Assembly: GCA_964532995.1 (NCBI GenBank)
Contig: CAZHJN010000003.1
Location: 1 to 63,936, forward strand
Origin: an uncultured bacterium
GTDB lineage: Bacteria > Ratteibacteria > UBA8468 > B48-G9 > DTJG01
Reading direction: 5' to 3'
Length of the DNA stretch: 63,936 nucleotides
Within the stretch, counting starts at the first letter, position 1; each line of letters begins with the position of its first letter. Shown piece after piece: positions 1 to 63,936 of the stretch. Below the pieces are notes generated by a model that saw only the letters and a program-made list of their open reading frames with translations, was not told the DNA's origin and searched no databases. The position numbers and the translations under genes were made by a program.

Positions 1-238
1 ATTAAATGATTTCCCTTTATGCAGGGAATGTCATCAAATTGAAAAGGCACATAAAAAGTATTTGAGTATACAACTAAAGAACAGAAACTGATAATAATCA
101 AAATGAAGAAATCAACGAGTTTTCCATCTTTGTAATTCATTGGAATTATGCAGTCAGTTTTCCCTTGACAATTTGTTTAACTTACTGTTAAACAATAATA
201 GCATACATCAAAAAAACAGGATAATAAAAGGAGGAAGT

Positions 239-631
239 ATGAAAAAGAATGGAAGGTGGTCGAAAAAGGGTTTTACCCTGATAGAATTGATGGTTGTTGT
301 GATTATAGTTGGCATTCTTGCTGCTGTGGCTGTGCCGATATACAGAGCAAACATTAAAAAGGCTGCAGCTTCTGAAGGAGCGGCTCTTCTTGGAGCGGTG
401 CTGACCGCACAGAAGGTTTACTATGCAGAAAACAATACTTACACATCAACCAAAGCCAATCTTGGTGTCGAAACAACCGGGAATAAGTATTTCACTGACT
501 ACTCTATAAGTTCGGCAGATGCTAATGGCTTTACAGCAACAACAAGTGGTACTGGAACAGCAGCAGGTGTTACAGTCACAATGACCTATACCAACGCTGC
601 GGGCGCAACAATAAGCTACTCAGGTCTGTAA
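239..631 (+). CDS. Type IV pilin (prepilin-type N-terminal cleavage/methylation domain), copy 1
   Basis: ORF 140-631 trimmed to the ATG at 239, with an AAAGGAGGA Shine-Dalgarno just upstream. MKKNGRWSKKG/FTLIELMVVVIIVGILAAVAVP is a class III signal: short basic leader, Gly-1, Phe+1, Glu+5, then a hydrophobic helix. The mature protein is about 120 aa with no Cys. Confidence 0.85.
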   Translation: MKKNGRWSKKGFTLIELMVVVIIVGILAAVAVPIYRANIKKAAASEGAALLGAVLTAQKVYYAENNTYTSTKANLGVETTGNKYFTDYSISSADANGFTATTSGTGTAAGVTVTMTYTNAAGATISYSGL

Positions 632-684
632 TCATAAAGAATTATTGTGAAGTATTGTCTAAAAATTAAATAAAGGAGGAGAAA

Positions 685-1080
685 ATGCGAAAGAGTAAAA
701 TGGTACTGAGACAAAAAGGTTTTACTCTTGTTGAATTGATGGTTGTTGTAATAATAGTTGGTATTCTTGCATCAGTTGCTGTGCCGATATACAGGGCTAA
801 CATTAAAAAGGCAATGGCATCAGAAGGTGCTGCTCTTCTTGGATCTGTTTTAACTGCTCAAAGAATTTATTTTGCAGAGCATAATACGTATACAACCGAC
901 GGAAATAGTCTTGGCGTTGATACAATAGGTAACAAATATTTCACTAACTATTCCATAAGTTCCGCTGATGCAAATGGTTTTATTGCAAGCACAACAGGGA
1001 CCGGTGGAGCAAGTGGAGTGACTGTCACAATGACCTATACAAATGCTGCAGGCGCAACAATAAGTTACAGCGGATTATGA
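685..1080 (+). CDS. Type IV pilin, copy 2 (tandem paralog)
   Basis: AAAGGAGGAG lies upstream of ATG 685. Leader MRKSKMVLRQKG/FTLVELMVVVIIVGILASVAVP. The N-terminal helix and the last 21 aa (GVTVTMTYTNAAGATISYSGL) match copy 1, and the core is divergent. Confidence 0.85.
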   Translation: MRKSKMVLRQKGFTLVELMVVVIIVGILASVAVPIYRANIKKAMASEGAALLGSVLTAQRIYFAEHNTYTTDGNSLGVDTIGNKYFTNYSISSADANGFIASTTGTGGASGVTVTMTYTNAAGATISYSGL

Positions 1081-1108
1081 TTAATATTTTAGGAATAATA
1101 AGGGGTTT

Positions 1109-2119
1109 ATGAGAATATGTCTGGCTGTAGATATAGGTTCATATTATATTAAGATTGTTGAAGGCAGTATAAAAAAAGAAAAGTTTTATATAAGAACTGC
1201 TGGAATTACAAGAAATCCATTTCCTAACGCTCATATATCCCTGAATGAAAACATTCAAAAAAAGTTTGTCGGTTTTCTGAAAGACTTCCTTAAAAAAATT
1301 GGTGTAAAAAGGCGTGAGACCATTTGCAGTATCAGCGGTGAGGAAGTGATTATCCACTATTTTGATATTCCTGATGTTCCGGAAAATGAAATAAAAAATA
1401 TTGTTGACCTTGAACTGCTTCAGGTTGTTCCGGGCGGTTTAGAAAAGTTTGAGTTCGATTACACAATTCTACCCGCACACACTGCCGGTAAAAAAACTGT
1501 AATGCTTGCAGGTATGACAAAAGCAAAATGTGATTTTTTTGTTGATACGCTTGTAATGGCAGGACTCAAACCCATTATAATGGATGTTGGTAGTATTGCT
1601 CTGGCAAACTGTTTCCTTTCTTTGAACAAACAGAACCAGGGAAATCCCACCCTCTTAATTAATGCTGGCGCAGCGAATACCAGTATAGCAATCCCCGAAA
1701 GAAACGGCTTCATTTTTGTCAGAGAAATTGATTTTGGTGGAAATAGAATAAATCAGGAATTGAGCAAAATGAAAAAAATATCAATGGCAGAAGCCGAGCA
1801 GATTAAAAAGAATCCTGTTTTCAAAAATGAAGTTGAAAACATTCTTCAGTCTCTGACTGAAGAAGCACTGCAGGAAATACTCACGTCATTAAAATACTTT
1901 GAAGCCAGAACCCAGAAAAAAGTTGAAAGATTCCTGCTTACCGGAGGGTCAAGCTTATTGCCGGGATTTGTAAAAATTATAGAAAAATTTCTTGGAATAC
2001 CGGGTGAAATCTGGACTCCGATATCCGGTTTATATGAAAATTGCAGAACCGATGAGCCGGAATGTGTGCAGGTATGTTTTAGCACAGTACTCGGACTTGC
2101 TGCAAGGAAGCTGATATGA
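1109..2119 (+). CDS. pilM: Type IV pilus assembly protein PilM (actin-like ATPase fold)
   Basis: 336 aa. FtsA/actin-like motifs are present (DIGSYYIKIV near the N-terminus, LTGGSSLLPG near the C-terminus). ATGA overlap with the following pilN-like gene, and position within the pilMNOPQ order. Confidence 0.85.
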   Translation: MRICLAVDIGSYYIKIVEGSIKKEKFYIRTAGITRNPFPNAHISLNENIQKKFVGFLKDFLKKIGVKRRETICSISGEEVIIHYFDIPDVPENEIKNIVDLELLQVVPGGLEKFEFDYTILPAHTAGKKTVMLAGMTKAKCDFFVDTLVMAGLKPIIMDVGSIALANCFLSLNKQNQGNPTLLINAGAANTSIAIPERNGFIFVREIDFGGNRINQELSKMKKISMAEAEQIKKNPVFKNEVENILQSLTEEALQEILTSLKYFEARTQKKVERFLLTGGSSLLPGFVKIIEKFLGIPGEIWTPISGLYENCRTDEPECVQVCFSTVLGLAARKLI

Positions 2120-2712
2120 TTGAAATAAATTTACTCAAAAAGAGGCAGGAAAAATTTAATCAGAAGGTCTTCCTTATAAGAATCGTTTCTATATATATTA
2201 TCGGTTTTCTGTGCCTTCTCGTAATACTTGGAATTTCTTACCTTTCTGACAGAATTGCGATAAAAACAACGCTCTTGAGTATCGAAAATTATAAGCAGAA
2301 AATCAAGAACGAAAGCGATATTGTGCGGACACTTGAAAAATACAAAGACGAGATGGATAAGGTTTCAAAATTATTGTTTCTGGCACATGACGAATACAGA
2401 AAAAGGATTATCTGGAGTAAGCGATTTAACGCAATTGTTGTTTCGGTTCCTGAAAATATGTTGCTGAGCAAAATGTTTCTTTCTGAATACACACAGGGCG
2501 AAAAAACGCGGAGAATCTTTACGATTGAGGGTATTGTTATGCATGTAGCTTCAAATGCTATGAAATTGATAACAGAGTTTATGAATAACATCAGAAATAA
2601 TACTTCCTCTGAATTCAGTACAATCTCTCTCGTGGAAATCAGAAAAAGTGATAAAATCGCAAAACAACAGGGCACAATCTTCAGGATTGAATGCGGGTTA
2701 AAAGGAGAATGA
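2116..2712 (+). CDS. pilN: PilN-like pilus assembly protein
   Basis: The N-terminus MIEINLLKK carries the INLL PilM-binding motif, followed by a single TM helix (IVSIYIIGFLCLLVILGISYL) and a periplasmic domain. Gene order supports the call. Confidence 0.75.
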   Translation: MIEINLLKKRQEKFNQKVFLIRIVSIYIIGFLCLLVILGISYLSDRIAIKTTLLSIENYKQKIKNESDIVRTLEKYKDEMDKVSKLLFLAHDEYRKRIIWSKRFNAIVVSVPENMLLSKMFLSEYTQGEKTRRIFTIEGIVMHVASNAMKLITEFMNNIRNNTSSEFSTISLVEIRKSDKIAKQQGTIFRIECGLKGE

Positions 2713-3239
2713 CGAGTAATTATACATCATCTATCAAATTGCATCTTATTATTATGATTGTTCTCTATGGCGGCACATGGTTTATATTAAATAATTTTGT
2801 TATGCAGCAGCAACAGAAAATGTTAAAGGAATACAGAGAAATAAGGGCAAAACTTGAGTATGATTATATGAGATTGAGGGAATCCCCTGAATATGTACAA
2901 ACAATCCAAAAAACCATTAACTATGCGAAGGAAAAAATTAATGGTTTTATCTGGCTCAATTCAGATTATGACCCAAATCTCCTTTTTTTTCAACACATAT
3001 CATCTCTTGCTGAAAAAGCAGGAGTGCAGATCGTAAGCATACAGCCGGTTGATAGAAATAATGAAAAATATTATTTTTGGAATGTTGCATTGAAAGGCAG
3101 TTTCTCAGATATTCTTCATCTGATAAAAAACATAGAATCATCACAAAAGTTCCTCAAGATAGAGTCTGCTGAAATAACAAACGCAGAGGATGGACTGGAA
3201 ATCACCATAAAAATTTCAGGAATTAATAAACTGGAGTAA
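2691..3239 (+). CDS. pilO: PilO-like pilus assembly protein
   Basis: One N-terminal TM helix, a coiled-coil segment (QQQQKMLKEYREIRAKLEYDYMRL) and a C-terminal alpha/beta domain. It sits between pilN and the PilP-like gene. An alternative start is ATG 2709 (ATGA overlap with the pilN stop). Confidence 0.6.
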   Translation: MRVKRRMTSNYTSSIKLHLIIMIVLYGGTWFILNNFVMQQQQKMLKEYREIRAKLEYDYMRLRESPEYVQTIQKTINYAKEKINGFIWLNSDYDPNLLFFQHISSLAEKAGVQIVSIQPVDRNNEKYYFWNVALKGSFSDILHLIKNIESSQKFLKIESAEITNAEDGLEITIKISGINKLE

Positions 3240-3242
3240 AAA

Positions 3243-4304
3243 ATGAAAAAAACAAATAAAAAAACTGTTATATTTCTGTTTGTTCTGTTTTTAATCTTTA
3301 TATTCACACTTGTGAGGGCGTTAAAACCGGTAAAACCAAAAACCATTGTAATCGCGCCAGAAGGGAGTAATCAACAGATAGTCCAGCAATCTGAAGTGTC
3401 ATCAAAGAATAAAGATGAGATATTTGATATTCAACAGATAGATATGTCGATAAACCGCCTACAGACCATAGTTAAAAATATTGAAGAACAGCAAATGCAG
3501 ACAATTGTGATTGAGCCAGGGAAAAATCCCTTCAGATATCCAGAAAAAGGAACCACCGAAAACCACCAAATAAGTACTGGCTCAATCCTCAGACAGGATT
3601 ATGTTTCTGTTCCAGATTTTAAAATTTCCGGTATAGTATACGATAAAGAAAAACCAATGGTTATTATCGATAACGAAGTCAAAGTTGAAAATGAAATTAA
3701 GTCAGGTTATATGATTTATAAAATTCTGGCTGACAGGGTTATTTTGAAGAAAGAAAACAGGGAATTTGTTATTTACGCCAGCTCATCCGGTGCAAACAAT
3801 ATGTTTAACGAAACAAATATATCAGAGACCATGGATATTCCGGTTAAAGAAATTTTAGCCACAGAAAATGAGAAATACCGTACGATTCTGAAAGAATCAG
3901 AAGAATATAAAATTGCAAAGAAAAGTTCAATAAAAGAACCCCAGGCCCGCATTGAATTGAAAAATGAAAAAACAGATAGAGATGAAATAAAATTTTCCTC
4001 TGACTCAGAAAAAAGAATATATAAAATACTTACTGTTCAGGTTGCATCGTTTGGTAAGAACAAAAAACAACAGGCGATAGAATTTGCAAGAATGCTGTCT
4101 TCAGAAGGTTATAAAAATGTGCGGGTTGAAAATATCAATGGTATGTATACAGTACGAACAGGCATGAGTGAGGAAAAAGATGAACTTGTTTTGCTCTGTG
4201 AGAGTTTAAAACAATATTCAGAAACATCGTTTGTAAGAAAAGCCTTCCTGATTCAGGAAAGGATAATTTATCCGCCGATTGAACAATTAACCTTTAACCT
4301 GTGA
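3243..4304 (+). CDS. PilP-like protein fused to a C-terminal SPOR (peptidoglycan-binding) domain
   Basis: N-terminal TM anchor. The NPF motif plus a beta-rich core (ISGIVYDKEKPMVIIDNEVKVENEIKSGYMIYKILADRVILK, about nt 3525-3776) is typical of the PilP/GspC homology region. The C-terminal ~75 aa (YKILTVQVASFGKNKKQQAIEFARMLSSEGYKNVRVENINGMYTVRTG..., about nt 4017-4247) looks like a SPOR repeat. Confidence 0.6.
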   Translation: MKKTNKKTVIFLFVLFLIFIFTLVRALKPVKPKTIVIAPEGSNQQIVQQSEVSSKNKDEIFDIQQIDMSINRLQTIVKNIEEQQMQTIVIEPGKNPFRYPEKGTTENHQISTGSILRQDYVSVPDFKISGIVYDKEKPMVIIDNEVKVENEIKSGYMIYKILADRVILKKENREFVIYASSSGANNMFNETNISETMDIPVKEILATENEKYRTILKESEEYKIAKKSSIKEPQARIELKNEKTDRDEIKFSSDSEKRIYKILTVQVASFGKNKKQQAIEFARMLSSEGYKNVRVENINGMYTVRTGMSEEKDELVLLCESLKQYSETSFVRKAFLIQERIIYPPIEQLTFNL

Positions 4305-4311
4305 GGAAAAA

Positions 4312-6036
4312 ATGAGATACCGATTTATGAAAATCACTATTGTGAGTATACTTATGTTATGTTTCGTCTGTTCTGGTTCACAGAAAATAGATTCCCTGAT
4401 ATTTAATCAGACAAAACTTTCTCTTGTGCTTGAAATATTGAGCAAGAAAACTGGCGTAAAACTTCTGGCAAGTTCAGATATAGCTGATAAACCAATAACA
4501 GCGTATCTGGAAAATATTTCTGCTGAAGAAGCAATTGAAAGCATCCTTGCTGCCAATGGACTGTTCAGGGAAAAATTGCCTGATTCACCTGTGTATATTG
4601 TATATCCGGAACAAAAAAAGCTGATTACCCAGCAAATAACAAGTGCCTGTTTTCAATTGAAACATGCTTTTGCAAATGATCTGGTAAATCAGTTAAAAGG
4701 TATTGGTTTTGATAAAGCTGTTACTGCTGACAGCAGAGCTAACATGATTATTGTCAAAGACATTCCTGCCAACATTGAAATAATAAAATCCATCCTTGAA
4801 AGAATTGATGTGGAACATAAGGAATTACCTGTAAAAACATCTGTTTATCCACTTAAATATGTTCGCGCTGGAGACATATGGCCGGTTGTGTTATCCACCA
4901 TTAAAAAGAATAGAGGAGAAAAAGACACACAATCAATGGCTGTGATCACTATAGACACAAACACAAGAGAATCTGGTGACATTGGAACCGCAAGAGCCGG
5001 AACAGGCAGCACATCAGGTACCACAAGCAGTACAGGAAGCACAGGCACCGGTACAGGCAGTGGCACAACTACCGGAACAACCGGTTCATCTGAGGGATAT
5101 CCTGTCCTGACAGGTTTGAAAAACCGCTCTGTAACCGGTAAGGTTCAAATTGCCGCTGATATGCCGGCTGGTTCTTCAATTATACCTGATGAGAGAACAA
5201 ACAGTTTAATCCTTGTCGGTACTCAGGATTTTCTGCAGGAAGTAAAAGAAATTATTTCATCTCTGGATAAACCTGTACCGCAGGTCTCAATAGAGGCAAT
5301 GATTGTTGAACTTACAGAAGAGGCGAGCAAGAATCTCGGAGTAACATGGGGAGATAGTTCGGGAAGCCTTGGCACTTTTTCAGGCGGGTTTACAACAACC
5401 CTTACCACGGACTCCATCACAGGAATCAGAGGTCATAAAATTGAAGAAAATTTAACCTGGAGCGGGCTTGTCGCAAATATAAAAGCTCTTCAAACAAAAG
5501 GAGAAGCAAACATTCTTGCGAACCCGAGAGTTACAACTCTCAGTGGTACTCCTGCAACAATCCGAATAACAAACAATATTCCTGTTGCTCCTGTTGTCAC
5601 AACAACAAGCACAGGAGGCACCGGTACAACTGTAACCCAGTATGAATACAGGGACATAGGCATTATTCTTGTCACCGTACCTTATGTGGGAGATGATAAC
5701 ACGGTAACAATGGAAGTATCTCCACAGGTTTTTGCCGCAAAACAATCTGCATTTTTCAAAGATGCGGTTGAAACAAGTGAAAGATCAACTCTTACAAGGG
5801 TGATGGTAAAAGACGGAGAAACCATTGTTATCGGCGGTCTTTTGAGTACCGAGGATGCAAAAGGAAACAGCAGGATCCCGGTCCTCGGGAATATATTTCC
5901 TTTTCTGTTCAGCAGTAAAACAAATCAGATGAAGAAAACAGATCTTGTTATTTTCATAACACCACGAATAATCACTGCAGAAATGAGAAAAAAAATTTCT
6001 GAAGAAGAAAAAAAACGTGCTGGAATTAACAGGTGA
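4312..6036 (+). CDS. pilQ: Type IV pilus secretin PilQ
   Basis: 574 aa with a signal peptide and an N-terminal STN/secretin-N-like domain. The C-terminal secretin domain shows GEANILANPRVTTLSGTPATI, VMVKDGETIVIGGL, IPVLGNIFPFLF and DLVIFITPRII. Confidence 0.9.
   Translation: MRYRFMKITIVSILMLCFVCSGSQKIDSLIFNQTKLSLVLEILSKKTGVKLLASSDIADKPITAYLENISAEEAIESILAANGLFREKLPDSPVYIVYPEQKKLITQQITSACFQLKHAFANDLVNQLKGIGFDKAVTADSRANMIIVKDIPANIEIIKSILERIDVEHKELPVKTSVYPLKYVRAGDIWPVVLSTIKKNRGEKDTQSMAVITIDTNTRESGDIGTARAGTGSTSGTTSSTGSTGTGTGSGTTTGTTGSSEGYPVLTGLKNRSVTGKVQIAADMPAGSSIIPDERTNSLILVGTQDFLQEVKEIISSLDKPVPQVSIEAMIVELTEEASKNLGVTWGDSSGSLGTFSGGFTTTLTTDSITGIRGHKIEENLTWSGLVANIKALQTKGEANILANPRVTTLSGTPATIRITNNIPVAPVVTTTSTGGTGTTVTQYEYRDIGIILVTVPYVGDDNTVTMEVSPQVFAAKQSAFFKDAVETSERSTLTRVMVKDGETIVIGGLLSTEDAKGNSRIPVLGNIFPFLFSSKTNQMKKTDLVIFITPRIITAEMRKKISEEEKKRAGINR
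4984..5094 (+). repeat. Thr/Gly/Ser low-complexity coding tract inside pilQ
   Basis: Translates to GTARAGTGSTSGTTSSTGSTGTGTGSGTTTGTTGSSE, built from ACA/ACC/GGC/GGT/AGC-type codons. It also generates the antisense shadow ORF 4845-5066 (PLPVPVPV...). Confidence 0.8.
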
Positions 6037-6039
6037 ACA

Positions 6040-6396
6040 ATGAAGGGGAATTTGTACAAGGGTTTTACGATTATTGAGTTTCTCCTTGCATTTCTTATAA
6101 TCGGTATTGCTTTAATAGGCGGTTCTGCTTTCTATTATGCAAGCAGTAAAACACTTGTTAAAGCTGATATTACAAGGCTTGCAACATGGAAGGCTATCGA
6201 AAAAATGGAAAAAATTAAAGGAATTGATTATCCTTTGATACAGAATGAAATAGAAAACATAACGATTGGCAATGTGCAGGTACAGAGAATAACCAATGTC
6301 ACAGAAAATTTATCACCTCAATGGAAAACAGTAACCGTTCAGGTGGTGTGGGATGGAAAGAATCTGAGTCTTTCAACTGTAATTGCAATGCCATGA
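6040..6396 (+). CDS. Minor pilin / pseudopilin-like protein
   Basis: MKGNLYKG/FTIIEFLLAFLIIGIALIGG has Gly-1, Phe+1, Glu+5 and a hydrophobic helix. 118 aa, starting 4 nt after the pilQ stop. Confidence 0.7.
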   Translation: MKGNLYKGFTIIEFLLAFLIIGIALIGGSAFYYASSKTLVKADITRLATWKAIEKMEKIKGIDYPLIQNEIENITIGNVQVQRITNVTENLSPQWKTVTVQVVWDGKNLSLSTVIAMP

Positions 6397-6866
6397 ATTT
6401 CAAAAAAATGATGAAAAACGAGAAAGGTGTTAACCTTATAGAATTGATGGTTATTCTTGTACTCGGTTCACTCGGAATCTTTGCTGTTAGTACCATCATT
6501 ACAGAATCGTACAGGGAGTGGAAACGAAGTAATGAAGTTGCCGCTCTTCAGGCTGATTTTGACCTTGCATCACATATGATAAAAAGCATACTTGAGGAAG
6601 CAACAAATGTTGAAATATTAAGCAACAGTCATATAAAAGTGGAAAATCAATCAACCAGCTGGATACAAGAATTTTATCAGGATTCCTCGAATCTTATCTG
6701 GGAAAATGCAAAAACTGCTGAGACTCAAACGGTTATTAATTCTTTAAGAACGATTGATTTTGAAGCGGATGAAACAAACAACAATTTGATAAATGTTTAT
6801 CTTGAAGTTGAAAAAGGAACAAAATTGATTTCAGGTTCGTTTTCAGTTTTTATGAGGAATTCATAG
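6393..6866 (+). CDS. Minor pilin / pseudopilin-like protein
   Basis: ORF 6321-6866 trimmed to ATG 6393 (ATGA overlap with the previous stop). MNFKKMMKNEKG/VNLIELMVILVLGSLGIFAV has Gly-1 and Glu+5. Confidence 0.65.
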   Translation: MNFKKMMKNEKGVNLIELMVILVLGSLGIFAVSTIITESYREWKRSNEVAALQADFDLASHMIKSILEEATNVEILSNSHIKVENQSTSWIQEFYQDSSNLIWENAKTAETQTVINSLRTIDFEADETNNNLINVYLEVEKGTKLISGSFSVFMRNS

Positions 6867-8171
6867 ATGAAAAACAAAAAAGGTTATCTTCTGCCAATGG
6901 CAGTAGTTTTCGTTCTTATATCAACCATAATGGGTATGGGAATTTTATATCTCGGTGGAAATGAACAGATATCTGCAATGAAAAGATATCATAGGGAAAA
7001 AGCTTTTTATATCGCGGAAGCTGGATTAAACAGGGCTTTTTCTTTTAAAAAGACAAATGAATCATGGCATCCAGAACCAAACCCGATAAATTTCGACGGG
7101 GGTACTTTTCGGGTTACTGAAACAGTTCAGGGAGACACCATTATATTTACCTCAACCGGTATTTATCATAATCAAACGGCATCTGTTTCGATAGTCACAT
7201 ACAGACAGCCAGGTTCAGGTAGCGGAAGTTCTGGTGGTTCATTCGGAAAAGGTCTATTTGGAAACCAATCAATAACAGTATACAACAATGGGTGGATTGA
7301 TGGCTATGATTCAAGGCTCGGATCATACGGACCATCTAACAGTGGTCCTTATGGAGATACAGGAAGTAAAGGAGCAATCACGCTTTACAATAATTCCCAT
7401 ATATATGGGACCGCAATGGTTGAAGACGGACCATCATATCTGACCCTGGGACATGGTGCTACTGTAACCGATAGTGATTTATATCATGATTTTGGTAATC
7501 CATTTGATAATCTACCGCCGGTTGTGGTGCCTTCAGATTTAGCAACCCTACCCTACCCTGTTCAGGGAGACCCAAGAATTACCGGCATTTATACAATATC
7601 AAACGGAAGATTAACTGTTAACAACAACAGGGTAATTACTGTTTCCGGTGGAGACTTCAGATTCAACAGAATAACATTGAACGATAATGCAATTATGTAT
7701 ATCACAGGAAATAGCCGTTTTTATATTGAATCCGCCATAACCCTTTCCAACAATACCCGGGTTATCATACAGAATAACAGCACAGTAATATGGTATTTCG
7801 GAAACCAGGGTAGAAGTTTTACACCAGTACTTGCAAACAATTCAGTAATAAACAATACATCATCCACACCAGGAAATCTCAGAATTTATATTGCTGCTAA
7901 CACGAATCTTACACTTGCCAATAATGCTCAGACATTTAATGGTGTTATCTATGCTCCAGAATCAAATATAACACTTGCAAACAACAGTCAGTTTTATGGG
8001 GGAATAGTTTCAAAAACCATTACAGTTGTAAACAATGCTTCAGTACATTATGACATTGCACTTAGAGAGATCAGTTTTCCTGAGGATCCCGGTGGAGGTC
8101 AGGGTTCTGAACCAGGCCAGAGGATAATTGTGCGATGGACAAAACCAGGATGGCAGAACCGGTTTCAATAG
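6867..8171 (+). CDS. PilX-N-terminal-domain protein with Asn-rich beta-helix C-terminal domain (putative pilus tip/cap protein)
   Basis: MKNKKG/YLLPMAVVFVLISTIMGMGILYLGG has no Glu+5. It is followed by KAFYIAEAGLNRA (PilX-N / GspK-like helix), a GSGSGSSGGS linker and then repeated rungs (ITLNDNA, ITLSNNT, IIQNNST, LTLANNAQTFNGVIYAPESNITLANNSQFYGGIV). The gene abuts the previous gene. Confidence 0.6.
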   Translation: MKNKKGYLLPMAVVFVLISTIMGMGILYLGGNEQISAMKRYHREKAFYIAEAGLNRAFSFKKTNESWHPEPNPINFDGGTFRVTETVQGDTIIFTSTGIYHNQTASVSIVTYRQPGSGSGSSGGSFGKGLFGNQSITVYNNGWIDGYDSRLGSYGPSNSGPYGDTGSKGAITLYNNSHIYGTAMVEDGPSYLTLGHGATVTDSDLYHDFGNPFDNLPPVVVPSDLATLPYPVQGDPRITGIYTISNGRLTVNNNRVITVSGGDFRFNRITLNDNAIMYITGNSRFYIESAITLSNNTRVIIQNNSTVIWYFGNQGRSFTPVLANNSVINNTSSTPGNLRIYIAANTNLTLANNAQTFNGVIYAPESNITLANNSQFYGGIVSKTITVVNNASVHYDIALREISFPEDPGGGQGSEPGQRIIVRWTKPGWQNRFQ

Positions 8172-8300
8172 AAGCTTAAAATATGTTATCGCTAAAGTCC
8201 TTTCAACACCTTAAAAACCAGATGTTTTTAATGTGAAATTTTTAGAAATATCCCTGGTGGTGTAAAATAATTGTTCTGAGATAAAGAAGGAGATATAAAA

Positions 8301-9398
8301 GTGTTTCAAAATGAGTGGATTAATCTATTTCCCGGTGAGAAATATCTCTGGAAAAACAGGAAATGGCAGGGAATACCAGGAATAGAAAGAACAGCAAAGG
8401 GGACCCTCTGGGCAACATGGTATAGTGGAGGAGAAGGAGAAGGTCCTGACAATTATGTTGTTCTTGCAAGAAGTACAGATTGTGGAAAAACATGGTCCAA
8501 ACCCATCATGGTTATTGACCCACCGGACAACATACGCGCTTATGACCCCTGCCTGTGGATTGACCCAGAGGAAAGAATGTGGTTTTTCTGGAGTATGTGC
8601 GAAAGTAAATTCGATACCACAAAAAACAGATGGACAATCTTTGATGGTAAAGCTGGGGTTTGGTGTATTTTAACAGAAAATCCTGATAGTGAAAACCCTG
8701 AATGGAGCCAGCCAGGAAAAATTGCTGACGGAGTGATGCTCAATAAACCCACTGTTCTTTCAACCGGAGAGTGGCTCTTTCCTATTTCTGTTTGGAACAT
8801 GCCACCATATCTTCCTGAAATGGCCAGATTAAGGTTTTCAAATGTTTATGTATCAAAGGATTCAGGAAAAACAATTGAATTATTAGGTCAGGCGGATATA
8901 CCTGACAGAACCTATTGCGAACATATGATCGTTGAATTAAAAGACAAAAGTCTGTGGATGCTTGTAAGAACATCATATGGAATTGGCGAAAGTTTTTCAT
9001 ACGATAAAGGCAGAACATGGACCATGGGAAGGCCTTCAGGGATACAGGGTCCTGGCTCAAGGTTTTTTATTCGAAGACTGAAATCCGGAAATTTGCTCCT
9101 TATAAATCATTATGAATTCAAAGATAAAATTCGCTCACACATGACAGCTCTGCTTTCAGAAGATGATGGGAAATCCTGGAAATATAAACTTCTGCTGGAT
9201 GAAAGGGAAAAGGTATCATATCCTGATGCGGTAGAATCTGACGGGATAATTTACATTATTTATGACCACGATAGATATGGCGCAAAAGAAATCCTCATGG
9301 CTATGATAACAGAGGAAGATATTAAATCCGGAAAAATTATTTCGCAGGGTTCAAAGCTTAAAATCTTAGTGGATTCAGACCAGAAAAGAGAAGCATAG
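8301..9398 (+). CDS. BNR/Asp-box repeat protein, sialidase-like beta-propeller
   Basis: GTG start with a GAAGGAG Shine-Dalgarno. There are four Asp-box-like motifs: STDCGKTW, SKDSGKT, SYDKGRTW, SEDDGKSW. No N-terminal signal peptide is evident. Confidence 0.7.
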   Translation: MFQNEWINLFPGEKYLWKNRKWQGIPGIERTAKGTLWATWYSGGEGEGPDNYVVLARSTDCGKTWSKPIMVIDPPDNIRAYDPCLWIDPEERMWFFWSMCESKFDTTKNRWTIFDGKAGVWCILTENPDSENPEWSQPGKIADGVMLNKPTVLSTGEWLFPISVWNMPPYLPEMARLRFSNVYVSKDSGKTIELLGQADIPDRTYCEHMIVELKDKSLWMLVRTSYGIGESFSYDKGRTWTMGRPSGIQGPGSRFFIRRLKSGNLLLINHYEFKDKIRSHMTALLSEDDGKSWKYKLLLDEREKVSYPDAVESDGIIYIIYDHDRYGAKEILMAMITEEDIKSGKIISQGSKLKILVDSDQKREA

Positions 9399-10027
9399 TG
9401 GAAGGGATAATAACTCAACTTGCAACTTTTATAGTTTCAATAATTGAAAGAATTGGGTATGTTGGTGTTTTCATACTTATGACCCTTGAATCAGCTCTTA
9501 TCCCAATCCCCTCAGAAATTACAATGCCTTTTGCAGGGTATCTTGTTTCAGAAAATAAAATGAATATCCATATTCTAGCATTTACAGGAGGACTGGCAAA
9601 TCTTGTTGGTTCTGTTATGGCTTACTGGCTTGGTTTCTGGCTTGAAGATAGATATATAAGAAAGTGGATAAGAAAGTATGGTAAGTTTCTTTTAATTTCA
9701 GGAGATGAGTATGATAGGGCTGAAAAGTGGTTCAGAAAATACGGGGATCAGATTGTTTTTTTTTCAAGGTCGATGCCCGCTGTGAGAACATTCATCTCTC
9801 TTCCAGCAGGTGTTGCAAAAACAAATTTTATAAAATTCTGTATTCTCACATTTCTTGGTTCTCTGATCTGGTCTTATTTTCTTTCATATGTGGGTTTTTT
9901 CCTTGGAAAAAACTGGGCAAGGATTGAGGTTTATTATAGAAAATTTGAGTATCTGATACTTCTTATCGTTATCATCGCAATTGTATGGTTTATTTTTCAC
10001 AGAATTAAAAAGACCAATACAAACTGA
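9398..10027 (+). CDS. DedA family inner-membrane protein
   Basis: 209 aa polytopic protein. ESALIPIPSEITMPFAGYL and FFSRSMPAVRTFISLPAGVAK are typical DedA/SNARE-associated motifs. The GTG start overlaps the preceding stop by 1 nt. Confidence 0.8.
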   Translation: MEGIITQLATFIVSIIERIGYVGVFILMTLESALIPIPSEITMPFAGYLVSENKMNIHILAFTGGLANLVGSVMAYWLGFWLEDRYIRKWIRKYGKFLLISGDEYDRAEKWFRKYGDQIVFFSRSMPAVRTFISLPAGVAKTNFIKFCILTFLGSLIWSYFLSYVGFFLGKNWARIEVYYRKFEYLILLIVIIAIVWFIFHRIKKTNTN

Positions 10028-10675
10028 TTATTTCCAGCCTTCTTTCCCTTTTAAAGGCACAAAACGACAGCCACCATGATACTCTTTCATCAATTTTCCT
10101 TTCTTCTTTATTCCCCTTATTAATTCCTGAGAAAAAAGGTCTCCCACAGGAATGATAATTCTTCCATTTTCTTCAAGCTGTTCAATAAGTGGCTGGGGTA
10201 TTTCAGGAGCACCTGCTGTAACAATAATTATTTTATAAGGAGCGTAATCCGCCAACCCAAGTGTTCCATCCCCAATAACTATTGTGGGAGTATATCCCAT
10301 TTTCAGTAATAAATTTCTTGCTCTTTCAGCCAGTTCAGGGATTCTTTCAACAGAATAAACATTGCAACCAATTTCACACAGGATTGCTGTCTGATAACCA
10401 GAACCTGTTCCTATTTCAAGTACTTTATCATTTCTATCAGGCCCAGCCAGTTCAGTCATAATTGCAACCATATAAGGCTGGCTGATTGTTTGCTCATAAC
10501 CTATGGAAATCGGACAATCATCATAAGCACACGCTTTTAGTTCCTGAGGAACGAATTCCTCACGTGGCACTTTGAGAAAGGCAGAAAGAACTTTTTCGTT
10601 TCTTATCCCTCTGCCGCGGATCTGGTATTCAACCATTTCTGTTCTCAGTTTTTCAAAATCTATTTTTTCTTCCAT
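10028..10675 (-). CDS. pcm: Protein-L-isoaspartate O-methyltransferase
   Basis: TISQPYMVA and VLEIGTGSGYQTAIL SAM-binding motifs; 215 aa. Confidence 0.9.
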   Translation of the reverse strand: MEEKIDFEKLRTEMVEYQIRGRGIRNEKVLSAFLKVPREEFVPQELKACAYDDCPISIGYEQTISQPYMVAIMTELAGPDRNDKVLEIGTGSGYQTAILCEIGCNVYSVERIPELAERARNLLLKMGYTPTIVIGDGTLGLADYAPYKIIIVTAGAPEIPQPLIEQLEENGRIIIPVGDLFSQELIRGIKKKGKLMKEYHGGCRFVPLKGKEGWK

Positions 10676-11349
10676 ATATAAAAACCGAGTTTCACAAGCA
10701 TTAAAAAAAAGTTTATTGTGTCTTTTATCGGCCTTATTTTACTTTTTTCATTTTCATAGATAGTACTTACAGGGACAGACACAATCTTTGTCCCTTTCCA
10801 TGAGGCTCTGAGAAGAATCTCTGTTTCTGTTTCAAAATGGTCGGTAATAAGAAACATGTCCTGCAATACCTTTTTTCTTATTGCTCTGAATCCATTCTGA
10901 GAATCGGGTATCCATTGTAAGGCAAGAAAAGAAATTAAAAAAGACATTGAAAGATTTGTTAATCTCCTGACCATGGGCATGTCGGTCCCTTTCATTTTTC
11001 TTTTTCCAACAATAATACCCGCTTTCTTCTTTCTTTCTATTGCTTCAATAAAAACAGGCAAATCTGAAACAGAATGCTGACCGTCACCGTCCATGGTTAT
11101 GATGACTTCAAATTGGAGATCCTGAAGTTGCCTGAAACCGGTTTTCAATGCTGCTCCTTTACCCATACACTGCAGGTGTCTTATCACAACCGCACCATGT
11201 CTTTCCGCAACCGAAGAAGTAGCATCACTGGAACCATCATCAATAACATAGACAGATGGGATTAATTTTCGGACCTCGCTAACTAACCTTCCAATTACCT
11301 TTTCCTCATTATGTGCCGGAATCAGCACAGCAATTCTTATTTTATCCAT
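10660..11349 (-). CDS. Family 2 glycosyltransferase
   Basis: AVLIPAHNEE, VIDDGSSDAT and TMDGDGQH (DxD region) motifs; 229 aa. Confidence 0.8.
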   Translation of the reverse strand: MDKIRIAVLIPAHNEEKVIGRLVSEVRKLIPSVYVIDDGSSDATSSVAERHGAVVIRHLQCMGKGAALKTGFRQLQDLQFEVIITMDGDGQHSVSDLPVFIEAIERKKKAGIIVGKRKMKGTDMPMVRRLTNLSMSFLISFLALQWIPDSQNGFRAIRKKVLQDMFLITDHFETETEILLRASWKGTKIVSVPVSTIYENEKSKIRPIKDTINFFLMLVKLGFYIWKKK

Positions 11350-11351
11350 TA

Positions 11352-13385
11352 TTAATCAACTATTTTTGTACTGGTACACTGCTGGATATATTCCCTGACT
11401 TTTGAGTATTTTTCACTTAAATACAGACGATTTTTTAAGATTCTCTCTGCTTCTTTACGGGCTTCTGCAAGAAGTTCTATATCCTTAATAATATCTCCAA
11501 TTTTAAGGGGCAAAACCCCGTGCTGCCTCACGCCGAGTAAATCTCCTGGACCTCTAAGAGACAGATCTATTTCTGCAAGCTTAAGTCCATCCTCTATTTC
11601 CAGAAAAGATTCAAGTCGCTTAAGAGATTCAGAATCTTCTGCGTGATAGATTAAAAAGCAATATCCTGTATCGCCACTTCTTCCCACTCTGCCCCGCATC
11701 TGATGAAGCTGAGATAACCCGAATTTTTCGGCCTGGTCTATGATGATAAAGTTTGCATCAGGGACATCTAAACCAACCTCAATAACTGTCGTCGAAACAA
11801 TTAAAAAAATCTGCTTATTTCTGAATTTTTCAATAACAGACGATTTTTCCTCACCGGATAACCTGCCGTGTAACAATCCAATATTATCAGAACCCACAAT
11901 GCTTGATAGACTGTTGTAATGACATATTACTGATGATTCTTCCGAACTTTCAATGGTGGGCGCAACGAAATATCCCTGTTTCTTTTCATGGATCTGTTTT
12001 CTGATAAAATCATATACCTTTTCCATCTCCTCATTTCTGAACAAATAACTGATAACATTTCTTTTACCCTTTGGCAGAGTTCCAATAGTTGAAAGATCGA
12101 CATTGCCATAAAGCGTCAATGCGATACTTCTTGGGATAGGGGTTGCACTCATAGCAAGATAATGTATCTGTCCTGCTCTTTTCTGAATTAAATTCCGCTG
12201 CTCAACACCAAATTTATGTTGCTCATCGACAACAATTGCTTTAATCTGTGGATAGTTGATTTCTTCATTCAAAAGCGCGTGAGTTCCAAATATTATTTTC
12301 AGCTCATTATTTTCTATTCTCTTCATTATTTCCTTTTTCATTTTCCCCGGAAGAGCACCTGTCAACAAACCACATTCAATACCACAGGAAAGAAAAAAAG
12401 GATGCCAGTTAAAATAATGCTGCTCTGCGAGAATTTCTGTCGGCGCCAAAAACACACCCTGTTGTCCTTCAGCCGCAAAAAGCCATAGAAAAAATATCGC
12501 CACCACTGTTTTACCTGAACCAACCTCTCCCTGAAGAAGCCGATTCAATATTCTACCGGATTTCAAATCATCCAGAATTTCATTCATAACCTTAATCTGT
12601 TCCTGCGTTAACTTAAAGGGCAGCATCTTCTCAAAGTTATGAACTGATGAACTTCCGAATTTATTTTCCGCTCCTGCTTGAAAAGGTCCGCTGGCAACAA
12701 GTTTTTTATATATGAGACCAATCTGAAGTTTAAAAAATTCATCAAAAATCAAATATCTTCTTGCCACTTCAAGGTTTATCTGGTTTTTTGGAAAATGTAT
12801 ATTTGTGATGGCATGTTTCATATTGGAAATTTTCAATCTGATTCTGTCTTCAAGTGGCAAAATGTCGGGAACAAAGTTTTGCAGATTTTTTATTGCATAT
12901 CTTATACATTTTCTGATAAGGTTCTGTGATACCCCTGAAGTAATGGAGTAAACTGGAAGAATGTAGTCGAGTCTTTTCCTTTCCTCTATGATTTCAAATA
13001 AAGGATTGTTCACCTGAAGAGTTTCATTATACTGTTCAAGTTTCCCATAAACAAAAATTCTTAATCCTGTTTTCAGTATATTCAGGATATACTCCTGATT
13101 AAAAAAAACAAGAAAGATTGTTCCTGTGCCATCCGATACGGCAAATCTAATCAGAGAAATCCGTCGCAACCGTTTTTTTTCGACCGCGATGATTTCGCCC
13201 CTGAACGACACAGTTTCTCCGGGTATCATTTCACTTATTTTTTTTACCTGTCTTCTATCAAGATACTTTCTGGGAAAATGAAACAGCAGGTCTCTAACAG
13301 TATTAATACCCAGCCTGTTAAAATATTTAGTTCTTTGAGGACCCACACCAGGAATCATTCCAACTGAAGTTTCTGGCAATAGCAT
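11352..13385 (-). CDS. recG: ATP-dependent DNA helicase RecG
   Basis: 677 aa with an N-terminal wedge/OB region. Helicase motifs GEVGSGKT, DEQHKFGV and QLHQMRGRVGR are present. Confidence 0.95.
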   Translation of the reverse strand: MLLPETSVGMIPGVGPQRTKYFNRLGINTVRDLLFHFPRKYLDRRQVKKISEMIPGETVSFRGEIIAVEKKRLRRISLIRFAVSDGTGTIFLVFFNQEYILNILKTGLRIFVYGKLEQYNETLQVNNPLFEIIEERKRLDYILPVYSITSGVSQNLIRKCIRYAIKNLQNFVPDILPLEDRIRLKISNMKHAITNIHFPKNQINLEVARRYLIFDEFFKLQIGLIYKKLVASGPFQAGAENKFGSSSVHNFEKMLPFKLTQEQIKVMNEILDDLKSGRILNRLLQGEVGSGKTVVAIFFLWLFAAEGQQGVFLAPTEILAEQHYFNWHPFFLSCGIECGLLTGALPGKMKKEIMKRIENNELKIIFGTHALLNEEINYPQIKAIVVDEQHKFGVEQRNLIQKRAGQIHYLAMSATPIPRSIALTLYGNVDLSTIGTLPKGKRNVISYLFRNEEMEKVYDFIRKQIHEKKQGYFVAPTIESSEESSVICHYNSLSSIVGSDNIGLLHGRLSGEEKSSVIEKFRNKQIFLIVSTTVIEVGLDVPDANFIIIDQAEKFGLSQLHQMRGRVGRSGDTGYCFLIYHAEDSESLKRLESFLEIEDGLKLAEIDLSLRGPGDLLGVRQHGVLPLKIGDIIKDIELLAEARKEAERILKNRLYLSEKYSKVREYIQQCTSTKIVD

Positions 13386-13387
13386 GA

Positions 13388-13930
13388 TTAGCGAAGAGGC
13401 AATTCCATTTGTTCCCGTGCTGAAGAAATTATTTTATAAAACTTAAGAATCCTTAAAAGATCACAGATTGGTGAAGTATATATCCTTCTTGGTTCTATTC
13501 TCTCAATCACCCCCGAGATAATCGAGGGAATCGTCATTATATGGTTAATACCTGTATCCTCAAGTTTTTTCATCACCCTATCTCTCAGATCTGCGTGGGC
13601 AGGTAACTGAGGAATTATCAGCAATTTTATGAAAGGCTCTCCTTTAAACCATTCAGTAAATCTCCTTGTTTGTTCTTCCCGGGCAAATTCTACAATCTCA
13701 GGAAATGTTTCAAGAATTCTTGTGGTAATCTTGCAGGTATGCCAGGCAAGCGCCTTCACGACTGCAAGCGATATATTCTGGATAGATGTTTCGTCAAGAA
13801 TAAAACCTGTATCAGAACCCTCCAGTTCTTTTCCTATCTTTCTCACCAGTACAAGGTTTCCATGCCTTGCTGTAAAAAATTTTCTCTGTTGAAAGAACTC
13901 TTCAACCAGTTCAAGAATCACTTCACTCAT
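13388..13930 (-). CDS. Hypothetical protein (180 aa), no recognisable family
   Basis: Intact ORF packed 2 nt from both pilD and recG on the same strand. No TM segment or signal peptide. I could not recognise any motif. Confidence 0.45.
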   Translation of the reverse strand: MSEVILELVEEFFQQRKFFTARHGNLVLVRKIGKELEGSDTGFILDETSIQNISLAVVKALAWHTCKITTRILETFPEIVEFAREEQTRRFTEWFKGEPFIKLLIIPQLPAHADLRDRVMKKLEDTGINHIMTIPSIISGVIERIEPRRIYTSPICDLLRILKFYKIISSAREQMELPLR

Positions 13931-13932
13931 GG

Positions 13933-14736
13933 TCAGGGGATGAAGTAAAGTGAAAGAAAATAATTACCTTTATACAGTATAGCAATTATGGCGCCTATTG
14001 CAAGATAAGGACCAAATGGCACATAATCATCCCATTTTTTCCTCTTTGAATATATTAACAGCAAACTTATTATAGTACCCATTATTGAACCGAAAAATAT
14101 GGAAAGGAAAACACCCTTCCATCCGAGAAAAGCCCCTATAGCAGCAAGCAACTTTAAATCTCCACCACCCATCGCCTCTTTCTTCCAGACAATCTTTCCT
14201 ATTATCATAAGAAATGCAACAATCAATGCACCGATAATTACACCCGTCAGACTGTATGTGACCCGAGTAAAAATATTCCACATGCTGCCCTGTGAAATGA
14301 AAAAACTTTCACATAAAAATGCGCCAAGAAGTCCAAGCGGAATAAGGGGTAACACAATTATATCCGGAACCAGAAATGTCTCAAAGTCAATGCCACTGAT
14401 AATTATAAGCCCCATCACAAAAATAAAATAGAACAAAAATGTACAGTAAAAACCAGATATCCAGAATTTCTGGAAAAGCAAAAGAGTTAAAATACCGGTG
14501 GAGATTTCAATTACGGGGTATCTCGGCGAAATGGTTCTCCTGCAATAGCGACACCTACCCCACAGAATGATATAACTCACTATGGGAATGTTATCAAACC
14601 ATTTTATTGCGTGACGGCATTTCGGACAGAATGAACCAGGGGAAACAATTGATTTATTCCTTGGCATACGATATACACAGACATTAATAAAACTGCCAAA
14701 ACATGCACCGATAAAGAAAACGATAAACTCTATCAT
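13933..14736 (-). CDS. pilD: Prepilin peptidase / N-methyltransferase (A24 family)
   Basis: Zn-finger-like CPKCRH...CRYCRR in the first cytoplasmic loop, a polytopic membrane topology and the GGGDLKLLAAIG catalytic Asp motif. Confidence 0.9.
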   Translation of the reverse strand: MIEFIVFFIGACFGSFINVCVYRMPRNKSIVSPGSFCPKCRHAIKWFDNIPIVSYIILWGRCRYCRRTISPRYPVIEISTGILTLLLFQKFWISGFYCTFLFYFIFVMGLIIISGIDFETFLVPDIIVLPLIPLGLLGAFLCESFFISQGSMWNIFTRVTYSLTGVIIGALIVAFLMIIGKIVWKKEAMGGGDLKLLAAIGAFLGWKGVFLSIFFGSIMGTIISLLLIYSKRKKWDDYVPFGPYLAIGAIIAILYKGNYFLSLYFIP

Positions 14737-15557
14737 GGAATCAAAAGTTTCTGCCCGATTATAATATCATCTTTTTTCATATTATTGATCTCCCGCAGTT
14801 TTTTAGTGGTGGTACCATATTTTTTTGCTATGGAAGAAAGAGTATCACCTTTTTTTACTGCATAATACTTCGTCGGGGAATCTGCAGTTTTTGCGGGTTG
14901 AACCTCGGTGTTTTCATGGGCTGTTTGTTTTTTTAAAAGAGCCTGTTTTAACAAAAAAATTTCGCTTTCCTGTCTTACAATTTCTTTAAGCAATGTCTCT
15001 ATCTGTCCATCATAGTATTTTTTCAGATTGACAATCTCATTTTCCTGAACAAAATTTTTGGTATTAACAGCATCAAATTCTGTGGCGATTTGCTGCATCG
15101 ATGTTTTGACAGCAAGAAGGTCTTTTTGAAAATTAACCATTGAATCAGTAAGGGATATTGATGTTCTTATCAATTCATTCTGAGATTTTTTTACTGCTTC
15201 TATTTCCTGATTAAACAGACCATTTTTCTCTTCCTGTCCTTTTTTGAAAAGCTCAAATTCTTTTCTCTGATTCTGAAGGGTGTCATCAACAGCAATTTTT
15301 AATTCTTTTATCTGCCCTTTGGTGTCCTCAGAAACACTGAGAAGAACTGCCTGCTGCTGTTGTATTGTTTGCTGCATACTTTCGATCCTGCTATCAATTT
15401 CCTGAAACCTTTTCGAAATTTTAGCTTCGCTGGCTGCAAGCTTCTGGTCTATTTCGGTCCCGAGCAAATCCAGGTCTTCTTTATTCGCAATTGTCGTGCA
15501 ACCGGCAAACACCAAACATAAAAATGTTATTACCAGGAAAAAGCGCGATTTCTTCAT
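14733..15557 (-). CDS. Coiled-coil lipoprotein with C-terminal LysM domain
   Basis: Lipobox LVFAGC, about 200 aa of heptad-like coiled coil, then LysM (YYAVKKGDTLSSIAKKYGTTTKKLREINNM...GQKLLIP). The 4-nt overlap links it to pilD downstream. Confidence 0.7.
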   Translation of the reverse strand: MKKSRFFLVITFLCLVFAGCTTIANKEDLDLLGTEIDQKLAASEAKISKRFQEIDSRIESMQQTIQQQQAVLLSVSEDTKGQIKELKIAVDDTLQNQRKEFELFKKGQEEKNGLFNQEIEAVKKSQNELIRTSISLTDSMVNFQKDLLAVKTSMQQIATEFDAVNTKNFVQENEIVNLKKYYDGQIETLLKEIVRQESEIFLLKQALLKKQTAHENTEVQPAKTADSPTKYYAVKKGDTLSSIAKKYGTTTKKLREINNMKKDDIIIGQKLLIP

Positions 15558-15561
15558 TTTC

Positions 15562-16197
15562 TCATTGTTTTATTTTGAATTCGGCTCTTCTATTTTTAGC
15601 CCATGCTTCCTCATTATGCCCGGGATCTGCAGGCTGTGCTTCTCCATAACTTATAGTGTAAAGCCTTTTTGGAGAAATACCAAGACCAACAAGAAAATTC
15701 CTGGTGCTTAATGCCCTTTTCTCACCAAGAACAAGATTATACTCGTCTGTTCCTCGTTCATCGCAGTGACCTTCTATAAGGATTGAAACATCTGAATTTT
15801 GCTTAAGATACTCAGCAAGTGTTTTCAGTTTACCCTGTTCAGATGTTTTTATTTCATACCTGTCGAAATCAAAATAGACAGGCTGAAATATGTGCTGAAC
15901 ATCCCGCGCGGGTTCCACAAATTTCGGTTGTTCTGCTGACTTTACAGGTGGAATCTCACCACCGGTGGTAGCAGTCGCCACTTCTGTTGGGGTTGCTACA
16001 CCGGGAATTTCTCGCGTTGTGACATCCGGCTGTGTCGATGGCTTTCGGGCAGGTTGTTCAGAAGGTTGTTCCAGTGCTTGTTTTGATTCAACTGGCGAAG
16101 TCTTCTTCTTTGAATAAGGACAGCAACCTGATAAGCCAAAAATTATGATAAACAAAATAGAAATGCCAATTACTGATGTTATCTTAATTTTTTCCAC
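15562..16197 (-). CDS. pal: Peptidoglycan-associated lipoprotein Pal (OmpA-like domain)
   Basis: Lipobox GLSGC and a Pro/Thr/Glu-rich linker. The OmpA_C motifs are IEGHCDERGTDEYNLVLGEKRA and NRRAEF. Confidence 0.85.
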   Translation of the reverse strand: MEKIKITSVIGISILFIIIFGLSGCCPYSKKKTSPVESKQALEQPSEQPARKPSTQPDVTTREIPGVATPTEVATATTGGEIPPVKSAEQPKFVEPARDVQHIFQPVYFDFDRYEIKTSEQGKLKTLAEYLKQNSDVSILIEGHCDERGTDEYNLVLGEKRALSTRNFLVGLGISPKRLYTISYGEAQPADPGHNEEAWAKNRRAEFKIKQ

Positions 16198-16242
16198 ATT
16201 CGCCCCCTTTGTTGAGTGATTATATCAAAACTGTCTATTTTG

Positions 16243-17481
16243 TCAACGGATTGCCCAGCAACCACTCCATGAGTTATCAGTTATTTTTTTCATTCTGAGA
16301 CTGATCATATCCACAACCCACAGGGATTTAATATATTTTTCCTGTCGTGTGAAAAGGATATGTCTGCTGTCCGGAGCCCAGGCAGGAGCATCACTCCATG
16401 AAATGTTTTTAGTAAGTATTCTTCTTTCACCCGTCTTCCAGTCATAAACCTCTATGAACATTTCCCTACCATACCTCACGGCATACGCAAGATATCTACC
16501 GTCAGGTGACCAGCATGGTGAAGTTATATAATTTGAAGGTATGTCAGGTTTTCTGGTATTCAATCCATAAGAATCCATAACCCATAATCTTGTTTTTCCA
16601 TCCCTGTCTGACACAAATGCAATACTTTTACCATCCGGAGAAACAGACGGAGATGCATTGAGACCCTTTTTCTCAGTAATTCTCCTGATAATATTTCCTT
16701 TAAGATTTACAATATATAAATCAGGATTCCCACTTCTGCTCAAAACAACCGCTGCGGCATCCTGATCTGTAAAAAATGAAATACAGGCATTCAATCCTGG
16801 TTCTGCAATAAATGTTTCAATCTGCCCTGTTTTCAAATCCAGCAATTCAAGAGATGGAAATGTATTCCTGTAAGACAGAAAAACAATTTTCTTCATCCCA
16901 GGGAACCATCTGGGATAGTTTATTATGTAGTTGGCGGATAAAATGCTGATTGCATTTGAACCATCGTAATCAGCCATCATAATGTTATATGTATCATTTT
17001 TTTGATTAACATAAAGAATCTTACTGCTTGCTATACCTGGTTTCCCGGTGAGGCGATAAATAATCTCGTCACATACAGCATGTGCGAGAACAATCGGTGA
17101 TTTCCCGATATCTTTCCTGAATTCAAACAGAAAAGACCTATCAAAAGTGTCATAAACTGCAATTTCCATCTTATCTTTTATCCTGCAAACAATCAAAACT
17201 CTGGCGTTGTACTTTGCAAAAACCATATCAATCTCTGATTGAATAGCCGTTGTTTCCTTAAATATTATGTCCTTTATGTCCAGCCAGTCAGAATTATTCA
17301 GGTCTTTTGCCAGCTGTGATGAAAACTCTTCAATGAACAAACCCTTTTTGCCCTCAAAAAGAAGAACACCGGACATTCTCATTTCAGAAGACGAGGTGAT
17401 TTCGATCGTGATCTTACTCTGCCCATGCAGATTAACTGAAGCCAGCAAGCATATAAAAATAAGCATCAAATGCTTTGTCAT
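16243..17481 (-). CDS. tolB: TolB-like periplasmic beta-propeller protein
   Basis: Signal peptide, an N-terminal alpha/beta domain and repeated SPDG/APDS blades (SVSPDGKSIAFVS, WSPDGRYLAY, WAPDSRHILF). It lies between the tolA-like gene and pal. Confidence 0.85.
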   Translation of the reverse strand: MTKHLMLIFICLLASVNLHGQSKITIEITSSSEMRMSGVLLFEGKKGLFIEEFSSQLAKDLNNSDWLDIKDIIFKETTAIQSEIDMVFAKYNARVLIVCRIKDKMEIAVYDTFDRSFLFEFRKDIGKSPIVLAHAVCDEIIYRLTGKPGIASSKILYVNQKNDTYNIMMADYDGSNAISILSANYIINYPRWFPGMKKIVFLSYRNTFPSLELLDLKTGQIETFIAEPGLNACISFFTDQDAAAVVLSRSGNPDLYIVNLKGNIIRRITEKKGLNASPSVSPDGKSIAFVSDRDGKTRLWVMDSYGLNTRKPDIPSNYITSPCWSPDGRYLAYAVRYGREMFIEVYDWKTGERRILTKNISWSDAPAWAPDSRHILFTRQEKYIKSLWVVDMISLRMKKITDNSWSGCWAIR

Positions 17482-18260
17482 TCTATCCCCCTCATGCTAA
17501 ATTTAACTGTTATATCAAGATAATCAAGTTTGTAAGTGGCTGGAAGTGGATCCAGCTTTCCTGTATCCTTTACAGCTTTCAGCGCACTCTCATCAAAGTT
17601 TTTCAACCCTGAACCTGTCTCAAGGTAAATATCAGTTATTGTTCCATCTTTTTTCAATCTGAATGAAACAACAGATGTAAGAGAATAGTTTTTACCCTCA
17701 GGTAACAACCATTTTCTCTGCAGAGTTGTTTTAATCTTTTCAATATAATCAAGTGGAATAATATTACCTGAGGGAAGTGCTGATCCCTGAAAACCAACAG
17801 CTAAACCTGTTGAATTTTCATTGTTTGTCAGTGGAAAAATTTTTGAAGCCAGAGATGATTTTTTCTGTGCGATAACAGGCTGGGTGGATGATTGGTCAGC
17901 AGGTGTTTCGCCACCTGTACGAGTAGAAGAATCTGTTAAACCTAACTTCCTTTTCACCTCGGCCATATATTCATCAGGAGAAAAAGTCTCTTCTGTGTCT
18001 CCTGTTTTTCCTAAGGTTTCTTTATGACTTACTCGACCGGTGGGAAATATTCCATGTTTTTTTTCAATTATTGATGCTTCAGCGTATTCGCCCGCAATTG
18101 ATGGAAGTACATGGTTTGAAATTTCTATGCTGGTGGGTATATTGAGTAAATCCACAACATAAACATCAGAGGTTTTATCCTTCTTGCTTTCGTGATTATA
18201 TACAAGGAGTAATAACAGCAGGGCATGCATAAAAAATGAAATCGTAAAAGATTTTTTCAT
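17478..18260 (-). CDS. TolA/TonB-family energy-transducer protein
   Basis: N-terminal TM helix, a low-complexity linker and a TonB_C-like C-terminus (LQRKWLLPEG...VSFRLKKDGTITDIYLETGSG...FDESALKAV). Position after tolR supports the call. Confidence 0.6.
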   Translation of the reverse strand: MKKSFTISFFMHALLLLLLVYNHESKKDKTSDVYVVDLLNIPTSIEISNHVLPSIAGEYAEASIIEKKHGIFPTGRVSHKETLGKTGDTEETFSPDEYMAEVKRKLGLTDSSTRTGGETPADQSSTQPVIAQKKSSLASKIFPLTNNENSTGLAVGFQGSALPSGNIIPLDYIEKIKTTLQRKWLLPEGKNYSLTSVVSFRLKKDGTITDIYLETGSGLKNFDESALKAVKDTGKLDPLPATYKLDYLDITVKFSMRGIE

Positions 18261-18679
18261 TTTACCGGTTGTGCCTCTGTCGCAAGACCAACTTTCCTGA
18301 CATCAGCACGTTTTAAGATATCTATCACAGTGATTATTTCCTGATATGTGATATCTCTATCTCCTTTTATTACAATTCCAAGCTCAGGATTTTGCGAAAC
18401 TGTATTAAGTACAACAGATTCAAGATTTTTAACATTAATTTCTTTATTGCCCCAGAATATTTTCCCGCCTTTTGCAATGGTAAGGATTATGCTTTTTTCT
18501 ACCGCCATTTTGCTGGGACCAGAAACAGGTAATTTCACCTCCATCCCCTGCTCAATCATTGGAGAAACCATCAAAAGAATAATAACAAGGACCAACGCTA
18601 TATCAATAAAATTGATAATATTAATTTTATTAAGGGCATTTTCCTGTTGTTCCATAACGAAAAATCTGTCCTGTCTCAT
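18257..18679 (-). CDS. tolR: TolR/ExbD family protein
   Basis: 140 aa with a single TM (INFIDIALVLVIILLM) and a periplasmic ExbD-like domain. It abuts tolQ. Confidence 0.8.
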   Translation of the reverse strand: MRQDRFFVMEQQENALNKINIINFIDIALVLVIILLMVSPMIEQGMEVKLPVSGPSKMAVEKSIILTIAKGGKIFWGNKEINVKNLESVVLNTVSQNPELGIVIKGDRDITYQEIITVIDILKRADVRKVGLATEAQPVK

Positions 18680-19279
18680 TTATCTTATTACCGTGTAAAA
18701 AGTGCTGAGTACTTCTTCTCCCTGCATCTTAATTTTTTTTAATTCACCATCCAGATAATTGTATCCAAGAGCAGCAGGTATTGCAACAATAAGGCCGACA
18801 AATGTCACGATCAATGCCTCAGAAACACCAGATGCAATGATCGAAACCGAAGAGGTACCTGTTATTCCTATTCTGTGAAAGGACATAAGAATTCCCCAGA
18901 CTGTACCGAGTAATCCCATAAAAGGAGCAACGGCAGAAATTGAAAGAAGAAAATCAATTCTGCTGCCAATACCCAGTATTTCTTCATTCGCGTATCTTTT
19001 TAACAGGTTCAAAAGATTTTCCCGGGAAATATCCTGTTTTGCTTTTTCTTTAAGAAGTTTATTAAGTATCCTTGACCACGGAGAACCCGGAACACCTGAC
19101 ATTTTCCCGTCATAGAAATTGTTAAGAAATACCTTATTTGCTTTTTTGATTCTTTTGAAAAGAATGAATTTGTCAATCATAATAGCCCAACTATAGATCG
19201 AAAGTAAACCAAGAAGTATGAGGTCGATTTTTCCAACCCAATCACAGTGTTTCCAGCTGGCAACCCATATATTTTCCAA
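18680..19279 (-). CDS. tolQ: TolQ/ExbB (MotA family) proton-channel protein
   Basis: Three TM helices and the conserved C-terminal AVAPFMGLLGTVWGI...ALIVTFVGLIVAIPA. The track ORF (to 19333) runs through tRNA-Glu, so I trimmed it to TTG 19279, preceded by AAGGGA. The next ATG (19180) would delete TM1. Confidence 0.75.
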   Translation of the reverse strand: MENIWVASWKHCDWVGKIDLILLGLLSIYSWAIMIDKFILFKRIKKANKVFLNNFYDGKMSGVPGSPWSRILNKLLKEKAKQDISRENLLNLLKRYANEEILGIGSRIDFLLSISAVAPFMGLLGTVWGILMSFHRIGITGTSSVSIIASGVSEALIVTFVGLIVAIPAALGYNYLDGELKKIKMQGEEVLSTFYTVIR

Positions 19280-19297
19280 GATTTTCCCTTGTGTGAC

Positions 19298-19373
19298 TGG
19301 CGCCCCCAGCCGGAATCGAACCGGCGCTACCACCTTGAAAGAGTGGTGACCTAGGCCGCTAGTCGATAGGGGC
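19298..19373 (-). tRNA. tRNA-Glu (anticodon UUC), CCA encoded
   Basis: The reverse complement folds as a cloverleaf: acceptor GCCCCTA/TGGGGGC, D stem GACT/GGTC, anticodon stem CCACT/GGTGG with loop CT-TTC-AA, T arm GCCGG-TTCGATT-CCGGC, discriminator G and CCA. Confidence 0.9.
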
Positions 19374-19394
19374 TATAACCTTCTGAGTTCTACT

Positions 19395-19424
19395 TATTAT
19401 AAAAAAAAATGATCTTTCAGTCAA
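19395..19424 (-). promoter_or_regulatory. Sigma70-type promoter upstream of tRNA-Glu/tolQ
   Basis: Minus strand reads TTGACT (19424-19419), an 18-nt spacer, then TATAAT (19400-19395). The -10 box ends about 21 nt upstream of the tRNA 5' end. Confidence 0.5.
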
Positions 19425-19479
19425 GGAACTATCAGGAAAGAAAGCAAGAATTGAAATATTCTGTTACTCAAATAAATAC

Positions 19480-20334
19480 TCAACAGGCTTCAGCTTTAAT
19501 TTCACTTCTTATGTATTCTGAAGCGGCTTCCTGCCATGATCTCGGTTTATAGAACACACCGGAAAACAAAGAGGTATCCAGAACCGAAAAGTCAGGACGT
19601 GTTGCCTGTGAACTTGAAAAATTTTTGCTGCTGACGGGTATGAGTAAAGACTTATCAATTCGTAACAGTTCACAGATATATAATCCAAAATCATACCAGC
19701 TGCATTGTCCATCATTACAGAAATGTATAATTCCGGAAAATCTTGCTGATGAAATATCCAGAAGGGCTTTTGCAAGATCTTTTGCATAAGTTGGTGAATT
19801 TATAAGGTCTGTTGTTATCATGAGCTTTTGCTTTCTCAGAAGTTTTTGTGGAAGGCAACTTGCAAAATTTCTACCATCTTTACCAAAAACCCTTGATGTC
19901 CTGACTATACAGTATTCTCTGCAAATCGTCGAAACAATAAGTTCTCCTTCAAATTTGGTTTTTCCATATATTGATAAAGGATACGGTTGATCTTTTTCAG
20001 TATATTTTTTTTTCTTCTCACCGCTAAAAACGAAATCCGTGCTTACGTAAATAACATAAGAACCTGTTTTCCCTGCCATAAGAGCAATATTATTGGTACC
20101 TGTGACATTGGTTTTTAGCGCAGAAACAGGATCGTACTCTGAAGCGTCAACATCAGTGAATGCAGCAAGATGAAAAACAACATCTGGCTTTACTCTGAAG
20201 AAAACATCCTTCACTTCGGGGAAAGATGTAATATCACAATCCCTGCGTGACAGAAAAATTGAATTTTCTGATTTCAGGATTTTTGAAAGGTATCTGCCAA
20301 CAAGTCCTGTTCCACCTGTAACAAGAATTTTCAT
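19480..20334 (-). CDS. rfbD: dTDP-4-dehydrorhamnose reductase
   Basis: MKILVTGGTGLVG Rossmann motif, YGKTK catalytic Tyr-x3-Lys, 284 aa. It is the last gene of the rfbC-A-B-D order. Confidence 0.85.
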   Translation of the reverse strand: MKILVTGGTGLVGRYLSKILKSENSIFLSRRDCDITSFPEVKDVFFRVKPDVVFHLAAFTDVDASEYDPVSALKTNVTGTNNIALMAGKTGSYVIYVSTDFVFSGEKKKKYTEKDQPYPLSIYGKTKFEGELIVSTICREYCIVRTSRVFGKDGRNFASCLPQKLLRKQKLMITTDLINSPTYAKDLAKALLDISSARFSGIIHFCNDGQCSWYDFGLYICELLRIDKSLLIPVSSKNFSSSQATRPDFSVLDTSLFSGVFYKPRSWQEAASEYIRSEIKAEAC

Positions 20335-21335
20335 AATCCGGAATATTTGATTCTATAATATTCCTGAAACTCATGACTGTTTTTTAATTTTTTCCACCAC
20401 TGCTGATTCTTTTCATACCATTCAACTGTTTTTTCAATCCCTTTCTCAAAATCATAATATGGTTGAAATCCAAGATTCTTTATCTTTTCAGAGTTCAAAC
20501 TGTACCTTCTATCATGTGCTATTCGGTCGGGAACATAAACTATCAAACTTTCATCCTTTCCGAGTAATTTCAAAATCGTTCGAAGTACTTCTATATTCTG
20601 TTTTTCCTGATGGGCAGAAACATTATAGATATTACCAGGAATTCCTTTGCTGAGTAAAATTTCTATAGCCTGACATGTATCCTGGACAAAAAGCCAGTCA
20701 CGCACCTGTCTTCCATCACCATACAGAGGGATTTTTTTGTTTTCAATAGCATTGGTTATTGCAAGAGGAATAAATTTTTCAGGATGCTGAAAAGGACCGA
20801 AGTTGTTTGTGAATCTGACTATCAGAGCCGGTATCCCGTAGCATTTTACATAAGAAAGTACCAGCATATCAGCTGCTGCCTTGCTTGCAGCATATGGATT
20901 TGTTGGATTCAGTGGAGAAACTTCAGTAAAAGAACCTGATTCAATGCTGCCATAAACCTCATCGGTTGAAATATGAATAAATTTATTCACTGTTTTTGTC
21001 TTTCTTATTAACTCCAGGATTCTGAATGTCCCGAATACATCTGTCATCAAAAAATTCTCTGCATTATTAAGGGACCTGTCAACATGGGTCTCTGCTGCAA
21101 AATGAATTATCGTCTCACAGTCTTTTATTATATCTTCCATATCCCTGGCATCACATATATCAATTCTGAAAAATTTATGATTTTTGTACTTTTTAAGAAA
21201 ACAAAGCGTCATGGGATTTGCAGCATAAGTCATCTTATCCAGATTATAGAGTTCTATTTCCGGATGTTTCTCGCAGAAAAAGGAAACAAAATTCGAACCT
21301 ATAAAACCTGCCCCACCGGTAACGGCTATTTTCAT
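20331..21335 (-). CDS. rfbB: dTDP-glucose 4,6-dehydratase
   Basis: VTGGAGFIGSNF, ISTDEVYG and YAASKAAADMLV motifs; 334 aa. Confidence 0.9.
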   Translation of the reverse strand: MKIAVTGGAGFIGSNFVSFFCEKHPEIELYNLDKMTYAANPMTLCFLKKYKNHKFFRIDICDARDMEDIIKDCETIIHFAAETHVDRSLNNAENFLMTDVFGTFRILELIRKTKTVNKFIHISTDEVYGSIESGSFTEVSPLNPTNPYAASKAAADMLVLSYVKCYGIPALIVRFTNNFGPFQHPEKFIPLAITNAIENKKIPLYGDGRQVRDWLFVQDTCQAIEILLSKGIPGNIYNVSAHQEKQNIEVLRTILKLLGKDESLIVYVPDRIAHDRRYSLNSEKIKNLGFQPYYDFEKGIEKTVEWYEKNQQWWKKLKNSHEFQEYYRIKYSGL

Positions 21336-22057
21336 TCTGATGATCTCTGTTTTGCAACAAGAATGTTTGCTCTCAACAAAGAATCAAAGGTTCCTGCATC
21401 TGTCCACCAACCATCAAGAATCCCATAAGTCATTTCACCTTTCTCTATATAACGATTATTGACATCTGTAATTTCCAGCTCACCTCTTGAAGATGGTTTG
21501 AGCGTTCTTATAAAATCAAAAACCTGATTATCATACATATAAATACCGATCACAACAAATCTTGTCGGTGGAATAGAAGGTTTTTCGATAATTCTTATAA
21601 TTCTATCCTTTTCTATCTCGGCAACTCCAAATCTCTGGGGTGTATCAACTTCTTTCAATAATATTCTTGCTCCCTTTTTCTGGTTGCTGAATATTCCCAC
21701 TTCACCGGAGATATCCTTTTCCACAATGTTATCTCCAAGCATAACAATAATCTTTTCACCCGCAGCAAAATGTTCTGCAAGAGCAAGGGCATGCGCAATA
21801 CCTTTTTCACCTTCCTGATAGGCATATGTGAGATGTTCAAGCCCGAAGTCTTTCCCATTTTCAAGCAGACGTAAAAAATCTCCTGAAGATGTACCTCCGG
21901 TTATCACCATAATATCCTTTATCCCTGCTTTTACAAGAGTCTCCAGAGGATAAAAAATCATTGGTCTGTCATAAACCGGAAGTAAGTGCTTGTTTGTTAC
22001 CTTTGTCAGCGGATAAAGACGACTTCCAAGTCCACCGGCAAGAATCACACCTTTCAT
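21332..22057 (-). CDS. rfbA: Glucose-1-phosphate thymidylyltransferase (short form)
   Basis: MKGVILAGGLGSRLYPLT nucleotidyltransferase motif. The track ORF starts at 22078. I prefer ATG 22057, which gives the canonical MKG N-terminus, an AAGGA upstream and a 1-nt overlap with the rfbC-like stop. Confidence 0.85.
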   Translation of the reverse strand: MKGVILAGGLGSRLYPLTKVTNKHLLPVYDRPMIFYPLETLVKAGIKDIMVITGGTSSGDFLRLLENGKDFGLEHLTYAYQEGEKGIAHALALAEHFAAGEKIIVMLGDNIVEKDISGEVGIFSNQKKGARILLKEVDTPQRFGVAEIEKDRIIRIIEKPSIPPTRFVVIGIYMYDNQVFDFIRTLKPSSRGELEITDVNNRYIEKGEMTYGILDGWWTDAGTFDSLLRANILVAKQRSSE

Positions 22058-22512
22058 CAACGATTTTTCCTTTCCCATTTGTAAGGAATTTCTTCAGAAT
22101 CAAATGGAAGCCTGTATTCATCAGGTAATTTTGGATTATAAGGTTTCGTGGGTATATTTATCAATATTGCTTCTTCGTTCGAAACACACATAAATCCATG
22201 ATATACATTTGCTGGTATATGAACAAGCAAAGGATTATAATCACCTGAAATAAACTCGTTTATTTCTCCATAGGTTTGACTTTTCTCTCTTTGATCATAG
22301 AGGACTATTTTTGCCATACCGGAAATAACAACCATGTTATCATTTTGTTTTTTATGAAGATGCCACGCTTTTATTATTCCGGGATAACATGTGGTAATAT
22401 AAACCTGTCCAAATTTTTCAAAAATAGAATCATCACTTCTCAGGATTTCAAGAAGCCTGCCCCTTTCATCTGCCATGAAACAAAGTTTTTTTATTTTCAC
22501 ACCCTGAATCAT
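22057..22512 (-). CDS. rfbC: RmlC-like cupin, probable dTDP-4-dehydrorhamnose 3,5-epimerase
   Basis: 151 aa cupin with DERGRLLE, KAWHLHKKQ and IPANVYHGF motifs. It is first in the rfb operon. It is shorter than classical RmlC, so a 3,4-ketoisomerase-type activity cannot be excluded. Confidence 0.6.
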   Translation of the reverse strand: MIQGVKIKKLCFMADERGRLLEILRSDDSIFEKFGQVYITTCYPGIIKAWHLHKKQNDNMVVISGMAKIVLYDQREKSQTYGEINEFISGDYNPLLVHIPANVYHGFMCVSNEEAILINIPTKPYNPKLPDEYRLPFDSEEIPYKWERKNR

Positions 22513-22566
22513 ACGATTTTTCCCTGTTTATTATGTTATGGTAATTTTTCAAGTTTAGCAAATAAT

Positions 22567-23130
22567 CTAACTGTGGACCCTTTCAACATAATGCTTTGTT
22601 GAAGTTGAAACCCTTATAACATCACCTGGTTTTATAAACTGAGGAACCATTACTTCTATACTGTTTTCCAGTACAGCGCTTTTATACGTGGCATCGGTTT
22701 CACCCTTAATACCGCTACCAGTACTTATAACTTTCAATTCGATTGTCTCCGGTATTATAACGCCAATAGGTATTCCACCACAAAATTCAAACTTAAGTGA
22801 TAAACCTTCTTTCAAAAACTCTCTGAAACCTCCAAGCATATATCCGGGAATTTCAAACTGTTCATAGGTCTGTGGGTTCATGAAACAAAAATTTTCTCCC
22901 TCAGAATAAAGATATTCAAGAGCCACGATATCAAGTGAAATATCTTCCAGCTTTTCTTCAAGAACCAGTTTCATCTCCAGAATTTTACCAGTTTTTACAT
23001 TTTGAAGCTTTGCATGAACATGGCTTGAAAACCGAGCCTGCCCGGCCCTGGTTTCCACTTCAAGAACCCTGAAAATCTCATTGTCTTTTTTGATGAAACT
23101 GCCTGCCTTAAGGTTTGATGCTTCTATCAT
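22567..23130 (-). CDS. efp: Elongation factor P family protein (non-canonical beta3-beta4 loop)
   Basis: 187 aa with three-domain EF-P architecture (N-terminal KAGSFI...FRVLEVE, C-terminal GDVIRVSTSTKHYVERV). The loop reads ETRAGQARFSS instead of KPGKGQA. Confidence 0.85.
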   Translation of the reverse strand: MIEASNLKAGSFIKKDNEIFRVLEVETRAGQARFSSHVHAKLQNVKTGKILEMKLVLEEKLEDISLDIVALEYLYSEGENFCFMNPQTYEQFEIPGYMLGGFREFLKEGLSLKFEFCGGIPIGVIIPETIELKVISTGSGIKGETDATYKSAVLENSIEVMVPQFIKPGDVIRVSTSTKHYVERVHS

Positions 23131-23179
23131 GGTCTACCCCCTGTTAAAGGAAACCAGATTCAGTTTAATTTTTCATCCT

Positions 23180-24994
23180 TCATTGAACAAAGGTTGCTGT
23201 TTTTTTAAACTGAATTTCATAAAGTTTGGCGTAAAACCCACCTTTGGCAAGCAGCTGGCTATGTGTACCTATTTCGACAAGTTCACCGGCATTTATCACA
23301 AGAATTTTGTGAGCATTCATCACGGTGGACAACCTGTGGGCTATGACAAAGGATGTCCTGTTCCTGAGCAATGTTGAAATTGCATCCTGGATCAAAGCTT
23401 CAGTTTCATTGTCAACAGACGATGTTGCCTCATCAAATATCAGTATTGGAGGATTTTTCAATATTGCCCTTGCAATTGCAATACGCTGCTTCTCTCCAAC
23501 TGAAAGTTTGATACCTCTCTCGCCTATTTGATGTTCATAACCTTCTGGAAGTTTTACTATGAAATCATGGGCGTTAGCCAGTTTCGCCGCTTCTATTATT
23601 TCTTCAAACTTTGCATCAAGCCTTCCGTAGGCAATGTTTTCCATAATTGTTCCGTTAAAAAGAAAAGGTTCCTGCATAACAATGCCAATGTTTTCTCTGA
23701 GATCTTTCAATCTGTATTTCCTGATATCAACCCCATCAATAAGTATCTGTCCTGAATCAACGTCATAAAAGCGAGGAATAAGATTTATAATTGTGGTTTT
23801 TCCTGCGCCTGTTGGACCCACAAGAGCCACAGTCTCTCCAGCCTTTGCAATAAAACTGACCCGATGAAGAACCTCCACTCCCTGTTTATATGAAAAACAA
23901 ACGTTATCAAATACCACATCACCCCTCACGGGTTTCTTAATTGGTACAGGTGTCTCTGTCTCTATTACATCAGATTTAGCATCAATAATTTCAAAAATTC
24001 TTTCACTTGAAGCCCTGGCATGTTGAAGCATATGGTTTACCATGTTCAGCTGATGTATCGGACCATAAAAAAGGTTGAGATAAAAAAGAAATGAAATAAT
24101 CTGTCCTGTGCTAATATTCTGGTTTATAATTGCCATCCTGCCACCAAAAAAAAGAACGAGAACGGTTCCAAAAGCTGTTGTTATCATAATTGCAGGAGAA
24201 AAAGTTGACCATAATTTTATTGCCTGAATATTCGTTTTAATATATTCACTGCTTCTAGTGTCCAATCTGCTTATTTCATAATCCTCTCTTACAAAACTTC
24301 TTGTTTCCCTTATTCCCGAAATACTATCCTGAAGAAGGGCGCTTATTTCCCCCATCTTTCTTCTGACCTCTCTATATATCGCATGAGCTTTTACAGTGAT
24401 AAGATATGCCATAAAGGCAAGTAAAGGTATCGGAATCATTGTAATCAAAGCAAGTTTCCAGTTCATCCAGAAAAGCATGCCTGATATTCCCAGCAGGGTT
24501 AAAGAAGCAATAATGGCTGTATCAAGCCCATCAACAACAACTCTTTCTACTGCTGTAATGTCGCTGGTAATTCTTGACATGATATTGCCGGTCTGGTTTT
24601 CGTCGAAAAATTTGAAGGAGAGACGTTGAACATTTCTGTAGACCTCCTGCCAGAGATCATAGGTTATTCTCTGACCAAGCTTACCCATCAGAAATATTTT
24701 TATCCCGTTCAAAACATTTACAGCCACATAAATTATAAGAAGGGTAAAACACAATACAAACAGCCTGACCATGTTTTTCTCAACCAGTGCACTGTCTATT
24801 ATTATTCCGATAATTCTTGGTGGAGCAAGATTTAGTGCGGTCACACATACCGAAATCAATAGAGCAAAAAGGAACTGATATCTATAGGGTTTAAGGTATC
24901 TGAAAAGCCTTGTGATGCGAATACTGCTTTTCCTGTCATCGTCTATATCCGGATTAAATCTACCCATCCTGCCAAAACCAGGGGCATGAAACAT
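23180..24994 (-). CDS. ABC exporter, fused permease/ATPase (MsbA/ABCB-like)
   Basis: Six-TM N-terminal domain, Walker A GPTGAGKTT, signature LSVGEKQR and Walker B ILIFDEATS; 604 aa. Confidence 0.9.
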   Translation of the reverse strand: MFHAPGFGRMGRFNPDIDDDRKSSIRITRLFRYLKPYRYQFLFALLISVCVTALNLAPPRIIGIIIDSALVEKNMVRLFVLCFTLLIIYVAVNVLNGIKIFLMGKLGQRITYDLWQEVYRNVQRLSFKFFDENQTGNIMSRITSDITAVERVVVDGLDTAIIASLTLLGISGMLFWMNWKLALITMIPIPLLAFMAYLITVKAHAIYREVRRKMGEISALLQDSISGIRETRSFVREDYEISRLDTRSSEYIKTNIQAIKLWSTFSPAIMITTAFGTVLVLFFGGRMAIINQNISTGQIISFLFYLNLFYGPIHQLNMVNHMLQHARASSERIFEIIDAKSDVIETETPVPIKKPVRGDVVFDNVCFSYKQGVEVLHRVSFIAKAGETVALVGPTGAGKTTIINLIPRFYDVDSGQILIDGVDIRKYRLKDLRENIGIVMQEPFLFNGTIMENIAYGRLDAKFEEIIEAAKLANAHDFIVKLPEGYEHQIGERGIKLSVGEKQRIAIARAILKNPPILIFDEATSSVDNETEALIQDAISTLLRNRTSFVIAHRLSTVMNAHKILVINAGELVEIGTHSQLLAKGGFYAKLYEIQFKKTATFVQ

Positions 24995-25023
24995 AAATTT
25001 TCTCCTGAAGGTCTATAAAACTT

Positions 25024-25051
25024 ATTTTAGTATCGCAGATAAATTTTTCAA
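25024..25051 (-). promoter_or_regulatory. Putative sigma70 promoter for the ABC exporter/efp/rfb transcription unit
   Basis: Minus strand reads TTGAAA (25051-25046), a 16-nt spacer, then TAAAAT (25029-25024), about 30 nt upstream of ATG 24994, which has an AGGAG Shine-Dalgarno. Confidence 0.4.
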
Positions 25052-25076
25052 GTCATGAGGATGGTTTTGAAAAAAA

Positions 25077-25149
25077 TAGGCCGCGCAGGACTCGAACCTG
25101 CTGCCCCCGCCTTAAAAGGGCGGTGCTCTGCCAGATGAGCTAGCGGCCC
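25077..25149 (-). tRNA. tRNA-Lys (anticodon UUU), CCA not encoded
   Basis: The reverse complement is GGGCCGC-TA-GCTC-ATCTGGCA-GAGC-A-CCGCC-CTTTTAA-GGCGG-GGGCA-GCAGG-TTCGAGT-CCTGC-GCGGCCT-A. The 1:72 pair is G:U. A T6 run follows. Confidence 0.88.
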
Positions 25150-25164
25150 ATTTTTAGACAAATA

Positions 25165-25193
25165 ATTTTACTGAAAAATGTTCGTATTGTCAA
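25165..25193 (-). promoter_or_regulatory. Sigma70 promoter for tRNA-Lys
   Basis: Minus strand reads TTGACA (25193-25188), a 17-nt spacer, then TAAAAT (25170-25165). The tRNA 5' end lies 15 nt downstream of the -10 box. Confidence 0.55.
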
Positions 25194-25235
25194 AAATTCA
25201 ACAATTTGACCAAGAAAGTAAAACAAAAGTTTCAT

Positions 25236-25264
25236 TTGACAGAAATTGATTCTAAAAATAAAAT
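25236..25264 (+). promoter_or_regulatory. Sigma70 promoter for parA
   Basis: TTGACA (25236-25241), a 17-nt spacer, then TAAAAT (25259-25264). The AAGGAG Shine-Dalgarno and GTG 25306 lie downstream. Confidence 0.5.
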
Positions 25265-25305
25265 AATCCTCATATTATAAGTTCTGAACTTCATAAGGAG
25301 ATAAA

Positions 25306-26157
25306 GTGAGAAGGATTGCTGTTATAAATCAGAAAGGAGGTTCAGGAAAAACAACCACAGTTGTAAATGTCGGAGCAGCAATGGCACAAGCAGGACATAA
25401 AGTTCTTCTTGTGGACCTGGATCCACAGGCACATACAACAATTCATCTTGGTTTTGAACCATTTAAGCCTGAAAAATCAATTTATGATGTTTTGATCAAT
25501 GAAACTTTGATTGACGATGTCATTATTGCAACGCATGTAAAAAATCTTTTGCTTCTTCCGGCCAAGATTGAACTTGCAAGTGCTGAAATAGAAATGGTCA
25601 ACACGATAGGGAGAGAAATTGTCCTGCGAGAAGCCCTCAAAAAATCAAAAGAAAATCCCGAATATATACTTATTGATTGTCCACCATCACTGGGACTGTT
25701 AACGCTTAATGCTCTCACAACTGCTTCAGAAGTAATAATACCCATTCAGGCTGAATTTTTTGCCCTTGAAGGTTTGACAAAACTTGTTCAAACAATTCAA
25801 ATAGTCACTGAAAGAATAAATCCAGCAACTCATATTTCTGGAGTGTTGATAACAATGTTTGATAAAAGAAAAAATATATGCAGAGAAGTGGCTGAGAAAA
25901 CAGTAAATCATTTTGGTGAGAAAGTATTCAGAACCAAAATAAGAGAAAATGTAAAGCTCGCCGAAGCCCCGAGCTTTGGTCAGACAATATTTGAATTTGC
26001 TCCAAACTCACATGGAGCAGAAGATTATAAAAAATTAACCAGAGAGATTTTAATGGGAGGTAAACATGAAAAAAAGCGGATTGGGAAAAGACCCACTGAG
26101 CTGGATAACCACAACTATACCGGAAACAAAAAAAGGAACAAAAGAAAAAAGAACTAA
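25306..26157 (+). CDS. parA: ParA/Soj-family partition ATPase with K/R/N-rich C-terminal tail
   Basis: Deviant Walker A NQKGGSGKTTT, then LLVDLDPQ and IDCPPSLG motifs. 283 aa, about 30 aa longer than typical Soj because of the tail GKHEKKRIGKRPTELDNHNYTGNKKRNKRKKN. Confidence 0.9.
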   Translation: MRRIAVINQKGGSGKTTTVVNVGAAMAQAGHKVLLVDLDPQAHTTIHLGFEPFKPEKSIYDVLINETLIDDVIIATHVKNLLLLPAKIELASAEIEMVNTIGREIVLREALKKSKENPEYILIDCPPSLGLLTLNALTTASEVIIPIQAEFFALEGLTKLVQTIQIVTERINPATHISGVLITMFDKRKNICREVAEKTVNHFGEKVFRTKIRENVKLAEAPSFGQTIFEFAPNSHGAEDYKKLTREILMGGKHEKKRIGKRPTELDNHNYTGNKKRNKRKKN

Positions 26158-26422
26158 AATTGGAAAACCTGATATACCAAAATTTCAAACTTTTGAAGTC
26201 AGGTTAACCGTGCCTTTTTCTGAACAGCATCTGGCATTTTTAGATCAGCTGCAAAGGGAAATTTTAAAAAACAGGGATCGCCAGTTCAAAAAAGAAAGAA
26301 TAACAAAAAATTCAATTATAAGAGCCTGTATTGACGCATTCAGAGACGTTCAATTAAATCTGAAAAATATTCCTGACGAGGAAACACTTCTGGAAAGACT
26401 GAAAGAAAAAATTAAAAAGTGA
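26066..26422 (+). CDS. Small ParA partner candidate: ribbon-helix-helix-like protein with ParB-like N-terminal peptide
   Basis: ATG 26066 has a GGGAGG 5 nt upstream. 118 aa. The N-terminus is KKSGLGKDPLSWI, followed by a basic linker. The predicted beta strand is FEVRLTVPF, with helices EQHLAFLDQLQREIL and KNSIIRACIDAF. The gene starts 92 nt inside the parA ORF, in the +1 frame. Confidence 0.5.
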   Translation: MKKSGLGKDPLSWITTTIPETKKGTKEKRTKIGKPDIPKFQTFEVRLTVPFSEQHLAFLDQLQREILKNRDRQFKKERITKNSIIRACIDAFRDVQLNLKNIPDEETLLERLKEKIKK

Positions 26423-26424
26423 GT

Positions 26425-27690
26425 TTAAACTTCCTTGGACCACAAATCTTCAACTCTTTCACGCTCCCGACAGCATATCACCTTATCACACGATACCATA
26501 ACCTCTGCTGCGCGAACTCTTCCATTGTAATTGGAACTCATCGAAAAACCATATGCTCCGGCGCTCATAACCGCAATAACATCCCCGGAAGTCAGATTGC
26601 CGGGCAACTTCCTGTCTTTTCCGAGAAAATCACCTGTTTCACAGATGGGCCCAACAATATCATATTTAACAGATTTCCCTTTTTTTAATGCGGCAGGGAA
26701 AATTTCGTGATAACTCCCGTAAAGAGATGGCCTGATCAAATCATTCATACCGGCATCAACTATCAAAAAATTCCTGTGGGCTGTTTTTTTATTGTATATT
26801 ACACGGGTGAGAAGAATCCCGGCGTTTCCCACAATAAATCTTCCAGGTTCAATTATCATCAAAACATCGGGAAAATTCTTAACAAAGAAATCACAGATTT
26901 TCTTACCAAAATCTTCTATTGGTTCTATCGGTTCATTTCTATACTGGATACCAAAACCACCACCGATATCAATCACTGATGGAGTAAAATTTATATCCGT
27001 CAGAAAATTTTTGAGTTTTCTGAGAGCTTTAATATAAAATACAGAGCTTTTTATATTTGAACCAAGATGAAACTGTATCCCTGATATATTTATATGTCGG
27101 AAATTTCTCCTGTTTTTAATAATCGACCTTACCTGATTTTCTGGCATTCCAAATTTTGTTTCTTTCTTCGCCGTTTTTGTATAGTGATGGGTATCCACAT
27201 CAACATCAAGATTTATTCGCAGATTGACGCTGACAATTTTTCTCATATTTCCTGCAGTTTCATTTATAGCTTTCAACTCCTCAATACTTTCAACGGTAAA
27301 AAGATATATTCCCTTTTTTAAAGCGTCCGTTATTTCCCCTCGGGTTTTCCCGACTCCGGCAAAAACTATTTTTTTTGCATTAAATCCCGCTTTTAACGCT
27401 TTCATCATTTCACCACCAGAAACAATATCAACACCGCACCCTGATTCTTTAACAATTTTCAAAATTCCCATATTACTATTGGCTTTCATTGAATAACAGA
27501 CCAGAGGTGATACTTTTCTGAAAGCATTGCAAATTTTATTAATCTGCGTTTTCACATAATTTGAACTATAAACATACACAGGGGTCCCGAATTTAGCACA
27601 GATTTCTTCAGCGCAAACATCTTCAATAAACAATCTGCCTTTTTCAAACCTGTAAATGCCTTCTGATATTAAATCAAGATATTCTTCCAT
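26425..27690 (-). CDS. lysA: Diaminopimelate decarboxylase
   Basis: Fold-III PLP decarboxylase with YSMKANSN (PLP Lys), IDIGGGFG and CETGD motifs; 421 aa. Confidence 0.9.
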   Translation of the reverse strand: MEEYLDLISEGIYRFEKGRLFIEDVCAEEICAKFGTPVYVYSSNYVKTQINKICNAFRKVSPLVCYSMKANSNMGILKIVKESGCGVDIVSGGEMMKALKAGFNAKKIVFAGVGKTRGEITDALKKGIYLFTVESIEELKAINETAGNMRKIVSVNLRINLDVDVDTHHYTKTAKKETKFGMPENQVRSIIKNRRNFRHINISGIQFHLGSNIKSSVFYIKALRKLKNFLTDINFTPSVIDIGGGFGIQYRNEPIEPIEDFGKKICDFFVKNFPDVLMIIEPGRFIVGNAGILLTRVIYNKKTAHRNFLIVDAGMNDLIRPSLYGSYHEIFPAALKKGKSVKYDIVGPICETGDFLGKDRKLPGNLTSGDVIAVMSAGAYGFSMSSNYNGRVRAAEVMVSCDKVICCRERERVEDLWSKEV

Positions 27691-29042
27691 TTTCTCAGTT
27701 CCTTTTTGACCTGATTTATGCCTGTACCACCAGGTGAATTCTTCAAATTTATAGATTTTTCCGGATTCAAATTCTTAATAAACCTGACAGTATCGCTGGT
27801 ACCGGTAATCTCATTTATTGTTTTTTCGTCAAGGTCTTTAAGTGGTATACCTTTTTTTATAGATATTTCCACAAGCCTCGCAACCATATGATGCGCCTGC
27901 CTGAATGGAACTCCCTTTCTGGTAAGAAATTCAGCTATGTCAGTCGCTTCAATATAGCCATAGTTGCATGCCTGTTTCATTTTTTCAGCATGTATTTCAG
28001 TTCTTTTGATTATTTCGGTCATTATTAAAATCGAAACATGTGAAATTTCACATGTTTCAAACAGAAATCTTTTGTCTTCCTGTAAATCTCTGTTATATGA
28101 AAGAGGTAGACCCTTCATAAGAGAAAATATACCAACCATATTGCCGAGTACAGTTGATGTTCTGCCCCTTATTAATTCAAGAACATCAGGATTTTTTTTC
28201 TGGGGCATTATACTTGATCCTGTGCAGAATTCTTCTGGAAGATCAACAAAACTGATTAGTGGAGAATGCCAAAAAATCAATTCCTCAGACATCCTGGAAA
28301 GATGAATCATCAATATACCAGAAGATGAAATTATTTCAAGAATAAAGTCCCTGTCACTAACCGCATCTATACTGTTGCTAAAAACTTCCTCAAAACCAAA
28401 TTTTTTTGCCACATATTCAGGATCTATGTCAAAGGATGTCCCGGTACATGCACATGCTCCAAGAGGAGATATATTTATACGCTTCAGAGCATCAATCATT
28501 CTTTTTCTGTCTCTTTCAAGCATACAAACATAAGCAAGCAGGTGATGAGAAAGAAGAACCGGTTGCGCTGGTTGAAGGTGTGTAAACTCCGGTAGATAAA
28601 TTCCCAGCCATTCTTCGGCTTTTGCGACCAGAGTCTTCTGCAAAATTTTAATTGAGGTTTCAATTTCAGGAAGAATGTTTTTAAGAAAAAGTTTTTCATC
28701 AAGCACAATCTGGTCATTTCTTGAACGGGCGGTATGAAGTTTTCCGCCCACAGTTCCAATAATTTCAATCAGCCTTCTTTCAATCGCAGTATGAATATCC
28801 TCATCTTTATCAAAAACAAATCTATTGTTTCTTATTTCACTCTCAATCTTCCTTAACCCCGAGGTAATTTTTCTTCCATCTCTAACAGATATAATTTTCT
28901 GGCGTATGAGCATTTCTGCATGGGCTATACTACCGGAAACATCGAAAATTGCAAGGTTTTTATCAATATCAAGTGAAAAGGTGAAATTTTTTGCCATTTC
29001 ATGCAATTCTTTTCTGAATCTTCCACTCCAGAGATATTTCAT
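27669..29042 (-). CDS. argH: Argininosuccinate lyase
   Basis: The track ORF (to 29168) is trimmed to ATG 29042 (MKYLWSGRF), which has a GGGAGGA Shine-Dalgarno. TARSRNDQ and GSSIMPQKKNPD signature motifs are present. Confidence 0.9.
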   Translation of the reverse strand: MKYLWSGRFRKELHEMAKNFTFSLDIDKNLAIFDVSGSIAHAEMLIRQKIISVRDGRKITSGLRKIESEIRNNRFVFDKDEDIHTAIERRLIEIIGTVGGKLHTARSRNDQIVLDEKLFLKNILPEIETSIKILQKTLVAKAEEWLGIYLPEFTHLQPAQPVLLSHHLLAYVCMLERDRKRMIDALKRINISPLGACACTGTSFDIDPEYVAKKFGFEEVFSNSIDAVSDRDFILEIISSSGILMIHLSRMSEELIFWHSPLISFVDLPEEFCTGSSIMPQKKNPDVLELIRGRTSTVLGNMVGIFSLMKGLPLSYNRDLQEDKRFLFETCEISHVSILIMTEIIKRTEIHAEKMKQACNYGYIEATDIAEFLTRKGVPFRQAHHMVARLVEISIKKGIPLKDLDEKTINEITGTSDTVRFIKNLNPEKSINLKNSPGGTGINQVKKELRKWKNILI

Positions 29043-29122
29043 GATTTTTTCCTCCCGGGTATTTAATGATTTTATCAAAAGTATTATAATAATGCAATCG
29101 TGCAAAACAGGAAAGGAAACGT

Positions 29123-30994
29123 ATGCAGAAGAAAAAACTTGTAATAGTGGAATCTCCCGCAAAGGCAAAAACCATAGGTCATATTCTTGGTCCTGAATAC
29201 ATTGTGAAAGCCACTCTGGGACATATCAGGGATCTACCCGAAAACACTTTTGGCGTTGATCTGACCACCTTTAATCCAGAATACAAAATATTACCCGGAA
29301 AAAAGAAGATTGCTTTCTATTTGAAAAAACTTGCAGATAGCGCAGAATCAATATATCTTGCCACTGATGAAGACAGAGAAGGAGAAGCAATTGCATGGCA
29401 TACAGTGGCTGTGCTCAACAAACCCATAGATGATGTCAGAAGAGTTGCATTTCATGAAATCACAAAACCGGCTGTACTGGAATCCTTCGAAAATCCAAGA
29501 AAGATAGATATGAATCTTGTTTCTGCTCAACAAGCCCGACGAATTCTTGACCGGATTGTTGGTTACAGCATAAGTCCATTGCTTGGAAAGAGACTTTCGG
29601 CTGGAAGAGTCCAATCTGTGGCACTTCAATTAATTGTTACAAGAGAAAAAGAAATCCTTGATTTTAAACCTCAACCTTACTGGGTCGTGAAAATTACTGC
29701 ACAATATAAAGAAAAAATTTTTTCAATGACCCTTGTTTCAATTGACGGTGAAAATATTCCTGCTCCTGGAATAATAAATAAAGAACAGGCCGAAAAATGT
29801 GTCAGTGAAATAAAAAACCTGCCATTAATTGTTTCTGAAGTATTGAAGACAACCAAAAGTATGGGACCCTACCCTCCCTTTATTACAAGCTCACTTCAGC
29901 AAGAAGCATCAATAAAACTCGGTTTTTCATCGTCAAAAACAATGCTCATTGCACAACGGCTCTATGAAGGAATCCCTCTTGAAAGAAAAAAACCAGTTGG
30001 ATTGATAACATATATGAGAACAGATTCTCCTTCTGTTTCAAGATATGCTCAAAACCAGGCAGCAAAGTTTATTCTTGAAAACTATGGAAAGAACTATCTT
30101 CCAGAAAAACCACCATATTATGTTTCTCGCATTTCAAGTGCCCAGGAAGCTCATGAAGCAATAAGACCAACACATGTCAGTTTTATACCGGATAATATTA
30201 AGAAGTATCTTAATAAAGATGAATTTGCGCTTTATAAGATGATATGGGAAAGATTTATTTCCAGCCAGATGAAACCAGCCAACATTGAAACATTAACTCT
30301 AAGAGCAAATGCGGGCAGATATGGCTTTGAAGCATCAAGCTCAAGAATTGTTTTTGATGGCTTCTCCAAACTCTGGAAAATAAAAATAGACGAGGGTGAA
30401 AAAAATCTTCCGGGAAATATCTCTGAGGGAGATAGAATCGAAATCATGGAAGCGAAACAGGAAGAGAAAAAAACGAATCCTCCGCCTCGTTATACTGAAG
30501 CATCTTTAATCAGGACCCTTGAAAAATTTGAAATTGGAAGACCTTCAACATACGCACCCACAATCAGCACTTTGCTGAAGAGAAAATATGTAAGAAAAGA
30601 AAAAAGAACTCTTGTACCCGAAGAACTTGGAATTTCTGTATCCGATGCATTATCCAGATACTTTCCTGATGTTATAAATGTCCAGTTTACTGCTGAAATG
30701 GAAAAAGAACTTGATGAAATTGCAGAAGGCAAAAAGGACTGGACTGAATTGCTGAGAGATTTTTATGGTAGCTTCAAAAATTTGCTGGAAAAAGCTTCTC
30801 TCGATATGAATTCAAATATCAAAAAACCCGAAGTCAGAACAACTGTGGAAAAAATTGAAAAAACATGTCCAAAATGTGGTAAAGGGCTGGTGATAAGAAA
30901 AAGCAGGTATGGAAAATTTATTGGTTGTCTTGGTTTTCCAAAATGCAGGTATACAGAAAGGATGAAAACAAATGCTGATAATTCCAGCAATTGA
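29123..30994 (+). CDS. topA: DNA topoisomerase I
   Basis: TOPRIM domain LVIVESPAKAKTI, active-site region ITYMRTDS, and one C-terminal Zn ribbon CPKCG...CLGFPKC; 623 aa. Confidence 0.95.
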   Translation: MQKKKLVIVESPAKAKTIGHILGPEYIVKATLGHIRDLPENTFGVDLTTFNPEYKILPGKKKIAFYLKKLADSAESIYLATDEDREGEAIAWHTVAVLNKPIDDVRRVAFHEITKPAVLESFENPRKIDMNLVSAQQARRILDRIVGYSISPLLGKRLSAGRVQSVALQLIVTREKEILDFKPQPYWVVKITAQYKEKIFSMTLVSIDGENIPAPGIINKEQAEKCVSEIKNLPLIVSEVLKTTKSMGPYPPFITSSLQQEASIKLGFSSSKTMLIAQRLYEGIPLERKKPVGLITYMRTDSPSVSRYAQNQAAKFILENYGKNYLPEKPPYYVSRISSAQEAHEAIRPTHVSFIPDNIKKYLNKDEFALYKMIWERFISSQMKPANIETLTLRANAGRYGFEASSSRIVFDGFSKLWKIKIDEGEKNLPGNISEGDRIEIMEAKQEEKKTNPPPRYTEASLIRTLEKFEIGRPSTYAPTISTLLKRKYVRKEKRTLVPEELGISVSDALSRYFPDVINVQFTAEMEKELDEIAEGKKDWTELLRDFYGSFKNLLEKASLDMNSNIKKPEVRTTVEKIEKTCPKCGKGLVIRKSRYGKFIGCLGFPKCRYTERMKTNADNSSN

Positions 30995-31829
30995 TCTGAA
31001 AAAAAGCAAAGTGGTTCGGTTGCATAAAGGCAGATTTGAACAGGTAACCTCATATGGACTGAACCCTGAAAATCTCGTTAAGGATTTTATTATTAAGGGT
31101 GCCAGACGTGTACATATTGTTTCGCTTCTTGGAGCCAGAGATGGAAAGATTCTCAAAGAAGATCTGGATGTTATAGGAAATCTTGTCAGAGTTAGAAATC
31201 TGATTGCCACCGAAGAATGCGCATTTCAACTTGGTGGTGGTATAAGAAGAATTTATGAAGTCAGGCAACTTTTAGAACTCGGTATTGATTTTTTGATTGT
31301 GGGAACCGCAATTGTTCTGCCACAAATTTTTGAAGCAAATTTCACAATAGGCGATATATCAAAAGCCTATTCTCTTGCTGACAGGAAGTTTGTTGTTGAA
31401 AGGGAAATTCCTGAACCAGATCTTATTGATAGATTAAAATCAGACATAAAAAATAGAATAATAGTGAGCGTGGATGTTTCAAGAAATTCAGTTGCACTCA
31501 GCGGTTGGGTGGTAACAATTCCTGTTGAGCCATCCTGGATAATTGCAAAACTTATTGATAAGGGTTTTTCTAAATTTATGATTACTGATACAACCAGAGA
31601 TGGTACATTATCCGGCATCAATATAGAGGTATTTGATAATATAATCAATAAGGTAAAAAATCAGGTTGATAAAGAAATTGAATATATTATAGGCGGTGGA
31701 ATAGGTTCTGAAAAAGATATCGAATTGATTGTAAATTCCGGTATCTCCATATCAGGAATTGTGTTAGGGAAAGCATTGTACGAACAGAAGATTCAATTAC
31801 ATTCTCTTATAAAAAAATATCAAAAGTAA
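30972..31829 (+). CDS. HisA/HisF-family (beta/alpha)8 barrel protein, divergent
   Basis: The N-terminus MLIIPAIDLKKSKVVRLHKG is HisA-like, with QLGGGIR, VSVDV...GW and IIGGGIGS phosphate-binding motifs. At 285 aa it is about 40 aa longer than HisA. No other his genes are in the window. Confidence 0.6.
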   Translation: MLIIPAIDLKKSKVVRLHKGRFEQVTSYGLNPENLVKDFIIKGARRVHIVSLLGARDGKILKEDLDVIGNLVRVRNLIATEECAFQLGGGIRRIYEVRQLLELGIDFLIVGTAIVLPQIFEANFTIGDISKAYSLADRKFVVEREIPEPDLIDRLKSDIKNRIIVSVDVSRNSVALSGWVVTIPVEPSWIIAKLIDKGFSKFMITDTTRDGTLSGINIEVFDNIINKVKNQVDKEIEYIIGGGIGSEKDIELIVNSGISISGIVLGKALYEQKIQLHSLIKKYQK

Positions 31830-31841
31830 GATTTTGATATT
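31816..31841. terminator. AT-rich hairpin between convergent hisA-like and cimA genes
   Basis: AATATCAAAA (31816-31825), loop GTAAGA, TTTTGATATT (31832-31841): a 10-bp perfect stem spanning the TAA stop. A T run follows at 31855-31861. The stem has only one G:C pair, so it is weak. Confidence 0.25.
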
Positions 31842-31860
31842 CTCGATATGATATGTTTTT

Positions 31861-33462
31861 TCAGGAATCAGATCCCTCATGCTTATAATCAGAGAAGTCT
31901 CTGACACTTTTTACAATTTTGTATGCAAAACTATCCACCAGTGCTTTCCATGAAGCTTCGATGATATTTTCTGACAGTCCTATGGTTCCCCAGGTTTCAG
32001 TTTCATCCATCGACTCTATAAGCACACGCGTAACAGCTCCTGTCGCTTTTTCTGGATGCAGAATTCTTACCTTGTAATCAGTCAACTTCAAATGAGAAAT
32101 ACACTCGTAAAAAGGTAACAGAGCTTTTCTTAAAGCATTATCAAGAGCATTGACAGGACCATTACCTTCAGCAACAGTATACTCTGTTTTCCTGCCAACT
32201 TTGACTTTGACAGTAGCCTCTGCAACCACTTTAGAATTTCTCTCTTCCACAATAACTCTGAAGCCTTCAACATGAAATGGTTCTTTATAGATGCCCATAA
32301 TTTTTCTAACCATCAAATCAAAAGATGCTTCAGCAGCTTCAAATTGATAACCTTTTTTTTCAAGCTCACCGATTGTATCAAGTATTTCTTTTATAATTTC
32401 TGACCTTTTCTCAATCCCGTATTTAGCAAGTTTTTGAAGTATTGTACTTTTGCCAGAAAGTTCTGAAACAAGTACTCTTCTCTGGTTACCGACCTTTTCG
32501 GGTGAAATATGTTCGTATGTTCTGGGATTTTTATTAACAGCATCCACATGAACTCCAGCCTTGTGAGCAAAAGCACTTAAACCCACAAATGGCTGATTTC
32601 CAGGGGGGATAATATTTGCAACCTCATAAACATATCTGGAAAGCTCTGTAAGAAGATTCATCTTTTCCTCTTCAAGGCACTTTAAACCCATTTTAATCTG
32701 CAAAATTGGTATAATCGCTGTCAGATCAGCATTTCCACATCTTTCACCGAATCCATTTATCGTTCCATGGACATGTTTTGCACCTGCATGAACCGCTGCC
32801 AAAGAATTCGCAACAGCAGTGCCGGCATCATTATGAGCATGAATTCCAACAGGGATTTTTAAAATACTGCAGACATTTCGAACAATTTTCTCCACCTCAA
32901 AAGGAAGGGTACCCCCATTTGTATCACAAAGAACAATCCTTTCCGCACCACTTTCCTGGGCAACAAGTAATGTCTTTATTGCATATTCTCTATTTTCTCT
33001 GTAGCCATCGAAAAAGTGTTCCGCATCGAAAAATACAATTTTTCCCCTCGACCTGAGAAAACTTATCGAATCTGCTATCAAATCCAGGTTTTCTTCAAGA
33101 GAAATTTTCAACACTTCCCTTACATGAAAATCCCAGGATTTCCCAAAAATGGTTATTATGTCTGTACCCGCTTCAACAAGTGCTTTCAGAAATGGGTCCT
33201 TCTCAGGCGAAAGATTCTTCCTTCTTGTGCTACCAAAAGCAACAAGTTTACTGTGCCTGAGTTTTTTTGAAGACATTTTTCTAAAAAATTCTACTGCTTT
33301 TGGATTGGAACCCGGCCATCCACCTTCAATGAAATCAACACCAAACTCATCAAGTTTCTCAGCTATTTTTATCTGATCAGGAACGGTGAAAAAAATGGAT
33401 TCTCCCTGAGCACCGTCTCTGAGTGTGGTATCATAAATTTCAAATTTTGTTTGTTTTTCCAT
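31861..33462 (-). CDS. cimA: Citramalate synthase / 2-isopropylmalate synthase family
   Basis: IYDTTLRDGAQGE, HAHNDAGTAVANSLAAV and a C-terminal LeuA-dimer regulatory domain. Length (533 aa) and N-terminus fit the CimA type. Confidence 0.8.
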   Translation of the reverse strand: MEKQTKFEIYDTTLRDGAQGESIFFTVPDQIKIAEKLDEFGVDFIEGGWPGSNPKAVEFFRKMSSKKLRHSKLVAFGSTRRKNLSPEKDPFLKALVEAGTDIITIFGKSWDFHVREVLKISLEENLDLIADSISFLRSRGKIVFFDAEHFFDGYRENREYAIKTLLVAQESGAERIVLCDTNGGTLPFEVEKIVRNVCSILKIPVGIHAHNDAGTAVANSLAAVHAGAKHVHGTINGFGERCGNADLTAIIPILQIKMGLKCLEEEKMNLLTELSRYVYEVANIIPPGNQPFVGLSAFAHKAGVHVDAVNKNPRTYEHISPEKVGNQRRVLVSELSGKSTILQKLAKYGIEKRSEIIKEILDTIGELEKKGYQFEAAEASFDLMVRKIMGIYKEPFHVEGFRVIVEERNSKVVAEATVKVKVGRKTEYTVAEGNGPVNALDNALRKALLPFYECISHLKLTDYKVRILHPEKATGAVTRVLIESMDETETWGTIGLSENIIEASWKALVDSFAYKIVKSVRDFSDYKHEGSDS

Positions 33463-33473
33463 GGTGAATTATT

Positions 33474-34226
33474 TTACTTCCCGAAATCTGGTATGTCAAA
33501 ATCCGTACACAGAATCATCATACTTCTAACTATCCCGATAATCCCTATCATTATTACGATAACAGCAGCAATTTTGTTAAATTTTTCCTCCGGTATAAAA
33601 CTTTTCAATTTTAATCCTGAAATGGTTCCAAAAAACGCAGGCAAAAATCCAAAAAAGAATATTCTTAGATTCTCATGATCAAAAAATCCATTTACAAAAT
33701 ATAAGGTGTTTGAATAAATCCCGTTAAAAAGAAAACAACAAAGCAGCGTTGCTCTAAAACTTTCTTTTTTCATACCAAGTAACATCATAAGAAATATTAA
33801 AGGCGGTCCGCCCATCGCTGCTGTTCCTGACAGAATACCGCTGAAAAAACCGCTTGCAAAAAAGAAAACCTTTTTTTCTTTAATTAAAGGCCTGAATCCA
33901 CAGGCAAAAATAGAACCAAGAATTAGTGTGAACGCTGATATGAGAAATCTTATCATATCCTGGTCTGCGTATTTCAGAAAAAAAACGCCAGAGGGTATAC
34001 CTGCGAACGAACCCATCACTATCAATTTTACTTTTTGCCATTCAATATCCTTATGTACTTCTGAAATAAGAAAAAGGTTAAAGATAAACACTGTGAGGGA
34101 AAAAGGTGGGATGATAAATCTGGGATCGTTTACAAGGGTAAGAAGGGGTATGGCAAAAAGTCCTGCTCCAAATCCACCGATCGCCTGTATGAAAGAAGCG
34201 ATAAAAAAAACCGTGTAAATAATCAT
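33474..34226 (-). CDS. TauE/SafE family anion exporter-like membrane protein
   Basis: 250 aa with about 8 TM helices and a two-fold internal repeat. Gly-rich helices GGFGAGLFAIPLL and SGTAAMGGPPLIF. Confidence 0.65.
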   Translation of the reverse strand: MIIYTVFFIASFIQAIGGFGAGLFAIPLLTLVNDPRFIIPPFSLTVFIFNLFLISEVHKDIEWQKVKLIVMGSFAGIPSGVFFLKYADQDMIRFLISAFTLILGSIFACGFRPLIKEKKVFFFASGFFSGILSGTAAMGGPPLIFLMMLLGMKKESFRATLLCCFLFNGIYSNTLYFVNGFFDHENLRIFFFGFLPAFFGTISGLKLKSFIPEEKFNKIAAVIVIMIGIIGIVRSMMILCTDFDIPDFGK

Positions 34227-34257
34227 AACAACAGTGTTTGTTTGCAGAAGATCCTTT

Positions 34258-35148
34258 TTAACTTTCGAGATGCAAAAATTTAATAGCGTTTTCTCGCGCT
34301 ATTTTATTAAATACTGTGCTTGATATATTTCCTGTATCCCTGAGATTCTTTAAAAAATCAATAAGTGGCGTCGGAGTATCAGGAGCGCAGATATCAGTAC
34401 CAAAAAAAAGCCTGTCCTGAAATTCATTAAGAAAATGTATTCCGTACTCAATATCTCTTGAGATAGCATTGAAACCACTGTATGCAGAAAGGTCGCCAAG
34501 AAGATTTCCGTACCTTCTGAACAGTTTTGGAACAACACCTTCCTTTCTTATCGGATAATCCGGATAACCGAATCTATCCGCAGGTGTCTCGAGTTCAGAA
34601 ATTTCTGCCCAGAAAGGTTGCGAGTGTCCAAGAAAATAAAGGTTTGGAAAATTCCGAAGTGTCTGTTCCAGCTGAGGTAGACCAATATCGTCATAAAGTC
34701 CGTATACACCACCAAGTTTGGGTGCAATGTGAAAAAGTACAGGAAGCTTAACTTTCTCTGCATGCTCGAATAAGTTCTGAACAAGAGGATGAAGAAAAGG
34801 AAGATTCGCTGTTATTTCTCCAATTCCTTTACAGCCCTGTTTTTTATAGTGGGTCAGAACCTCCTCCAGAGGCGCATCTGGAGAATTTGTTATCACTCGC
34901 GGATCAATATTGCAAAATGGTATGAACCTGTCAGGGAACTGCCTGCAAATTTCCAGAACTTCTTCCACGCTTTGCGGCTGAATGCTGCATTCCGGAGAAA
35001 CACCGGGGAGAATAACTGCTTTTTCTATTTCAAGCTCATCATACCTTTTCAAAAGCTGCTCAGGAGTTGAATAACTCTGCTTTCCGCTCCTGAAAAATGT
35101 TGGATATTTTCTCAAATGAACATGTATATCTATAAACATTTTTTTCAC
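34258..35148 (-). CDS. Metal-dependent amidohydrolase (TIM-barrel, amidohydrolase_2-like)
   Basis: FIDIHVHL metal-binding motif at the N-terminus and a later H/D pattern (FHIAP, GHSQ, FGTD); 296 aa. Confidence 0.65.
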   Translation of the reverse strand: MKKMFIDIHVHLRKYPTFFRSGKQSYSTPEQLLKRYDELEIEKAVILPGVSPECSIQPQSVEEVLEICRQFPDRFIPFCNIDPRVITNSPDAPLEEVLTHYKKQGCKGIGEITANLPFLHPLVQNLFEHAEKVKLPVLFHIAPKLGGVYGLYDDIGLPQLEQTLRNFPNLYFLGHSQPFWAEISELETPADRFGYPDYPIRKEGVVPKLFRRYGNLLGDLSAYSGFNAISRDIEYGIHFLNEFQDRLFFGTDICAPDTPTPLIDFLKNLRDTGNISSTVFNKIARENAIKFLHLES

Positions 35149-35166
35149 TCTTCAGATGTTCAACTG

Positions 35167-35931
35167 CTACCACTTTATTATCTCAAGACCATTATTAATT
35201 TCAAATTCTTTTTCAGTATAGTATGGATTATCAGGCGTTGTCCCTTCAGGACCGAGCCTTTTTATTATTAGTCTTACAGGAAACTTCACCTTATACGGTT
35301 TCATTTTTGGAAGTGCTTTTACCGCTTTCTTTGCACCCTCAATTAACATGGGCCTTGTTTCTTCCGGAGCAAGAAGTATACCGGCCTCTCTGGCTATGCC
35401 CTTTTTTACAGCTACAGTAACAAGTTCTTCTCCTAAGGTTGCTTTTGCTTCCCTGCATGCGGCTTCGTCTCCGGTGACAAGAATTACAGGAATGTTGTAA
35501 TGTCCTGCAATTACGGCACATTGGTAAATCTCTCCCCTTTCCACACCATCATAGAAATATTTTGCCTCAACGGTTGAACTCTGGGTATGATGAAGTAAAC
35601 CTCCAGGTGTTCCATTCATGGCATGATATCCAATCAGAATAAATCCATCAAAGGATTCATCCAGTCCAAAAAAAGTTCCACCCCTCGGCCAACCTGTGAT
35701 ATAACGCACTCCGGGCATCATGAACTCCGGAATAAAATTATTTCCGCCATCATGACCATCAAGAACATAGATTTCATCCACACCTGCCTGTTTTAAACCT
35801 TCACAAACAGCAGAGACATCGGCCATAAGTAATTTCATCGCTGATTCAAATTCCGGTGAATTTGGTCTTGTCTGATTCCACTTAAAAACTCCGGTTGCTC
35901 CTTCCAGGTCTGTGCATATATAAATCTTCAT
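35167..35931 (-). CDS. Peptidase M55 (DppA-type D-aminopeptidase) family
   Basis: MKIYICTDLEGATGV N-terminus, GYHAMNGT and VILVTGDEAAC motifs; 254 aa. Confidence 0.75.
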   Translation of the reverse strand: MKIYICTDLEGATGVFKWNQTRPNSPEFESAMKLLMADVSAVCEGLKQAGVDEIYVLDGHDGGNNFIPEFMMPGVRYITGWPRGGTFFGLDESFDGFILIGYHAMNGTPGGLLHHTQSSTVEAKYFYDGVERGEIYQCAVIAGHYNIPVILVTGDEAACREAKATLGEELVTVAVKKGIAREAGILLAPEETRPMLIEGAKKAVKALPKMKPYKVKFPVRLIIKRLGPEGTTPDNPYYTEKEFEINNGLEIIKW

Positions 35932-35944
35932 TTTGCCTCCTTTC

Positions 35945-36592
35945 TTATTTTGAAGCCCACAAAAGTCCTCTTCTTGTAATCTCTCTCACTTCGAAAACAT
36001 CAAAATCGGTCCTCACATGCCCGAGAGAGGAATAAAAAACCCTCCCTTTTCCAAACGTTCTTTTCCAGACAACAGGCATGGTACAGTTGTCTATCCATGG
36101 CACAGTATCACGGGTAAACCTCGTTATTGCCAGAACATCATTTGATGGATCAATATGCATATAATACTGCTCTGACTTTATTTTAAAGTTTTTGATCCCC
36201 TCAACAACAGGATCCTGGGGTTTCACTATTTCAACCTCATATTCAACTATCCCTCCGGGATGAGCAACCCATTGTCCGCCAACCATGAATTGGTATGATG
36301 GGTTACTTCTGAATGCATCACCCATTCCCCCATGCCATCCAGCAATACCGGTTCCTGATTGAACCGCTGAAAGCAAACCTTTTTCCTGTTCGGCAGTTAT
36401 ATTTCCAGCTGTCCAGACAGGCACAATCAGATTTAAACCGGAAATAAATTCAGCATCAGTAAGAATATCAAGGCTTTTATGAACAAAAACATCAAAACCT
36501 TCTTTTTTCATAATGTCTGAGAATAATTCAACACATTCCTCTGGCTGATGACCTGTCCAACCACCGCATAAGAAAAGAACAGATTTTTTCAT
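35945..36592 (-). CDS. ThuA-like (class I glutamine-amidotransferase-like fold) protein
   Basis: 215 aa. LFLCGGWTGHQPEE, GWHGGMGDAF and YSSLGH motifs resemble ThuA-domain proteins. Confidence 0.55.
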   Translation of the reverse strand: MKKSVLFLCGGWTGHQPEECVELFSDIMKKEGFDVFVHKSLDILTDAEFISGLNLIVPVWTAGNITAEQEKGLLSAVQSGTGIAGWHGGMGDAFRSNPSYQFMVGGQWVAHPGGIVEYEVEIVKPQDPVVEGIKNFKIKSEQYYMHIDPSNDVLAITRFTRDTVPWIDNCTMPVVWKRTFGKGRVFYSSLGHVRTDFDVFEVREITRRGLLWASK

Positions 36593-36639
36593 AAAATTTC
36601 TCCTTTAAAAAAATTTTATTTTTAGAATTGTGCGCATTT

Positions 36640-36648
36640 TGTTATAAT
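36640..36648 (+). promoter_or_regulatory. Extended -10 promoter element upstream of the M24 peptidase gene
   Basis: TGTTATAAT (TGn + TATAAT) lies 24 nt upstream of ATG 36673. No good -35 box. Confidence 0.4.
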
Positions 36649-36672
36649 AATCTTAATAAAAAAGGAGGAAAA

Positions 36673-37764
36673 ATGCAACCTGAAGAAATTAAACTGAAAT
36701 GGACAAAATTGAAAGGTTTGTTAGAACAAAAAAATTTAAGTGGTGTTATCATCAACAGAGTTTCAAACTTTTCCTGGTTTACAGGGGGAGGAAATAACTT
36801 TGTTGCAATAAATACTGATCTTGGTGCAAGTTCATTGCTGGTGACACATAAAAAGATTTATCTGCTTTCTAATAATATAGAATCGGAAAGAATCAAAAAA
36901 GAGGAAATTCCAAATTTGCCTGTTGATGATATTGTATGTTTATGGTATCAGGATGATGGATTACTGGATATGGCGAAAAAAATCGCCGGTGAACGTATCG
37001 GCATAGATAAACCTGGAGAAAATCTGGAATTTGTTGATCTGAACAGTCTGCATCTCCCCCTGCTTTCTGTAGAAATTGAAAGATTCAAAAACCTCGGGCA
37101 GAAGGTCAGTAAGATTGTTTCAAAAATCTGCTATGAAATTAAACCCGGTATGACTGAAAATCAGGTTGCTGGAAAATTGAGCGAAAATTTCTGGGCTGAA
37201 GGAACAATACCTGTTGTTCTGCTGATTGCTGCTGATGAAAGGATCTCCAGTTTCAGACATCCAATAGCCACAGATAAGAAAATTGAAAAATATGTTATGA
37301 TTGTTGTATGCGTGTATGAAAAAGGATTGATTGTATCCATGACAAGACTTGTAAGTTTCAGTAAAATCTCACAGGAAATACAGAAAAAACATAAGGCTGT
37401 TTGTGACGTTGATGCAGCTTTCATATTATCAACAAGACCGGGCCATACTGTTGGCGAAGCATTTAAAGCAGGAATTGATGCATATAAAAAGACAGGTTAT
37501 CCAGAAGAATGGGAAAAACATCACCAGGGAGGACCCTGCGGTTATAGAACAAGGTATTACAGAGCAACGGAAAAAAGTTCAGAAATTATAAAACCTGGAT
37601 ATGCGTTTGCATGGAACCCTTCCATAACAGGAACAAAATCAGAGGATACAATTATTGTAAATGAAAATAATCCGATGATTATCACTGAACATCCAGAATG
37701 GCCGAAAATTAATGTTGAAATAGGAGGCACATGCATTTCAAGACCGGATATACTTTTACGGTAA
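36673..37764 (+). CDS. M24 family metallopeptidase (Xaa-Pro aminopeptidase/creatinase-like)
   Basis: The track ORF is trimmed to ATG 36673 with an AAAGGAGGA Shine-Dalgarno. There is a creatinase-like N-domain and a pita-bread C-domain (HPIATD..., HHQGG, GTKSEDT). Confidence 0.75.
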   Translation: MQPEEIKLKWTKLKGLLEQKNLSGVIINRVSNFSWFTGGGNNFVAINTDLGASSLLVTHKKIYLLSNNIESERIKKEEIPNLPVDDIVCLWYQDDGLLDMAKKIAGERIGIDKPGENLEFVDLNSLHLPLLSVEIERFKNLGQKVSKIVSKICYEIKPGMTENQVAGKLSENFWAEGTIPVVLLIAADERISSFRHPIATDKKIEKYVMIVVCVYEKGLIVSMTRLVSFSKISQEIQKKHKAVCDVDAAFILSTRPGHTVGEAFKAGIDAYKKTGYPEEWEKHHQGGPCGYRTRYYRATEKSSEIIKPGYAFAWNPSITGTKSEDTIIVNENNPMIITEHPEWPKINVEIGGTCISRPDILLR

Positions 37765-39059
37765 TACTATTCATATTAACGTGCTGGCTTTCTAATCCAG
37801 TTACGGTCAATGGAATAAACAAAGTTTCTGACAATATTTACGTGCTAACAGTGGATGGAACTATTAACCCCGTTGTTTACTACAAAATAAAACGTGCAAT
37901 TTCAACAATAAAAAAACAGCAGGGACAGTGTTTAATTCTTATGATGGATACACCTGGAGGACTGCTTATTTCAACAAGAAAAATAGTACAGGAAATCTTA
38001 AATTCTGAAATACCTATAATTTGTTATGTTGCACCAAGAGGTGCACAGTGCGCTTCAGCAGGAACATTTATAGCACTTGCATGTCATGTGGTTGCCATGG
38101 CGCCGGCCACAAATATCGGTGCAGCTCATCCTGTAAGCATCGGAAAAGAAATGGATCAAACGATGCAGGAAAAGGTAGTAAACGATACCGTAAGTTTTAT
38201 CAGAAGCATATGTCATCATACTGGAAGAAACCAGAAATGGGCTGAAGATGCCGTCAGAAAGAGTATTTCAACTTCTGCTGAAGAAGCGGTAAAAATCAAT
38301 GTTGCAGACCTCATTGCGGATGACATTGAACAGTTGCTTGACAAACTTGACAGAAAAGAAATAAAACTCGCTTCTGGGAAAAAAATTATTTTGAACACAA
38401 AAAGTATTCAGGCTCAACAAATCAAAGAAAGTTTTGGTGAAAAATTACTGAATACGATAGGAGATCCGACCGTCGCTTATCTTCTTATGACTATTGGAAT
38501 ACTCGGAATTATTATAGAGTTTTCTCATCCAGGATTTGCTGTGCCTGGAGTCGTCGGAGCAATTTGTCTTATCCTTTCACTTTTTGCTTTTCAAACATTT
38601 ACACAGAGTATTGCAGGTATACTTTTAATAATAACAGGGATTATTCTTTTACTGGCAGAAATTTTTGCACCGGGTGTTGGAATCTTTGCAATAGGAGGGT
38701 TCATAGCTATGGGGCTCGGAACCTGGTTATTTTTCCGATCCCCGCAGAGTGAATTTCGCGTTACTTCAGGCATAATTATACTTATCTATTCCGTGCTTCT
38801 TTCATTGATTTCAGGATTGCTTATACTTATAAGACATACAAAACACAGAAAGATTACCACAGGAAAAGAAGGAATAATAGGTGAACAGGGTAAAGTGATA
38901 ACGGATTTAAATCCAGAAGGAACCGTTTATGTGCACGGTGAATACTGGAAAGCAAGAAGTTCAGGTGAAACCATACCGTCGCAAACAAAGGTGAAAGTTA
39001 AGGAAATAGATGGAATGATGCTGCTGGTGGAAAGGGTTGAAACATCAAATGAAAAATAA
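37731..39059 (+). CDS. NfeD-family membrane-bound ClpP-class serine protease
   Basis: Signal/anchor, ClpP-like domain (MDTPGGLL, CASAGTFIALAC), four TM helices and a C-terminal OB-fold (GTVYVHGEYWKARS...VKVKEIDGMMLLV). AGGAGG lies before the ATG. Confidence 0.8.
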   Translation: MHFKTGYTFTVILFILTCWLSNPVTVNGINKVSDNIYVLTVDGTINPVVYYKIKRAISTIKKQQGQCLILMMDTPGGLLISTRKIVQEILNSEIPIICYVAPRGAQCASAGTFIALACHVVAMAPATNIGAAHPVSIGKEMDQTMQEKVVNDTVSFIRSICHHTGRNQKWAEDAVRKSISTSAEEAVKINVADLIADDIEQLLDKLDRKEIKLASGKKIILNTKSIQAQQIKESFGEKLLNTIGDPTVAYLLMTIGILGIIIEFSHPGFAVPGVVGAICLILSLFAFQTFTQSIAGILLIITGIILLLAEIFAPGVGIFAIGGFIAMGLGTWLFFRSPQSEFRVTSGIIILIYSVLLSLISGLLILIRHTKHRKITTGKEGIIGEQGKVITDLNPEGTVYVHGEYWKARSSGETIPSQTKVKVKEIDGMMLLVERVETSNEK

Positions 39060-39690
39060 AGTTATATATTCAGAAGAATCGTGGAGGATATTCAGAATAA
39101 TGTCTGAATTTGTTGATGGGTTTGAAACGCTGGAGAATATCAAAAATGCGGTGACTGTATGGGGCTCTGCAAGGGTTTCCTCAAAAAATAGATGGTATAA
39201 AGAAGCCGAAAAACTTGGCAGGTTGCTGTCAAAAAATGGATATGCTATGATTACCGGAGGCGGACCTGGAATAATGGAAGCCGCCAATAAGGGAGCTTAT
39301 GAAGAAGGTGGATTATCAATAGGTCTGAATATTGAACTGCCTCAGGAACAGAAACCAAACAAATATATTTCGCATCTCATTTCATTCAGATACTTTTTTG
39401 TACGAAAGGTAATGTTTGTAAAGTATGCAAAGGCCTTTGTTATTTTCCCGGGCGGATTTGGGACACTGGATGAATTTGCTGAAGCTATAACTCTTATTCA
39501 AACCAGAAGAACCGAAAGGTTTCCTGTGATACTTGTTGGTAAACAATACTGGAAGGGCCTTGTGGAATGGATGTGGAATTGCCTTGTTGAAAATGGTTAT
39601 ATTGATAAGGAGGATACAAAAATTTTCAGCGTTGTTGAAAAGTCAGACCAGGTCATCAGGGTAATCAATTCTTTTTACCGCAGGAAGTAA
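39037..39690 (+). CDS. LOG family (TIGR00730) nucleotide 5'-monophosphate nucleosidase-like protein
   Basis: VTVWGSAR, TGGGPGIMEAANKGA and PGGFGTLDEFAE motifs; 217 aa. Confidence 0.8.
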   Translation: MKHQMKNKVIYSEESWRIFRIMSEFVDGFETLENIKNAVTVWGSARVSSKNRWYKEAEKLGRLLSKNGYAMITGGGPGIMEAANKGAYEEGGLSIGLNIELPQEQKPNKYISHLISFRYFFVRKVMFVKYAKAFVIFPGGFGTLDEFAEAITLIQTRRTERFPVILVGKQYWKGLVEWMWNCLVENGYIDKEDTKIFSVVEKSDQVIRVINSFYRRK

Positions 39691-41023
39691 TTTGATGTTC
39701 AATAAGATTAAGAATGGTAACCACCTTTTCTTTGTTTGTCCCTTCAACAAAAACTCTTATAATCGGTTCTGTTCCTGAAGGACGTATCCCAATCCACAGA
39801 TCTTCGAAATCAATTCTCAAGCCATCCAGATAGTTTGCAGTACCTGATGAAAACGCCTCTGTTACATATCTGTAAAGTTGTTCTATTTTTGTAACAGGAA
39901 ATTCAAATTTTTTCTTTATGAAGAAGTAATCAGGTAAATTGCTGACCATTGTAGATAGTTCTGATTCAGTTTTCGCCATCATTTCCAGTGTCAGAGCCAT
40001 CCCTGCAAAACTATCTCTTCCATAATGAAATTCGGGCAAAATAATTCCACCATTGCCTTCACCACCGGCAACAGCACCAATTTTTTTCATTCTCTCAACA
40101 ACATATACCTCGCCAACCTTTGTTCTTGATAAATCTGCATGGAATTTGCCACAAATATAATCTATAAGCTTTGTTGTTGAAATATTAACAACAACAGGTC
40201 CATTATTCCTTTTTAATATCCATCCGATCAATAAAGCCAGCCCCTGTTCCTCGCTTATAAAACTCCCGTTTTCTGAAACAAGCGCCAGTCTATCACAATC
40301 AGGATCCTGAGCAAATCCAGTACAGGCAGATTTTTTTCTGACTGCTTCAGAAAGACACTCCAGATGCTCTGGTGTTGGTTCTGGATGGTGCGAGAATTCA
40401 CCTATCGGTTTTTCATTTATCATTGTAACAGAACAACCCAACATTTCAAGAAATTTTTGGGAATAAAGGGCACCCACTCCCTGAACAGGGTCAACAACAA
40501 TTTTAAAATTTTTCTTTCTTATAGCATCCGCATCAACGCAATCAAGAAGAGATGAGAAGAATTTTTCCATAAAATCTTTAAATTTCAAGTATGTTCCAGT
40601 TTTTCTTTGTCTGAAGGTTTCATTTCTCTGTTTCCCGTAAACATCAAGAAATTCTAAAAATTCCTCAGGATTCAAAAAAGTACCTGATGAACTTATCAGT
40701 TTTATCCCATTGTATTCCATCGGATTATGGCTTGCAGTTATAATGGCTCCACAAAAATTCGGGTGTTTCTCAACAAACCATGTGAGCGCCGGAGTTGGTA
40801 CAATACCAGCATCATAGACATTTTTCCCTGCTTCTAAAAGACCCCTTACGAAACTTTCTTTTAAAAGAATTCCACTTTTTCTTGTGTCTCTTCCTATAAC
40901 TATGTTTTCCTGTGCTGACCAGATTCCAAATGCCCTGCCAAAATCAAAAGCATGTCTGTCTACCAGAGACTCACCATAAATGCCTCTGATTCCTGAAACA
41001 CTGATAATCAATTTTTTCATCAT
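39665..41023 (-). CDS. Phosphohexomutase (phosphoglucosamine mutase/phosphomannomutase family)
   Basis: SGIRG, active-site TASHNPMEYNGIKL, metal loop DPDCDR, and GEGNGG; 452 aa. Confidence 0.8.
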   Translation of the reverse strand: MMKKLIISVSGIRGIYGESLVDRHAFDFGRAFGIWSAQENIVIGRDTRKSGILLKESFVRGLLEAGKNVYDAGIVPTPALTWFVEKHPNFCGAIITASHNPMEYNGIKLISSSGTFLNPEEFLEFLDVYGKQRNETFRQRKTGTYLKFKDFMEKFFSSLLDCVDADAIRKKNFKIVVDPVQGVGALYSQKFLEMLGCSVTMINEKPIGEFSHHPEPTPEHLECLSEAVRKKSACTGFAQDPDCDRLALVSENGSFISEEQGLALLIGWILKRNNGPVVVNISTTKLIDYICGKFHADLSRTKVGEVYVVERMKKIGAVAGGEGNGGIILPEFHYGRDSFAGMALTLEMMAKTESELSTMVSNLPDYFFIKKKFEFPVTKIEQLYRYVTEAFSSGTANYLDGLRIDFEDLWIGIRPSGTEPIIRVFVEGTNKEKVVTILNLIEHQITSCGKKN

Positions 41024-41710
41024 TTATATAATTGAGTCTGGAATAAGGTATTGGCGCAATGTACTTTGGTTTAACTGTTCAAGCCTGACTGCATCTTCAA
41101 TTTTGAATTGTCCAACGCGGGTTCTTATCAATGATTCCTGAACAGCTCCATAACCAAGTTTCTTCCCTATGTCTCTGCAAAGTGCTCTTATATATGTTCC
41201 CCTGAAACACCTGACCCTCAGAACAATCCTCGGGATTTCTATCTTCTTTACTTCAATCTCATGAATAAAAATTTTTCTGGGTTCGGGAACAACAGTACCA
41301 CCCTGTCTGTAAATTTTGTAAAATCTCATACCATGTTTGCGAATAGCTGAAACAACAGGAGGAATCTGTTCAATTTCACCGACAAATGATGATACGACTT
41401 TTTTAATCATTTCCTTATCAAGGTCTTCATAGTTCAGGTCCTGCTTATCAAGAATTTTCCCCTGTATATCATCAGTATCTGTTGTTATACCAAGAAGTAA
41501 TGTCGCAATATATTCTTTCTCCATCGAAAGGAACTTACCTGCTTTTTTTGTTGAGCTTCCTATACAAATAACAAGCACACCAGAAGCAAGAGGATCAAGG
41601 GTTCCTGTATGGCCTATTTTTGCATGAAAACCCGGGATTTTCTTGATAAATCTTATTACATCATATGATGTAATTCCAGAAGGTTTATTTACGTTTAAAA
41701 AGCCGTTCAT
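41024..41710 (-). CDS. truB: tRNA pseudouridine(55) synthase
   Basis: GFLNVNKPSGITSYDV, HTGTLDPLASGVLV (catalytic Asp) and GTYIRAL motifs; 228 aa. Confidence 0.9.
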   Translation of the reverse strand: MNGFLNVNKPSGITSYDVIRFIKKIPGFHAKIGHTGTLDPLASGVLVICIGSSTKKAGKFLSMEKEYIATLLLGITTDTDDIQGKILDKQDLNYEDLDKEMIKKVVSSFVGEIEQIPPVVSAIRKHGMRFYKIYRQGGTVVPEPRKIFIHEIEVKKIEIPRIVLRVRCFRGTYIRALCRDIGKKLGYGAVQESLIRTRVGQFKIEDAVRLEQLNQSTLRQYLIPDSII

Positions 41711-42693
41711 CTTTTTTGCTGTTTAAGATATCTGAAAAAAACTTCCATGGCAGATTCAACCGTCATCCCTTTAATGGAAAAACCTGCGGCATTATTATGC
41801 CCTCCCCCTCCAAAATGTTCTGCAAGTTTTCTGACATTAAAATTGTTTCTGCTTCTTAAACTGAATTTAATCTCATTTTTCCTTTCTCTGACCAGAAACA
41901 CAAAATCCATTTTACCGACAGATTGCAACATGTTTATTACAATCTCTGTATCCTGTTCTTCTGCCTTTGTTTCCTTAAACATCTGTTCTGTTACAACTGT
42001 CCAGGCAACCGGTACATCTGGATCAACCTGCATGGAAACAAGGGCATGCCCAACCAGTTTAAGAGAAGCAATGGAATTATTACAGTAAATATTATTTGCT
42101 ATTTTTTCAGGATCTATCCCTATCTCCAGTAATTTATCAATTACAGCAATGGTCCTGCGATCAAAATTATACCTGAAAGAGCCGGTATCTGTAAGAATAG
42201 AAACATACAAACATTCAGCCACCTTCTTCTCAATACGACAAAGATAATCTGCAATAATAAAACACATTTCGCCAACTGAAGAAGAGTTTTCACAAACCCA
42301 GTTGATCTCACCAAAATAAGTATTTTTTTGATGATGGTCTATGTTGATTATGAGACAATCTTCCGAAACGAGTGATAAAGGCTTGCCTATACGATCTTTA
42401 TTGCTGCAATCAAATGCAATAACAACGTCCGGATTAATTTTCTTATTCCTGCACAAATCAAATGTCTGAATTTCTGAAAATCCTGATAGGAAACTGTAAA
42501 CCTTTGATGCTTTCATCTCATTAATAATGAATACCTTTTTATTGAGTCCTCGCAGTATTCGCAAAAATGCTAACTCGCAACCAATACCATCGCCATCCGG
42601 TACCTGATGTGTTGTCAGAAGAAAACGTCCGTGTTCTTCTATCGCTTTACGGATCTTTGATATTGAATTTTTATCATCATCTGTAATAAACAT
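41707..42693 (-). CDS. nrnA: DHH/DHHA1 phosphoesterase (NrnA-like oligoribonuclease/pAp phosphatase)
   Basis: THQVPDGDGIG, DHH motif NIDHHQKN, and DHHA1 GGGGHNNAAG. The start is trimmed from 42744 to ATG 42693 (MFITDDD), leaving a 17-nt overlap with hflX. Confidence 0.75.
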   Translation of the reverse strand: MFITDDDKNSISKIRKAIEEHGRFLLTTHQVPDGDGIGCELAFLRILRGLNKKVFIINEMKASKVYSFLSGFSEIQTFDLCRNKKINPDVVIAFDCSNKDRIGKPLSLVSEDCLIINIDHHQKNTYFGEINWVCENSSSVGEMCFIIADYLCRIEKKVAECLYVSILTDTGSFRYNFDRRTIAVIDKLLEIGIDPEKIANNIYCNNSIASLKLVGHALVSMQVDPDVPVAWTVVTEQMFKETKAEEQDTEIVINMLQSVGKMDFVFLVRERKNEIKFSLRSRNNFNVRKLAEHFGGGGHNNAAGFSIKGMTVESAMEVFFRYLKQQKR

Positions 42694-43816
42694 ATTTTCC
42701 AACCATCTTTTTGATTTCATCTTTGAGGATATCAAAACCCTCACCGGTTTTTGCTGAAATAAAAATCGCGTCCTGATAATTTTTTTTCAAGAAATTCAAT
42801 TCGCCCTCATCTATACTGTCTATTTTATTAAACACCATAATTCTTGGCTTGTCCTTAATCTCAAGGATTTGAAGTACGTCATCTATAGTTCGGATCTGTT
42901 TTTCAATATTGAAACCTGTCGCATCAATCAGGCAAACCAGAAGATGAGAAAATTTCAGCTCTTCAAGGGTTGCTCTGAAAGCTGCTATAAGGTGGTGTGG
43001 CAGAGAAGACAGCAGCCCCACAGTATCAGAGATTAAACAAAAACTTCCTTCACCAAGATAAACAAACCTTGTTAACGGATCAAGTGTTGAAAAAAGTCTG
43101 TTATCAGTGACAGCATCATAACTGTGTATCAATGCATTAAGCAATGTACTCTTTCCAACATTGGTGTATCCGATCAGGGCAACCACAGGAAAGTTCTTAC
43201 GTTGCCTTGCTTCACGGATAATTCCTCTATGTTTTTCAATCTCTTTAATTCTATTATTCAAAAGCCTTATTCTTTCTCTTGCCCTCCTTCTGTAAACTTC
43301 AAGTTTTTGCTCACCCGGACCTCTTGTACCAATAGTCCCACCCAATCTTGAAAGCCTTCCATAGGAACCCGCAAGCCTTGGTAAAAGATATGTCATCTGC
43401 GCCAGTTCCACTTGAAGCTTCCCTTCCAGCGTATGGGCATTTTTCCCAAAAATCAACAGTATTAAAACAGTCCTGTCAATCACTGCCATACCAAAAGAAT
43501 CTTCAAGGTTCCTCTGCTGCACCGGAGTGAGTTCTTTCCCGAAAATTATCAAATCACAGGATTCCTTCTGAATTATTTTGCTAATCTCCTGAATCTTGCC
43601 TTTTCCAATATATGTGGCCGGATGAACAGGTTCAGGATGTCTCGCAATAACAGATGCGACAACATTCAGACCGAGGGTACGTGCAAGAGATTTCAGTTCT
43701 TCAAGATTTTCTTCAGAAGATACTGCGGTTTTCTCACTAAAATCTATTATCAGTACTCTCTTTCCTGTAATATCAAAACCTGTAAGAACCTTAGGATGTT
43801 GCATCTGGAGTTTCAA
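42677..43816 (-). CDS. hflX: GTPase HflX
   Basis: HflX N-terminal domain (LEELKSLARTLG, GPGEQKLE) and G domain GYTNVGKSTLLNAL, DTVG, NKID; 379 aa. Confidence 0.9.
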   Translation of the reverse strand: MKLQMQHPKVLTGFDITGKRVLIIDFSEKTAVSSEENLEELKSLARTLGLNVVASVIARHPEPVHPATYIGKGKIQEISKIIQKESCDLIIFGKELTPVQQRNLEDSFGMAVIDRTVLILLIFGKNAHTLEGKLQVELAQMTYLLPRLAGSYGRLSRLGGTIGTRGPGEQKLEVYRRRARERIRLLNNRIKEIEKHRGIIREARQRKNFPVVALIGYTNVGKSTLLNALIHSYDAVTDNRLFSTLDPLTRFVYLGEGSFCLISDTVGLLSSLPHHLIAAFRATLEELKFSHLLVCLIDATGFNIEKQIRTIDDVLQILEIKDKPRIMVFNKIDSIDEGELNFLKKNYQDAIFISAKTGEGFDILKDEIKKMVGKYVYYR

Positions 43817-44117
43817 TCCTCAAGATTTTGACCACAGAAAGCATATCTCTGTGCCCTTTCTTGCGGCTGTATCCTGTTTTCTTCTTTTTCTTAAAAACAT
43901 ATATTTTTTCGCCTTTTTTCTCATCAAGTATTTCAGCCAGCACAGAACACTTTTTGAGATATTCACTATCTGTTATGATTGAATTTTCCTTTTCAACAGC
44001 TACAATATCCTGAATGTTGAATTGTTTTCCTTTTTCCTGCTTCAATTTAAAAACCTCAAAAACATCACCTTCTCCAACGTGAAATTGTTTTCCGGATAAT
44101 CCGATTATTGCTTTCAT
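43791..44117 (-). CDS. rplU: 50S ribosomal protein L21
   Basis: MKAIIGLSGKQFHVGEGDVFEV and KIYVFKKKKKTGYSRKKGHR are L21 signatures; 108 aa. Confidence 0.85.
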   Translation of the reverse strand: MKAIIGLSGKQFHVGEGDVFEVFKLKQEKGKQFNIQDIVAVEKENSIITDSEYLKKCSVLAEILDEKKGEKIYVFKKKKKTGYSRKKGHRDMLSVVKILRIETPDATS

Positions 44118-46777
44118 TTTAACTCCCCGGTTAAAAGTTTAATATTTTTTTCAATATTATTAAGTTCAGTTGCGAGGTCATCTCTAAGTTTTTTTGTTCT
44201 TTCTATAACAGATGGTGACGCATTTGAAATAAAAGCGTCATTAGAAAGTTTTTTCTCTGTCTCTTCAAAAATTCTGAGAATTTTATTTCTGCTATCAGTC
44301 AACTTTTTTATTTCTGTCCCGATATCTATAACACCTTCAATCTTTATTGAAAACCAGCCATCTTCCCAGCTGCGGAAAATCTCATCTCCAGCGTTAACCC
44401 TGCTATCCTGATCCACTTTATCAAATTCAACTTTTGCAAGAAATTCGACTATTCGTCTGTATTCAGACATATCAAGCAACCTGATATTGTTGTATAAAGC
44501 TTCTATTTTTTTTGTGACAGGAATCCTGCAACATGTTTTGATATCTCTTATTTCAACTATAATTTTTTTGATTTTATTCATTATTTCCATGACCTTTTCA
44601 AAATCTAATTCTTGAACGGGTAGCGGCCATGAACTTTGTGTTATAAAAACATCCTTAATATCAGCAAATTTTTTCATCCTGTTATAGAGATCTTCAGTTA
44701 TAAAAGGTACAAATGGATGAAGTAGTTTAAGAATTTTTTCCATCACATAAACCAGAACCGGGATCACAGAAGAAACAAGATATGGGTCTTTCTGCGGATA
44801 CATCTTTGACATCTCTACATACCAATCACAATATTCGTGCCAGAAAAACTCATATATGGAATCAGCGGCTTCATTGAATTTAAAATTCTCAAGACATTCA
44901 GTAATATGAACAATCCTCCTGTTGAGAAGCGTAAGAATCCATCTTTCACAAATCTGAAGATCTTCAAATTCCTTTTCAACCTGATTAATTGTGATTTTCC
45001 TGCATTCATTTTTTTCAACAAGAATTTCAATATATCTGAATGAATTCCAGAGTTTATTAATGAAGTTTCTTCCTTTATGGTGAAACTTCTGCGGTAAAAA
45101 AACATCCTGACCAAATGCAGTCAGTGAAATCAAACTGTAACGTAACGCATCAGCTCCGGATTCATCAATAATTTCAAGTGGATCAATTGCATTACCAAGA
45201 GATTTACTCATCTTTCTGCCTTTTTCATCTCTTACAGTTCCATGTATATAAACTGATTCAAAAGGTTTTTTTTCTGTAAATTCCAAACCGGCCATTACCA
45301 TCCTTGCCACCCAGAAGAAAAGTATCTCCTGTGCGGTAACAAGAGTGCTGGTTGGATAGAAAAATTCGAGGTCTTTTGTTTTCTCAGGCCATCCAAAAAC
45401 TGCAAACGGCCATAACCAGGAAGAAAACCATGTATCAAGCACATCCTTATCCTGGATCAACTCCCTGCATCCACAACACTCGCATACCTCAGGATGTTCA
45501 ATGCTTGCAATGGGTGGACATGATTCGTTTGAGCAATACCATACTGGTATCCTGTGACCCCACCATATCTGACGGCTGATGCACCAATCCTGAATATTAT
45601 TGAGCCAGTGAAGGTAAATTTTTGTCCACCTTTCAGGATAAAAATTAAGCTGCCCAGCCATAACAACATCAATCGCGGGTTGAGCAAGCTCTTTCATTTT
45701 CACAAACCATTGTTGTGAAATATAAGGTTCAATAAATGTATCACAGCGATAGCAATGGCCCACTCTGAATACATATGGTTCAATCTTTTCAATAAGTCCT
45801 TTTTTATTAAGTTGTTCAATAATCATTTTTCTGCATTCAAATCTGTCAAGACCCTTGAAAATACCAGCATTTTCATTCATTCTCGCATTCTCATCCATCA
45901 CAGTTATAAATTCCAGGTTATGTCTTTTAGCAATAGCATAGTCAACCGGATCATGAGAAGGAGTTACCTTTACAGCTCCTGTCCCGAATTCCATATCAAC
46001 CTGAGTGTCAGCAATCACAGGGATCAATCTGTTAACAAATGGTAAACGTACCTTTTTCCCAATAATATTCTTATATCTTTCGTCGAAAGGATTCACAGCC
46101 ACAGCCGTATCACCAAGCATTGTTTCGGGTCTTGTGGTGGCAACCACTATGAAACCATTTTCATCTATTGGATATCTCAAATAATAAAGATCTCCCTTAT
46201 TTTCTGTATATTCAACCTCCTCGTCGGATAATGCTGTTGTGCATCTCGGACACCAGTTTATAATTCTGGTTCCTCTGTAGATAAGACCTTTTCTGAACAA
46301 CGATATAAACACTGTTTGAACCGCTCTTGAAAATTGTTCATCCATGGTAAACCTGATTCTGTCCCAGTCGCATGATACACCAAGACGTTTAAGCTGTTCA
46401 ATAATCCTGTTGCCATATTTCTCACGCCACTTCCATACTTCCTTCAAGAATTCTTCTCTGCCGAGATTTTCTCTTGTTATTCCTTTCTTCATCAACTCTT
46501 TTTCCACGACATTTTGTGTGGCAATCCCGGCATGGTCTGTTCCTGGAACCCACAAAGTATTGAATCCAGACATCCTCTTCCATCTGATCAGAATATCCTG
46601 AATTGTATTATTCAGTGCATGACCTATGTGTAAATAGCCGGTTACATTCGGAGGAGGTATGACTATAACATACGGAGTACCTGAATAATCTTTTGAATGA
46701 AAAACCCCTGACTCCAACCATCTATCATACCAGTACTTCTCGACTTCTAAATGATTATATCTATTATCAGACATCAT
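44114..46777 (-). CDS. valS: Valine--tRNA ligase
   Basis: PPPNVTGYLHIGHA (HIGH), KMSKSLGN (KMSKS), a CP1 editing domain and a C-terminal coiled coil; 887 aa. Confidence 0.95.
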   Translation of the reverse strand: MMSDNRYNHLEVEKYWYDRWLESGVFHSKDYSGTPYVIVIPPPNVTGYLHIGHALNNTIQDILIRWKRMSGFNTLWVPGTDHAGIATQNVVEKELMKKGITRENLGREEFLKEVWKWREKYGNRIIEQLKRLGVSCDWDRIRFTMDEQFSRAVQTVFISLFRKGLIYRGTRIINWCPRCTTALSDEEVEYTENKGDLYYLRYPIDENGFIVVATTRPETMLGDTAVAVNPFDERYKNIIGKKVRLPFVNRLIPVIADTQVDMEFGTGAVKVTPSHDPVDYAIAKRHNLEFITVMDENARMNENAGIFKGLDRFECRKMIIEQLNKKGLIEKIEPYVFRVGHCYRCDTFIEPYISQQWFVKMKELAQPAIDVVMAGQLNFYPERWTKIYLHWLNNIQDWCISRQIWWGHRIPVWYCSNESCPPIASIEHPEVCECCGCRELIQDKDVLDTWFSSWLWPFAVFGWPEKTKDLEFFYPTSTLVTAQEILFFWVARMVMAGLEFTEKKPFESVYIHGTVRDEKGRKMSKSLGNAIDPLEIIDESGADALRYSLISLTAFGQDVFLPQKFHHKGRNFINKLWNSFRYIEILVEKNECRKITINQVEKEFEDLQICERWILTLLNRRIVHITECLENFKFNEAADSIYEFFWHEYCDWYVEMSKMYPQKDPYLVSSVIPVLVYVMEKILKLLHPFVPFITEDLYNRMKKFADIKDVFITQSSWPLPVQELDFEKVMEIMNKIKKIIVEIRDIKTCCRIPVTKKIEALYNNIRLLDMSEYRRIVEFLAKVEFDKVDQDSRVNAGDEIFRSWEDGWFSIKIEGVIDIGTEIKKLTDSRNKILRIFEETEKKLSNDAFISNASPSVIERTKKLRDDLATELNNIEKNIKLLTGELK

Positions 46778-47071
46778 TTATTCTCCAAGAGGATAAAAAT
46801 TTATGTTCTCTCTTATTACAACAATGTTTCCATCCTCTTCAAGGATCCTGCGGATAGAAAGAAAAACAGCCTCTGCCTTACAGACCTCTGAATCAACACA
46901 GGCAACACCCATCAAACTCCTCTGCCATTTATCATGATAATCAAGTTCAGCAATTGAAACATTAAAACGTTTCCTGGATTTTGTAAGTACAGACTGCAAT
47001 ACATTTCTCTTATCTTTCAGATTCTGTGCATTGGGTATATGTAATTCAATTTTCCATACGCCAACCACCAT
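46778..47071 (-). CDS. DUF503 (YlxP-like) family protein
   Basis: 97 aa. The VGVWKIELHIPNAQNLKDKRNVLQSV pattern is typical of DUF503. It abuts the valS start. Confidence 0.7.
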   Translation of the reverse strand: MVVGVWKIELHIPNAQNLKDKRNVLQSVLTKSRKRFNVSIAELDYHDKWQRSLMGVACVDSEVCKAEAVFLSIRRILEEDGNIVVIRENINFYPLGE

Positions 47072-47138
47072 TTTTTCCTCCGGGAATTTTGATGAAGCAA
47101 TATCCAGATAAACTTTCGAAAAACTGAATTCCGTATAA

Positions 47139-48299
47139 CTAATTATTATAACCTATTTTATTTCTTAATCCCAGTGCAGCTTTTATTGTCTCTTCTATCA
47201 CATTTTTTACTGGGATTTTCTTTTCATTCGCAATTTTTTTGCAACTTTCATATTCCGGCATCACATTTACAATCTCACCTGAAAAATAACCAAACTTCAC
47301 TTCTATATCACCGTATATGGTCCTGACTTTTTTTACAGATCTTTTAAGAATAATTCTTTCTTCTTCCCTGTACCTGATACCAAGTGTGGTGGATTCTTTG
47401 AATAATAGTTCAATAATTACAGATTTCACCAGTGGCGGACAGAGAATCCTTATCCAGAATAAAGGACGAGATTTTTTTGTAAAACCGGTAAAATAGCTAA
47501 CCTCAAGTGCTCCTGACTTATATAATTTCTCAATAAGATGCTCAAAAATCACCGGGTTAATGTCATCCAGGGATGTTTCTATTACACACACCCTGTCCTT
47601 CAGGATCATAAATTCTCTTCCATAAATAAACTGAAGTGTATCAGGAAATCCTGCATTTAAAGTACCGGCACCATATGAGTAACCTTCAACAATTAATTCG
47701 GGAGAATCATCAAAAGATTGGATTATTGCCTTTATAATCGCCATTCCCGTTGGTGTTGTTATTTCTAAAGGAATGTTTCTTATAATAACCGGTATTCCAA
47801 AAATCATCTCCATGGTTGCAGGTGCAGCACCCGATATCCCCACAGGTGTGGCAATTATTTTTTTTATACCGAGATATTCAAGAGCAAGTATGGAAAATGA
47901 TACCTCAACAAGCGCATCAGTCTGACCTACAGCGTGAAAATGCAGATCATTCAAATTTTTTTCGTGGATCTTACTTTCTGCATCAGCAAGAATGTTAAAT
48001 ACATGAATAATTTTGTTACTGATTCTTTCTGGCAATTTACTTCTTTTAAAAATTGAGACAATATCCGAATAGGATCTTTCGTCCTCTTTACCATTAACAT
48101 GAACAATAAATTGATTGGCTTTAAGCCCGTGAAAAAATTCTGCAGCTCTGATAACTTTTTTTATTTCTATTTCATATTTTGTGGGAAAATCAACTTTTTT
48201 CAACTGTCTACCAATCTCAGCTGTATCAACACAACCTGCAAGAGCCGCACATATCATATCCCCGGCGCATCCATTTCTTAAATCGAAAAAACCTATCAT
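47139..48299 (-). CDS. larC: LarC-family nickel insertion protein (DUF111)
   Basis: N-terminal GCAGDMICAAL motif, HFHAVGQTDALVEV and a C-terminal ferredoxin-like domain; 386 aa. Confidence 0.8.
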   Translation of the reverse strand: MIGFFDLRNGCAGDMICAALAGCVDTAEIGRQLKKVDFPTKYEIEIKKVIRAAEFFHGLKANQFIVHVNGKEDERSYSDIVSIFKRSKLPERISNKIIHVFNILADAESKIHEKNLNDLHFHAVGQTDALVEVSFSILALEYLGIKKIIATPVGISGAAPATMEMIFGIPVIIRNIPLEITTPTGMAIIKAIIQSFDDSPELIVEGYSYGAGTLNAGFPDTLQFIYGREFMILKDRVCVIETSLDDINPVIFEHLIEKLYKSGALEVSYFTGFTKKSRPLFWIRILCPPLVKSVIIELLFKESTTLGIRYREEERIILKRSVKKVRTIYGDIEVKFGYFSGEIVNVMPEYESCKKIANEKKIPVKNVIEETIKAALGLRNKIGYNN

Positions 48300-48304
48300 A
48301 GCGA

Positions 48305-48592
48305 TTATTTCTGTTCCTGATAAATCTGTGCGATGGAATTCTTTATAAAATCAATTTTAATACCGCTTCCAACATTAAGTGTTACGATCTTTCCTTTGAT
48401 TTCTTCCACAGTGGCTATGAGACCTCCTATGGTTATAACACGGTCTCCTTTTTTCAGATTATCAAGCATTTCTCTGCGCTGTTTTTCTTTTCTCTGCTGT
48501 GGGAGAATCAAAAGGAAATAAAAAATCAAAAAAATAATCAGAAGTGGAAGAATCGCCTGAAACAAAGAACCGCCCTGAGCGCTACCTGGCAT
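48305..48592 (-). CDS. yajC: Preprotein translocase subunit YajC
   Basis: The track ORF is trimmed to ATG 48592 (GGAG Shine-Dalgarno). It has a single TM, then LKKGDRVITIGGLIATVEEI, the YajC signature. It follows tgt as in the classical queA-tgt-yajC order. Confidence 0.8.
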   Translation of the reverse strand: MPGSAQGGSLFQAILPLLIIFLIFYFLLILPQQRKEKQRREMLDNLKKGDRVITIGGLIATVEEIKGKIVTLNVGSGIKIDFIKNSIAQIYQEQK

Positions 48593-49694
48593 TTTTCTCC
48601 TTTCGTTTATATTTTTGCAAAAAATTTTTCTTGAATTTTTCAAAAGTTCCATCTTTGATATTTTCTCTTATTTTTTCCATAAGCTTTGCCATAAAATAAA
48701 GATTATGGTATGAATTAAGTCGCATACCAAGCATTTCTTTAGCATTAAAAAGATGTCTGAGATATGACCTGCTATAAGTTCTGCAAACAAAACAATCACA
48801 ATCAGGATCAAGAGGTCCCCGGTCGTCCTTGAATAAAGCTGCTTTTATATTAAACTTTCCCGACCAGCTTATTGTGGTTCCGTTTCTTGCAATTCTTGTT
48901 GGCATCGCACAATCAAAGAAATCCACGCCAAGCGCAACAGCTTCAACAATCTGATCAGGCATACCGACTCCCATCAAATACATTATTTTCTTACCTGACA
49001 TTCTGCATAAGGAATCAACAACCTCAAGGCTCTTTTCCCATGGCTCACCAATACTCAGTCCTCCTATTCCATAACCAGGAAAAGATAATCTCTCAAGCTG
49101 CTCAAAACAATATTTTCTCAAACCTGTATCAGTCCCTCCCTGAACAATACCCCACAACTGTTGAGCCATATTTGAATGTCTTAACTGACATCTTTTAGCC
49201 CATGAAATTGTTCTTTGGACACTCAATTTTATTTCCTGTACATTATCCCAGATTTTTGGACAATAATCAAGACACATGATTACGTCTGCACCTATTTTGT
49301 TTTCAATTTCAATGATTTCTTCGGGTGTAAAATAATGAGTGGACCCACTTTCAGGAAATTTCAGGATAATACCATCCTGGTCTGCTTTTGAGCCGGGCAA
49401 GCTGAACATCTGAAAACCACCGCTATCAGTAATAGCCATCTTTTCCCATTTCATAAAGCTGTGAATACCTTTTGATTTTGATAAAATCTCCACACCCGGA
49501 CGCAGGAAAAGATGGTAAGCATTAAGTATTATCGCATCAAAACCCATTTCATTTAATTCATCGGATGTCAGCAGCTTTACGCTTGCAGCTGTTGCCACAG
49601 GCATAAAACAAGGTGTTTTCACCTCACCGTGTGGAGAGACAAAAATACCGGTCCTTGCAAAATTATCGGATTCAGTAATAGAGAATGAAAACAT
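48582..49694 (-). CDS. tgt: Queuine tRNA-ribosyltransferase
   Basis: TPCFMPV, DSGGFQ, GLSIGE and the Zn site CDCFVC...H; 370 aa. Confidence 0.9.
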   Translation of the reverse strand: MFSFSITESDNFARTGIFVSPHGEVKTPCFMPVATAASVKLLTSDELNEMGFDAIILNAYHLFLRPGVEILSKSKGIHSFMKWEKMAITDSGGFQMFSLPGSKADQDGIILKFPESGSTHYFTPEEIIEIENKIGADVIMCLDYCPKIWDNVQEIKLSVQRTISWAKRCQLRHSNMAQQLWGIVQGGTDTGLRKYCFEQLERLSFPGYGIGGLSIGEPWEKSLEVVDSLCRMSGKKIMYLMGVGMPDQIVEAVALGVDFFDCAMPTRIARNGTTISWSGKFNIKAALFKDDRGPLDPDCDCFVCRTYSRSYLRHLFNAKEMLGMRLNSYHNLYFMAKLMEKIRENIKDGTFEKFKKNFLQKYKRKEKNAR

Positions 49695-49724
49695 TTGGAT
49701 ATTATTTTAACATGTAAGCAGTTT

Positions 49725-50723
49725 TCACCGAATAATCAGCATTGCATCCCCATAAGAATAAAATCTATAGTCGTTTTCCAATGCTGACAGATAAGCCTTT
49801 TCTATTAATTCTGTTCCACCAAAGGCACACACCATGTAAAGATGAGTGGATCCCGGTAGATGAAAATTTGTAATCATCATGTTAATACAATTAAATTTAT
49901 AACCCGGTTTTATGAAAAGATCTGTCAATTCTTTTTTGGGAACAACCCTGCCATTTTCAAAGGCACTTTCAATTGCCCTTGTGGTACTTGTCCCAACACT
50001 GCAAATATTGTTCCTTGATTTCAGAGCAGTATTAATAACTTCTGCTGTATTTTGGGGCACATCAAAAAATTCCGGAGGAACTCTGTTTTCATTTTGCCTC
50101 AGTATCCGAAAAGAGGCCCATCCTATATGAAGTGTCAGAAAAGCAATGGTCACACCTTCCCTCTTCAATTTTTGCAGAAGGTTTTCAGTAAAATGAAGTC
50201 CAGCAGTGGGCGCTGCAACTGAACCATATTTTTTTGCATAAACAGTCTGGTAATCAAAATTATCTCTGGCATCAGATAATCTTTTCATATATGGTGGTAT
50301 CGGCATCTTACCCATATTGAATAGTATATGATCTGATGCACCAAAATTTACTGCCCAGGAACCATCTGCATTTTTTCCAATCACAACCGCCGAAATCTTA
50401 TCAAAAATCAATATGGTTTTATCCTTAACCCTTCCACGAATAAGTGTATCCCAGATTCCCTCCTCTTTTTTTTTCAAAAGCAACACCTCAACCGCACCGC
50501 CTGAAGTTTTTTTTCCATATAACCTGGCGGGAATGACTTTTGTGTTATTAAGAAGCAATACATCCTTCTCGGAAAAAAAACCCACAATATCCTTAAACCT
50601 CATATGCTGAATATCACCCTTTGAACAATCCACAAGCATAAGTTTTGCATCCTCACGATTCTCAAGGGGACGAATGGCAATTCTTTCCGGTGGAACTGTA
50701 TAATGGAAAACTTCTCTTTTCAT
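49725..50723 (-). CDS. queA: S-adenosylmethionine:tRNA ribosyltransferase-isomerase
   Basis: PPERIA, GSVAAPTAGLHFT, VGTSTTRAIES and NFHLPGST motifs; 332 aa. Confidence 0.9.
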   Translation of the reverse strand: MKREVFHYTVPPERIAIRPLENREDAKLMLVDCSKGDIQHMRFKDIVGFFSEKDVLLLNNTKVIPARLYGKKTSGGAVEVLLLKKKEEGIWDTLIRGRVKDKTILIFDKISAVVIGKNADGSWAVNFGASDHILFNMGKMPIPPYMKRLSDARDNFDYQTVYAKKYGSVAAPTAGLHFTENLLQKLKREGVTIAFLTLHIGWASFRILRQNENRVPPEFFDVPQNTAEVINTALKSRNNICSVGTSTTRAIESAFENGRVVPKKELTDLFIKPGYKFNCINMMITNFHLPGSTHLYMVCAFGGTELIEKAYLSALENDYRFYSYGDAMLIIR

Positions 50724-52390
50724 GATTTTTGGAAAAGTAAAATTCTGGGATGGGTATAAAGCATATCATGGATGGTCCATTTTTCATCAAAATATATAGG
50801 ACCAAAATGGGCATAGACTGTAAATACTTTTTCAAGTATAAATCCTTTTTTTGGGATCAACTCTATTTTTTGGGCCATCTCACGGTTTCTGTTTCCTGAT
50901 GTGAGAAAATACTGCAATTCACCAATAATCAAATAGCTTCCAGAAGGAACCATTTCAAGATCTTCCTCAGGAATTACATATATTGAATATTTCAATGGAT
51001 TCACCGGAGGTACCTCAAATATCCATGGGTCCTTTGTAAAAACAATTCGGGTATGTTGCGGTATATTATCATCCACATATTCTGCCGCAATAAGCCTGAT
51101 ATCTTTTCTCGTCATCAGAGATGAATATGCTGATGATTTAATTGAAGGACCTATTAACAAAAACAATGACAGTAAAATAGCACAGTAACGAATGTATTTA
51201 TATTTGATTTTAAAAAAATCATCGAATAAAGAACCCGCACTCAAACATAAGAAGGGAAGCAAAGGCAAATAATACCTTGTGTATTTAAAACCACCGGTTA
51301 TCATCAAAGGCGCCATAGATAAAACAATACAGGTAAGAATTAATCTGTCTGACAGATTTCTTCTTCTTGCCTGTACAAAAATTCCAGGTATAAAAAAAAC
51401 CACCATTAGAAAAATACCGACCCATAATGATGATAAAAGTTCATAAGGGAAAGATAGAAGATTTGAAAAAACCCCTGCGCCTATACCTCTGGCACCCGCC
51501 TGATAGAAGATGTCTCTTTTAAATTCGTGAAAAGAAACCAGGGAATACGGTGTTGTAATAAAAAATCCTGCGAAGAAAATCAAAAAGGAAACGATTGTCA
51601 TCCTTAAAAATCTGGAAAAAGAATCATTAAAAACATTTCTGTAAACAAATGGCAAAATAAATATTATAATTCCCACAGGATATTTTGTTCCGGATGCAAT
51701 CCCAGCAAACAAAGCAGACAAAAAAGACAAATAAATTTTTCTTTTCTGGAGAAAAAATACAGCAAAATAAAATGAAACAATCATCCAGAAAACCGCAGGA
51801 ATATCAACTGTCATATAATGGCTGTTGATCACATAAAGTGGAGAAAAAGCAAAAGCAGCTAATGCAAACAGAGAACCATTTTTGCCGCACAGCACTTTTC
51901 CGATAGATAAAAATACAATAAGTCCCAGGGTTGCTATTATAACAGTTAAGATCCTTCCGGCAAGATATATTTTTGCCATTTCCTCTGGCGATTCATAATA
52001 ATAACTGATATCAGATGTAAGATTAATAATCCCTGATATTGAAAGAACCTTCAGTGTTATTGCCACAAGATATATCTGAGCAGACGGATATTCAAAATAA
52101 TGAGGATTGAAATCAAATTTCTCCACATTCATTGCAGCTATACTTTTAAGAATGATCTGCTCATCTGGATGAAAAGATCTGATAGGGTTAAAAATTGAGC
52201 GCGGTAATTTTTCATGTTGGCGGTCTTTTGAAATCTGCCAGGAACTTTTAACATATTCATCTGAAACCTCAATCTGTTGCGGTAAAAACATTGATATACT
52301 TGCATCAGGAAGCCCCCATTTTATACCTGTAATATAGAGGATAAATGCAAACAAAATTATCATTGTTGATAGGAAGAAGTGCTTTTTCAT
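50720..52390 (-). CDS. GT-C fold membrane glycosyltransferase A (PMT_2/ArnT-like, polyprenyl-phosphate-sugar dependent)
   Basis: About 13 TM helices with an acidic first-loop motif (SFHPDEQ) and a C-terminal soluble domain. The start is trimmed to ATG 52390 (MKKHFF; ATGA overlap with the upstream GT2 stop). Confidence 0.7.
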   Translation of the reverse strand: MKKHFFLSTMIILFAFILYITGIKWGLPDASISMFLPQQIEVSDEYVKSSWQISKDRQHEKLPRSIFNPIRSFHPDEQIILKSIAAMNVEKFDFNPHYFEYPSAQIYLVAITLKVLSISGIINLTSDISYYYESPEEMAKIYLAGRILTVIIATLGLIVFLSIGKVLCGKNGSLFALAAFAFSPLYVINSHYMTVDIPAVFWMIVSFYFAVFFLQKRKIYLSFLSALFAGIASGTKYPVGIIIFILPFVYRNVFNDSFSRFLRMTIVSFLIFFAGFFITTPYSLVSFHEFKRDIFYQAGARGIGAGVFSNLLSFPYELLSSLWVGIFLMVVFFIPGIFVQARRRNLSDRLILTCIVLSMAPLMITGGFKYTRYYLPLLPFLCLSAGSLFDDFFKIKYKYIRYCAILLSLFLLIGPSIKSSAYSSLMTRKDIRLIAAEYVDDNIPQHTRIVFTKDPWIFEVPPVNPLKYSIYVIPEEDLEMVPSGSYLIIGELQYFLTSGNRNREMAQKIELIPKKGFILEKVFTVYAHFGPIYFDEKWTIHDMLYTHPRILLFQKS

Positions 52391-53100
52391 TTTCCAGCCC
52401 TGATTTTTATAAGGTCCAAAAAGCATTTTGAGGAATCCCTGAAAAAACGAACGGTTGTGCTTGGATCATTAGCCCATATCACACCCACTTCTTTAATCCT
52501 GTATTCAGCCAGATAAGCCTTGTAAATTACCTCGACATCAAAACTGAAACCCTTATGATTAAGTGAAGCAAAAAGTTTCTTTGCAATTTCCCTCTTAAAC
52601 AATTTGAAACCGCACTGGGTATCTGAAAAAGGCATTCCAAGAATGATCCTGACAAGAGCCTGAAAAACTCTTCCGGATACTCTTCTATGAAATGGTTGCT
52701 TTTTCGTTATCAAAGAATCTCTTGTTCTTCTTGATCCAATAACAATGTCGTATCCTTGCTGAACAAGCGGCAGAAATTTTTCTATTTCTGATACAGGCGT
52801 GGACAGATCTGCATCTGAAAACAAAATCAGCTCGCCGGTTGAAGCCATAACACCCTGACGAACAGCTTCGCCCTTTCCCATATTTTTCTCGTAAGAAACA
52901 AGCTTTACACATGGTTGCTTTTCTGCAATTTCAGCCACAATTTCTGCGGTTCTATCAGAGCTTCCGTCATTAACAACAATAATTTCAAAAGTAAGACCCT
53001 TTTTTTTTATTAAAAAATTCTGTATCTCGGCAACAGTTCTCTCTATATTTTTTTCTTCATTATAAGCAGGAATTACCACAGACAAATTCAACCTATCCAT
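52387..53100 (-). CDS. GT2 glycosyltransferase, Dpm1/ArnC/ALG5-like polyprenyl-phosphate sugar synthase type
   Basis: VVIPAYNEEKNI, VNDGSSDRT, SDADLS (DxD) and QCGFKLF motifs. 237 aa, no TM segment. Confidence 0.8.
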   Translation of the reverse strand: MDRLNLSVVIPAYNEEKNIERTVAEIQNFLIKKKGLTFEIIVVNDGSSDRTAEIVAEIAEKQPCVKLVSYEKNMGKGEAVRQGVMASTGELILFSDADLSTPVSEIEKFLPLVQQGYDIVIGSRRTRDSLITKKQPFHRRVSGRVFQALVRIILGMPFSDTQCGFKLFKREIAKKLFASLNHKGFSFDVEVIYKAYLAEYRIKEVGVIWANDPSTTVRFFRDSSKCFLDLIKIRAGK

Positions 53101-53798
53101 TTTTTAACCAGTGTCCTGAAATAAAGTTTTACATACGGCAGAGTTTTTAAAATTCGGAATTTTGATTTACCTTTTTTTCTACCCAGCCATACTGTTGGAA
53201 CATCACATATTCTATAACCTGAAAAATAAAAATTCAATGCTGCCTCCATGGAAACAGCAAAACCCTTTTCCCTGAGATTTATCTTCTGGAGCAATTCACG
53301 CCTGTATAATTTAAAAGCATTGGAGATATCCCTTGTCGGTATACCGGCAATATAATAAAGAGAAAGACAAACAAACTTTGAAAAAAAATTCTGAAACAAA
53401 GGTCCACCAATCTTTGCTCCACCTTTCATATAACGACAGCCACAGACTAAATCATATCCTGAATTTGCTTTTTCAAGCATAATATTGATGGTTTTTGGTT
53501 CATCGCATCCATCAGCCATCACAAAAAGTATAAATTCGCCTGTTGCGTTTCTGAAACCAGTCATCAATGCATTTGCAAAACCAGGCTCATCGGTATTTTT
53601 AACAAGTCTTATTTCACAAAATTGACATTTTATATTTTGAACAAGTTCCGCAGTATGATCTGTGGAATGGTCATCAACCACAATGATTTCTGTATCTGAA
53701 CGGTCTACATGCTTTAACAAACTTGCAATAGTTGAAACTATGTTTTCCTCTTCATTTCTTGCCGGGATAACTATACTTAAAAATTTTTCACCAGTCAT
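53088..53798 (-). CDS. GT2 glycosyltransferase, Dpm1-like
   Basis: IVIPARNEEENI, VDDHSTDHT and MADGCDE motifs; 236 aa. Confidence 0.8.
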   Translation of the reverse strand: MTGEKFLSIVIPARNEEENIVSTIASLLKHVDRSDTEIIVVDDHSTDHTAELVQNIKCQFCEIRLVKNTDEPGFANALMTGFRNATGEFILFVMADGCDEPKTINIMLEKANSGYDLVCGCRYMKGGAKIGGPLFQNFFSKFVCLSLYYIAGIPTRDISNAFKLYRRELLQKINLREKGFAVSMEAALNFYFSGYRICDVPTVWLGRKKGKSKFRILKTLPYVKLYFRTLVKKWIG

Positions 53799-54922
53799 AC
53801 AAGCTTTTTGTTTTTAAGTTCTTTTAATGCATATGAAAAACCATCTTTTGCATAAGCATTTTTGCTCCACTCAACAAGTTTTAACAGTCCATCCTCCAGG
53901 GATACACATGGTGTAAAACCGAGAAATTTCTTTATTTTTTGGATATCAGCAAAACAATGTCTGACATCTCCTTTTCTGAATCTGTATGTCACCAGTGGAG
54001 ATGGTTTCTTATTCAAAAGACTTATCAAAATCCTTGCTATTTCCAGAATGCTCACAGGTTTTCCTGTTCCAACATTGAAAATCTCATAATTTGCTTTTTC
54101 GTTTTCAAGAGCCAGAACACAGGCCCTGGCAACATCCTGAATCCAGATGAAATCTCTTGTCTGAAAACCATCTTCAAAAATTACAGGGGGTTTGTTGTTT
54201 TTTATCCTGCTGATAAAAATTGCTGTTACTCCTGTGTACGGATTTGAAAGGGACTGATTCGGTCCATAGACATTAAAAAACCTCAAAGAAGAAACGGGTA
54301 TCCCGTATGTCTGACCGATAAGTAAACTCATTTCCTCCTGTTCTTTCTTTGAAATTGCATATATTGAATTGGCATTGAGTGGAGTATTTTCATGCGTGGG
54401 AACAGAAGAAACAGTATTTTTGCAATACGGACATTTTATTTCCCAGTATGAATGTCTTTTTATGACCTTCCCCTCAGACAGTTTTCTCAAATCAGGTTTA
54501 AAAACACCGCAATTTTTGCATTTTGCCAGTCCTTCTCCGTAGCTGCTCATAGAAGCAGCCACAACTATTTTTTTTACCTTATGTTTACTGTTAACAAGAA
54601 TATCAAGAAGATTTGCGGTACCACAAATATTTGTTTCAACATATTTTGAAATCTGATACTGAGATTGTCCGACACCAACAGATGCAGCAAAATGAAAAAT
54701 ATAATCCTGTCCAATGATTGCATCTTTCAATTTAGCGTAATCCCTTACATCTCCTTTAATAAATTTTACCTTCCTGTTTAAATAATCAGGAATCTTTCCA
54801 AAAGGATGAACCTGTGGATCAAGATTATCAAACACAGTAACGCGATAACCTTTTTCAACAAGCACATCACACAAGTTGCTTCCTATAAAACCTGCTCCAC
54901 CTGTAACAAGGATTTTTTTCAT
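53795..54922 (-). CDS. Extended-SDR NAD-dependent sugar epimerase/dehydratase with internal CxxC...CxxC insertion
   Basis: VTGGAGFIGSNL Rossmann motif, catalytic Ser region AASMSSYGE and YAISK (Tyr-x3-Lys). An insertion of about 40 aa separates them and contains CKNC (aa 135-138) and CPYC (aa 164-167). Confidence 0.75.
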   Translation of the reverse strand: MKKILVTGGAGFIGSNLCDVLVEKGYRVTVFDNLDPQVHPFGKIPDYLNRKVKFIKGDVRDYAKLKDAIIGQDYIFHFAASVGVGQSQYQISKYVETNICGTANLLDILVNSKHKVKKIVVAASMSSYGEGLAKCKNCGVFKPDLRKLSEGKVIKRHSYWEIKCPYCKNTVSSVPTHENTPLNANSIYAISKKEQEEMSLLIGQTYGIPVSSLRFFNVYGPNQSLSNPYTGVTAIFISRIKNNKPPVIFEDGFQTRDFIWIQDVARACVLALENEKANYEIFNVGTGKPVSILEIARILISLLNKKPSPLVTYRFRKGDVRHCFADIQKIKKFLGFTPCVSLEDGLLKLVEWSKNAYAKDGFSYALKELKNKKLV

Positions 54923-55857
54923 TTTTTCTTTTTCAGATAACTGTCAAGTGTTTTTCTTAAACCATCTTCAAGATTTATCGAGGGTGTCCAGCCAAGAAGC
55001 TTTTTTGCAAGACTGATATCCGGTCTTCTTTTTCTTGGGTCATCAGGAACAGGTGGAAGAAATTCAAAAGCAAGATTCAATCCTGTGATCTGATTGATCT
55101 TTTTTGCCAGTTCAATTATCGTAAATTCACCCGGATTACCAATATTAACAGGCATATGATAGTCTGTCTCCACAAGAAGTAAAAGACCCCTTATAAGGTC
55201 ATCAACATAACAGAAACTTCTTGTCTGATTTCCATCACCAAATATTGTTAATGGTTTTTTCGAAATCACCTGCGAAATAAAATTTGGTATTACCCTTCCA
55301 TCGTCAAGCCTCATCCTGGGGCCATATGTATTAAAAATTCTTGGCAGATAAGTCTTTATCTTATAAAGCCTGTGATAAGCCATAACAAGAGCCTCAGCAT
55401 ATCTTTTACCTTCATCGTACATTGATCTTGGTCCTATTGGATTAACATTTCCCCAGTAATCTTCTTTCTGAGGACTTTCAAGAGGGTCTCCATACACCTC
55501 AGATGTCGAAGTGAAGAGAAATTTTGCTTTAAGCTTCACCGCAAGATTTAAACATTTTTCTGTACCCGTTGAATTTACCCTCAATGTCTCAACAGGAAAT
55601 TTAACATAGTCTTTTGGAGAAGCAGGACTTGCAAGATGAAAAATAATCTCTGGATAAAAAGGCAATTTTTCAATATCAAAAGTAATAATGTCTGCTTCTA
55701 TGAAATGAAAATTTTCTTTATCGAGAAGATGTCTAATATTTTCTCTGGATCCTGTTAAAAAATTATCCATACATATTACACTGTCTCCCCTTTTTATCAA
55801 AGCGTCGCAAAGATGACTTCCAAGAAATCCTGCTCCGCCTGTAACAAAAGTTTTCAT
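54919..55857 (-). CDS. uxs: UDP-glucuronate decarboxylase (UDP-xylose synthase)
   Basis: VTGGAGFLGSHLCD, TSTSEVYGDP and the UXS-specific YWGNVNPIGPRSMYDEGKRYAE; 312 aa. Confidence 0.85.
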   Translation of the reverse strand: MKTFVTGGAGFLGSHLCDALIKRGDSVICMDNFLTGSRENIRHLLDKENFHFIEADIITFDIEKLPFYPEIIFHLASPASPKDYVKFPVETLRVNSTGTEKCLNLAVKLKAKFLFTSTSEVYGDPLESPQKEDYWGNVNPIGPRSMYDEGKRYAEALVMAYHRLYKIKTYLPRIFNTYGPRMRLDDGRVIPNFISQVISKKPLTIFGDGNQTRSFCYVDDLIRGLLLLVETDYHMPVNIGNPGEFTIIELAKKINQITGLNLAFEFLPPVPDDPRKRRPDISLAKKLLGWTPSINLEDGLRKTLDSYLKKKK

Positions 55858-57191
55858 TTTTTCTCCATTTTTCTGCCGATTCCACAGCAGATAAAACCTG
55901 ATTTTTTAAGTTTATCCAGATTAAGAAAATTTCTTCCATCTATAATATAAGGCATTTTCATCAGATGCAAAATAGTTTCAAAATCAATGTTTTTGAATTC
56001 ATCCCATTCTGTCGCAAATATTATAAGATGAGCATCACGCGCAACATCATAAGCATTTTCACAAAATTCCACATCAGATAAAACTTTCTTTGCGTTTTCC
56101 ATTGCCCTGGGATCATAGCATTTCAATATACATCCTTCTTCAAGCAGTAAGTTTATTATCCCTATTGCAGGGCTTTCTCTTATATCATCTGTTCCTGGTT
56201 TGAAAGCCAGTCCTAAAACACCAACGCTCTTACCTCTAAGATTCCAGAGGAATTCTCTTACTTTTTTTATAACAATGAGTTTTTGCTGTTTATTTATTTT
56301 TTCCACCTCTTTCAACAAACCAAAATCACAACCGAGTTCCTCTGCGATTGAAATAAATGCTTTCACATCTTTTGGGAAACATGAACCGCCATAGCCTATA
56401 CCTGCTTTCAAAAAGGATTTACCAATTCTTGAATCTGTGCCCATACCCTCAGCAATCATATCAATATCAGCCCCAACCTTTTCACATATCTGCGAAATCG
56501 CGTTTATGTATGAAATTTTCATAGCCAGAAAAGAATTTGAAGCATGCTTGATAATCTCGGCGCTTTTTACATCAGTAAAAATGATAGGAACCTTCAATGG
56601 TCTGTAGATTTCCTTAAATATTTTTTTCGCCCTTTCATTTTCAACCCCAACCACAATTCTATCAGGTTTAAAGAAATCCTTGATTGCACTGCCCTCCCTT
56701 AAAAATTCAGGATTTGCGGCAACATCAAAATCAACTCCTGTGGGTGCAATAAGCTCTATGGTTCTTTTAACCCACTGGCCTGTAAGAACAGGAACCGTAC
56801 TTTTTTCCACAACCAGTTTATAATTATGTTTTCTATCTCTTTTACTTTTTATTTTTTTCAAAGCCTTTGCTATTTGAACTGATGCCTGCTCAACATAAGA
56901 AAGATCTGCTCTGCCATCCAAACTTGCCGGGGTTCCAACACAGATAAAAATTATTTCGGCTGATTTAACAAGATCATCTACTGACTTAACAAAAAGTAAC
57001 TTTTTATTTTTTAACCCGCTTTCAACAATCTGCTCAAGACCCGGCTCATAAAATGGTATAATGCCTTTTTTAAGTTTTTCTATCTTTTCACTATCGCTAT
57101 CAACGCAAAAAACAATATTACCAAGTTTTGCAAAACAGGCTCCTGTTACAAGACCGACATGACCGGTGCCTATTATTCCTATTTTTTTCAT
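55854..57191 (-). CDS. ugd: UDP-glucose 6-dehydrogenase
   Basis: GIIGTGHVGLVTGACFA, NPEFLREG and catalytic GGSCFPKD; 445 aa. Confidence 0.9.
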   Translation of the reverse strand: MKKIGIIGTGHVGLVTGACFAKLGNIVFCVDSDSEKIEKLKKGIIPFYEPGLEQIVESGLKNKKLLFVKSVDDLVKSAEIIFICVGTPASLDGRADLSYVEQASVQIAKALKKIKSKRDRKHNYKLVVEKSTVPVLTGQWVKRTIELIAPTGVDFDVAANPEFLREGSAIKDFFKPDRIVVGVENERAKKIFKEIYRPLKVPIIFTDVKSAEIIKHASNSFLAMKISYINAISQICEKVGADIDMIAEGMGTDSRIGKSFLKAGIGYGGSCFPKDVKAFISIAEELGCDFGLLKEVEKINKQQKLIVIKKVREFLWNLRGKSVGVLGLAFKPGTDDIRESPAIGIINLLLEEGCILKCYDPRAMENAKKVLSDVEFCENAYDVARDAHLIIFATEWDEFKNIDFETILHLMKMPYIIDGRNFLNLDKLKKSGFICCGIGRKMEKK

Positions 57192-58198
57192 CTGTTTTCC
57201 TCAAGCCATCTTACAAGTTTTCTTATCCCCTGTTCCTTTCCTATCGATGGTTTCCAGCCTGTGATTTTATTAAACATCGTATTGTCACTTATGAATACTT
57301 TCTGGTCCCCTGGTCGCCAGGAATTAAACTCATATTTAATTTTTACTCCGATTAATGTTTCAAGATAATTTACAAGTTCTAAAAGAGAAAATGAATTATT
57401 GATTCCTCCACCTATATTAAAAACTTTCCCAGAACACTTTTCCTTATTCTGCAAAACTTTCATATAAGCTGCAACAAGATCATCAACATGAAGAATATCT
57501 CTAACCTGTTTTCCATTTCCATAAATTGTAATTCTTTTCCCTTCCAATGCCCTGGTAATAAAATGAACAACCCATCCCTGATCCACGTTTCCATGCTGAA
57601 ACTGTCCGTATATGCAGGACTGTCTGAATACAACGGTATTCATTTTATAAATCCTTGAATAATCCTTGACATATTGATCACCGCTGCCTTTTGAACAGCC
57701 ATAAGGTGAATAAAAATCAAGCGGTTCACTTTCATCTATTCCATTTCGTTTATCAGAAAGAATGTACCTTGTTTTAAGTTCCTTTAATTTAAGATGTGAT
57801 AGTTCACCATAGACCTTGTTTGTTGAAGCATATAAAAATAAAGCATTTTTTGAGTTTTTCCTGCATGCTTCAAGAAGATAAAATGTGCCAAGTGCATTTA
57901 TTTCAAAATCTTCTGCTGGATTTTCAACCGAACATGTTACTGCCACCTGTGCTGCAAGGTGAAAAACAGCATTTAATCCTTTTGTTATTTTTTTCAGCAG
58001 GGGGTAGTTTCTGACATCTCCATTTATAAATTGCAAATTCTTGCAATTCATATCAAGAAGATATTTAAGATTTTTCTCTGTTCCTTTACGGGAAAGATTA
58101 TCCAGAACTATTACTTGATTATCTTTATCTCTGACAAGATTCAAAACAAGATTAGTACCAATGAACCCGGCACCGCCGGTAACCAGAATTTTATTCAT
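57188..58198 (-). CDS. Extended-SDR NAD-dependent epimerase (CDP-paratose 2-epimerase-like)
   Basis: VTGGAGFIGTNL, STNKVYG and SPYGCSKGSGDQYV motifs; 336 aa. Confidence 0.75.
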   Translation of the reverse strand: MNKILVTGGAGFIGTNLVLNLVRDKDNQVIVLDNLSRKGTEKNLKYLLDMNCKNLQFINGDVRNYPLLKKITKGLNAVFHLAAQVAVTCSVENPAEDFEINALGTFYLLEACRKNSKNALFLYASTNKVYGELSHLKLKELKTRYILSDKRNGIDESEPLDFYSPYGCSKGSGDQYVKDYSRIYKMNTVVFRQSCIYGQFQHGNVDQGWVVHFITRALEGKRITIYGNGKQVRDILHVDDLVAAYMKVLQNKEKCSGKVFNIGGGINNSFSLLELVNYLETLIGVKIKYEFNSWRPGDQKVFISDNTMFNKITGWKPSIGKEQGIRKLVRWLEENR

Positions 58199-58221
58199 TT
58201 TTTCTCCACTCTATTGTATTA

Positions 58222-59079
58222 TTATACTTTTATTTTCTGATTAATATGAAATTTTTTTCTTGCGACTATAATAGTGGAATCTGAACCAAAAATAATTCTT
58301 AACATCAACTGCGCAATAAAAACAAATGTTGATTTTAATGAAAATGACAACAGAAATGCAGGCATATCGTTAACTCTTAGCACAGATAAAACATCAAAAC
58401 CATTTGTTGAAATAAGGTTCCTGATGGAAACAGGAGTAAAATGAAAAATTTGTGCGGGTATATGAAGCAAACTTCTGGTTCTGCCAGCAAATCTGAACAT
58501 ATTCAACAATCTGAAAAAAAAAGGGGAATGATATGGCGTTTTTATAATCAATATACCACCATCCTTCAGTACCCTGCGAATTTCTTTCAAATATTCCTGT
58601 GGCGTTTCCAGATGAGCAATAACATCAAAAACAGTAACCACATCAAAAAAGCCATCTGGAAATCCTGCATTCTTAAAATCACAGCAAATTACATTATGAC
58701 CCATTTTCTTACAGTAATCTGAAGCAAAAATAGAAGTATCAATACCAAAACAATGCCATCCCTTTTCTGTCATAACTTCCATCAAAAATCCTGTACCACA
58801 ACCAACATCAAGTAAGCTGCCCGGCTCCAAATTTGATAGAATTTCAATCCTTCCAAGCAACTTCTTCAGATATCTTTTTCTGCGAATCCTATTTTTGATA
58901 TACCAGCGATTAAAATATTTTTCATCATAAAGCGATGGAACCAAAGACGCAGGACAGAAAATAACACCACAACTGATGCATCTTCTAGCAGTATAATTTT
59001 TTTCCTTCCATATTAATTCTGTCTTTTCGGCACAGAGCGGGCAGCAATCTTTCAAAATCTGTATCTTATCAGAGTCCAT
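58222..59079 (-). CDS. Class I SAM-dependent methyltransferase with N-terminal Zn-ribbon
   Basis: CPLC...CISCG at the N-terminus and LLDVGCGTGFL motif I; 285 aa. Confidence 0.75.
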   Translation of the reverse strand: MDSDKIQILKDCCPLCAEKTELIWKEKNYTARRCISCGVIFCPASLVPSLYDEKYFNRWYIKNRIRRKRYLKKLLGRIEILSNLEPGSLLDVGCGTGFLMEVMTEKGWHCFGIDTSIFASDYCKKMGHNVICCDFKNAGFPDGFFDVVTVFDVIAHLETPQEYLKEIRRVLKDGGILIIKTPYHSPFFFRLLNMFRFAGRTRSLLHIPAQIFHFTPVSIRNLISTNGFDVLSVLRVNDMPAFLLSFSLKSTFVFIAQLMLRIIFGSDSTIIVARKKFHINQKIKV

Positions 59080-59732
59080 ATGGCAATCAATCCATCTTTC
59101 CAGTTAATTTTTTTGCCTTCTCGTTTTGTTCTTGGCCGGTATTTTATTGGAAGCTCAAGTATTTTTATTCGCCTTTTTGCTATCTTTGCCGTTACTTCCG
59201 GACAGAATTCAAACCCTCTGCAATGAAGATCAAGAGATTTTAAAAGATCGCTTTTGAACATTTTATAACAGGTTGGTTCATCTGTAATTGATGTGCCATA
59301 GAGCATATTTGTTAAAAACGACAGGAATCTTCCACCTGCATAGAAAGAAAAAGAGGATTTTGGATTTCTACCGAGAATTCTTGAACCATAAACAACCTCT
59401 GATTTTCCTTCTTCAAGGGGCCTGATAAGTTCGAGAAAATCCATTGGATCATATTCAAGGTCTGCATCCTGAATAACCACATATTCTCCTTTCACTTCCG
59501 GTATTGCTCTGCGTATCGCAAAACCTTTACCCATATTTACAGACTGAAAAATAATTCTGATGCCGGGTGTTTTTTCTTTTTCCATACTGGCAAGAATCTC
59601 TTTTGTTCCATCTGTGCTTCCGTCATCAACTATAATGATCTCCTTCTCAATGGGTACCGCAAGCACTTTTTCAATTACTTTCTTTACGGTGGCCTTTTCA
59701 TTATATACAGGTATGATAACTGATAGTTTCAC
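59052..59732 (-). CDS. GT2 glycosyltransferase, Dpm1-like
   Basis: VIIPVYNEKATV, VDDGSTDGT and QDADLEYDP motifs; 226 aa. Confidence 0.8.
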   Translation of the reverse strand: MKLSVIIPVYNEKATVKKVIEKVLAVPIEKEIIIVDDGSTDGTKEILASMEKEKTPGIRIIFQSVNMGKGFAIRRAIPEVKGEYVVIQDADLEYDPMDFLELIRPLEEGKSEVVYGSRILGRNPKSSFSFYAGGRFLSFLTNMLYGTSITDEPTCYKMFKSDLLKSLDLHCRGFEFCPEVTAKIAKRRIKILELPIKYRPRTKREGKKINWKDGLIAIWTLIRYRF

Positions 59733-60910
59733 GATTTATTAATTCCCTTCAGCTGGAAAATCAGCCACAGAAAACCGTTTGAAGCAAACATAATAACAAA
59801 TGGCTCAATGGCAACCCTGTATCTTATTGATGCAAGAAAAATCATATGAAAAATTGTAAAAAAAACAATGGTCCAGACAAGAAAGAGTGTTTTCAAACTA
59901 TGTTTTGTTATAAATAACCCCAGAATAAAAAATGGAAGCAACAGTCCAAAGCTCAACACACTTAATGCACGATAAAAATTTGTACTGTATTCAGCTGCAT
60001 TCGGTACAATATTCCAGAATCTGAAAAACTTTTTCCCGAGTAATCTTAAAAATCTTTGGGGATCTTTTTTTATACATTCAAATGTGAGGCTATAGAAAAC
60101 TCTGTCTCTCTGCGCCTCATCAACCTGCCAGACACCTTCAGGGAAATATCTGCATGGACCGCCTTCTGAAAAAGGATTGTTCCCCTCCCAGAAAACTGCT
60201 CCGCCCATTGTCGTACCTGGAACGAATTTTCCGATAGCAATATAGTTTCTTATAATCCATGGTGTCAGAACCAAAATAAAACCTGCAAAAGCAAACAATA
60301 TCTTTTTTAATCTGATTATATTGTTATCTGCAGAAAACAAAATGAATAATAAACAGAATGGAAAAAATAATTCCATTGTCGGTCTGCACAAACCCGCAAA
60401 ACCAGAAGTAGCACCAAAAACCAAGCCATAAGATGGAAAAACTTTTGGCTCCACAAGAGTGAACATTGTAAGAGCACATAAAACAACAAGAAAAATAAAA
60501 AATGTTTCAGTAAGCAAAAATCCTGTATAAAAAATGAAAAATGGATAAATTGCTGAAAGAAAACATGATAGAAGAGCAACCCTCTCACTGAAGATTTTTT
60601 TGCTGATTAAATAAATAAACACACATGTTATCGCAGAAAGAAATGATTGAACAATCCTGATGCCAGTAATTGTAAATCCTGTCTTAACCAGTAATGCAAT
60701 AAATAAAGGGTAAAGTGGTGGTCTGTAAGCTTTTAAGTTTTCAGCAACCATCAAACCTTTGCCAGAAATAAAATTATCAACGATTTTCCAGTATTCATAC
60801 TCATCATCAAAATAAAATCTTTCCTCCAGATAAAAAGCAAAACCAATCCTGAAAGTGAAAGCAATGAAAAAAATTAATAAAATTACCTTCCAAAAATTTT
60901 TTCGCGCCAT
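59729..60910 (-). CDS. GT-C fold membrane glycosyltransferase B (PMT_2/ArnT-like)
   Basis: 393 aa with about 11 TM helices. The first-loop acidic motif is FDDEYEYW, and RPPLYPLF follows. It is a paralog of the gene at 62933-63936. Confidence 0.7.
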   Translation of the reverse strand: MARKNFWKVILLIFFIAFTFRIGFAFYLEERFYFDDEYEYWKIVDNFISGKGLMVAENLKAYRPPLYPLFIALLVKTGFTITGIRIVQSFLSAITCVFIYLISKKIFSERVALLSCFLSAIYPFFIFYTGFLLTETFFIFLVVLCALTMFTLVEPKVFPSYGLVFGATSGFAGLCRPTMELFFPFCLLFILFSADNNIIRLKKILFAFAGFILVLTPWIIRNYIAIGKFVPGTTMGGAVFWEGNNPFSEGGPCRYFPEGVWQVDEAQRDRVFYSLTFECIKKDPQRFLRLLGKKFFRFWNIVPNAAEYSTNFYRALSVLSFGLLLPFFILGLFITKHSLKTLFLVWTIVFFTIFHMIFLASIRYRVAIEPFVIMFASNGFLWLIFQLKGINKS

Positions 60911-61563
60911 ATCTTTATTCTAAAGATAAAAAAGGAATTGTGTCCGTAAACACCCACTCTGGGTAATGCATATCTATCAAACTCACCTTTCCAGCCTGTA
61001 ACAACAGCACCAAGATAACCGGCATTTTTAACCATCTCTCTGATTTTTGCGTTCTGTTTTCCATAGGGATAGCAGAAAAAAAGAATCTTTCTTCCTATGT
61101 TTTTTTGAATGAACTTTTCTGATTCGAAAATTTCATTCCACGCCTGTTTTCTATCAAGAGATGTTAAGTCCGGATGACTGAGTGAATGAGAGCCAAAATC
61201 AATATCAGCTCTCAGCATTTCCTGGACTTCTTTCCATTTTAAGTACCTGTCCTTTTCTTTATCATTATATTTTCTGTGAAGTTTTTCTGTTCCTATGAAA
61301 TGTGCTGTCAAAAATATGGTCGGTTTTATTCCGTATTTCTTCATGACAGGAAATGCAAACATAAAATTATCTGCAAAGCCATCATCAAAGGTAATACAAA
61401 AGTTTTTTCTGCTATTTGATAGGTCTTCAAAATATTCATAAAGAGAAACAGGTTTAAGGCCCTTTTTGAGCAAAAAATTAATCTGCCTCTCGAACATTGC
61501 AGGAGAAACACTCAAAGCATCTTCTGGATACCAGGGATTAATTCTATGATATGCAAGTATCAT
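60883..61563 (-). CDS. Polysaccharide deacetylase (CE4/NodB homology domain; ArnD-like)
   Basis: TFDDGFADN (Asp-Asp metal/catalytic motif) and GSHSLSHPDL (His-x4-His); 226 aa. Confidence 0.8.
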   Translation of the reverse strand: MILAYHRINPWYPEDALSVSPAMFERQINFLLKKGLKPVSLYEYFEDLSNSRKNFCITFDDGFADNFMFAFPVMKKYGIKPTIFLTAHFIGTEKLHRKYNDKEKDRYLKWKEVQEMLRADIDFGSHSLSHPDLTSLDRKQAWNEIFESEKFIQKNIGRKILFFCYPYGKQNAKIREMVKNAGYLGAVVTGWKGEFDRYALPRVGVYGHNSFFIFRIKIWREKIFGR

Positions 61564-62285
61564 ATTTTTAACCTTTTAAATCTGTATGAAATGATGAGCC
61601 ATATCATTTTTAATCCCAAAAAGAATGCCTTTTTTAAACTTCCTGTTACCGAAGATTTACCCACCCTTGGTCTGTAATTAACAGGTATTTCAATAAACTT
61701 TATTCCATTTTTTGCAATAAGAATCGTGAGTTCCGGACCAAAATGTTGAGTACCTATTGTAAAATACGGTCTGACTTTTTCATAAAGATTTCTTTTTATC
61801 AATCTCATGGTACAGCCAACATCAGTGAGAGTTGTTGTGTTATACAAAAATTCAAGAAGTTTTGCAACAGCCCAGTTTCCCCATTTTAGAAAAGCACCCA
61901 TATTCGCACCCTGCCATATCAATTCTCTTGTGGTTCTTGTTCCAATCACATAATCGAAATCATCAGAATAAGCCAGCAATTTAATAACATCTTTCCCGGA
62001 AAATGTTCCATCAGGTTCAGAAATTATCAATAGTTCCCCTGTGGCTTCTTCAAGACCTTTCCATATAGCATAGCCATACCCCTGTCTTTTTTCATAAACA
62101 AGTCTGGCTTTTGTTTTCTTCACCTCATCATCGGTCCCGGCTGCAGCATTATTGTTAACAACGATTATTTCGTCCACAAAACCAGAAGCAAAAAAATCCT
62201 CAATCGCTTCTTTTATTGAATCCCTTTCATTATAAGTGGGAAAAATTACACTTATTTTTTTATCTCTCCACATTCTTTTCTCCAA
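61560..62285 (-). CDS. GT2 glycosyltransferase, Dpm1/ArnC-like
   Basis: VIFPTYNERDSI and VVNNNAAAGTDDE. ISEPDG stands in place of DxD. The C-terminal amphipathic/hydrophobic tail is FFLGLKMIWLIISY; 241 aa. Confidence 0.75.
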   Translation of the reverse strand: MEKRMWRDKKISVIFPTYNERDSIKEAIEDFFASGFVDEIIVVNNNAAAGTDDEVKKTKARLVYEKRQGYGYAIWKGLEEATGELLIISEPDGTFSGKDVIKLLAYSDDFDYVIGTRTTRELIWQGANMGAFLKWGNWAVAKLLEFLYNTTTLTDVGCTMRLIKRNLYEKVRPYFTIGTQHFGPELTILIAKNGIKFIEIPVNYRPRVGKSSVTGSLKKAFFLGLKMIWLIISYRFKRLKI

Positions 62286-62979
62286 TAATTACATTGTGAG
62301 AACAAATAAGATTCAAAAGAGGAATTTTTTCAATACCTCTCTCCAGGAAAGAGAATAATCTCATAAGAAAAATAGGAATGAAATCTGGCATAAATCCTTT
62401 TTTCTCATAAACAATTGTTTTGATTCCGGCATCTTCAAGTAATTGTATCAAATGCCCGGAACTGTGTATTTGTTCTTTCCCCTGATCCTGGGGAACCCGT
62501 TTCATCAAAAATAACCAGTAAGGATTTATTCTGTTATGGTCCCATATTACAACTCGTCCATTTGGTTTGAGAACACGGCTTATTTCATGCATAACGCTTT
62601 TCAACAATTTACCTCTGATATGATGCATTGTTGCAACACATACAACTCCATCAAAACTCTCTGACAAAAATGGCATTCTTTCCGCTGAAGAACAGACTAT
62701 TCTACCGGGCATTCTTTTTGCTGCAATTTCCACCATCTTTTTTGAAATATCAATTCCATAAACATCGTAGCCAGCATTTTTAAGATTCAAAACAAGTAAA
62801 CCCGTTCCACAACCAATATCAAGAATTTTTTTTCTGTTTTTAAAGTGCCTCACAATATATTCTGTACGCATTTTAATATAGTAATCCCTTATGTGCGGAC
62901 GAAAAATATCATCATAAATCTCTGCAACTGAATCAAATTCTTCTGGCATTTTTTCTTTTTTCCATAAAAAACAAGACAC
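62260..62979 (-). CDS. Class I SAM-dependent methyltransferase
   Basis: ILDIGCGTGLL motif I and FDGVVCVATMHH. 239 aa (alternative start ATG 62949, MPEEFD). Confidence 0.75.
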   Translation of the reverse strand: MSCFLWKKEKMPEEFDSVAEIYDDIFRPHIRDYYIKMRTEYIVRHFKNRKKILDIGCGTGLLVLNLKNAGYDVYGIDISKKMVEIAAKRMPGRIVCSSAERMPFLSESFDGVVCVATMHHIRGKLLKSVMHEISRVLKPNGRVVIWDHNRINPYWLFLMKRVPQDQGKEQIHSSGHLIQLLEDAGIKTIVYEKKGFMPDFIPIFLMRLFSFLERGIEKIPLLNLICSHNVIIGEKNVER

Positions 62980-63936
62980 CGTAGATTGAGAAAATAAGAA
63001 CGAAAGGCATTATTGGAAATCTGTATCTGATTGCCGTGCGAATCAAAATATTGCCCAACATGAAAACAATTATAAAACTGTGCAAAATAAAAAAATGTCG
63101 CCATTTTGGTAAAGATAGCAAAAAACCAATAAACCCAAGAATTATCAAAGGAGACTCAACCAGCAAACTCAATAAAACATGCAGTTTGCTATAGGGTTTA
63201 CCAGGTCCTGAAATGGTATGTGGGAAAAATCTCCAGAATCTCACAAATCTATCAATGACAAGTCTTAAATAAATACCCGGATTCCTCTTTATAAAAGAAA
63301 ACGCCATACCATAAAACTTTCGATCTATTTCAATCTCTGATAAACCTTTGAAGTCTTCTAAATTTTCCGCATGATAGAATCCACTCGGTTGATATAAAGA
63401 GTATTCATTATTTGCTATATAGAAAACAACTCCTCCCTCTGTAGAGGTAAGTACAAATGTATGGTGAATGATATAATTTCTTACAATCCATGGAACAATA
63501 ATAAGACAACAACCCGCACAAAATAACAAAATATTTTTATAAAAAGATATTTTTCTTGAAATAAAAAAATATGCTAAAAGAACAGGTATAAAAAGTAAAG
63601 CGGTAGGTCTGGTTAGAAAGAGTAATCCAGATACAAAACCCGCGAAAAAGAAAGACGATATATGTTTGCTTTTAACAGCAAACACCGACAGTAACGCAAG
63701 AACAACAGTCAAAAAAGCAGTCAAAGTTTCAGGAGCAAGATAACCTGTCCAGAAGATAGCAACTGGGTACAGCGCGAAACAAGTCGCACAAATCAGAGCA
63801 GTTTTTCTGTCAATGAGCAACACACATAAAAAATACAAGATAATAGATGTCAGAGAACTCACGAAAGCCAAAGCGATTTTCGCTGCAAGATAACTGTGCC
63901 CGAATAAAAAATAAACAATTGCCAGGAAAAAAGGAA
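62933..63936 (-). CDS. GT-C fold membrane glycosyltransferase C (PMT_2/ArnT-like), 5'-truncated by window edge
   Basis: The minus-strand frame stays open from 63871 to the window end (…PFFLAIVYFLFGHSYLAAKIA-LAFVSS…), so the track's TTG start is an artefact. It is polytopic and collinear with protein B (VPWIVRNYI vs TPWIIRNYI; IRYRFPIMPFV vs IRYRVAIEPFV). Confidence 0.7.
   Translation of the reverse strand, partial: PFFLAIVYFLFGHSYLAAKIALAFVSSLTSIILYFLCVLLIDRKTALICATCFALYPVAIFWTGYLAPETLTAFLTVVLALLSVFAVKSKHISSFFFAGFVSGLLFLTRPTALLFIPVLLAYFFISRKISFYKNILLFCAGCCLIIVPWIVRNYIIHHTFVLTSTEGGVVFYIANNEYSLYQPSGFYHAENLEDFKGLSEIEIDRKFYGMAFSFIKRNPGIYLRLVIDRFVRFWRFFPHTISGPGKPYSKLHVLLSLLVESPLIILGFIGFLLSLPKWRHFFILHSFIIVFMLGNILIRTAIRYRFPIMPFVLIFSIYGVLFFMEKRKNARRI

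Follow-up and report, generated by a model that had tools for sequence, protein, structure and literature searches.

A minus-strand operon of GT-C transferases and DPM1-like GT2 enzymes beside queA as a candidate multi-sugar envelope glycosylation system in an uncultured bacterium

Glycosylation systems that transfer single sugars from polyprenyl phosphate outside the cytoplasm are known; they are defined by three components, among them a flippase (PMC11127046). ArnD additionally deacetylates the lipid-linked sugar of the Arn pathway. Here, an operon is described from a window (the whole stretch of DNA that was analysed) of 63,936 nucleotides from an uncultured bacterium of the Ratteibacteria. 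It seems fairly probable that this operon is a multiplied polyprenyl-phosphate-monosaccharide system acting outside the cytoplasm.

The operon is a run of 14 minus-strand genes at 50720-63936 (Table 1), all present as open reading frames where the original prediction had placed them. Direct reading of the junctions bore out the chained arrangement and every overlap that had been proposed. ATGA junctions connect queA/GTC1 (50720-50723), GTC1/GT2a (52387-52390), GT2b/SDR-Zn (53795), SDR-Zn/UXS (54919), UXS/Ugd (55854), Ugd/SDR-2epi (57188) and CE4/GT2d (61560), and a GTGA junction connects GT2c/GTC2 (59729). The remaining genes overlap by 13-28 nt, and the sole gap is 23 nt long (58199-58221). 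As had been claimed, the operon runs straight into queA, the GTC1 stop and the queA start sharing one ATGA; queA itself is a marker of the conserved chromosomal position and lies outside the glycosylation function. The start of GTC1 at 52390 is preferred over a public gene call of 568 aa, because the orthologues are 550-561 aa long. The most likely starts of GT2d and MT2 are the ATG codons at 62273 and 62949, and an identical 229-aa MT2 gene call occurs on a JGI contig. Pfam searches found three PMT_2 proteins, four Glycos_transf_2 proteins (226-241 aa), a three-domain Ugd, three SDRs, one Polysacc_deac_1 protein and two Methyltransf_11/23/25 proteins, confirming the predicted content of three GT-Cs, four GT2s, Ugd, a UDP-GlcA decarboxylase, two further SDRs, a CE4 deacetylase and two methyltransferases.

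Table 1. Features of the operon and its downstream neighbour, in window coordinates.
Feature	Position	Strand	Predicted product or feature	Evidence
queA	49725..50723	-	Housekeeping gene directly downstream of operon	Queuosine_synth E 4e-109
GTC1	50720..52390	-	GT-C-fold membrane glycosyltransferase, 556 aa; last operon gene	PMT_2 35 bits, PMT 25 bits
GT2a	52387..53100	-	DPM1/ArnC-like, putative polyprenyl-phosphate sugar synthase	Glycos_transf_2 E 2.6e-36
GT2b	53088..53798	-	DPM1-like GT2	Glycos_transf_2 E 1.7e-32
SDR-Zn	53795..54922	-	GalE-like NDP-sugar 4-epimerase candidate	~45-aa CxxC...CPxC insert
UXS	54919..55857	-	UDP-glucuronate decarboxylase (UDP-xylose synthase)	Human UXS1 (4gll, 2b69), E 7.9e-99, residues 3-309
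Ugd	55854..57191	-	UDP-glucose 6-dehydrogenase	All three UDPG_MGDP_dh domains
SDR-2epi	57188..58198	-	Nucleotide-sugar epimerase, CDP-tyvelose 2-epimerase-like	9rl0 E 6.2e-104; 1orr E 4e-93
Gap and promoter-like motif	58199..58250	-	TTCATA-18-TATAAT (58250-58221)	Junction sequence; motif match
MT1	58222..59079	-	SAM methyltransferase	Methyltransf_11 and Methyltransf_23, E ~1e-21
GT2c	59052..59732	-	DPM1/AglJ-like GT2	AglJ model 120 bits
GTC2	59729..60910	-	GT-C-fold glycosyltransferase, 393 aa, ~10 TM	PMT_2 E 5.7e-17
CE4	60883..61563	-	Metal-dependent deacetylase	Polysacc_deac_1 E 9e-28; best PDB match 6dq3, 4e-15
GT2d	61560..62273	-	DPM1/AglJ-like GT2	Glycos_transf_2 E 3e-18; AglJ 77 bits; Dol-P-hexose transferase 59 bits
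MT2	62260..62949	-	SAM methyltransferase	Methyltransf_11 and Methyltransf_25, E 1e-24 to 1e-26
GTC3	62933..63936	-	Short GT-C, cut by window end	PMT_2 E 1.5e-12

The GT2 enzymes resemble synthases of polyprenyl-phosphate sugars, in agreement with the Dpm1/ArnC-like reading first given to them. The best PDB matches of GT2a, GT2c and GT2d are PfDPMS (5mlz) and ArnC (9hwj, 9bhc, 8vxh), and GT2a and GT2c also match GtrB (5ekp); the top matches of GT2a are 5mlz (3.8e-24), 5ekp and 9hwj. Residues 1-207 of GT2c (226 residues) align with PfDPMS 23-230 and residues 2-206 with ArnC. Among the NCBIfam models, only AglJ, PpgS, Dol-P-hexose transferase, ArnC and PgfS are matched over nearly the full length by the four GT2s (for GT2b: PgfS, AglJ, ArnC and PpgS, each under its cut-off), and polymer-synthase models cover just the N-terminal ~100 residues. 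No GT2 or GT-C scores above any curated NCBIfam equivalog cut-off. A DAD motif is found at residue 96 of GT2a and a DADL motif is kept in GT2c, and a canonical DxD was not found at the expected position in GT2b, which carries the variant DGCD and is 35% identical to GT2a, or in GT2d. A Kyte-Doolittle hydropathy scan revealed no TM segment in any of the four, and therefore the label "soluble" holds. Processive polymerisation, the other activity considered for these GT2s, is argued against, since they have neither a TM helix nor the QxxRW motif.

The GT-C assignment was strengthened by AlphaFold2 models of GTC1 (pLDDT 92.3) and GTC2 (pLDDT 93.5), both of which have a confident GT-C fold. Foldseek retrieved ALG12/ALG9, STT3, ArnT and Pmt4 for GTC1 (probability 1.0, query-normalised TM-score 0.41-0.49) and STT3/AglB/PglB, ArnT, ALG9/12 and AftB for GTC2 (TM-score 0.45-0.61), so that the proposed comparison with ArnT, PMT and PglB yielded matches to each. 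With TM-scores of only 0.41-0.61 and no PDB sequence match, the GT-Cs have no close solved relative; GTC1 also has no match in NCBIfam. D76-E77 of GTC1 ("HPDE") is invariant among 40 homologues and D36 of GTC2 ("FYFDDE", right after TM1) among 60, and both acidic motifs are placed in the first periplasmic loop. The C-terminus of GTC1 is predicted to form a periplasmic alpha/beta domain. The GTC2 family comprises 9,199 representatives (E<=1e-30). GTC3 is a paralogue of GTC2 (32% identity) and is truncated by the window edge, which removes ~75 residues from its N-terminus, its alignment beginning at residue ~74 of its orthologues, which are 404-411-aa GT-Cs of five related loci (L004, L007, L012, L013 and L015; 42-64% identity).

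The other genes point to the supply and modification of sugars. UXS is strongly assigned and has the motifs TSEVYGDP and YDEGK. Ugd passes the TIGR03026 cut-off (448 bits against 189.8) and scores 510 bits with the TuaD model, under the equivalog cut-off of 700. The best PDB matches of SDR-Zn are 4-epimerases of UDP-hexose, UDP-GlcNAc and UDP-GlcA (4zrm, 6wjb, 6zl6, 6kv9), with the alignment interrupted around residues 131-170. The four Cys of its insert, a predicted zinc ribbon, are invariant in 12 orthologues, and its SMSSYG and YAISK motifs lack the dehydratase acid/base pair. Both structures matched by SDR-2epi, which carries an STNKVYG motif, are CDP-tyvelose 2-epimerases, and the operon has no obvious source of a CDP-sugar. 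CE4 contains the catalytic motifs TFDD, HSLSH and YPYG; neither a signal peptide nor, by hydropathy scan, a TM segment was found, and it is therefore predicted to be cytoplasmic. Its subfamily is clade-specific, and no fusions of it were found. MT1 has an N-terminal CxxC...CxxC region and a C-terminal hydrophobic stretch (residues 242-260).

The gene order is retained, wholly or partly, beside queA or yajC in ~30 genomes labelled Omnitrophota or Ratteibacteria, all of uncultured hosts. More than 15 species-level genomes share it at a protein identity of just 50-70%, and it is therefore not a chance pattern. As anticipated, the operon continues past the window: relatives provide the missing 5' end, which begins beside a divergent uppP and adds a fifth GT2 (GT2e) and a fourth GT-C (GTC4L). 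In some genomes the MT2 slot holds a fifth GT-C of ~580 aa (GTC5L) instead. The multiplication, originally judged three-fold, is larger in the full operon, with five GT2s and four or five GT-Cs. Across 49 loci, CE4 and GTC2 are adjacent in 35, with CE4 always directly upstream, GTC2 and GT2c in 36, and GT2c is followed by MT1 in 28; GTC1 and QueA are adjacent in 10. CE4-GTC2-GT2c-MT1 is the most conserved core, with GTC2 at its centre. The 58199..58250 region marks the boundary between this core and the sugar-nucleotide/GT2b/GT2a/GTC1 module, a boundary also visible in relatives, where yajC directly follows MT1. Promoter-like matches occur at chance level across the whole region, so the motif found there is weak evidence. 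Natural GTC2::GT2c fusion proteins exist, one in the same operon context (P0054) and one with a long Pro/Gly linker (P0120), and GT2c is predicted to be the donor synthase for GTC2. A variable surface-antigen island is argued against by the fixed queA/yajC position, the genome-like GC (0.34-0.36 vs ~0.37) and GT2d, the operon's most conserved protein, with 79-87% identity between genomes where QueA has 55-67%.

Several sugar-loading enzymes are paired with several membrane transferases, and therefore four or five different sugars are probably added to an envelope molecule outside the cytoplasm. In the cytoplasm, going by the sequence-predicted activities, Ugd would supply UDP-GlcA and UXS UDP-xylose, and SDR-Zn and SDR-2epi may form further UDP-pentoses or uronic acids. 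Each DPM1-like GT2 (four in the window and a fifth in the complete operon) would load one sugar from its nucleotide onto undecaprenyl phosphate at the inner membrane face. By analogy with ArnD, cytoplasmic CE4 would deacetylate one lipid-linked N-acetyl-hexosamine, and the methyltransferases may act on donor or final product. After flipping by a component encoded outside the operon, each GT-C (three here, four or five in full) would add its own sugar to a conserved glycoconjugate of the envelope on the periplasmic side, and the released undecaprenyl phosphate would be recycled. The genes can be grouped into four units, in which all pairings other than GTC2/GT2c are inferred: GT2e with GTC4L (beyond the window, from relatives); GTC3 with MT2 or the fifth GT-C and GT2d; the core; and the sugar-nucleotide genes with GT2b, GT2a and GTC1. 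With five synthases against four GT-Cs, the window version departs from a strict one-to-one pairing.

In relatives, complete operons are made up solely of GT2, GT-C, CE4, MT and SDR/Ugd genes. As predicted, Wzx, Wzy, Wzz, an ABC exporter, WaaL, a phosphoglycosyltransferase (PGT), an ArnB-type aminotransferase and a formyltransferase are absent, in these operons as in the operon genes of the window. An ordinary O-antigen locus is rejected, given the lack of Wzx, Wzy and PGT. The concern that upstream genes would supply Wzx, Wzy and ligase functions proved partly apt: a Wzy_C/TPR gene of the O-antigen-ligase family lies ~2.5 kb upstream in all four close relatives with sequence reaching there, on the opposite strand behind uppP-pyrK-pyrD, but neither Wzx nor PGT accompanies it. 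The operon probably acts on the product of an O-antigen locus. Genes for a secretin, Tol-Pal and an MsbA-like ABC protein lie in the window, and the host is therefore two-membraned. The acceptor is probably a ligase-dependent glycan, because of this Wzy_C/TPR gene and of the distant locus L044, where a GTC2/MT/GT2c unit lies within a classical Und-PP glycan locus (PGT, GT4 and Wzy_C). However, the Wzy_C synteny is limited to the closest subclade; a BLAST search of the remaining loci, with flanks of up to 10 kb per side, gave no homologue. If this mechanism holds, a reasonably probable acceptor is a ligase-dependent glycan, either the glycan moiety of LPS/lipid A-core or a different one; a separate lipoglycan is rather unlikely, Ser/Thr of protein slightly more so, and anything else very improbable.

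Among known systems, the Gtr, ArnC-D-T and PpgS-Rv3779 type fits the operon best. Unlike these three-component systems, no version of the operon encodes a flippase (GtrA, SMR, MATE or Wzx). The principle of the glycosylation system is already known; its scale and layout here have not been described until now.

The operon is made up of 14 successive minus-strand open reading frames, from position 63936 down to 50720, and direct reading of the frames and of every junction has confirmed the gene count and coordinates of the original prediction. ATGA start/stop overlaps link queA to GTC1, GTC1 to GT2a, GT2b to SDR-Zn, SDR-Zn to UXS, UXS to Ugd, Ugd to SDR-2epi and CE4 to GT2d, and a GTGA overlap links GT2c to GTC2. 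The other junctions are overlaps of 13-28 nt, with a sole gap of 23 nt. The start of GTC1 at position 52390 is backed by the lengths of its orthologues, against a public gene call of 568 aa. Pfam assigns PMT_2 to the three polytopic proteins (GTC1, GTC2 and GTC3), Glycos_transf_2 to four proteins of 226-241 aa and, in the rest of the operon, three Ugd domains, three extended SDRs, one CE4 domain and two class-I methyltransferases. The equivalog cut-off of NCBIfam is reached by no GT2, GT-C, CE4 or methyltransferase of the operon, so sugar specificities are not assignable, and Ugd passes solely a nucleotide-sugar dehydrogenase subfamily model. A promoter and terminator scan of the region returned 67 promoter-like matches against 69.9 expected, and is uninformative on the operon limits save for a single intergenic site. 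At that site, TTCATA-18-TATAAT and a GGAG Shine-Dalgarno sequence lie upstream of the SDR-2epi start; with promoter-like matches across the region at chance level, it is a possible internal promoter at a module boundary.

Features of the window discussed in the text, with nucleotide positions
Feature	Position	Strand	Description
Type IV pilus cluster and Tol-Pal set	140-6036 and 13933-19333		PilQ-type secretin, prepilin peptidase; complete TolQ/R/A/B and Pal
DedA/VTT-family protein	9398-10027		Membrane protein near the sixth GT2
Protein-isoaspartate methyltransferase	10028-10675		Neighbour of the sixth GT2
Sixth GT2	10660-11349		DPM1-like, without TM helices, 27% identical to GT2a
rmlD-rmlB-rmlA-rmlC and efp	19480-23130		dTDP-rhamnose genes directly upstream of efp, same strand
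MsbA-like gene	23180-24994		ABC protein
DUF503 and LarC-type genes	46778-48299		Between valS and yajC
queA	49725-50723		Housekeeping gene directly downstream of the operon
GTC1	50720-52390	minus	GT-C-fold membrane transferase
GT2a	52387-53100	minus	DPM1-like GT2
GT2b	53088-53798	minus	DPM1-like GT2
SDR-Zn	53795-54922	minus	Sugar-nucleotide gene
UXS	54919-55857	minus	Sugar-nucleotide gene
Ugd	55854-57191	minus	Sugar-nucleotide gene
SDR-2epi	57188-58198	minus	Sugar-nucleotide gene
Intergenic gap	58199-58221		Only gap in the operon
Possible internal promoter	58199-58250	minus	Upstream of the SDR-2epi start
MT1	58222-59079	minus	SAM methyltransferase
GT2c	59052-59732	minus	DPM1-like GT2
GTC2	59729-60910	minus	GT-C-fold membrane transferase
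CE4	60883-61563	minus	Deacetylase
GT2d	61560-62273	minus	DPM1-like GT2
MT2	62260-62949	minus	SAM methyltransferase
GTC3	62933-63936	minus	GT-C-fold membrane transferase, cut by the window edge

Three-component periplasmic glycosylation depends on an enzyme that charges polyprenyl phosphate with one sugar, a dedicated flippase and a GT-C transferase, and the acceptor glycan is made by a separate pathway (PMC11127046). In searches of the PDB with GT2a, GT2c and GT2d, the best matches were the Pyrococcus Dol-P-Man synthase (DPMS) and ArnC, and GtrB was additionally matched by GT2a and GT2c. The GT2c alignment spans 207 of 226 residues and includes a conserved DADL metal motif. The comparison with NCBIfam took in all four GT2s, and near full-length alignments were obtained only with polyprenyl-phosphate glycosyltransferase models, namely AglJ, PpgS, Dol-P-hexose transferase, ArnC and PgfS; polymer-synthase models cover only the nucleotide-binding N-terminus. 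AglJ is the top model for GT2c (120 bits) and GT2d (77 bits), with an equivalog cut-off of 325, and PgfS, from streptococcal protein glycosylation, is the top model for GT2a and GT2b. The ArnC model PRK10714 gives 26-86 bits, with a cut-off of 529.

No TM segment and no QxxRW motif were found in any of the four GT2s, indicating that they are anchorless enzymes of the DPM1/Ppm1-D2/PpgS type and not processive synthases. A processive polysaccharide synthase, with its QxxRW motif and TM helices or multi-TM channel, has therefore been rejected. GT2a and GT2c carry a DAD motif and GT2b and GT2d carry variant metal motifs; with this reservation for the last two, all four have the sequence features of TM-free polyprenyl-phosphate GT2s. 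By homology, four putative sugar-charging enzymes are present in the operon and five in relatives. Hydrophobic-moment scoring of the GT2 C-termini gave no separation from control proteins. Elsewhere in the window, the sixth DPM1-like GT2 lies close to a DedA/VTT-family protein, and DedA-family proteins have been implicated in undecaprenyl-phosphate recycling.

The GT-C component has been examined by structure prediction. AlphaFold2 models were built with 60 homologues for GTC2 (pLDDT 93.5) and 40 for GTC1 (pLDDT 92.3). PDB sequence searches with both proteins returned nothing at E<=1, so they were placed by fold comparison alone. Foldseek matched them at probability 1.0 to GT-C enzymes only (STT3/AglB/PglB, ALG9/12, ArnT, PMT and mycobacterial Aft/Emb), with TM-scores of 0.41-0.61 and no clearly nearest enzyme. 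The top matches are STT3/AglB/PglB for GTC2 and include ALG12 and ALG9 for GTC1, and mycobacterial AftA/AftB/Emb/PimE are among the matches of both. ArnT has TM-scores of 0.41-0.46, and OST, ALG and ArnT all come ahead of the PMT structures. In NCBIfam, no family match was found for the operon GT-Cs at E<=1e-5, and none to the ArnT (GT83) family. On these models, GTC1 and GTC2 are predicted to belong to the GT-C superfamily, in which none of their close relatives has been characterised, and to supply the GT-C-fold transferase of a three-component system.

GTC2 is predicted to be minimal, with ~10 TM helices and both termini in the cytoplasm, and its D36 ('FYFDDE'), in the first periplasmic loop, is invariant among the 60 homologues. 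GTC1 has an invariant D76-E77 pair in loop 1 (40 homologues) and, in the model, a C-terminal periplasmic alpha/beta domain; a C-terminal soluble domain is absent in GTC2 and GTC3. A search of a library clustered at 50% identity shows the GTC2-type family to be very large, with 9,199 representatives at E<=1e-30. The GTC2-type domain is also found at the N-terminus of proteins of 1,300-1,770 aa, and tandem-GT-C proteins of 812-875 aa occur as well (P0262, P0264, P0272, P0275, P0293, P0296-P0299, P0314 and P0324 are long or tandem examples).

Some of these features would suit protein O-glycosylation, in which PMT/Pmt-like GT-Cs transfer single sugars from polyprenyl phosphate to Ser/Thr of secreted or envelope proteins. 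All three GT-Cs are PMT_2 proteins by Pfam; GTC1 in addition exceeds the cut-off of the PMT model PF02366 (25.1 bits against 22.7), and GTC2 and GTC3 match PMT_2 only. PMTs carry an Asp-Glu pair in loop 1, as GTC1 does, and PgfS leads the models for two of the synthases. However, PMT_2 is a catch-all clan model, and no MIR domain was found by Pfam in the operon GT-Cs. At 393 aa (GTC2) and 556 aa (GTC1), these proteins fall well short of PMTs, which have ~700-800 aa (~500 aa in bacteria) and a luminal MIR domain. The low Foldseek rank of PMTs also speaks against this reading, and the CE4, UXS and epimerase genes are closer to pathways of glycan or lipid A decoration, so we regard it as improbable.

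Considerably less credence is given to a route like archaeal Agl, in which one GT2 would start a chain, others would extend it in the cytoplasm, methylation would follow and one GT-C would transfer the oligosaccharide in the manner of an OST. The AglJ matches of GT2c and GT2d, a score of 359 bits for Ugd with the AglM model, the lead of STT3/AglB/PglB in the GTC2 list and the presence of methyltransferases, as with AglP in Haloferax, are all in its favour. Yet every AglJ score is far under the equivalog cut-off, all GT2s are small DPM1-type proteins aligning to monosaccharide-phosphate synthases, and four to five GT-Cs far exceed what an OST would need. No WWD motif was found in GTC1, GTC2, GTC3 or the two GT-Cs known from relatives (GTC4L and GTC5L), which argues against an oligosaccharyltransferase, and no GT-C has an STT3-type C-terminal domain. 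STT3/PglB/AglB identity has been rejected on the missing WWDxG motif.

Multiple enzymes that could diversify sugar nucleotides are encoded in the operon. The UXS gene product matches human UXS1 at E 7.9e-99 in the PDB sequence search and has the TSEVYG and YDEGK catalytic motifs; by its similarity to characterised enzymes and its T-S-E and YxxxK motifs it is identified as a UDP-xylose synthase. In the same search, SDR-2epi resembles CDP-tyvelose 2-epimerase (E 6e-104), and SDR-Zn resembles GalE-type 4-epimerases acting on UDP-hexose, UDP-GlcNAc and UDP-GlcA. SDR-Zn additionally has an insert of ~45 aa (residues ~131-175, CxxC...CPxC); its four cysteines are unchanged across 12 orthologues, and it is probably a zinc ribbon within an SDR sugar epimerase. 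The deacetylase CE4 has intact TFDD, HSxxH and YPYG motifs and adjoins a GT2/GT-C pair. It has no signal peptide and no TM segment and is therefore expected to act in the cytoplasm. No match to the ArnD model of NCBIfam was obtained for CE4, and a Rosetta-stone search among its homologues for fusions found none.

Homologues of the operon proteins come from metagenome-assembled genomes labelled Omnitrophota/Omnitrophica, Ratteibacteria or 'bacterium'. Exact-protein look-ups with GTC2 and MT2 retrieved two JGI contigs of the same organism, L001 (12.7 kb) and L002 (2.3 kb), which both stop inside the operon, and the closest relatives, L003 and L008, likewise stop at GT2d. All four independent assemblies break between GT2d and GTC3 (61560-63936 region). 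The 5' end was for this reason deduced from relatives with 61-68% identity. In L012, L013 and L015, which have the arrangement of the window, a divergent uppP is followed by GT2e (a fifth synthase), GTC4L (~570 aa), GTC3, MT2, GT2d, CE4, GTC2, GT2c, MT1, SDR-2epi, Ugd, UXS, SDR-Zn, GT2b, GT2a, GTC1 and queA. The slot between GT2d and GTC3 varies among relatives, being occupied by MT2, by a fifth GT-C of ~580 aa (L004, L007, L009, L010, L011 and L016) or by nothing. By comparison with these relatives, most likely only GT2e, GTC4L and ~75 residues of GTC3 are out of view in the window organism.

The absence of Wzx, Wzy, Wzz, an ABC exporter and a phosphoglycosyltransferase (PGT), claimed earlier for the visible operon, holds there and in the complete operons of relatives, and neither Wzm/Wzt, GT4 enzymes nor a flippase were found in this set. 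Domain searches in the window operon and in relatives also bear out that no formyltransferase and no ArnB-type or other aminotransferase is encoded. Every open reading frame of the operon is accounted for, with no small or polytopic transporter of the GtrA, SMR, MATE or Wzx kind. The only flippase candidate is an unclassified 109-aa protein with three TM segments and no Pfam match in L007, L017 and L032. In these three loci, a SatD-family gene and the gene for this protein are inserted between GT2d and CE4.

The position of the operon is fixed, beside queA or, where the last module is missing, beside yajC, and GT2d is 79-87% identical among genomes whose QueA is 55-67% identical. By these comparisons of sequence and position, the operon appears as the opposite of a variable surface-antigen island. 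A horizontally acquired island has been rejected on the conserved chromosomal position and on the GC content of the operon (0.34-0.36), which equals that of the remainder of the window. Among 49 loci containing a GTC2 homologue, GTC2 and GT2c are adjacent in 36, CE4 and GTC2 in 35, GT2c and MT1 in 28 and GT2d and CE4 in 21. Several genomes retain only GTC3-(MT2)-GT2d-CE4-GTC2-GT2c-MT1, indicating that SDR-2epi-Ugd-UXS-SDR-Zn-GT2b-GT2a-GTC1 is a separable module, and the operon's sole intergenic gap lies where this block starts. Natural fusions of a GTC2-type GT-C with a C-terminal GT2c-type synthase occur in two proteins, P0054 (624 aa), which shares the operon context, and P0120 (665 aa), whose linker is rich in Pro and Gly. 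These Rosetta-stone fusions are evidence that GT2c may supply GTC2, in agreement with the predicted cytoplasmic C-terminus of the latter.

Homology, folds and the operons of relatives have supported and extended the earlier interpretation of the locus as polyprenyl-phosphate-monosaccharide logic. In the mechanism proposed here, UDP-sugars would be diversified by Ugd, UXS and the two epimerases, and each GT2 would charge undecaprenyl phosphate with one sugar. A lipid-linked HexNAc would be deacetylated by CE4, as by ArnD, and the methyltransferases would act on a donor or a product. Donors would cross the membrane via a flippase encoded at an unlinked site, and each GT-C would transfer its sugar in the periplasm. 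We consider it probable, with appreciable room for doubt, that the GT2/GT-C units decorate a conserved envelope glycoconjugate in parallel.

The same enzymes could also form a periplasmic assembly line, in which GT-Cs act in series on polyprenyl-phosphate donors and each product is the next acceptor, yielding a hetero-oligosaccharide or lipoglycan. This is the logic of mycobacterial lipomannan and arabinan synthesis and of ALG3/9/12 extension in the ER lumen, in contrast to sugars being added independently to a glycan that already exists. The synthase to transferase ratio is 5:5 in many relatives, the gene set is strongly conserved and syntenic, suggesting one fixed product, and no Leloir GT4-type enzymes occur in the operon. 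The matches of GTC1 to ALG12/ALG9 and of both GT-Cs to AftA/AftB/Emb/PimE point the same way, but such likenesses are generic to the GT-C fold. Moreover, the modules are separable, many genomes having only GTC3-GT2d-CE4-GTC2-GT2c-MT1, and one slot holds either a GT-C or a methyltransferase, which is easier to reconcile with independent decorations than with an obligatory series. With a core unit also found inside a classical Und-PP glycan locus (L044, described below), a serial route is judged somewhat unlikely.

A bolder version of the paired-unit reading is that each GT2 binds its own GT-C from the cytoplasmic side, and that the GT-C or the complex also moves the polyprenyl-phosphate sugar across the membrane. 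Four to five such units would then build a clade-specific and conserved glycan of the envelope with pentoses, a free amino sugar and methylated sugars without a separate flippase. This proposal is made because the synthases are anchorless, no flippase gene is present and GTC2::GT2c single polypeptides exist; it is speculative and we think it decidedly unlikely.

For parallel decoration, the acceptor may be sought in the envelope. Outside the operon, the window has genes for type IV pili (including a secretin), for Tol-Pal and for an MsbA-like ABC protein, together with rmlABCD and the genes of the DedA/VTT protein and the sixth small GT2. The secretin, Tol-Pal and MsbA-like protein indicate that the host has two membranes. 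All four close relatives that reach far enough (L009, L012, L013 and L015) have a divergent upstream unit, uppP-pyrK-pyrD-Wzy_C/TPR, whose last gene, ~2.5 kb upstream on the other strand, belongs to the O-antigen-ligase family. Wzy_C proteins of 596-728 aa with C-terminal TPR repeats recur near GTC2-type genes, and only in the closest subclade is the Wzy_C gene syntenic with the operon. L044 is a distant locus whose GTC2 is 42% identical; there, GTC2-MT-GT2c lies between GT4s, an AsnB-like enzyme, a PGT of the WecA/MraY type and a Wzy_C/TPR protein (16072-18258). The two settings, that of the close relatives and that of L044, suggest indirectly that the GT-Cs decorate an Und-PP-built glycan ligated by a Wzy_C-family enzyme, which could be of LPS/LOS type or protein-linked.

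The original prediction had set itself against the appearance of Wzx, Wzy or ligase functions upstream of the window. A ligase-family gene does occur there in four relatives, as a lone Wzy_C/TPR gene in a divergent unit, and no Wzx, PGT or GT4 was found in the relatives' operons. An ordinary O-antigen, capsule or exopolysaccharide locus would explain this gene as well as the sugar-nucleotide genes, glycosyltransferases and methyltransferases. However, uppP-pyrK-pyrD separate the Wzy_C gene from the operon, to which it runs on the opposite strand, and Wzx, Wzy, Wzz, Wzm/Wzt, PGT and GT4 genes are missing from the window and from the complete operons of relatives. As part of the core genome the locus is also conserved, unlike a variable island, and its GT2s are small and TM-free. 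Such a locus, or one of processive GT2 polymer synthases, is thus largely refuted and has hardly any credibility left.

Two other gene groups of the window have been noted. The arrangement of the dTDP-rhamnose genes and efp recalls EF-P rhamnosylation systems, but no EarP-like gene was seen. Genes encoding a DUF503 protein and a nickel-insertion protein of the LarC type run in the same direction as the operon, in one gene string with it.

Literature searches on glycosyltransferases, LPS and the outer membrane of Omnitrophota/Ratteibacteria turned up no account of the operon, nor of the chemistry of the envelope in these bacteria. If the model is right, this is, to our knowledge and within a limited literature search, the most highly multiplied polyprenyl-phosphate-monosaccharide operon, with five donor synthases and four to five GT-Cs in one transcription unit, kept across a candidate phylum known from metagenomes only. 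Matched synthase/GT-C pairs and natural fusions would allow GT-C donor choice to be studied, and the operon would offer a route to how lipid-linked monosaccharides reach the periplasm without a dedicated flippase gene. It would also open up the very large family of short GT-Cs (~400 aa; >9,000 sequence clusters at E<=1e-30), which is uncharacterised. These bacteria would be predicted to carry an unusual, conserved glycan on their envelope, with pentose, amino-sugar and methyl-sugar decorations, which would bear on surface biology and cell interactions.

Among known systems, the Gtr systems (GtrA/GtrB/Gtr*) of Shigella and Salmonella and the GT136 pentofuranose systems share the principle that a GT2 loads Und-P and a GT-C modifies a glycan made elsewhere (PMC11127046), and operon GT2s match GtrB by sequence. 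Gtr has one synthase/GT-C unit, whereas the operon has four to five, encodes no flippase and has a deacetylase, methyltransferases and a UDP-pentose pathway besides. GtrB-type synthases have a 1-2 TM anchor (PMC11127046), unlike those of the operon, and Gtr is a phage-borne or serotype-specific module, in contrast to a conserved core-genome operon. Kindred logic is also found in the Arn system for L-Ara4N on lipid A, in Francisella FlmF2/NaxD/FlmK and in Bordetella Lgm (PMC4402001, in part). As in Arn, the CE4-GTC2-GT2c group would take a Ugd-derived sugar nucleotide through loading of Und-P by a GT2, deacylation and GT-C transfer, and ArnC structures are among the best operon-GT2 matches. The operon has a true UXS instead of the ArnA decarboxylase, and lacks the ArnA formyltransferase, ArnB and the ArnE/F flippase. 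An orthologous Arn set has been rejected because ArnA and ArnB are absent and model scores are far under the cut-offs.

In mycobacteria, TM-free synthases (Ppm1/D2 and PpgS, the latter with Rv3632/Rv3779) work with polytopic membrane partners, many GT-Cs (mannosyl- and arabinosyltransferases) consume lipid-linked monosaccharides and a GalNAc donor ends as GalN on the polymer (PMC3485146). The PpgS model aligns nearly full-length to operon GT2s, and fusion of a synthase to a membrane protein is common to both, as Mt-Ppm1 D1-D2 (PMC3485146) and as GTC2::GT2c. In the operon family, however, the fusion partner is the cognate GT-C, a deacetylase is explicitly encoded, several synthases are clustered with GT-Cs in one operon and the host is a two-membrane bacterium unrelated to Actinobacteria. 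In Rhizobium, several ArnT-like GT-Cs (RgtA/B, PMC4402001, and RgtC/D, with RgtE) decorate one conserved LPS with GalA on the core and lipid A. One donor there serves four GT-Cs from dispersed genes, whereas the operon encodes five putative donors together with its GT-Cs. The Rhizobium donor is a polyprenyl-phosphate uronic acid that depends on Ugd and a 4-epimerase. Haloferax Agl N-glycosylation (AglJ, AglM, AglP and AglD/AglS) shares its top models with GT2c, GT2d and Ugd, and its methyltransferase and Dol-P-sugar-dependent GT-C step are also features of the operon, which differs in lacking an AglB/STT3-type OST and in scoring under the equivalog cut-offs.

Judged by the defining sequence features, the operon would not belong to the Arn, PMT or OST families. 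Its principle is already established. Five differences set it apart from known systems: the number of units, the anchorless synthases, the GT-C::synthase fusions, the lack of a flippase gene and its conservation as a core operon within a candidate phylum.
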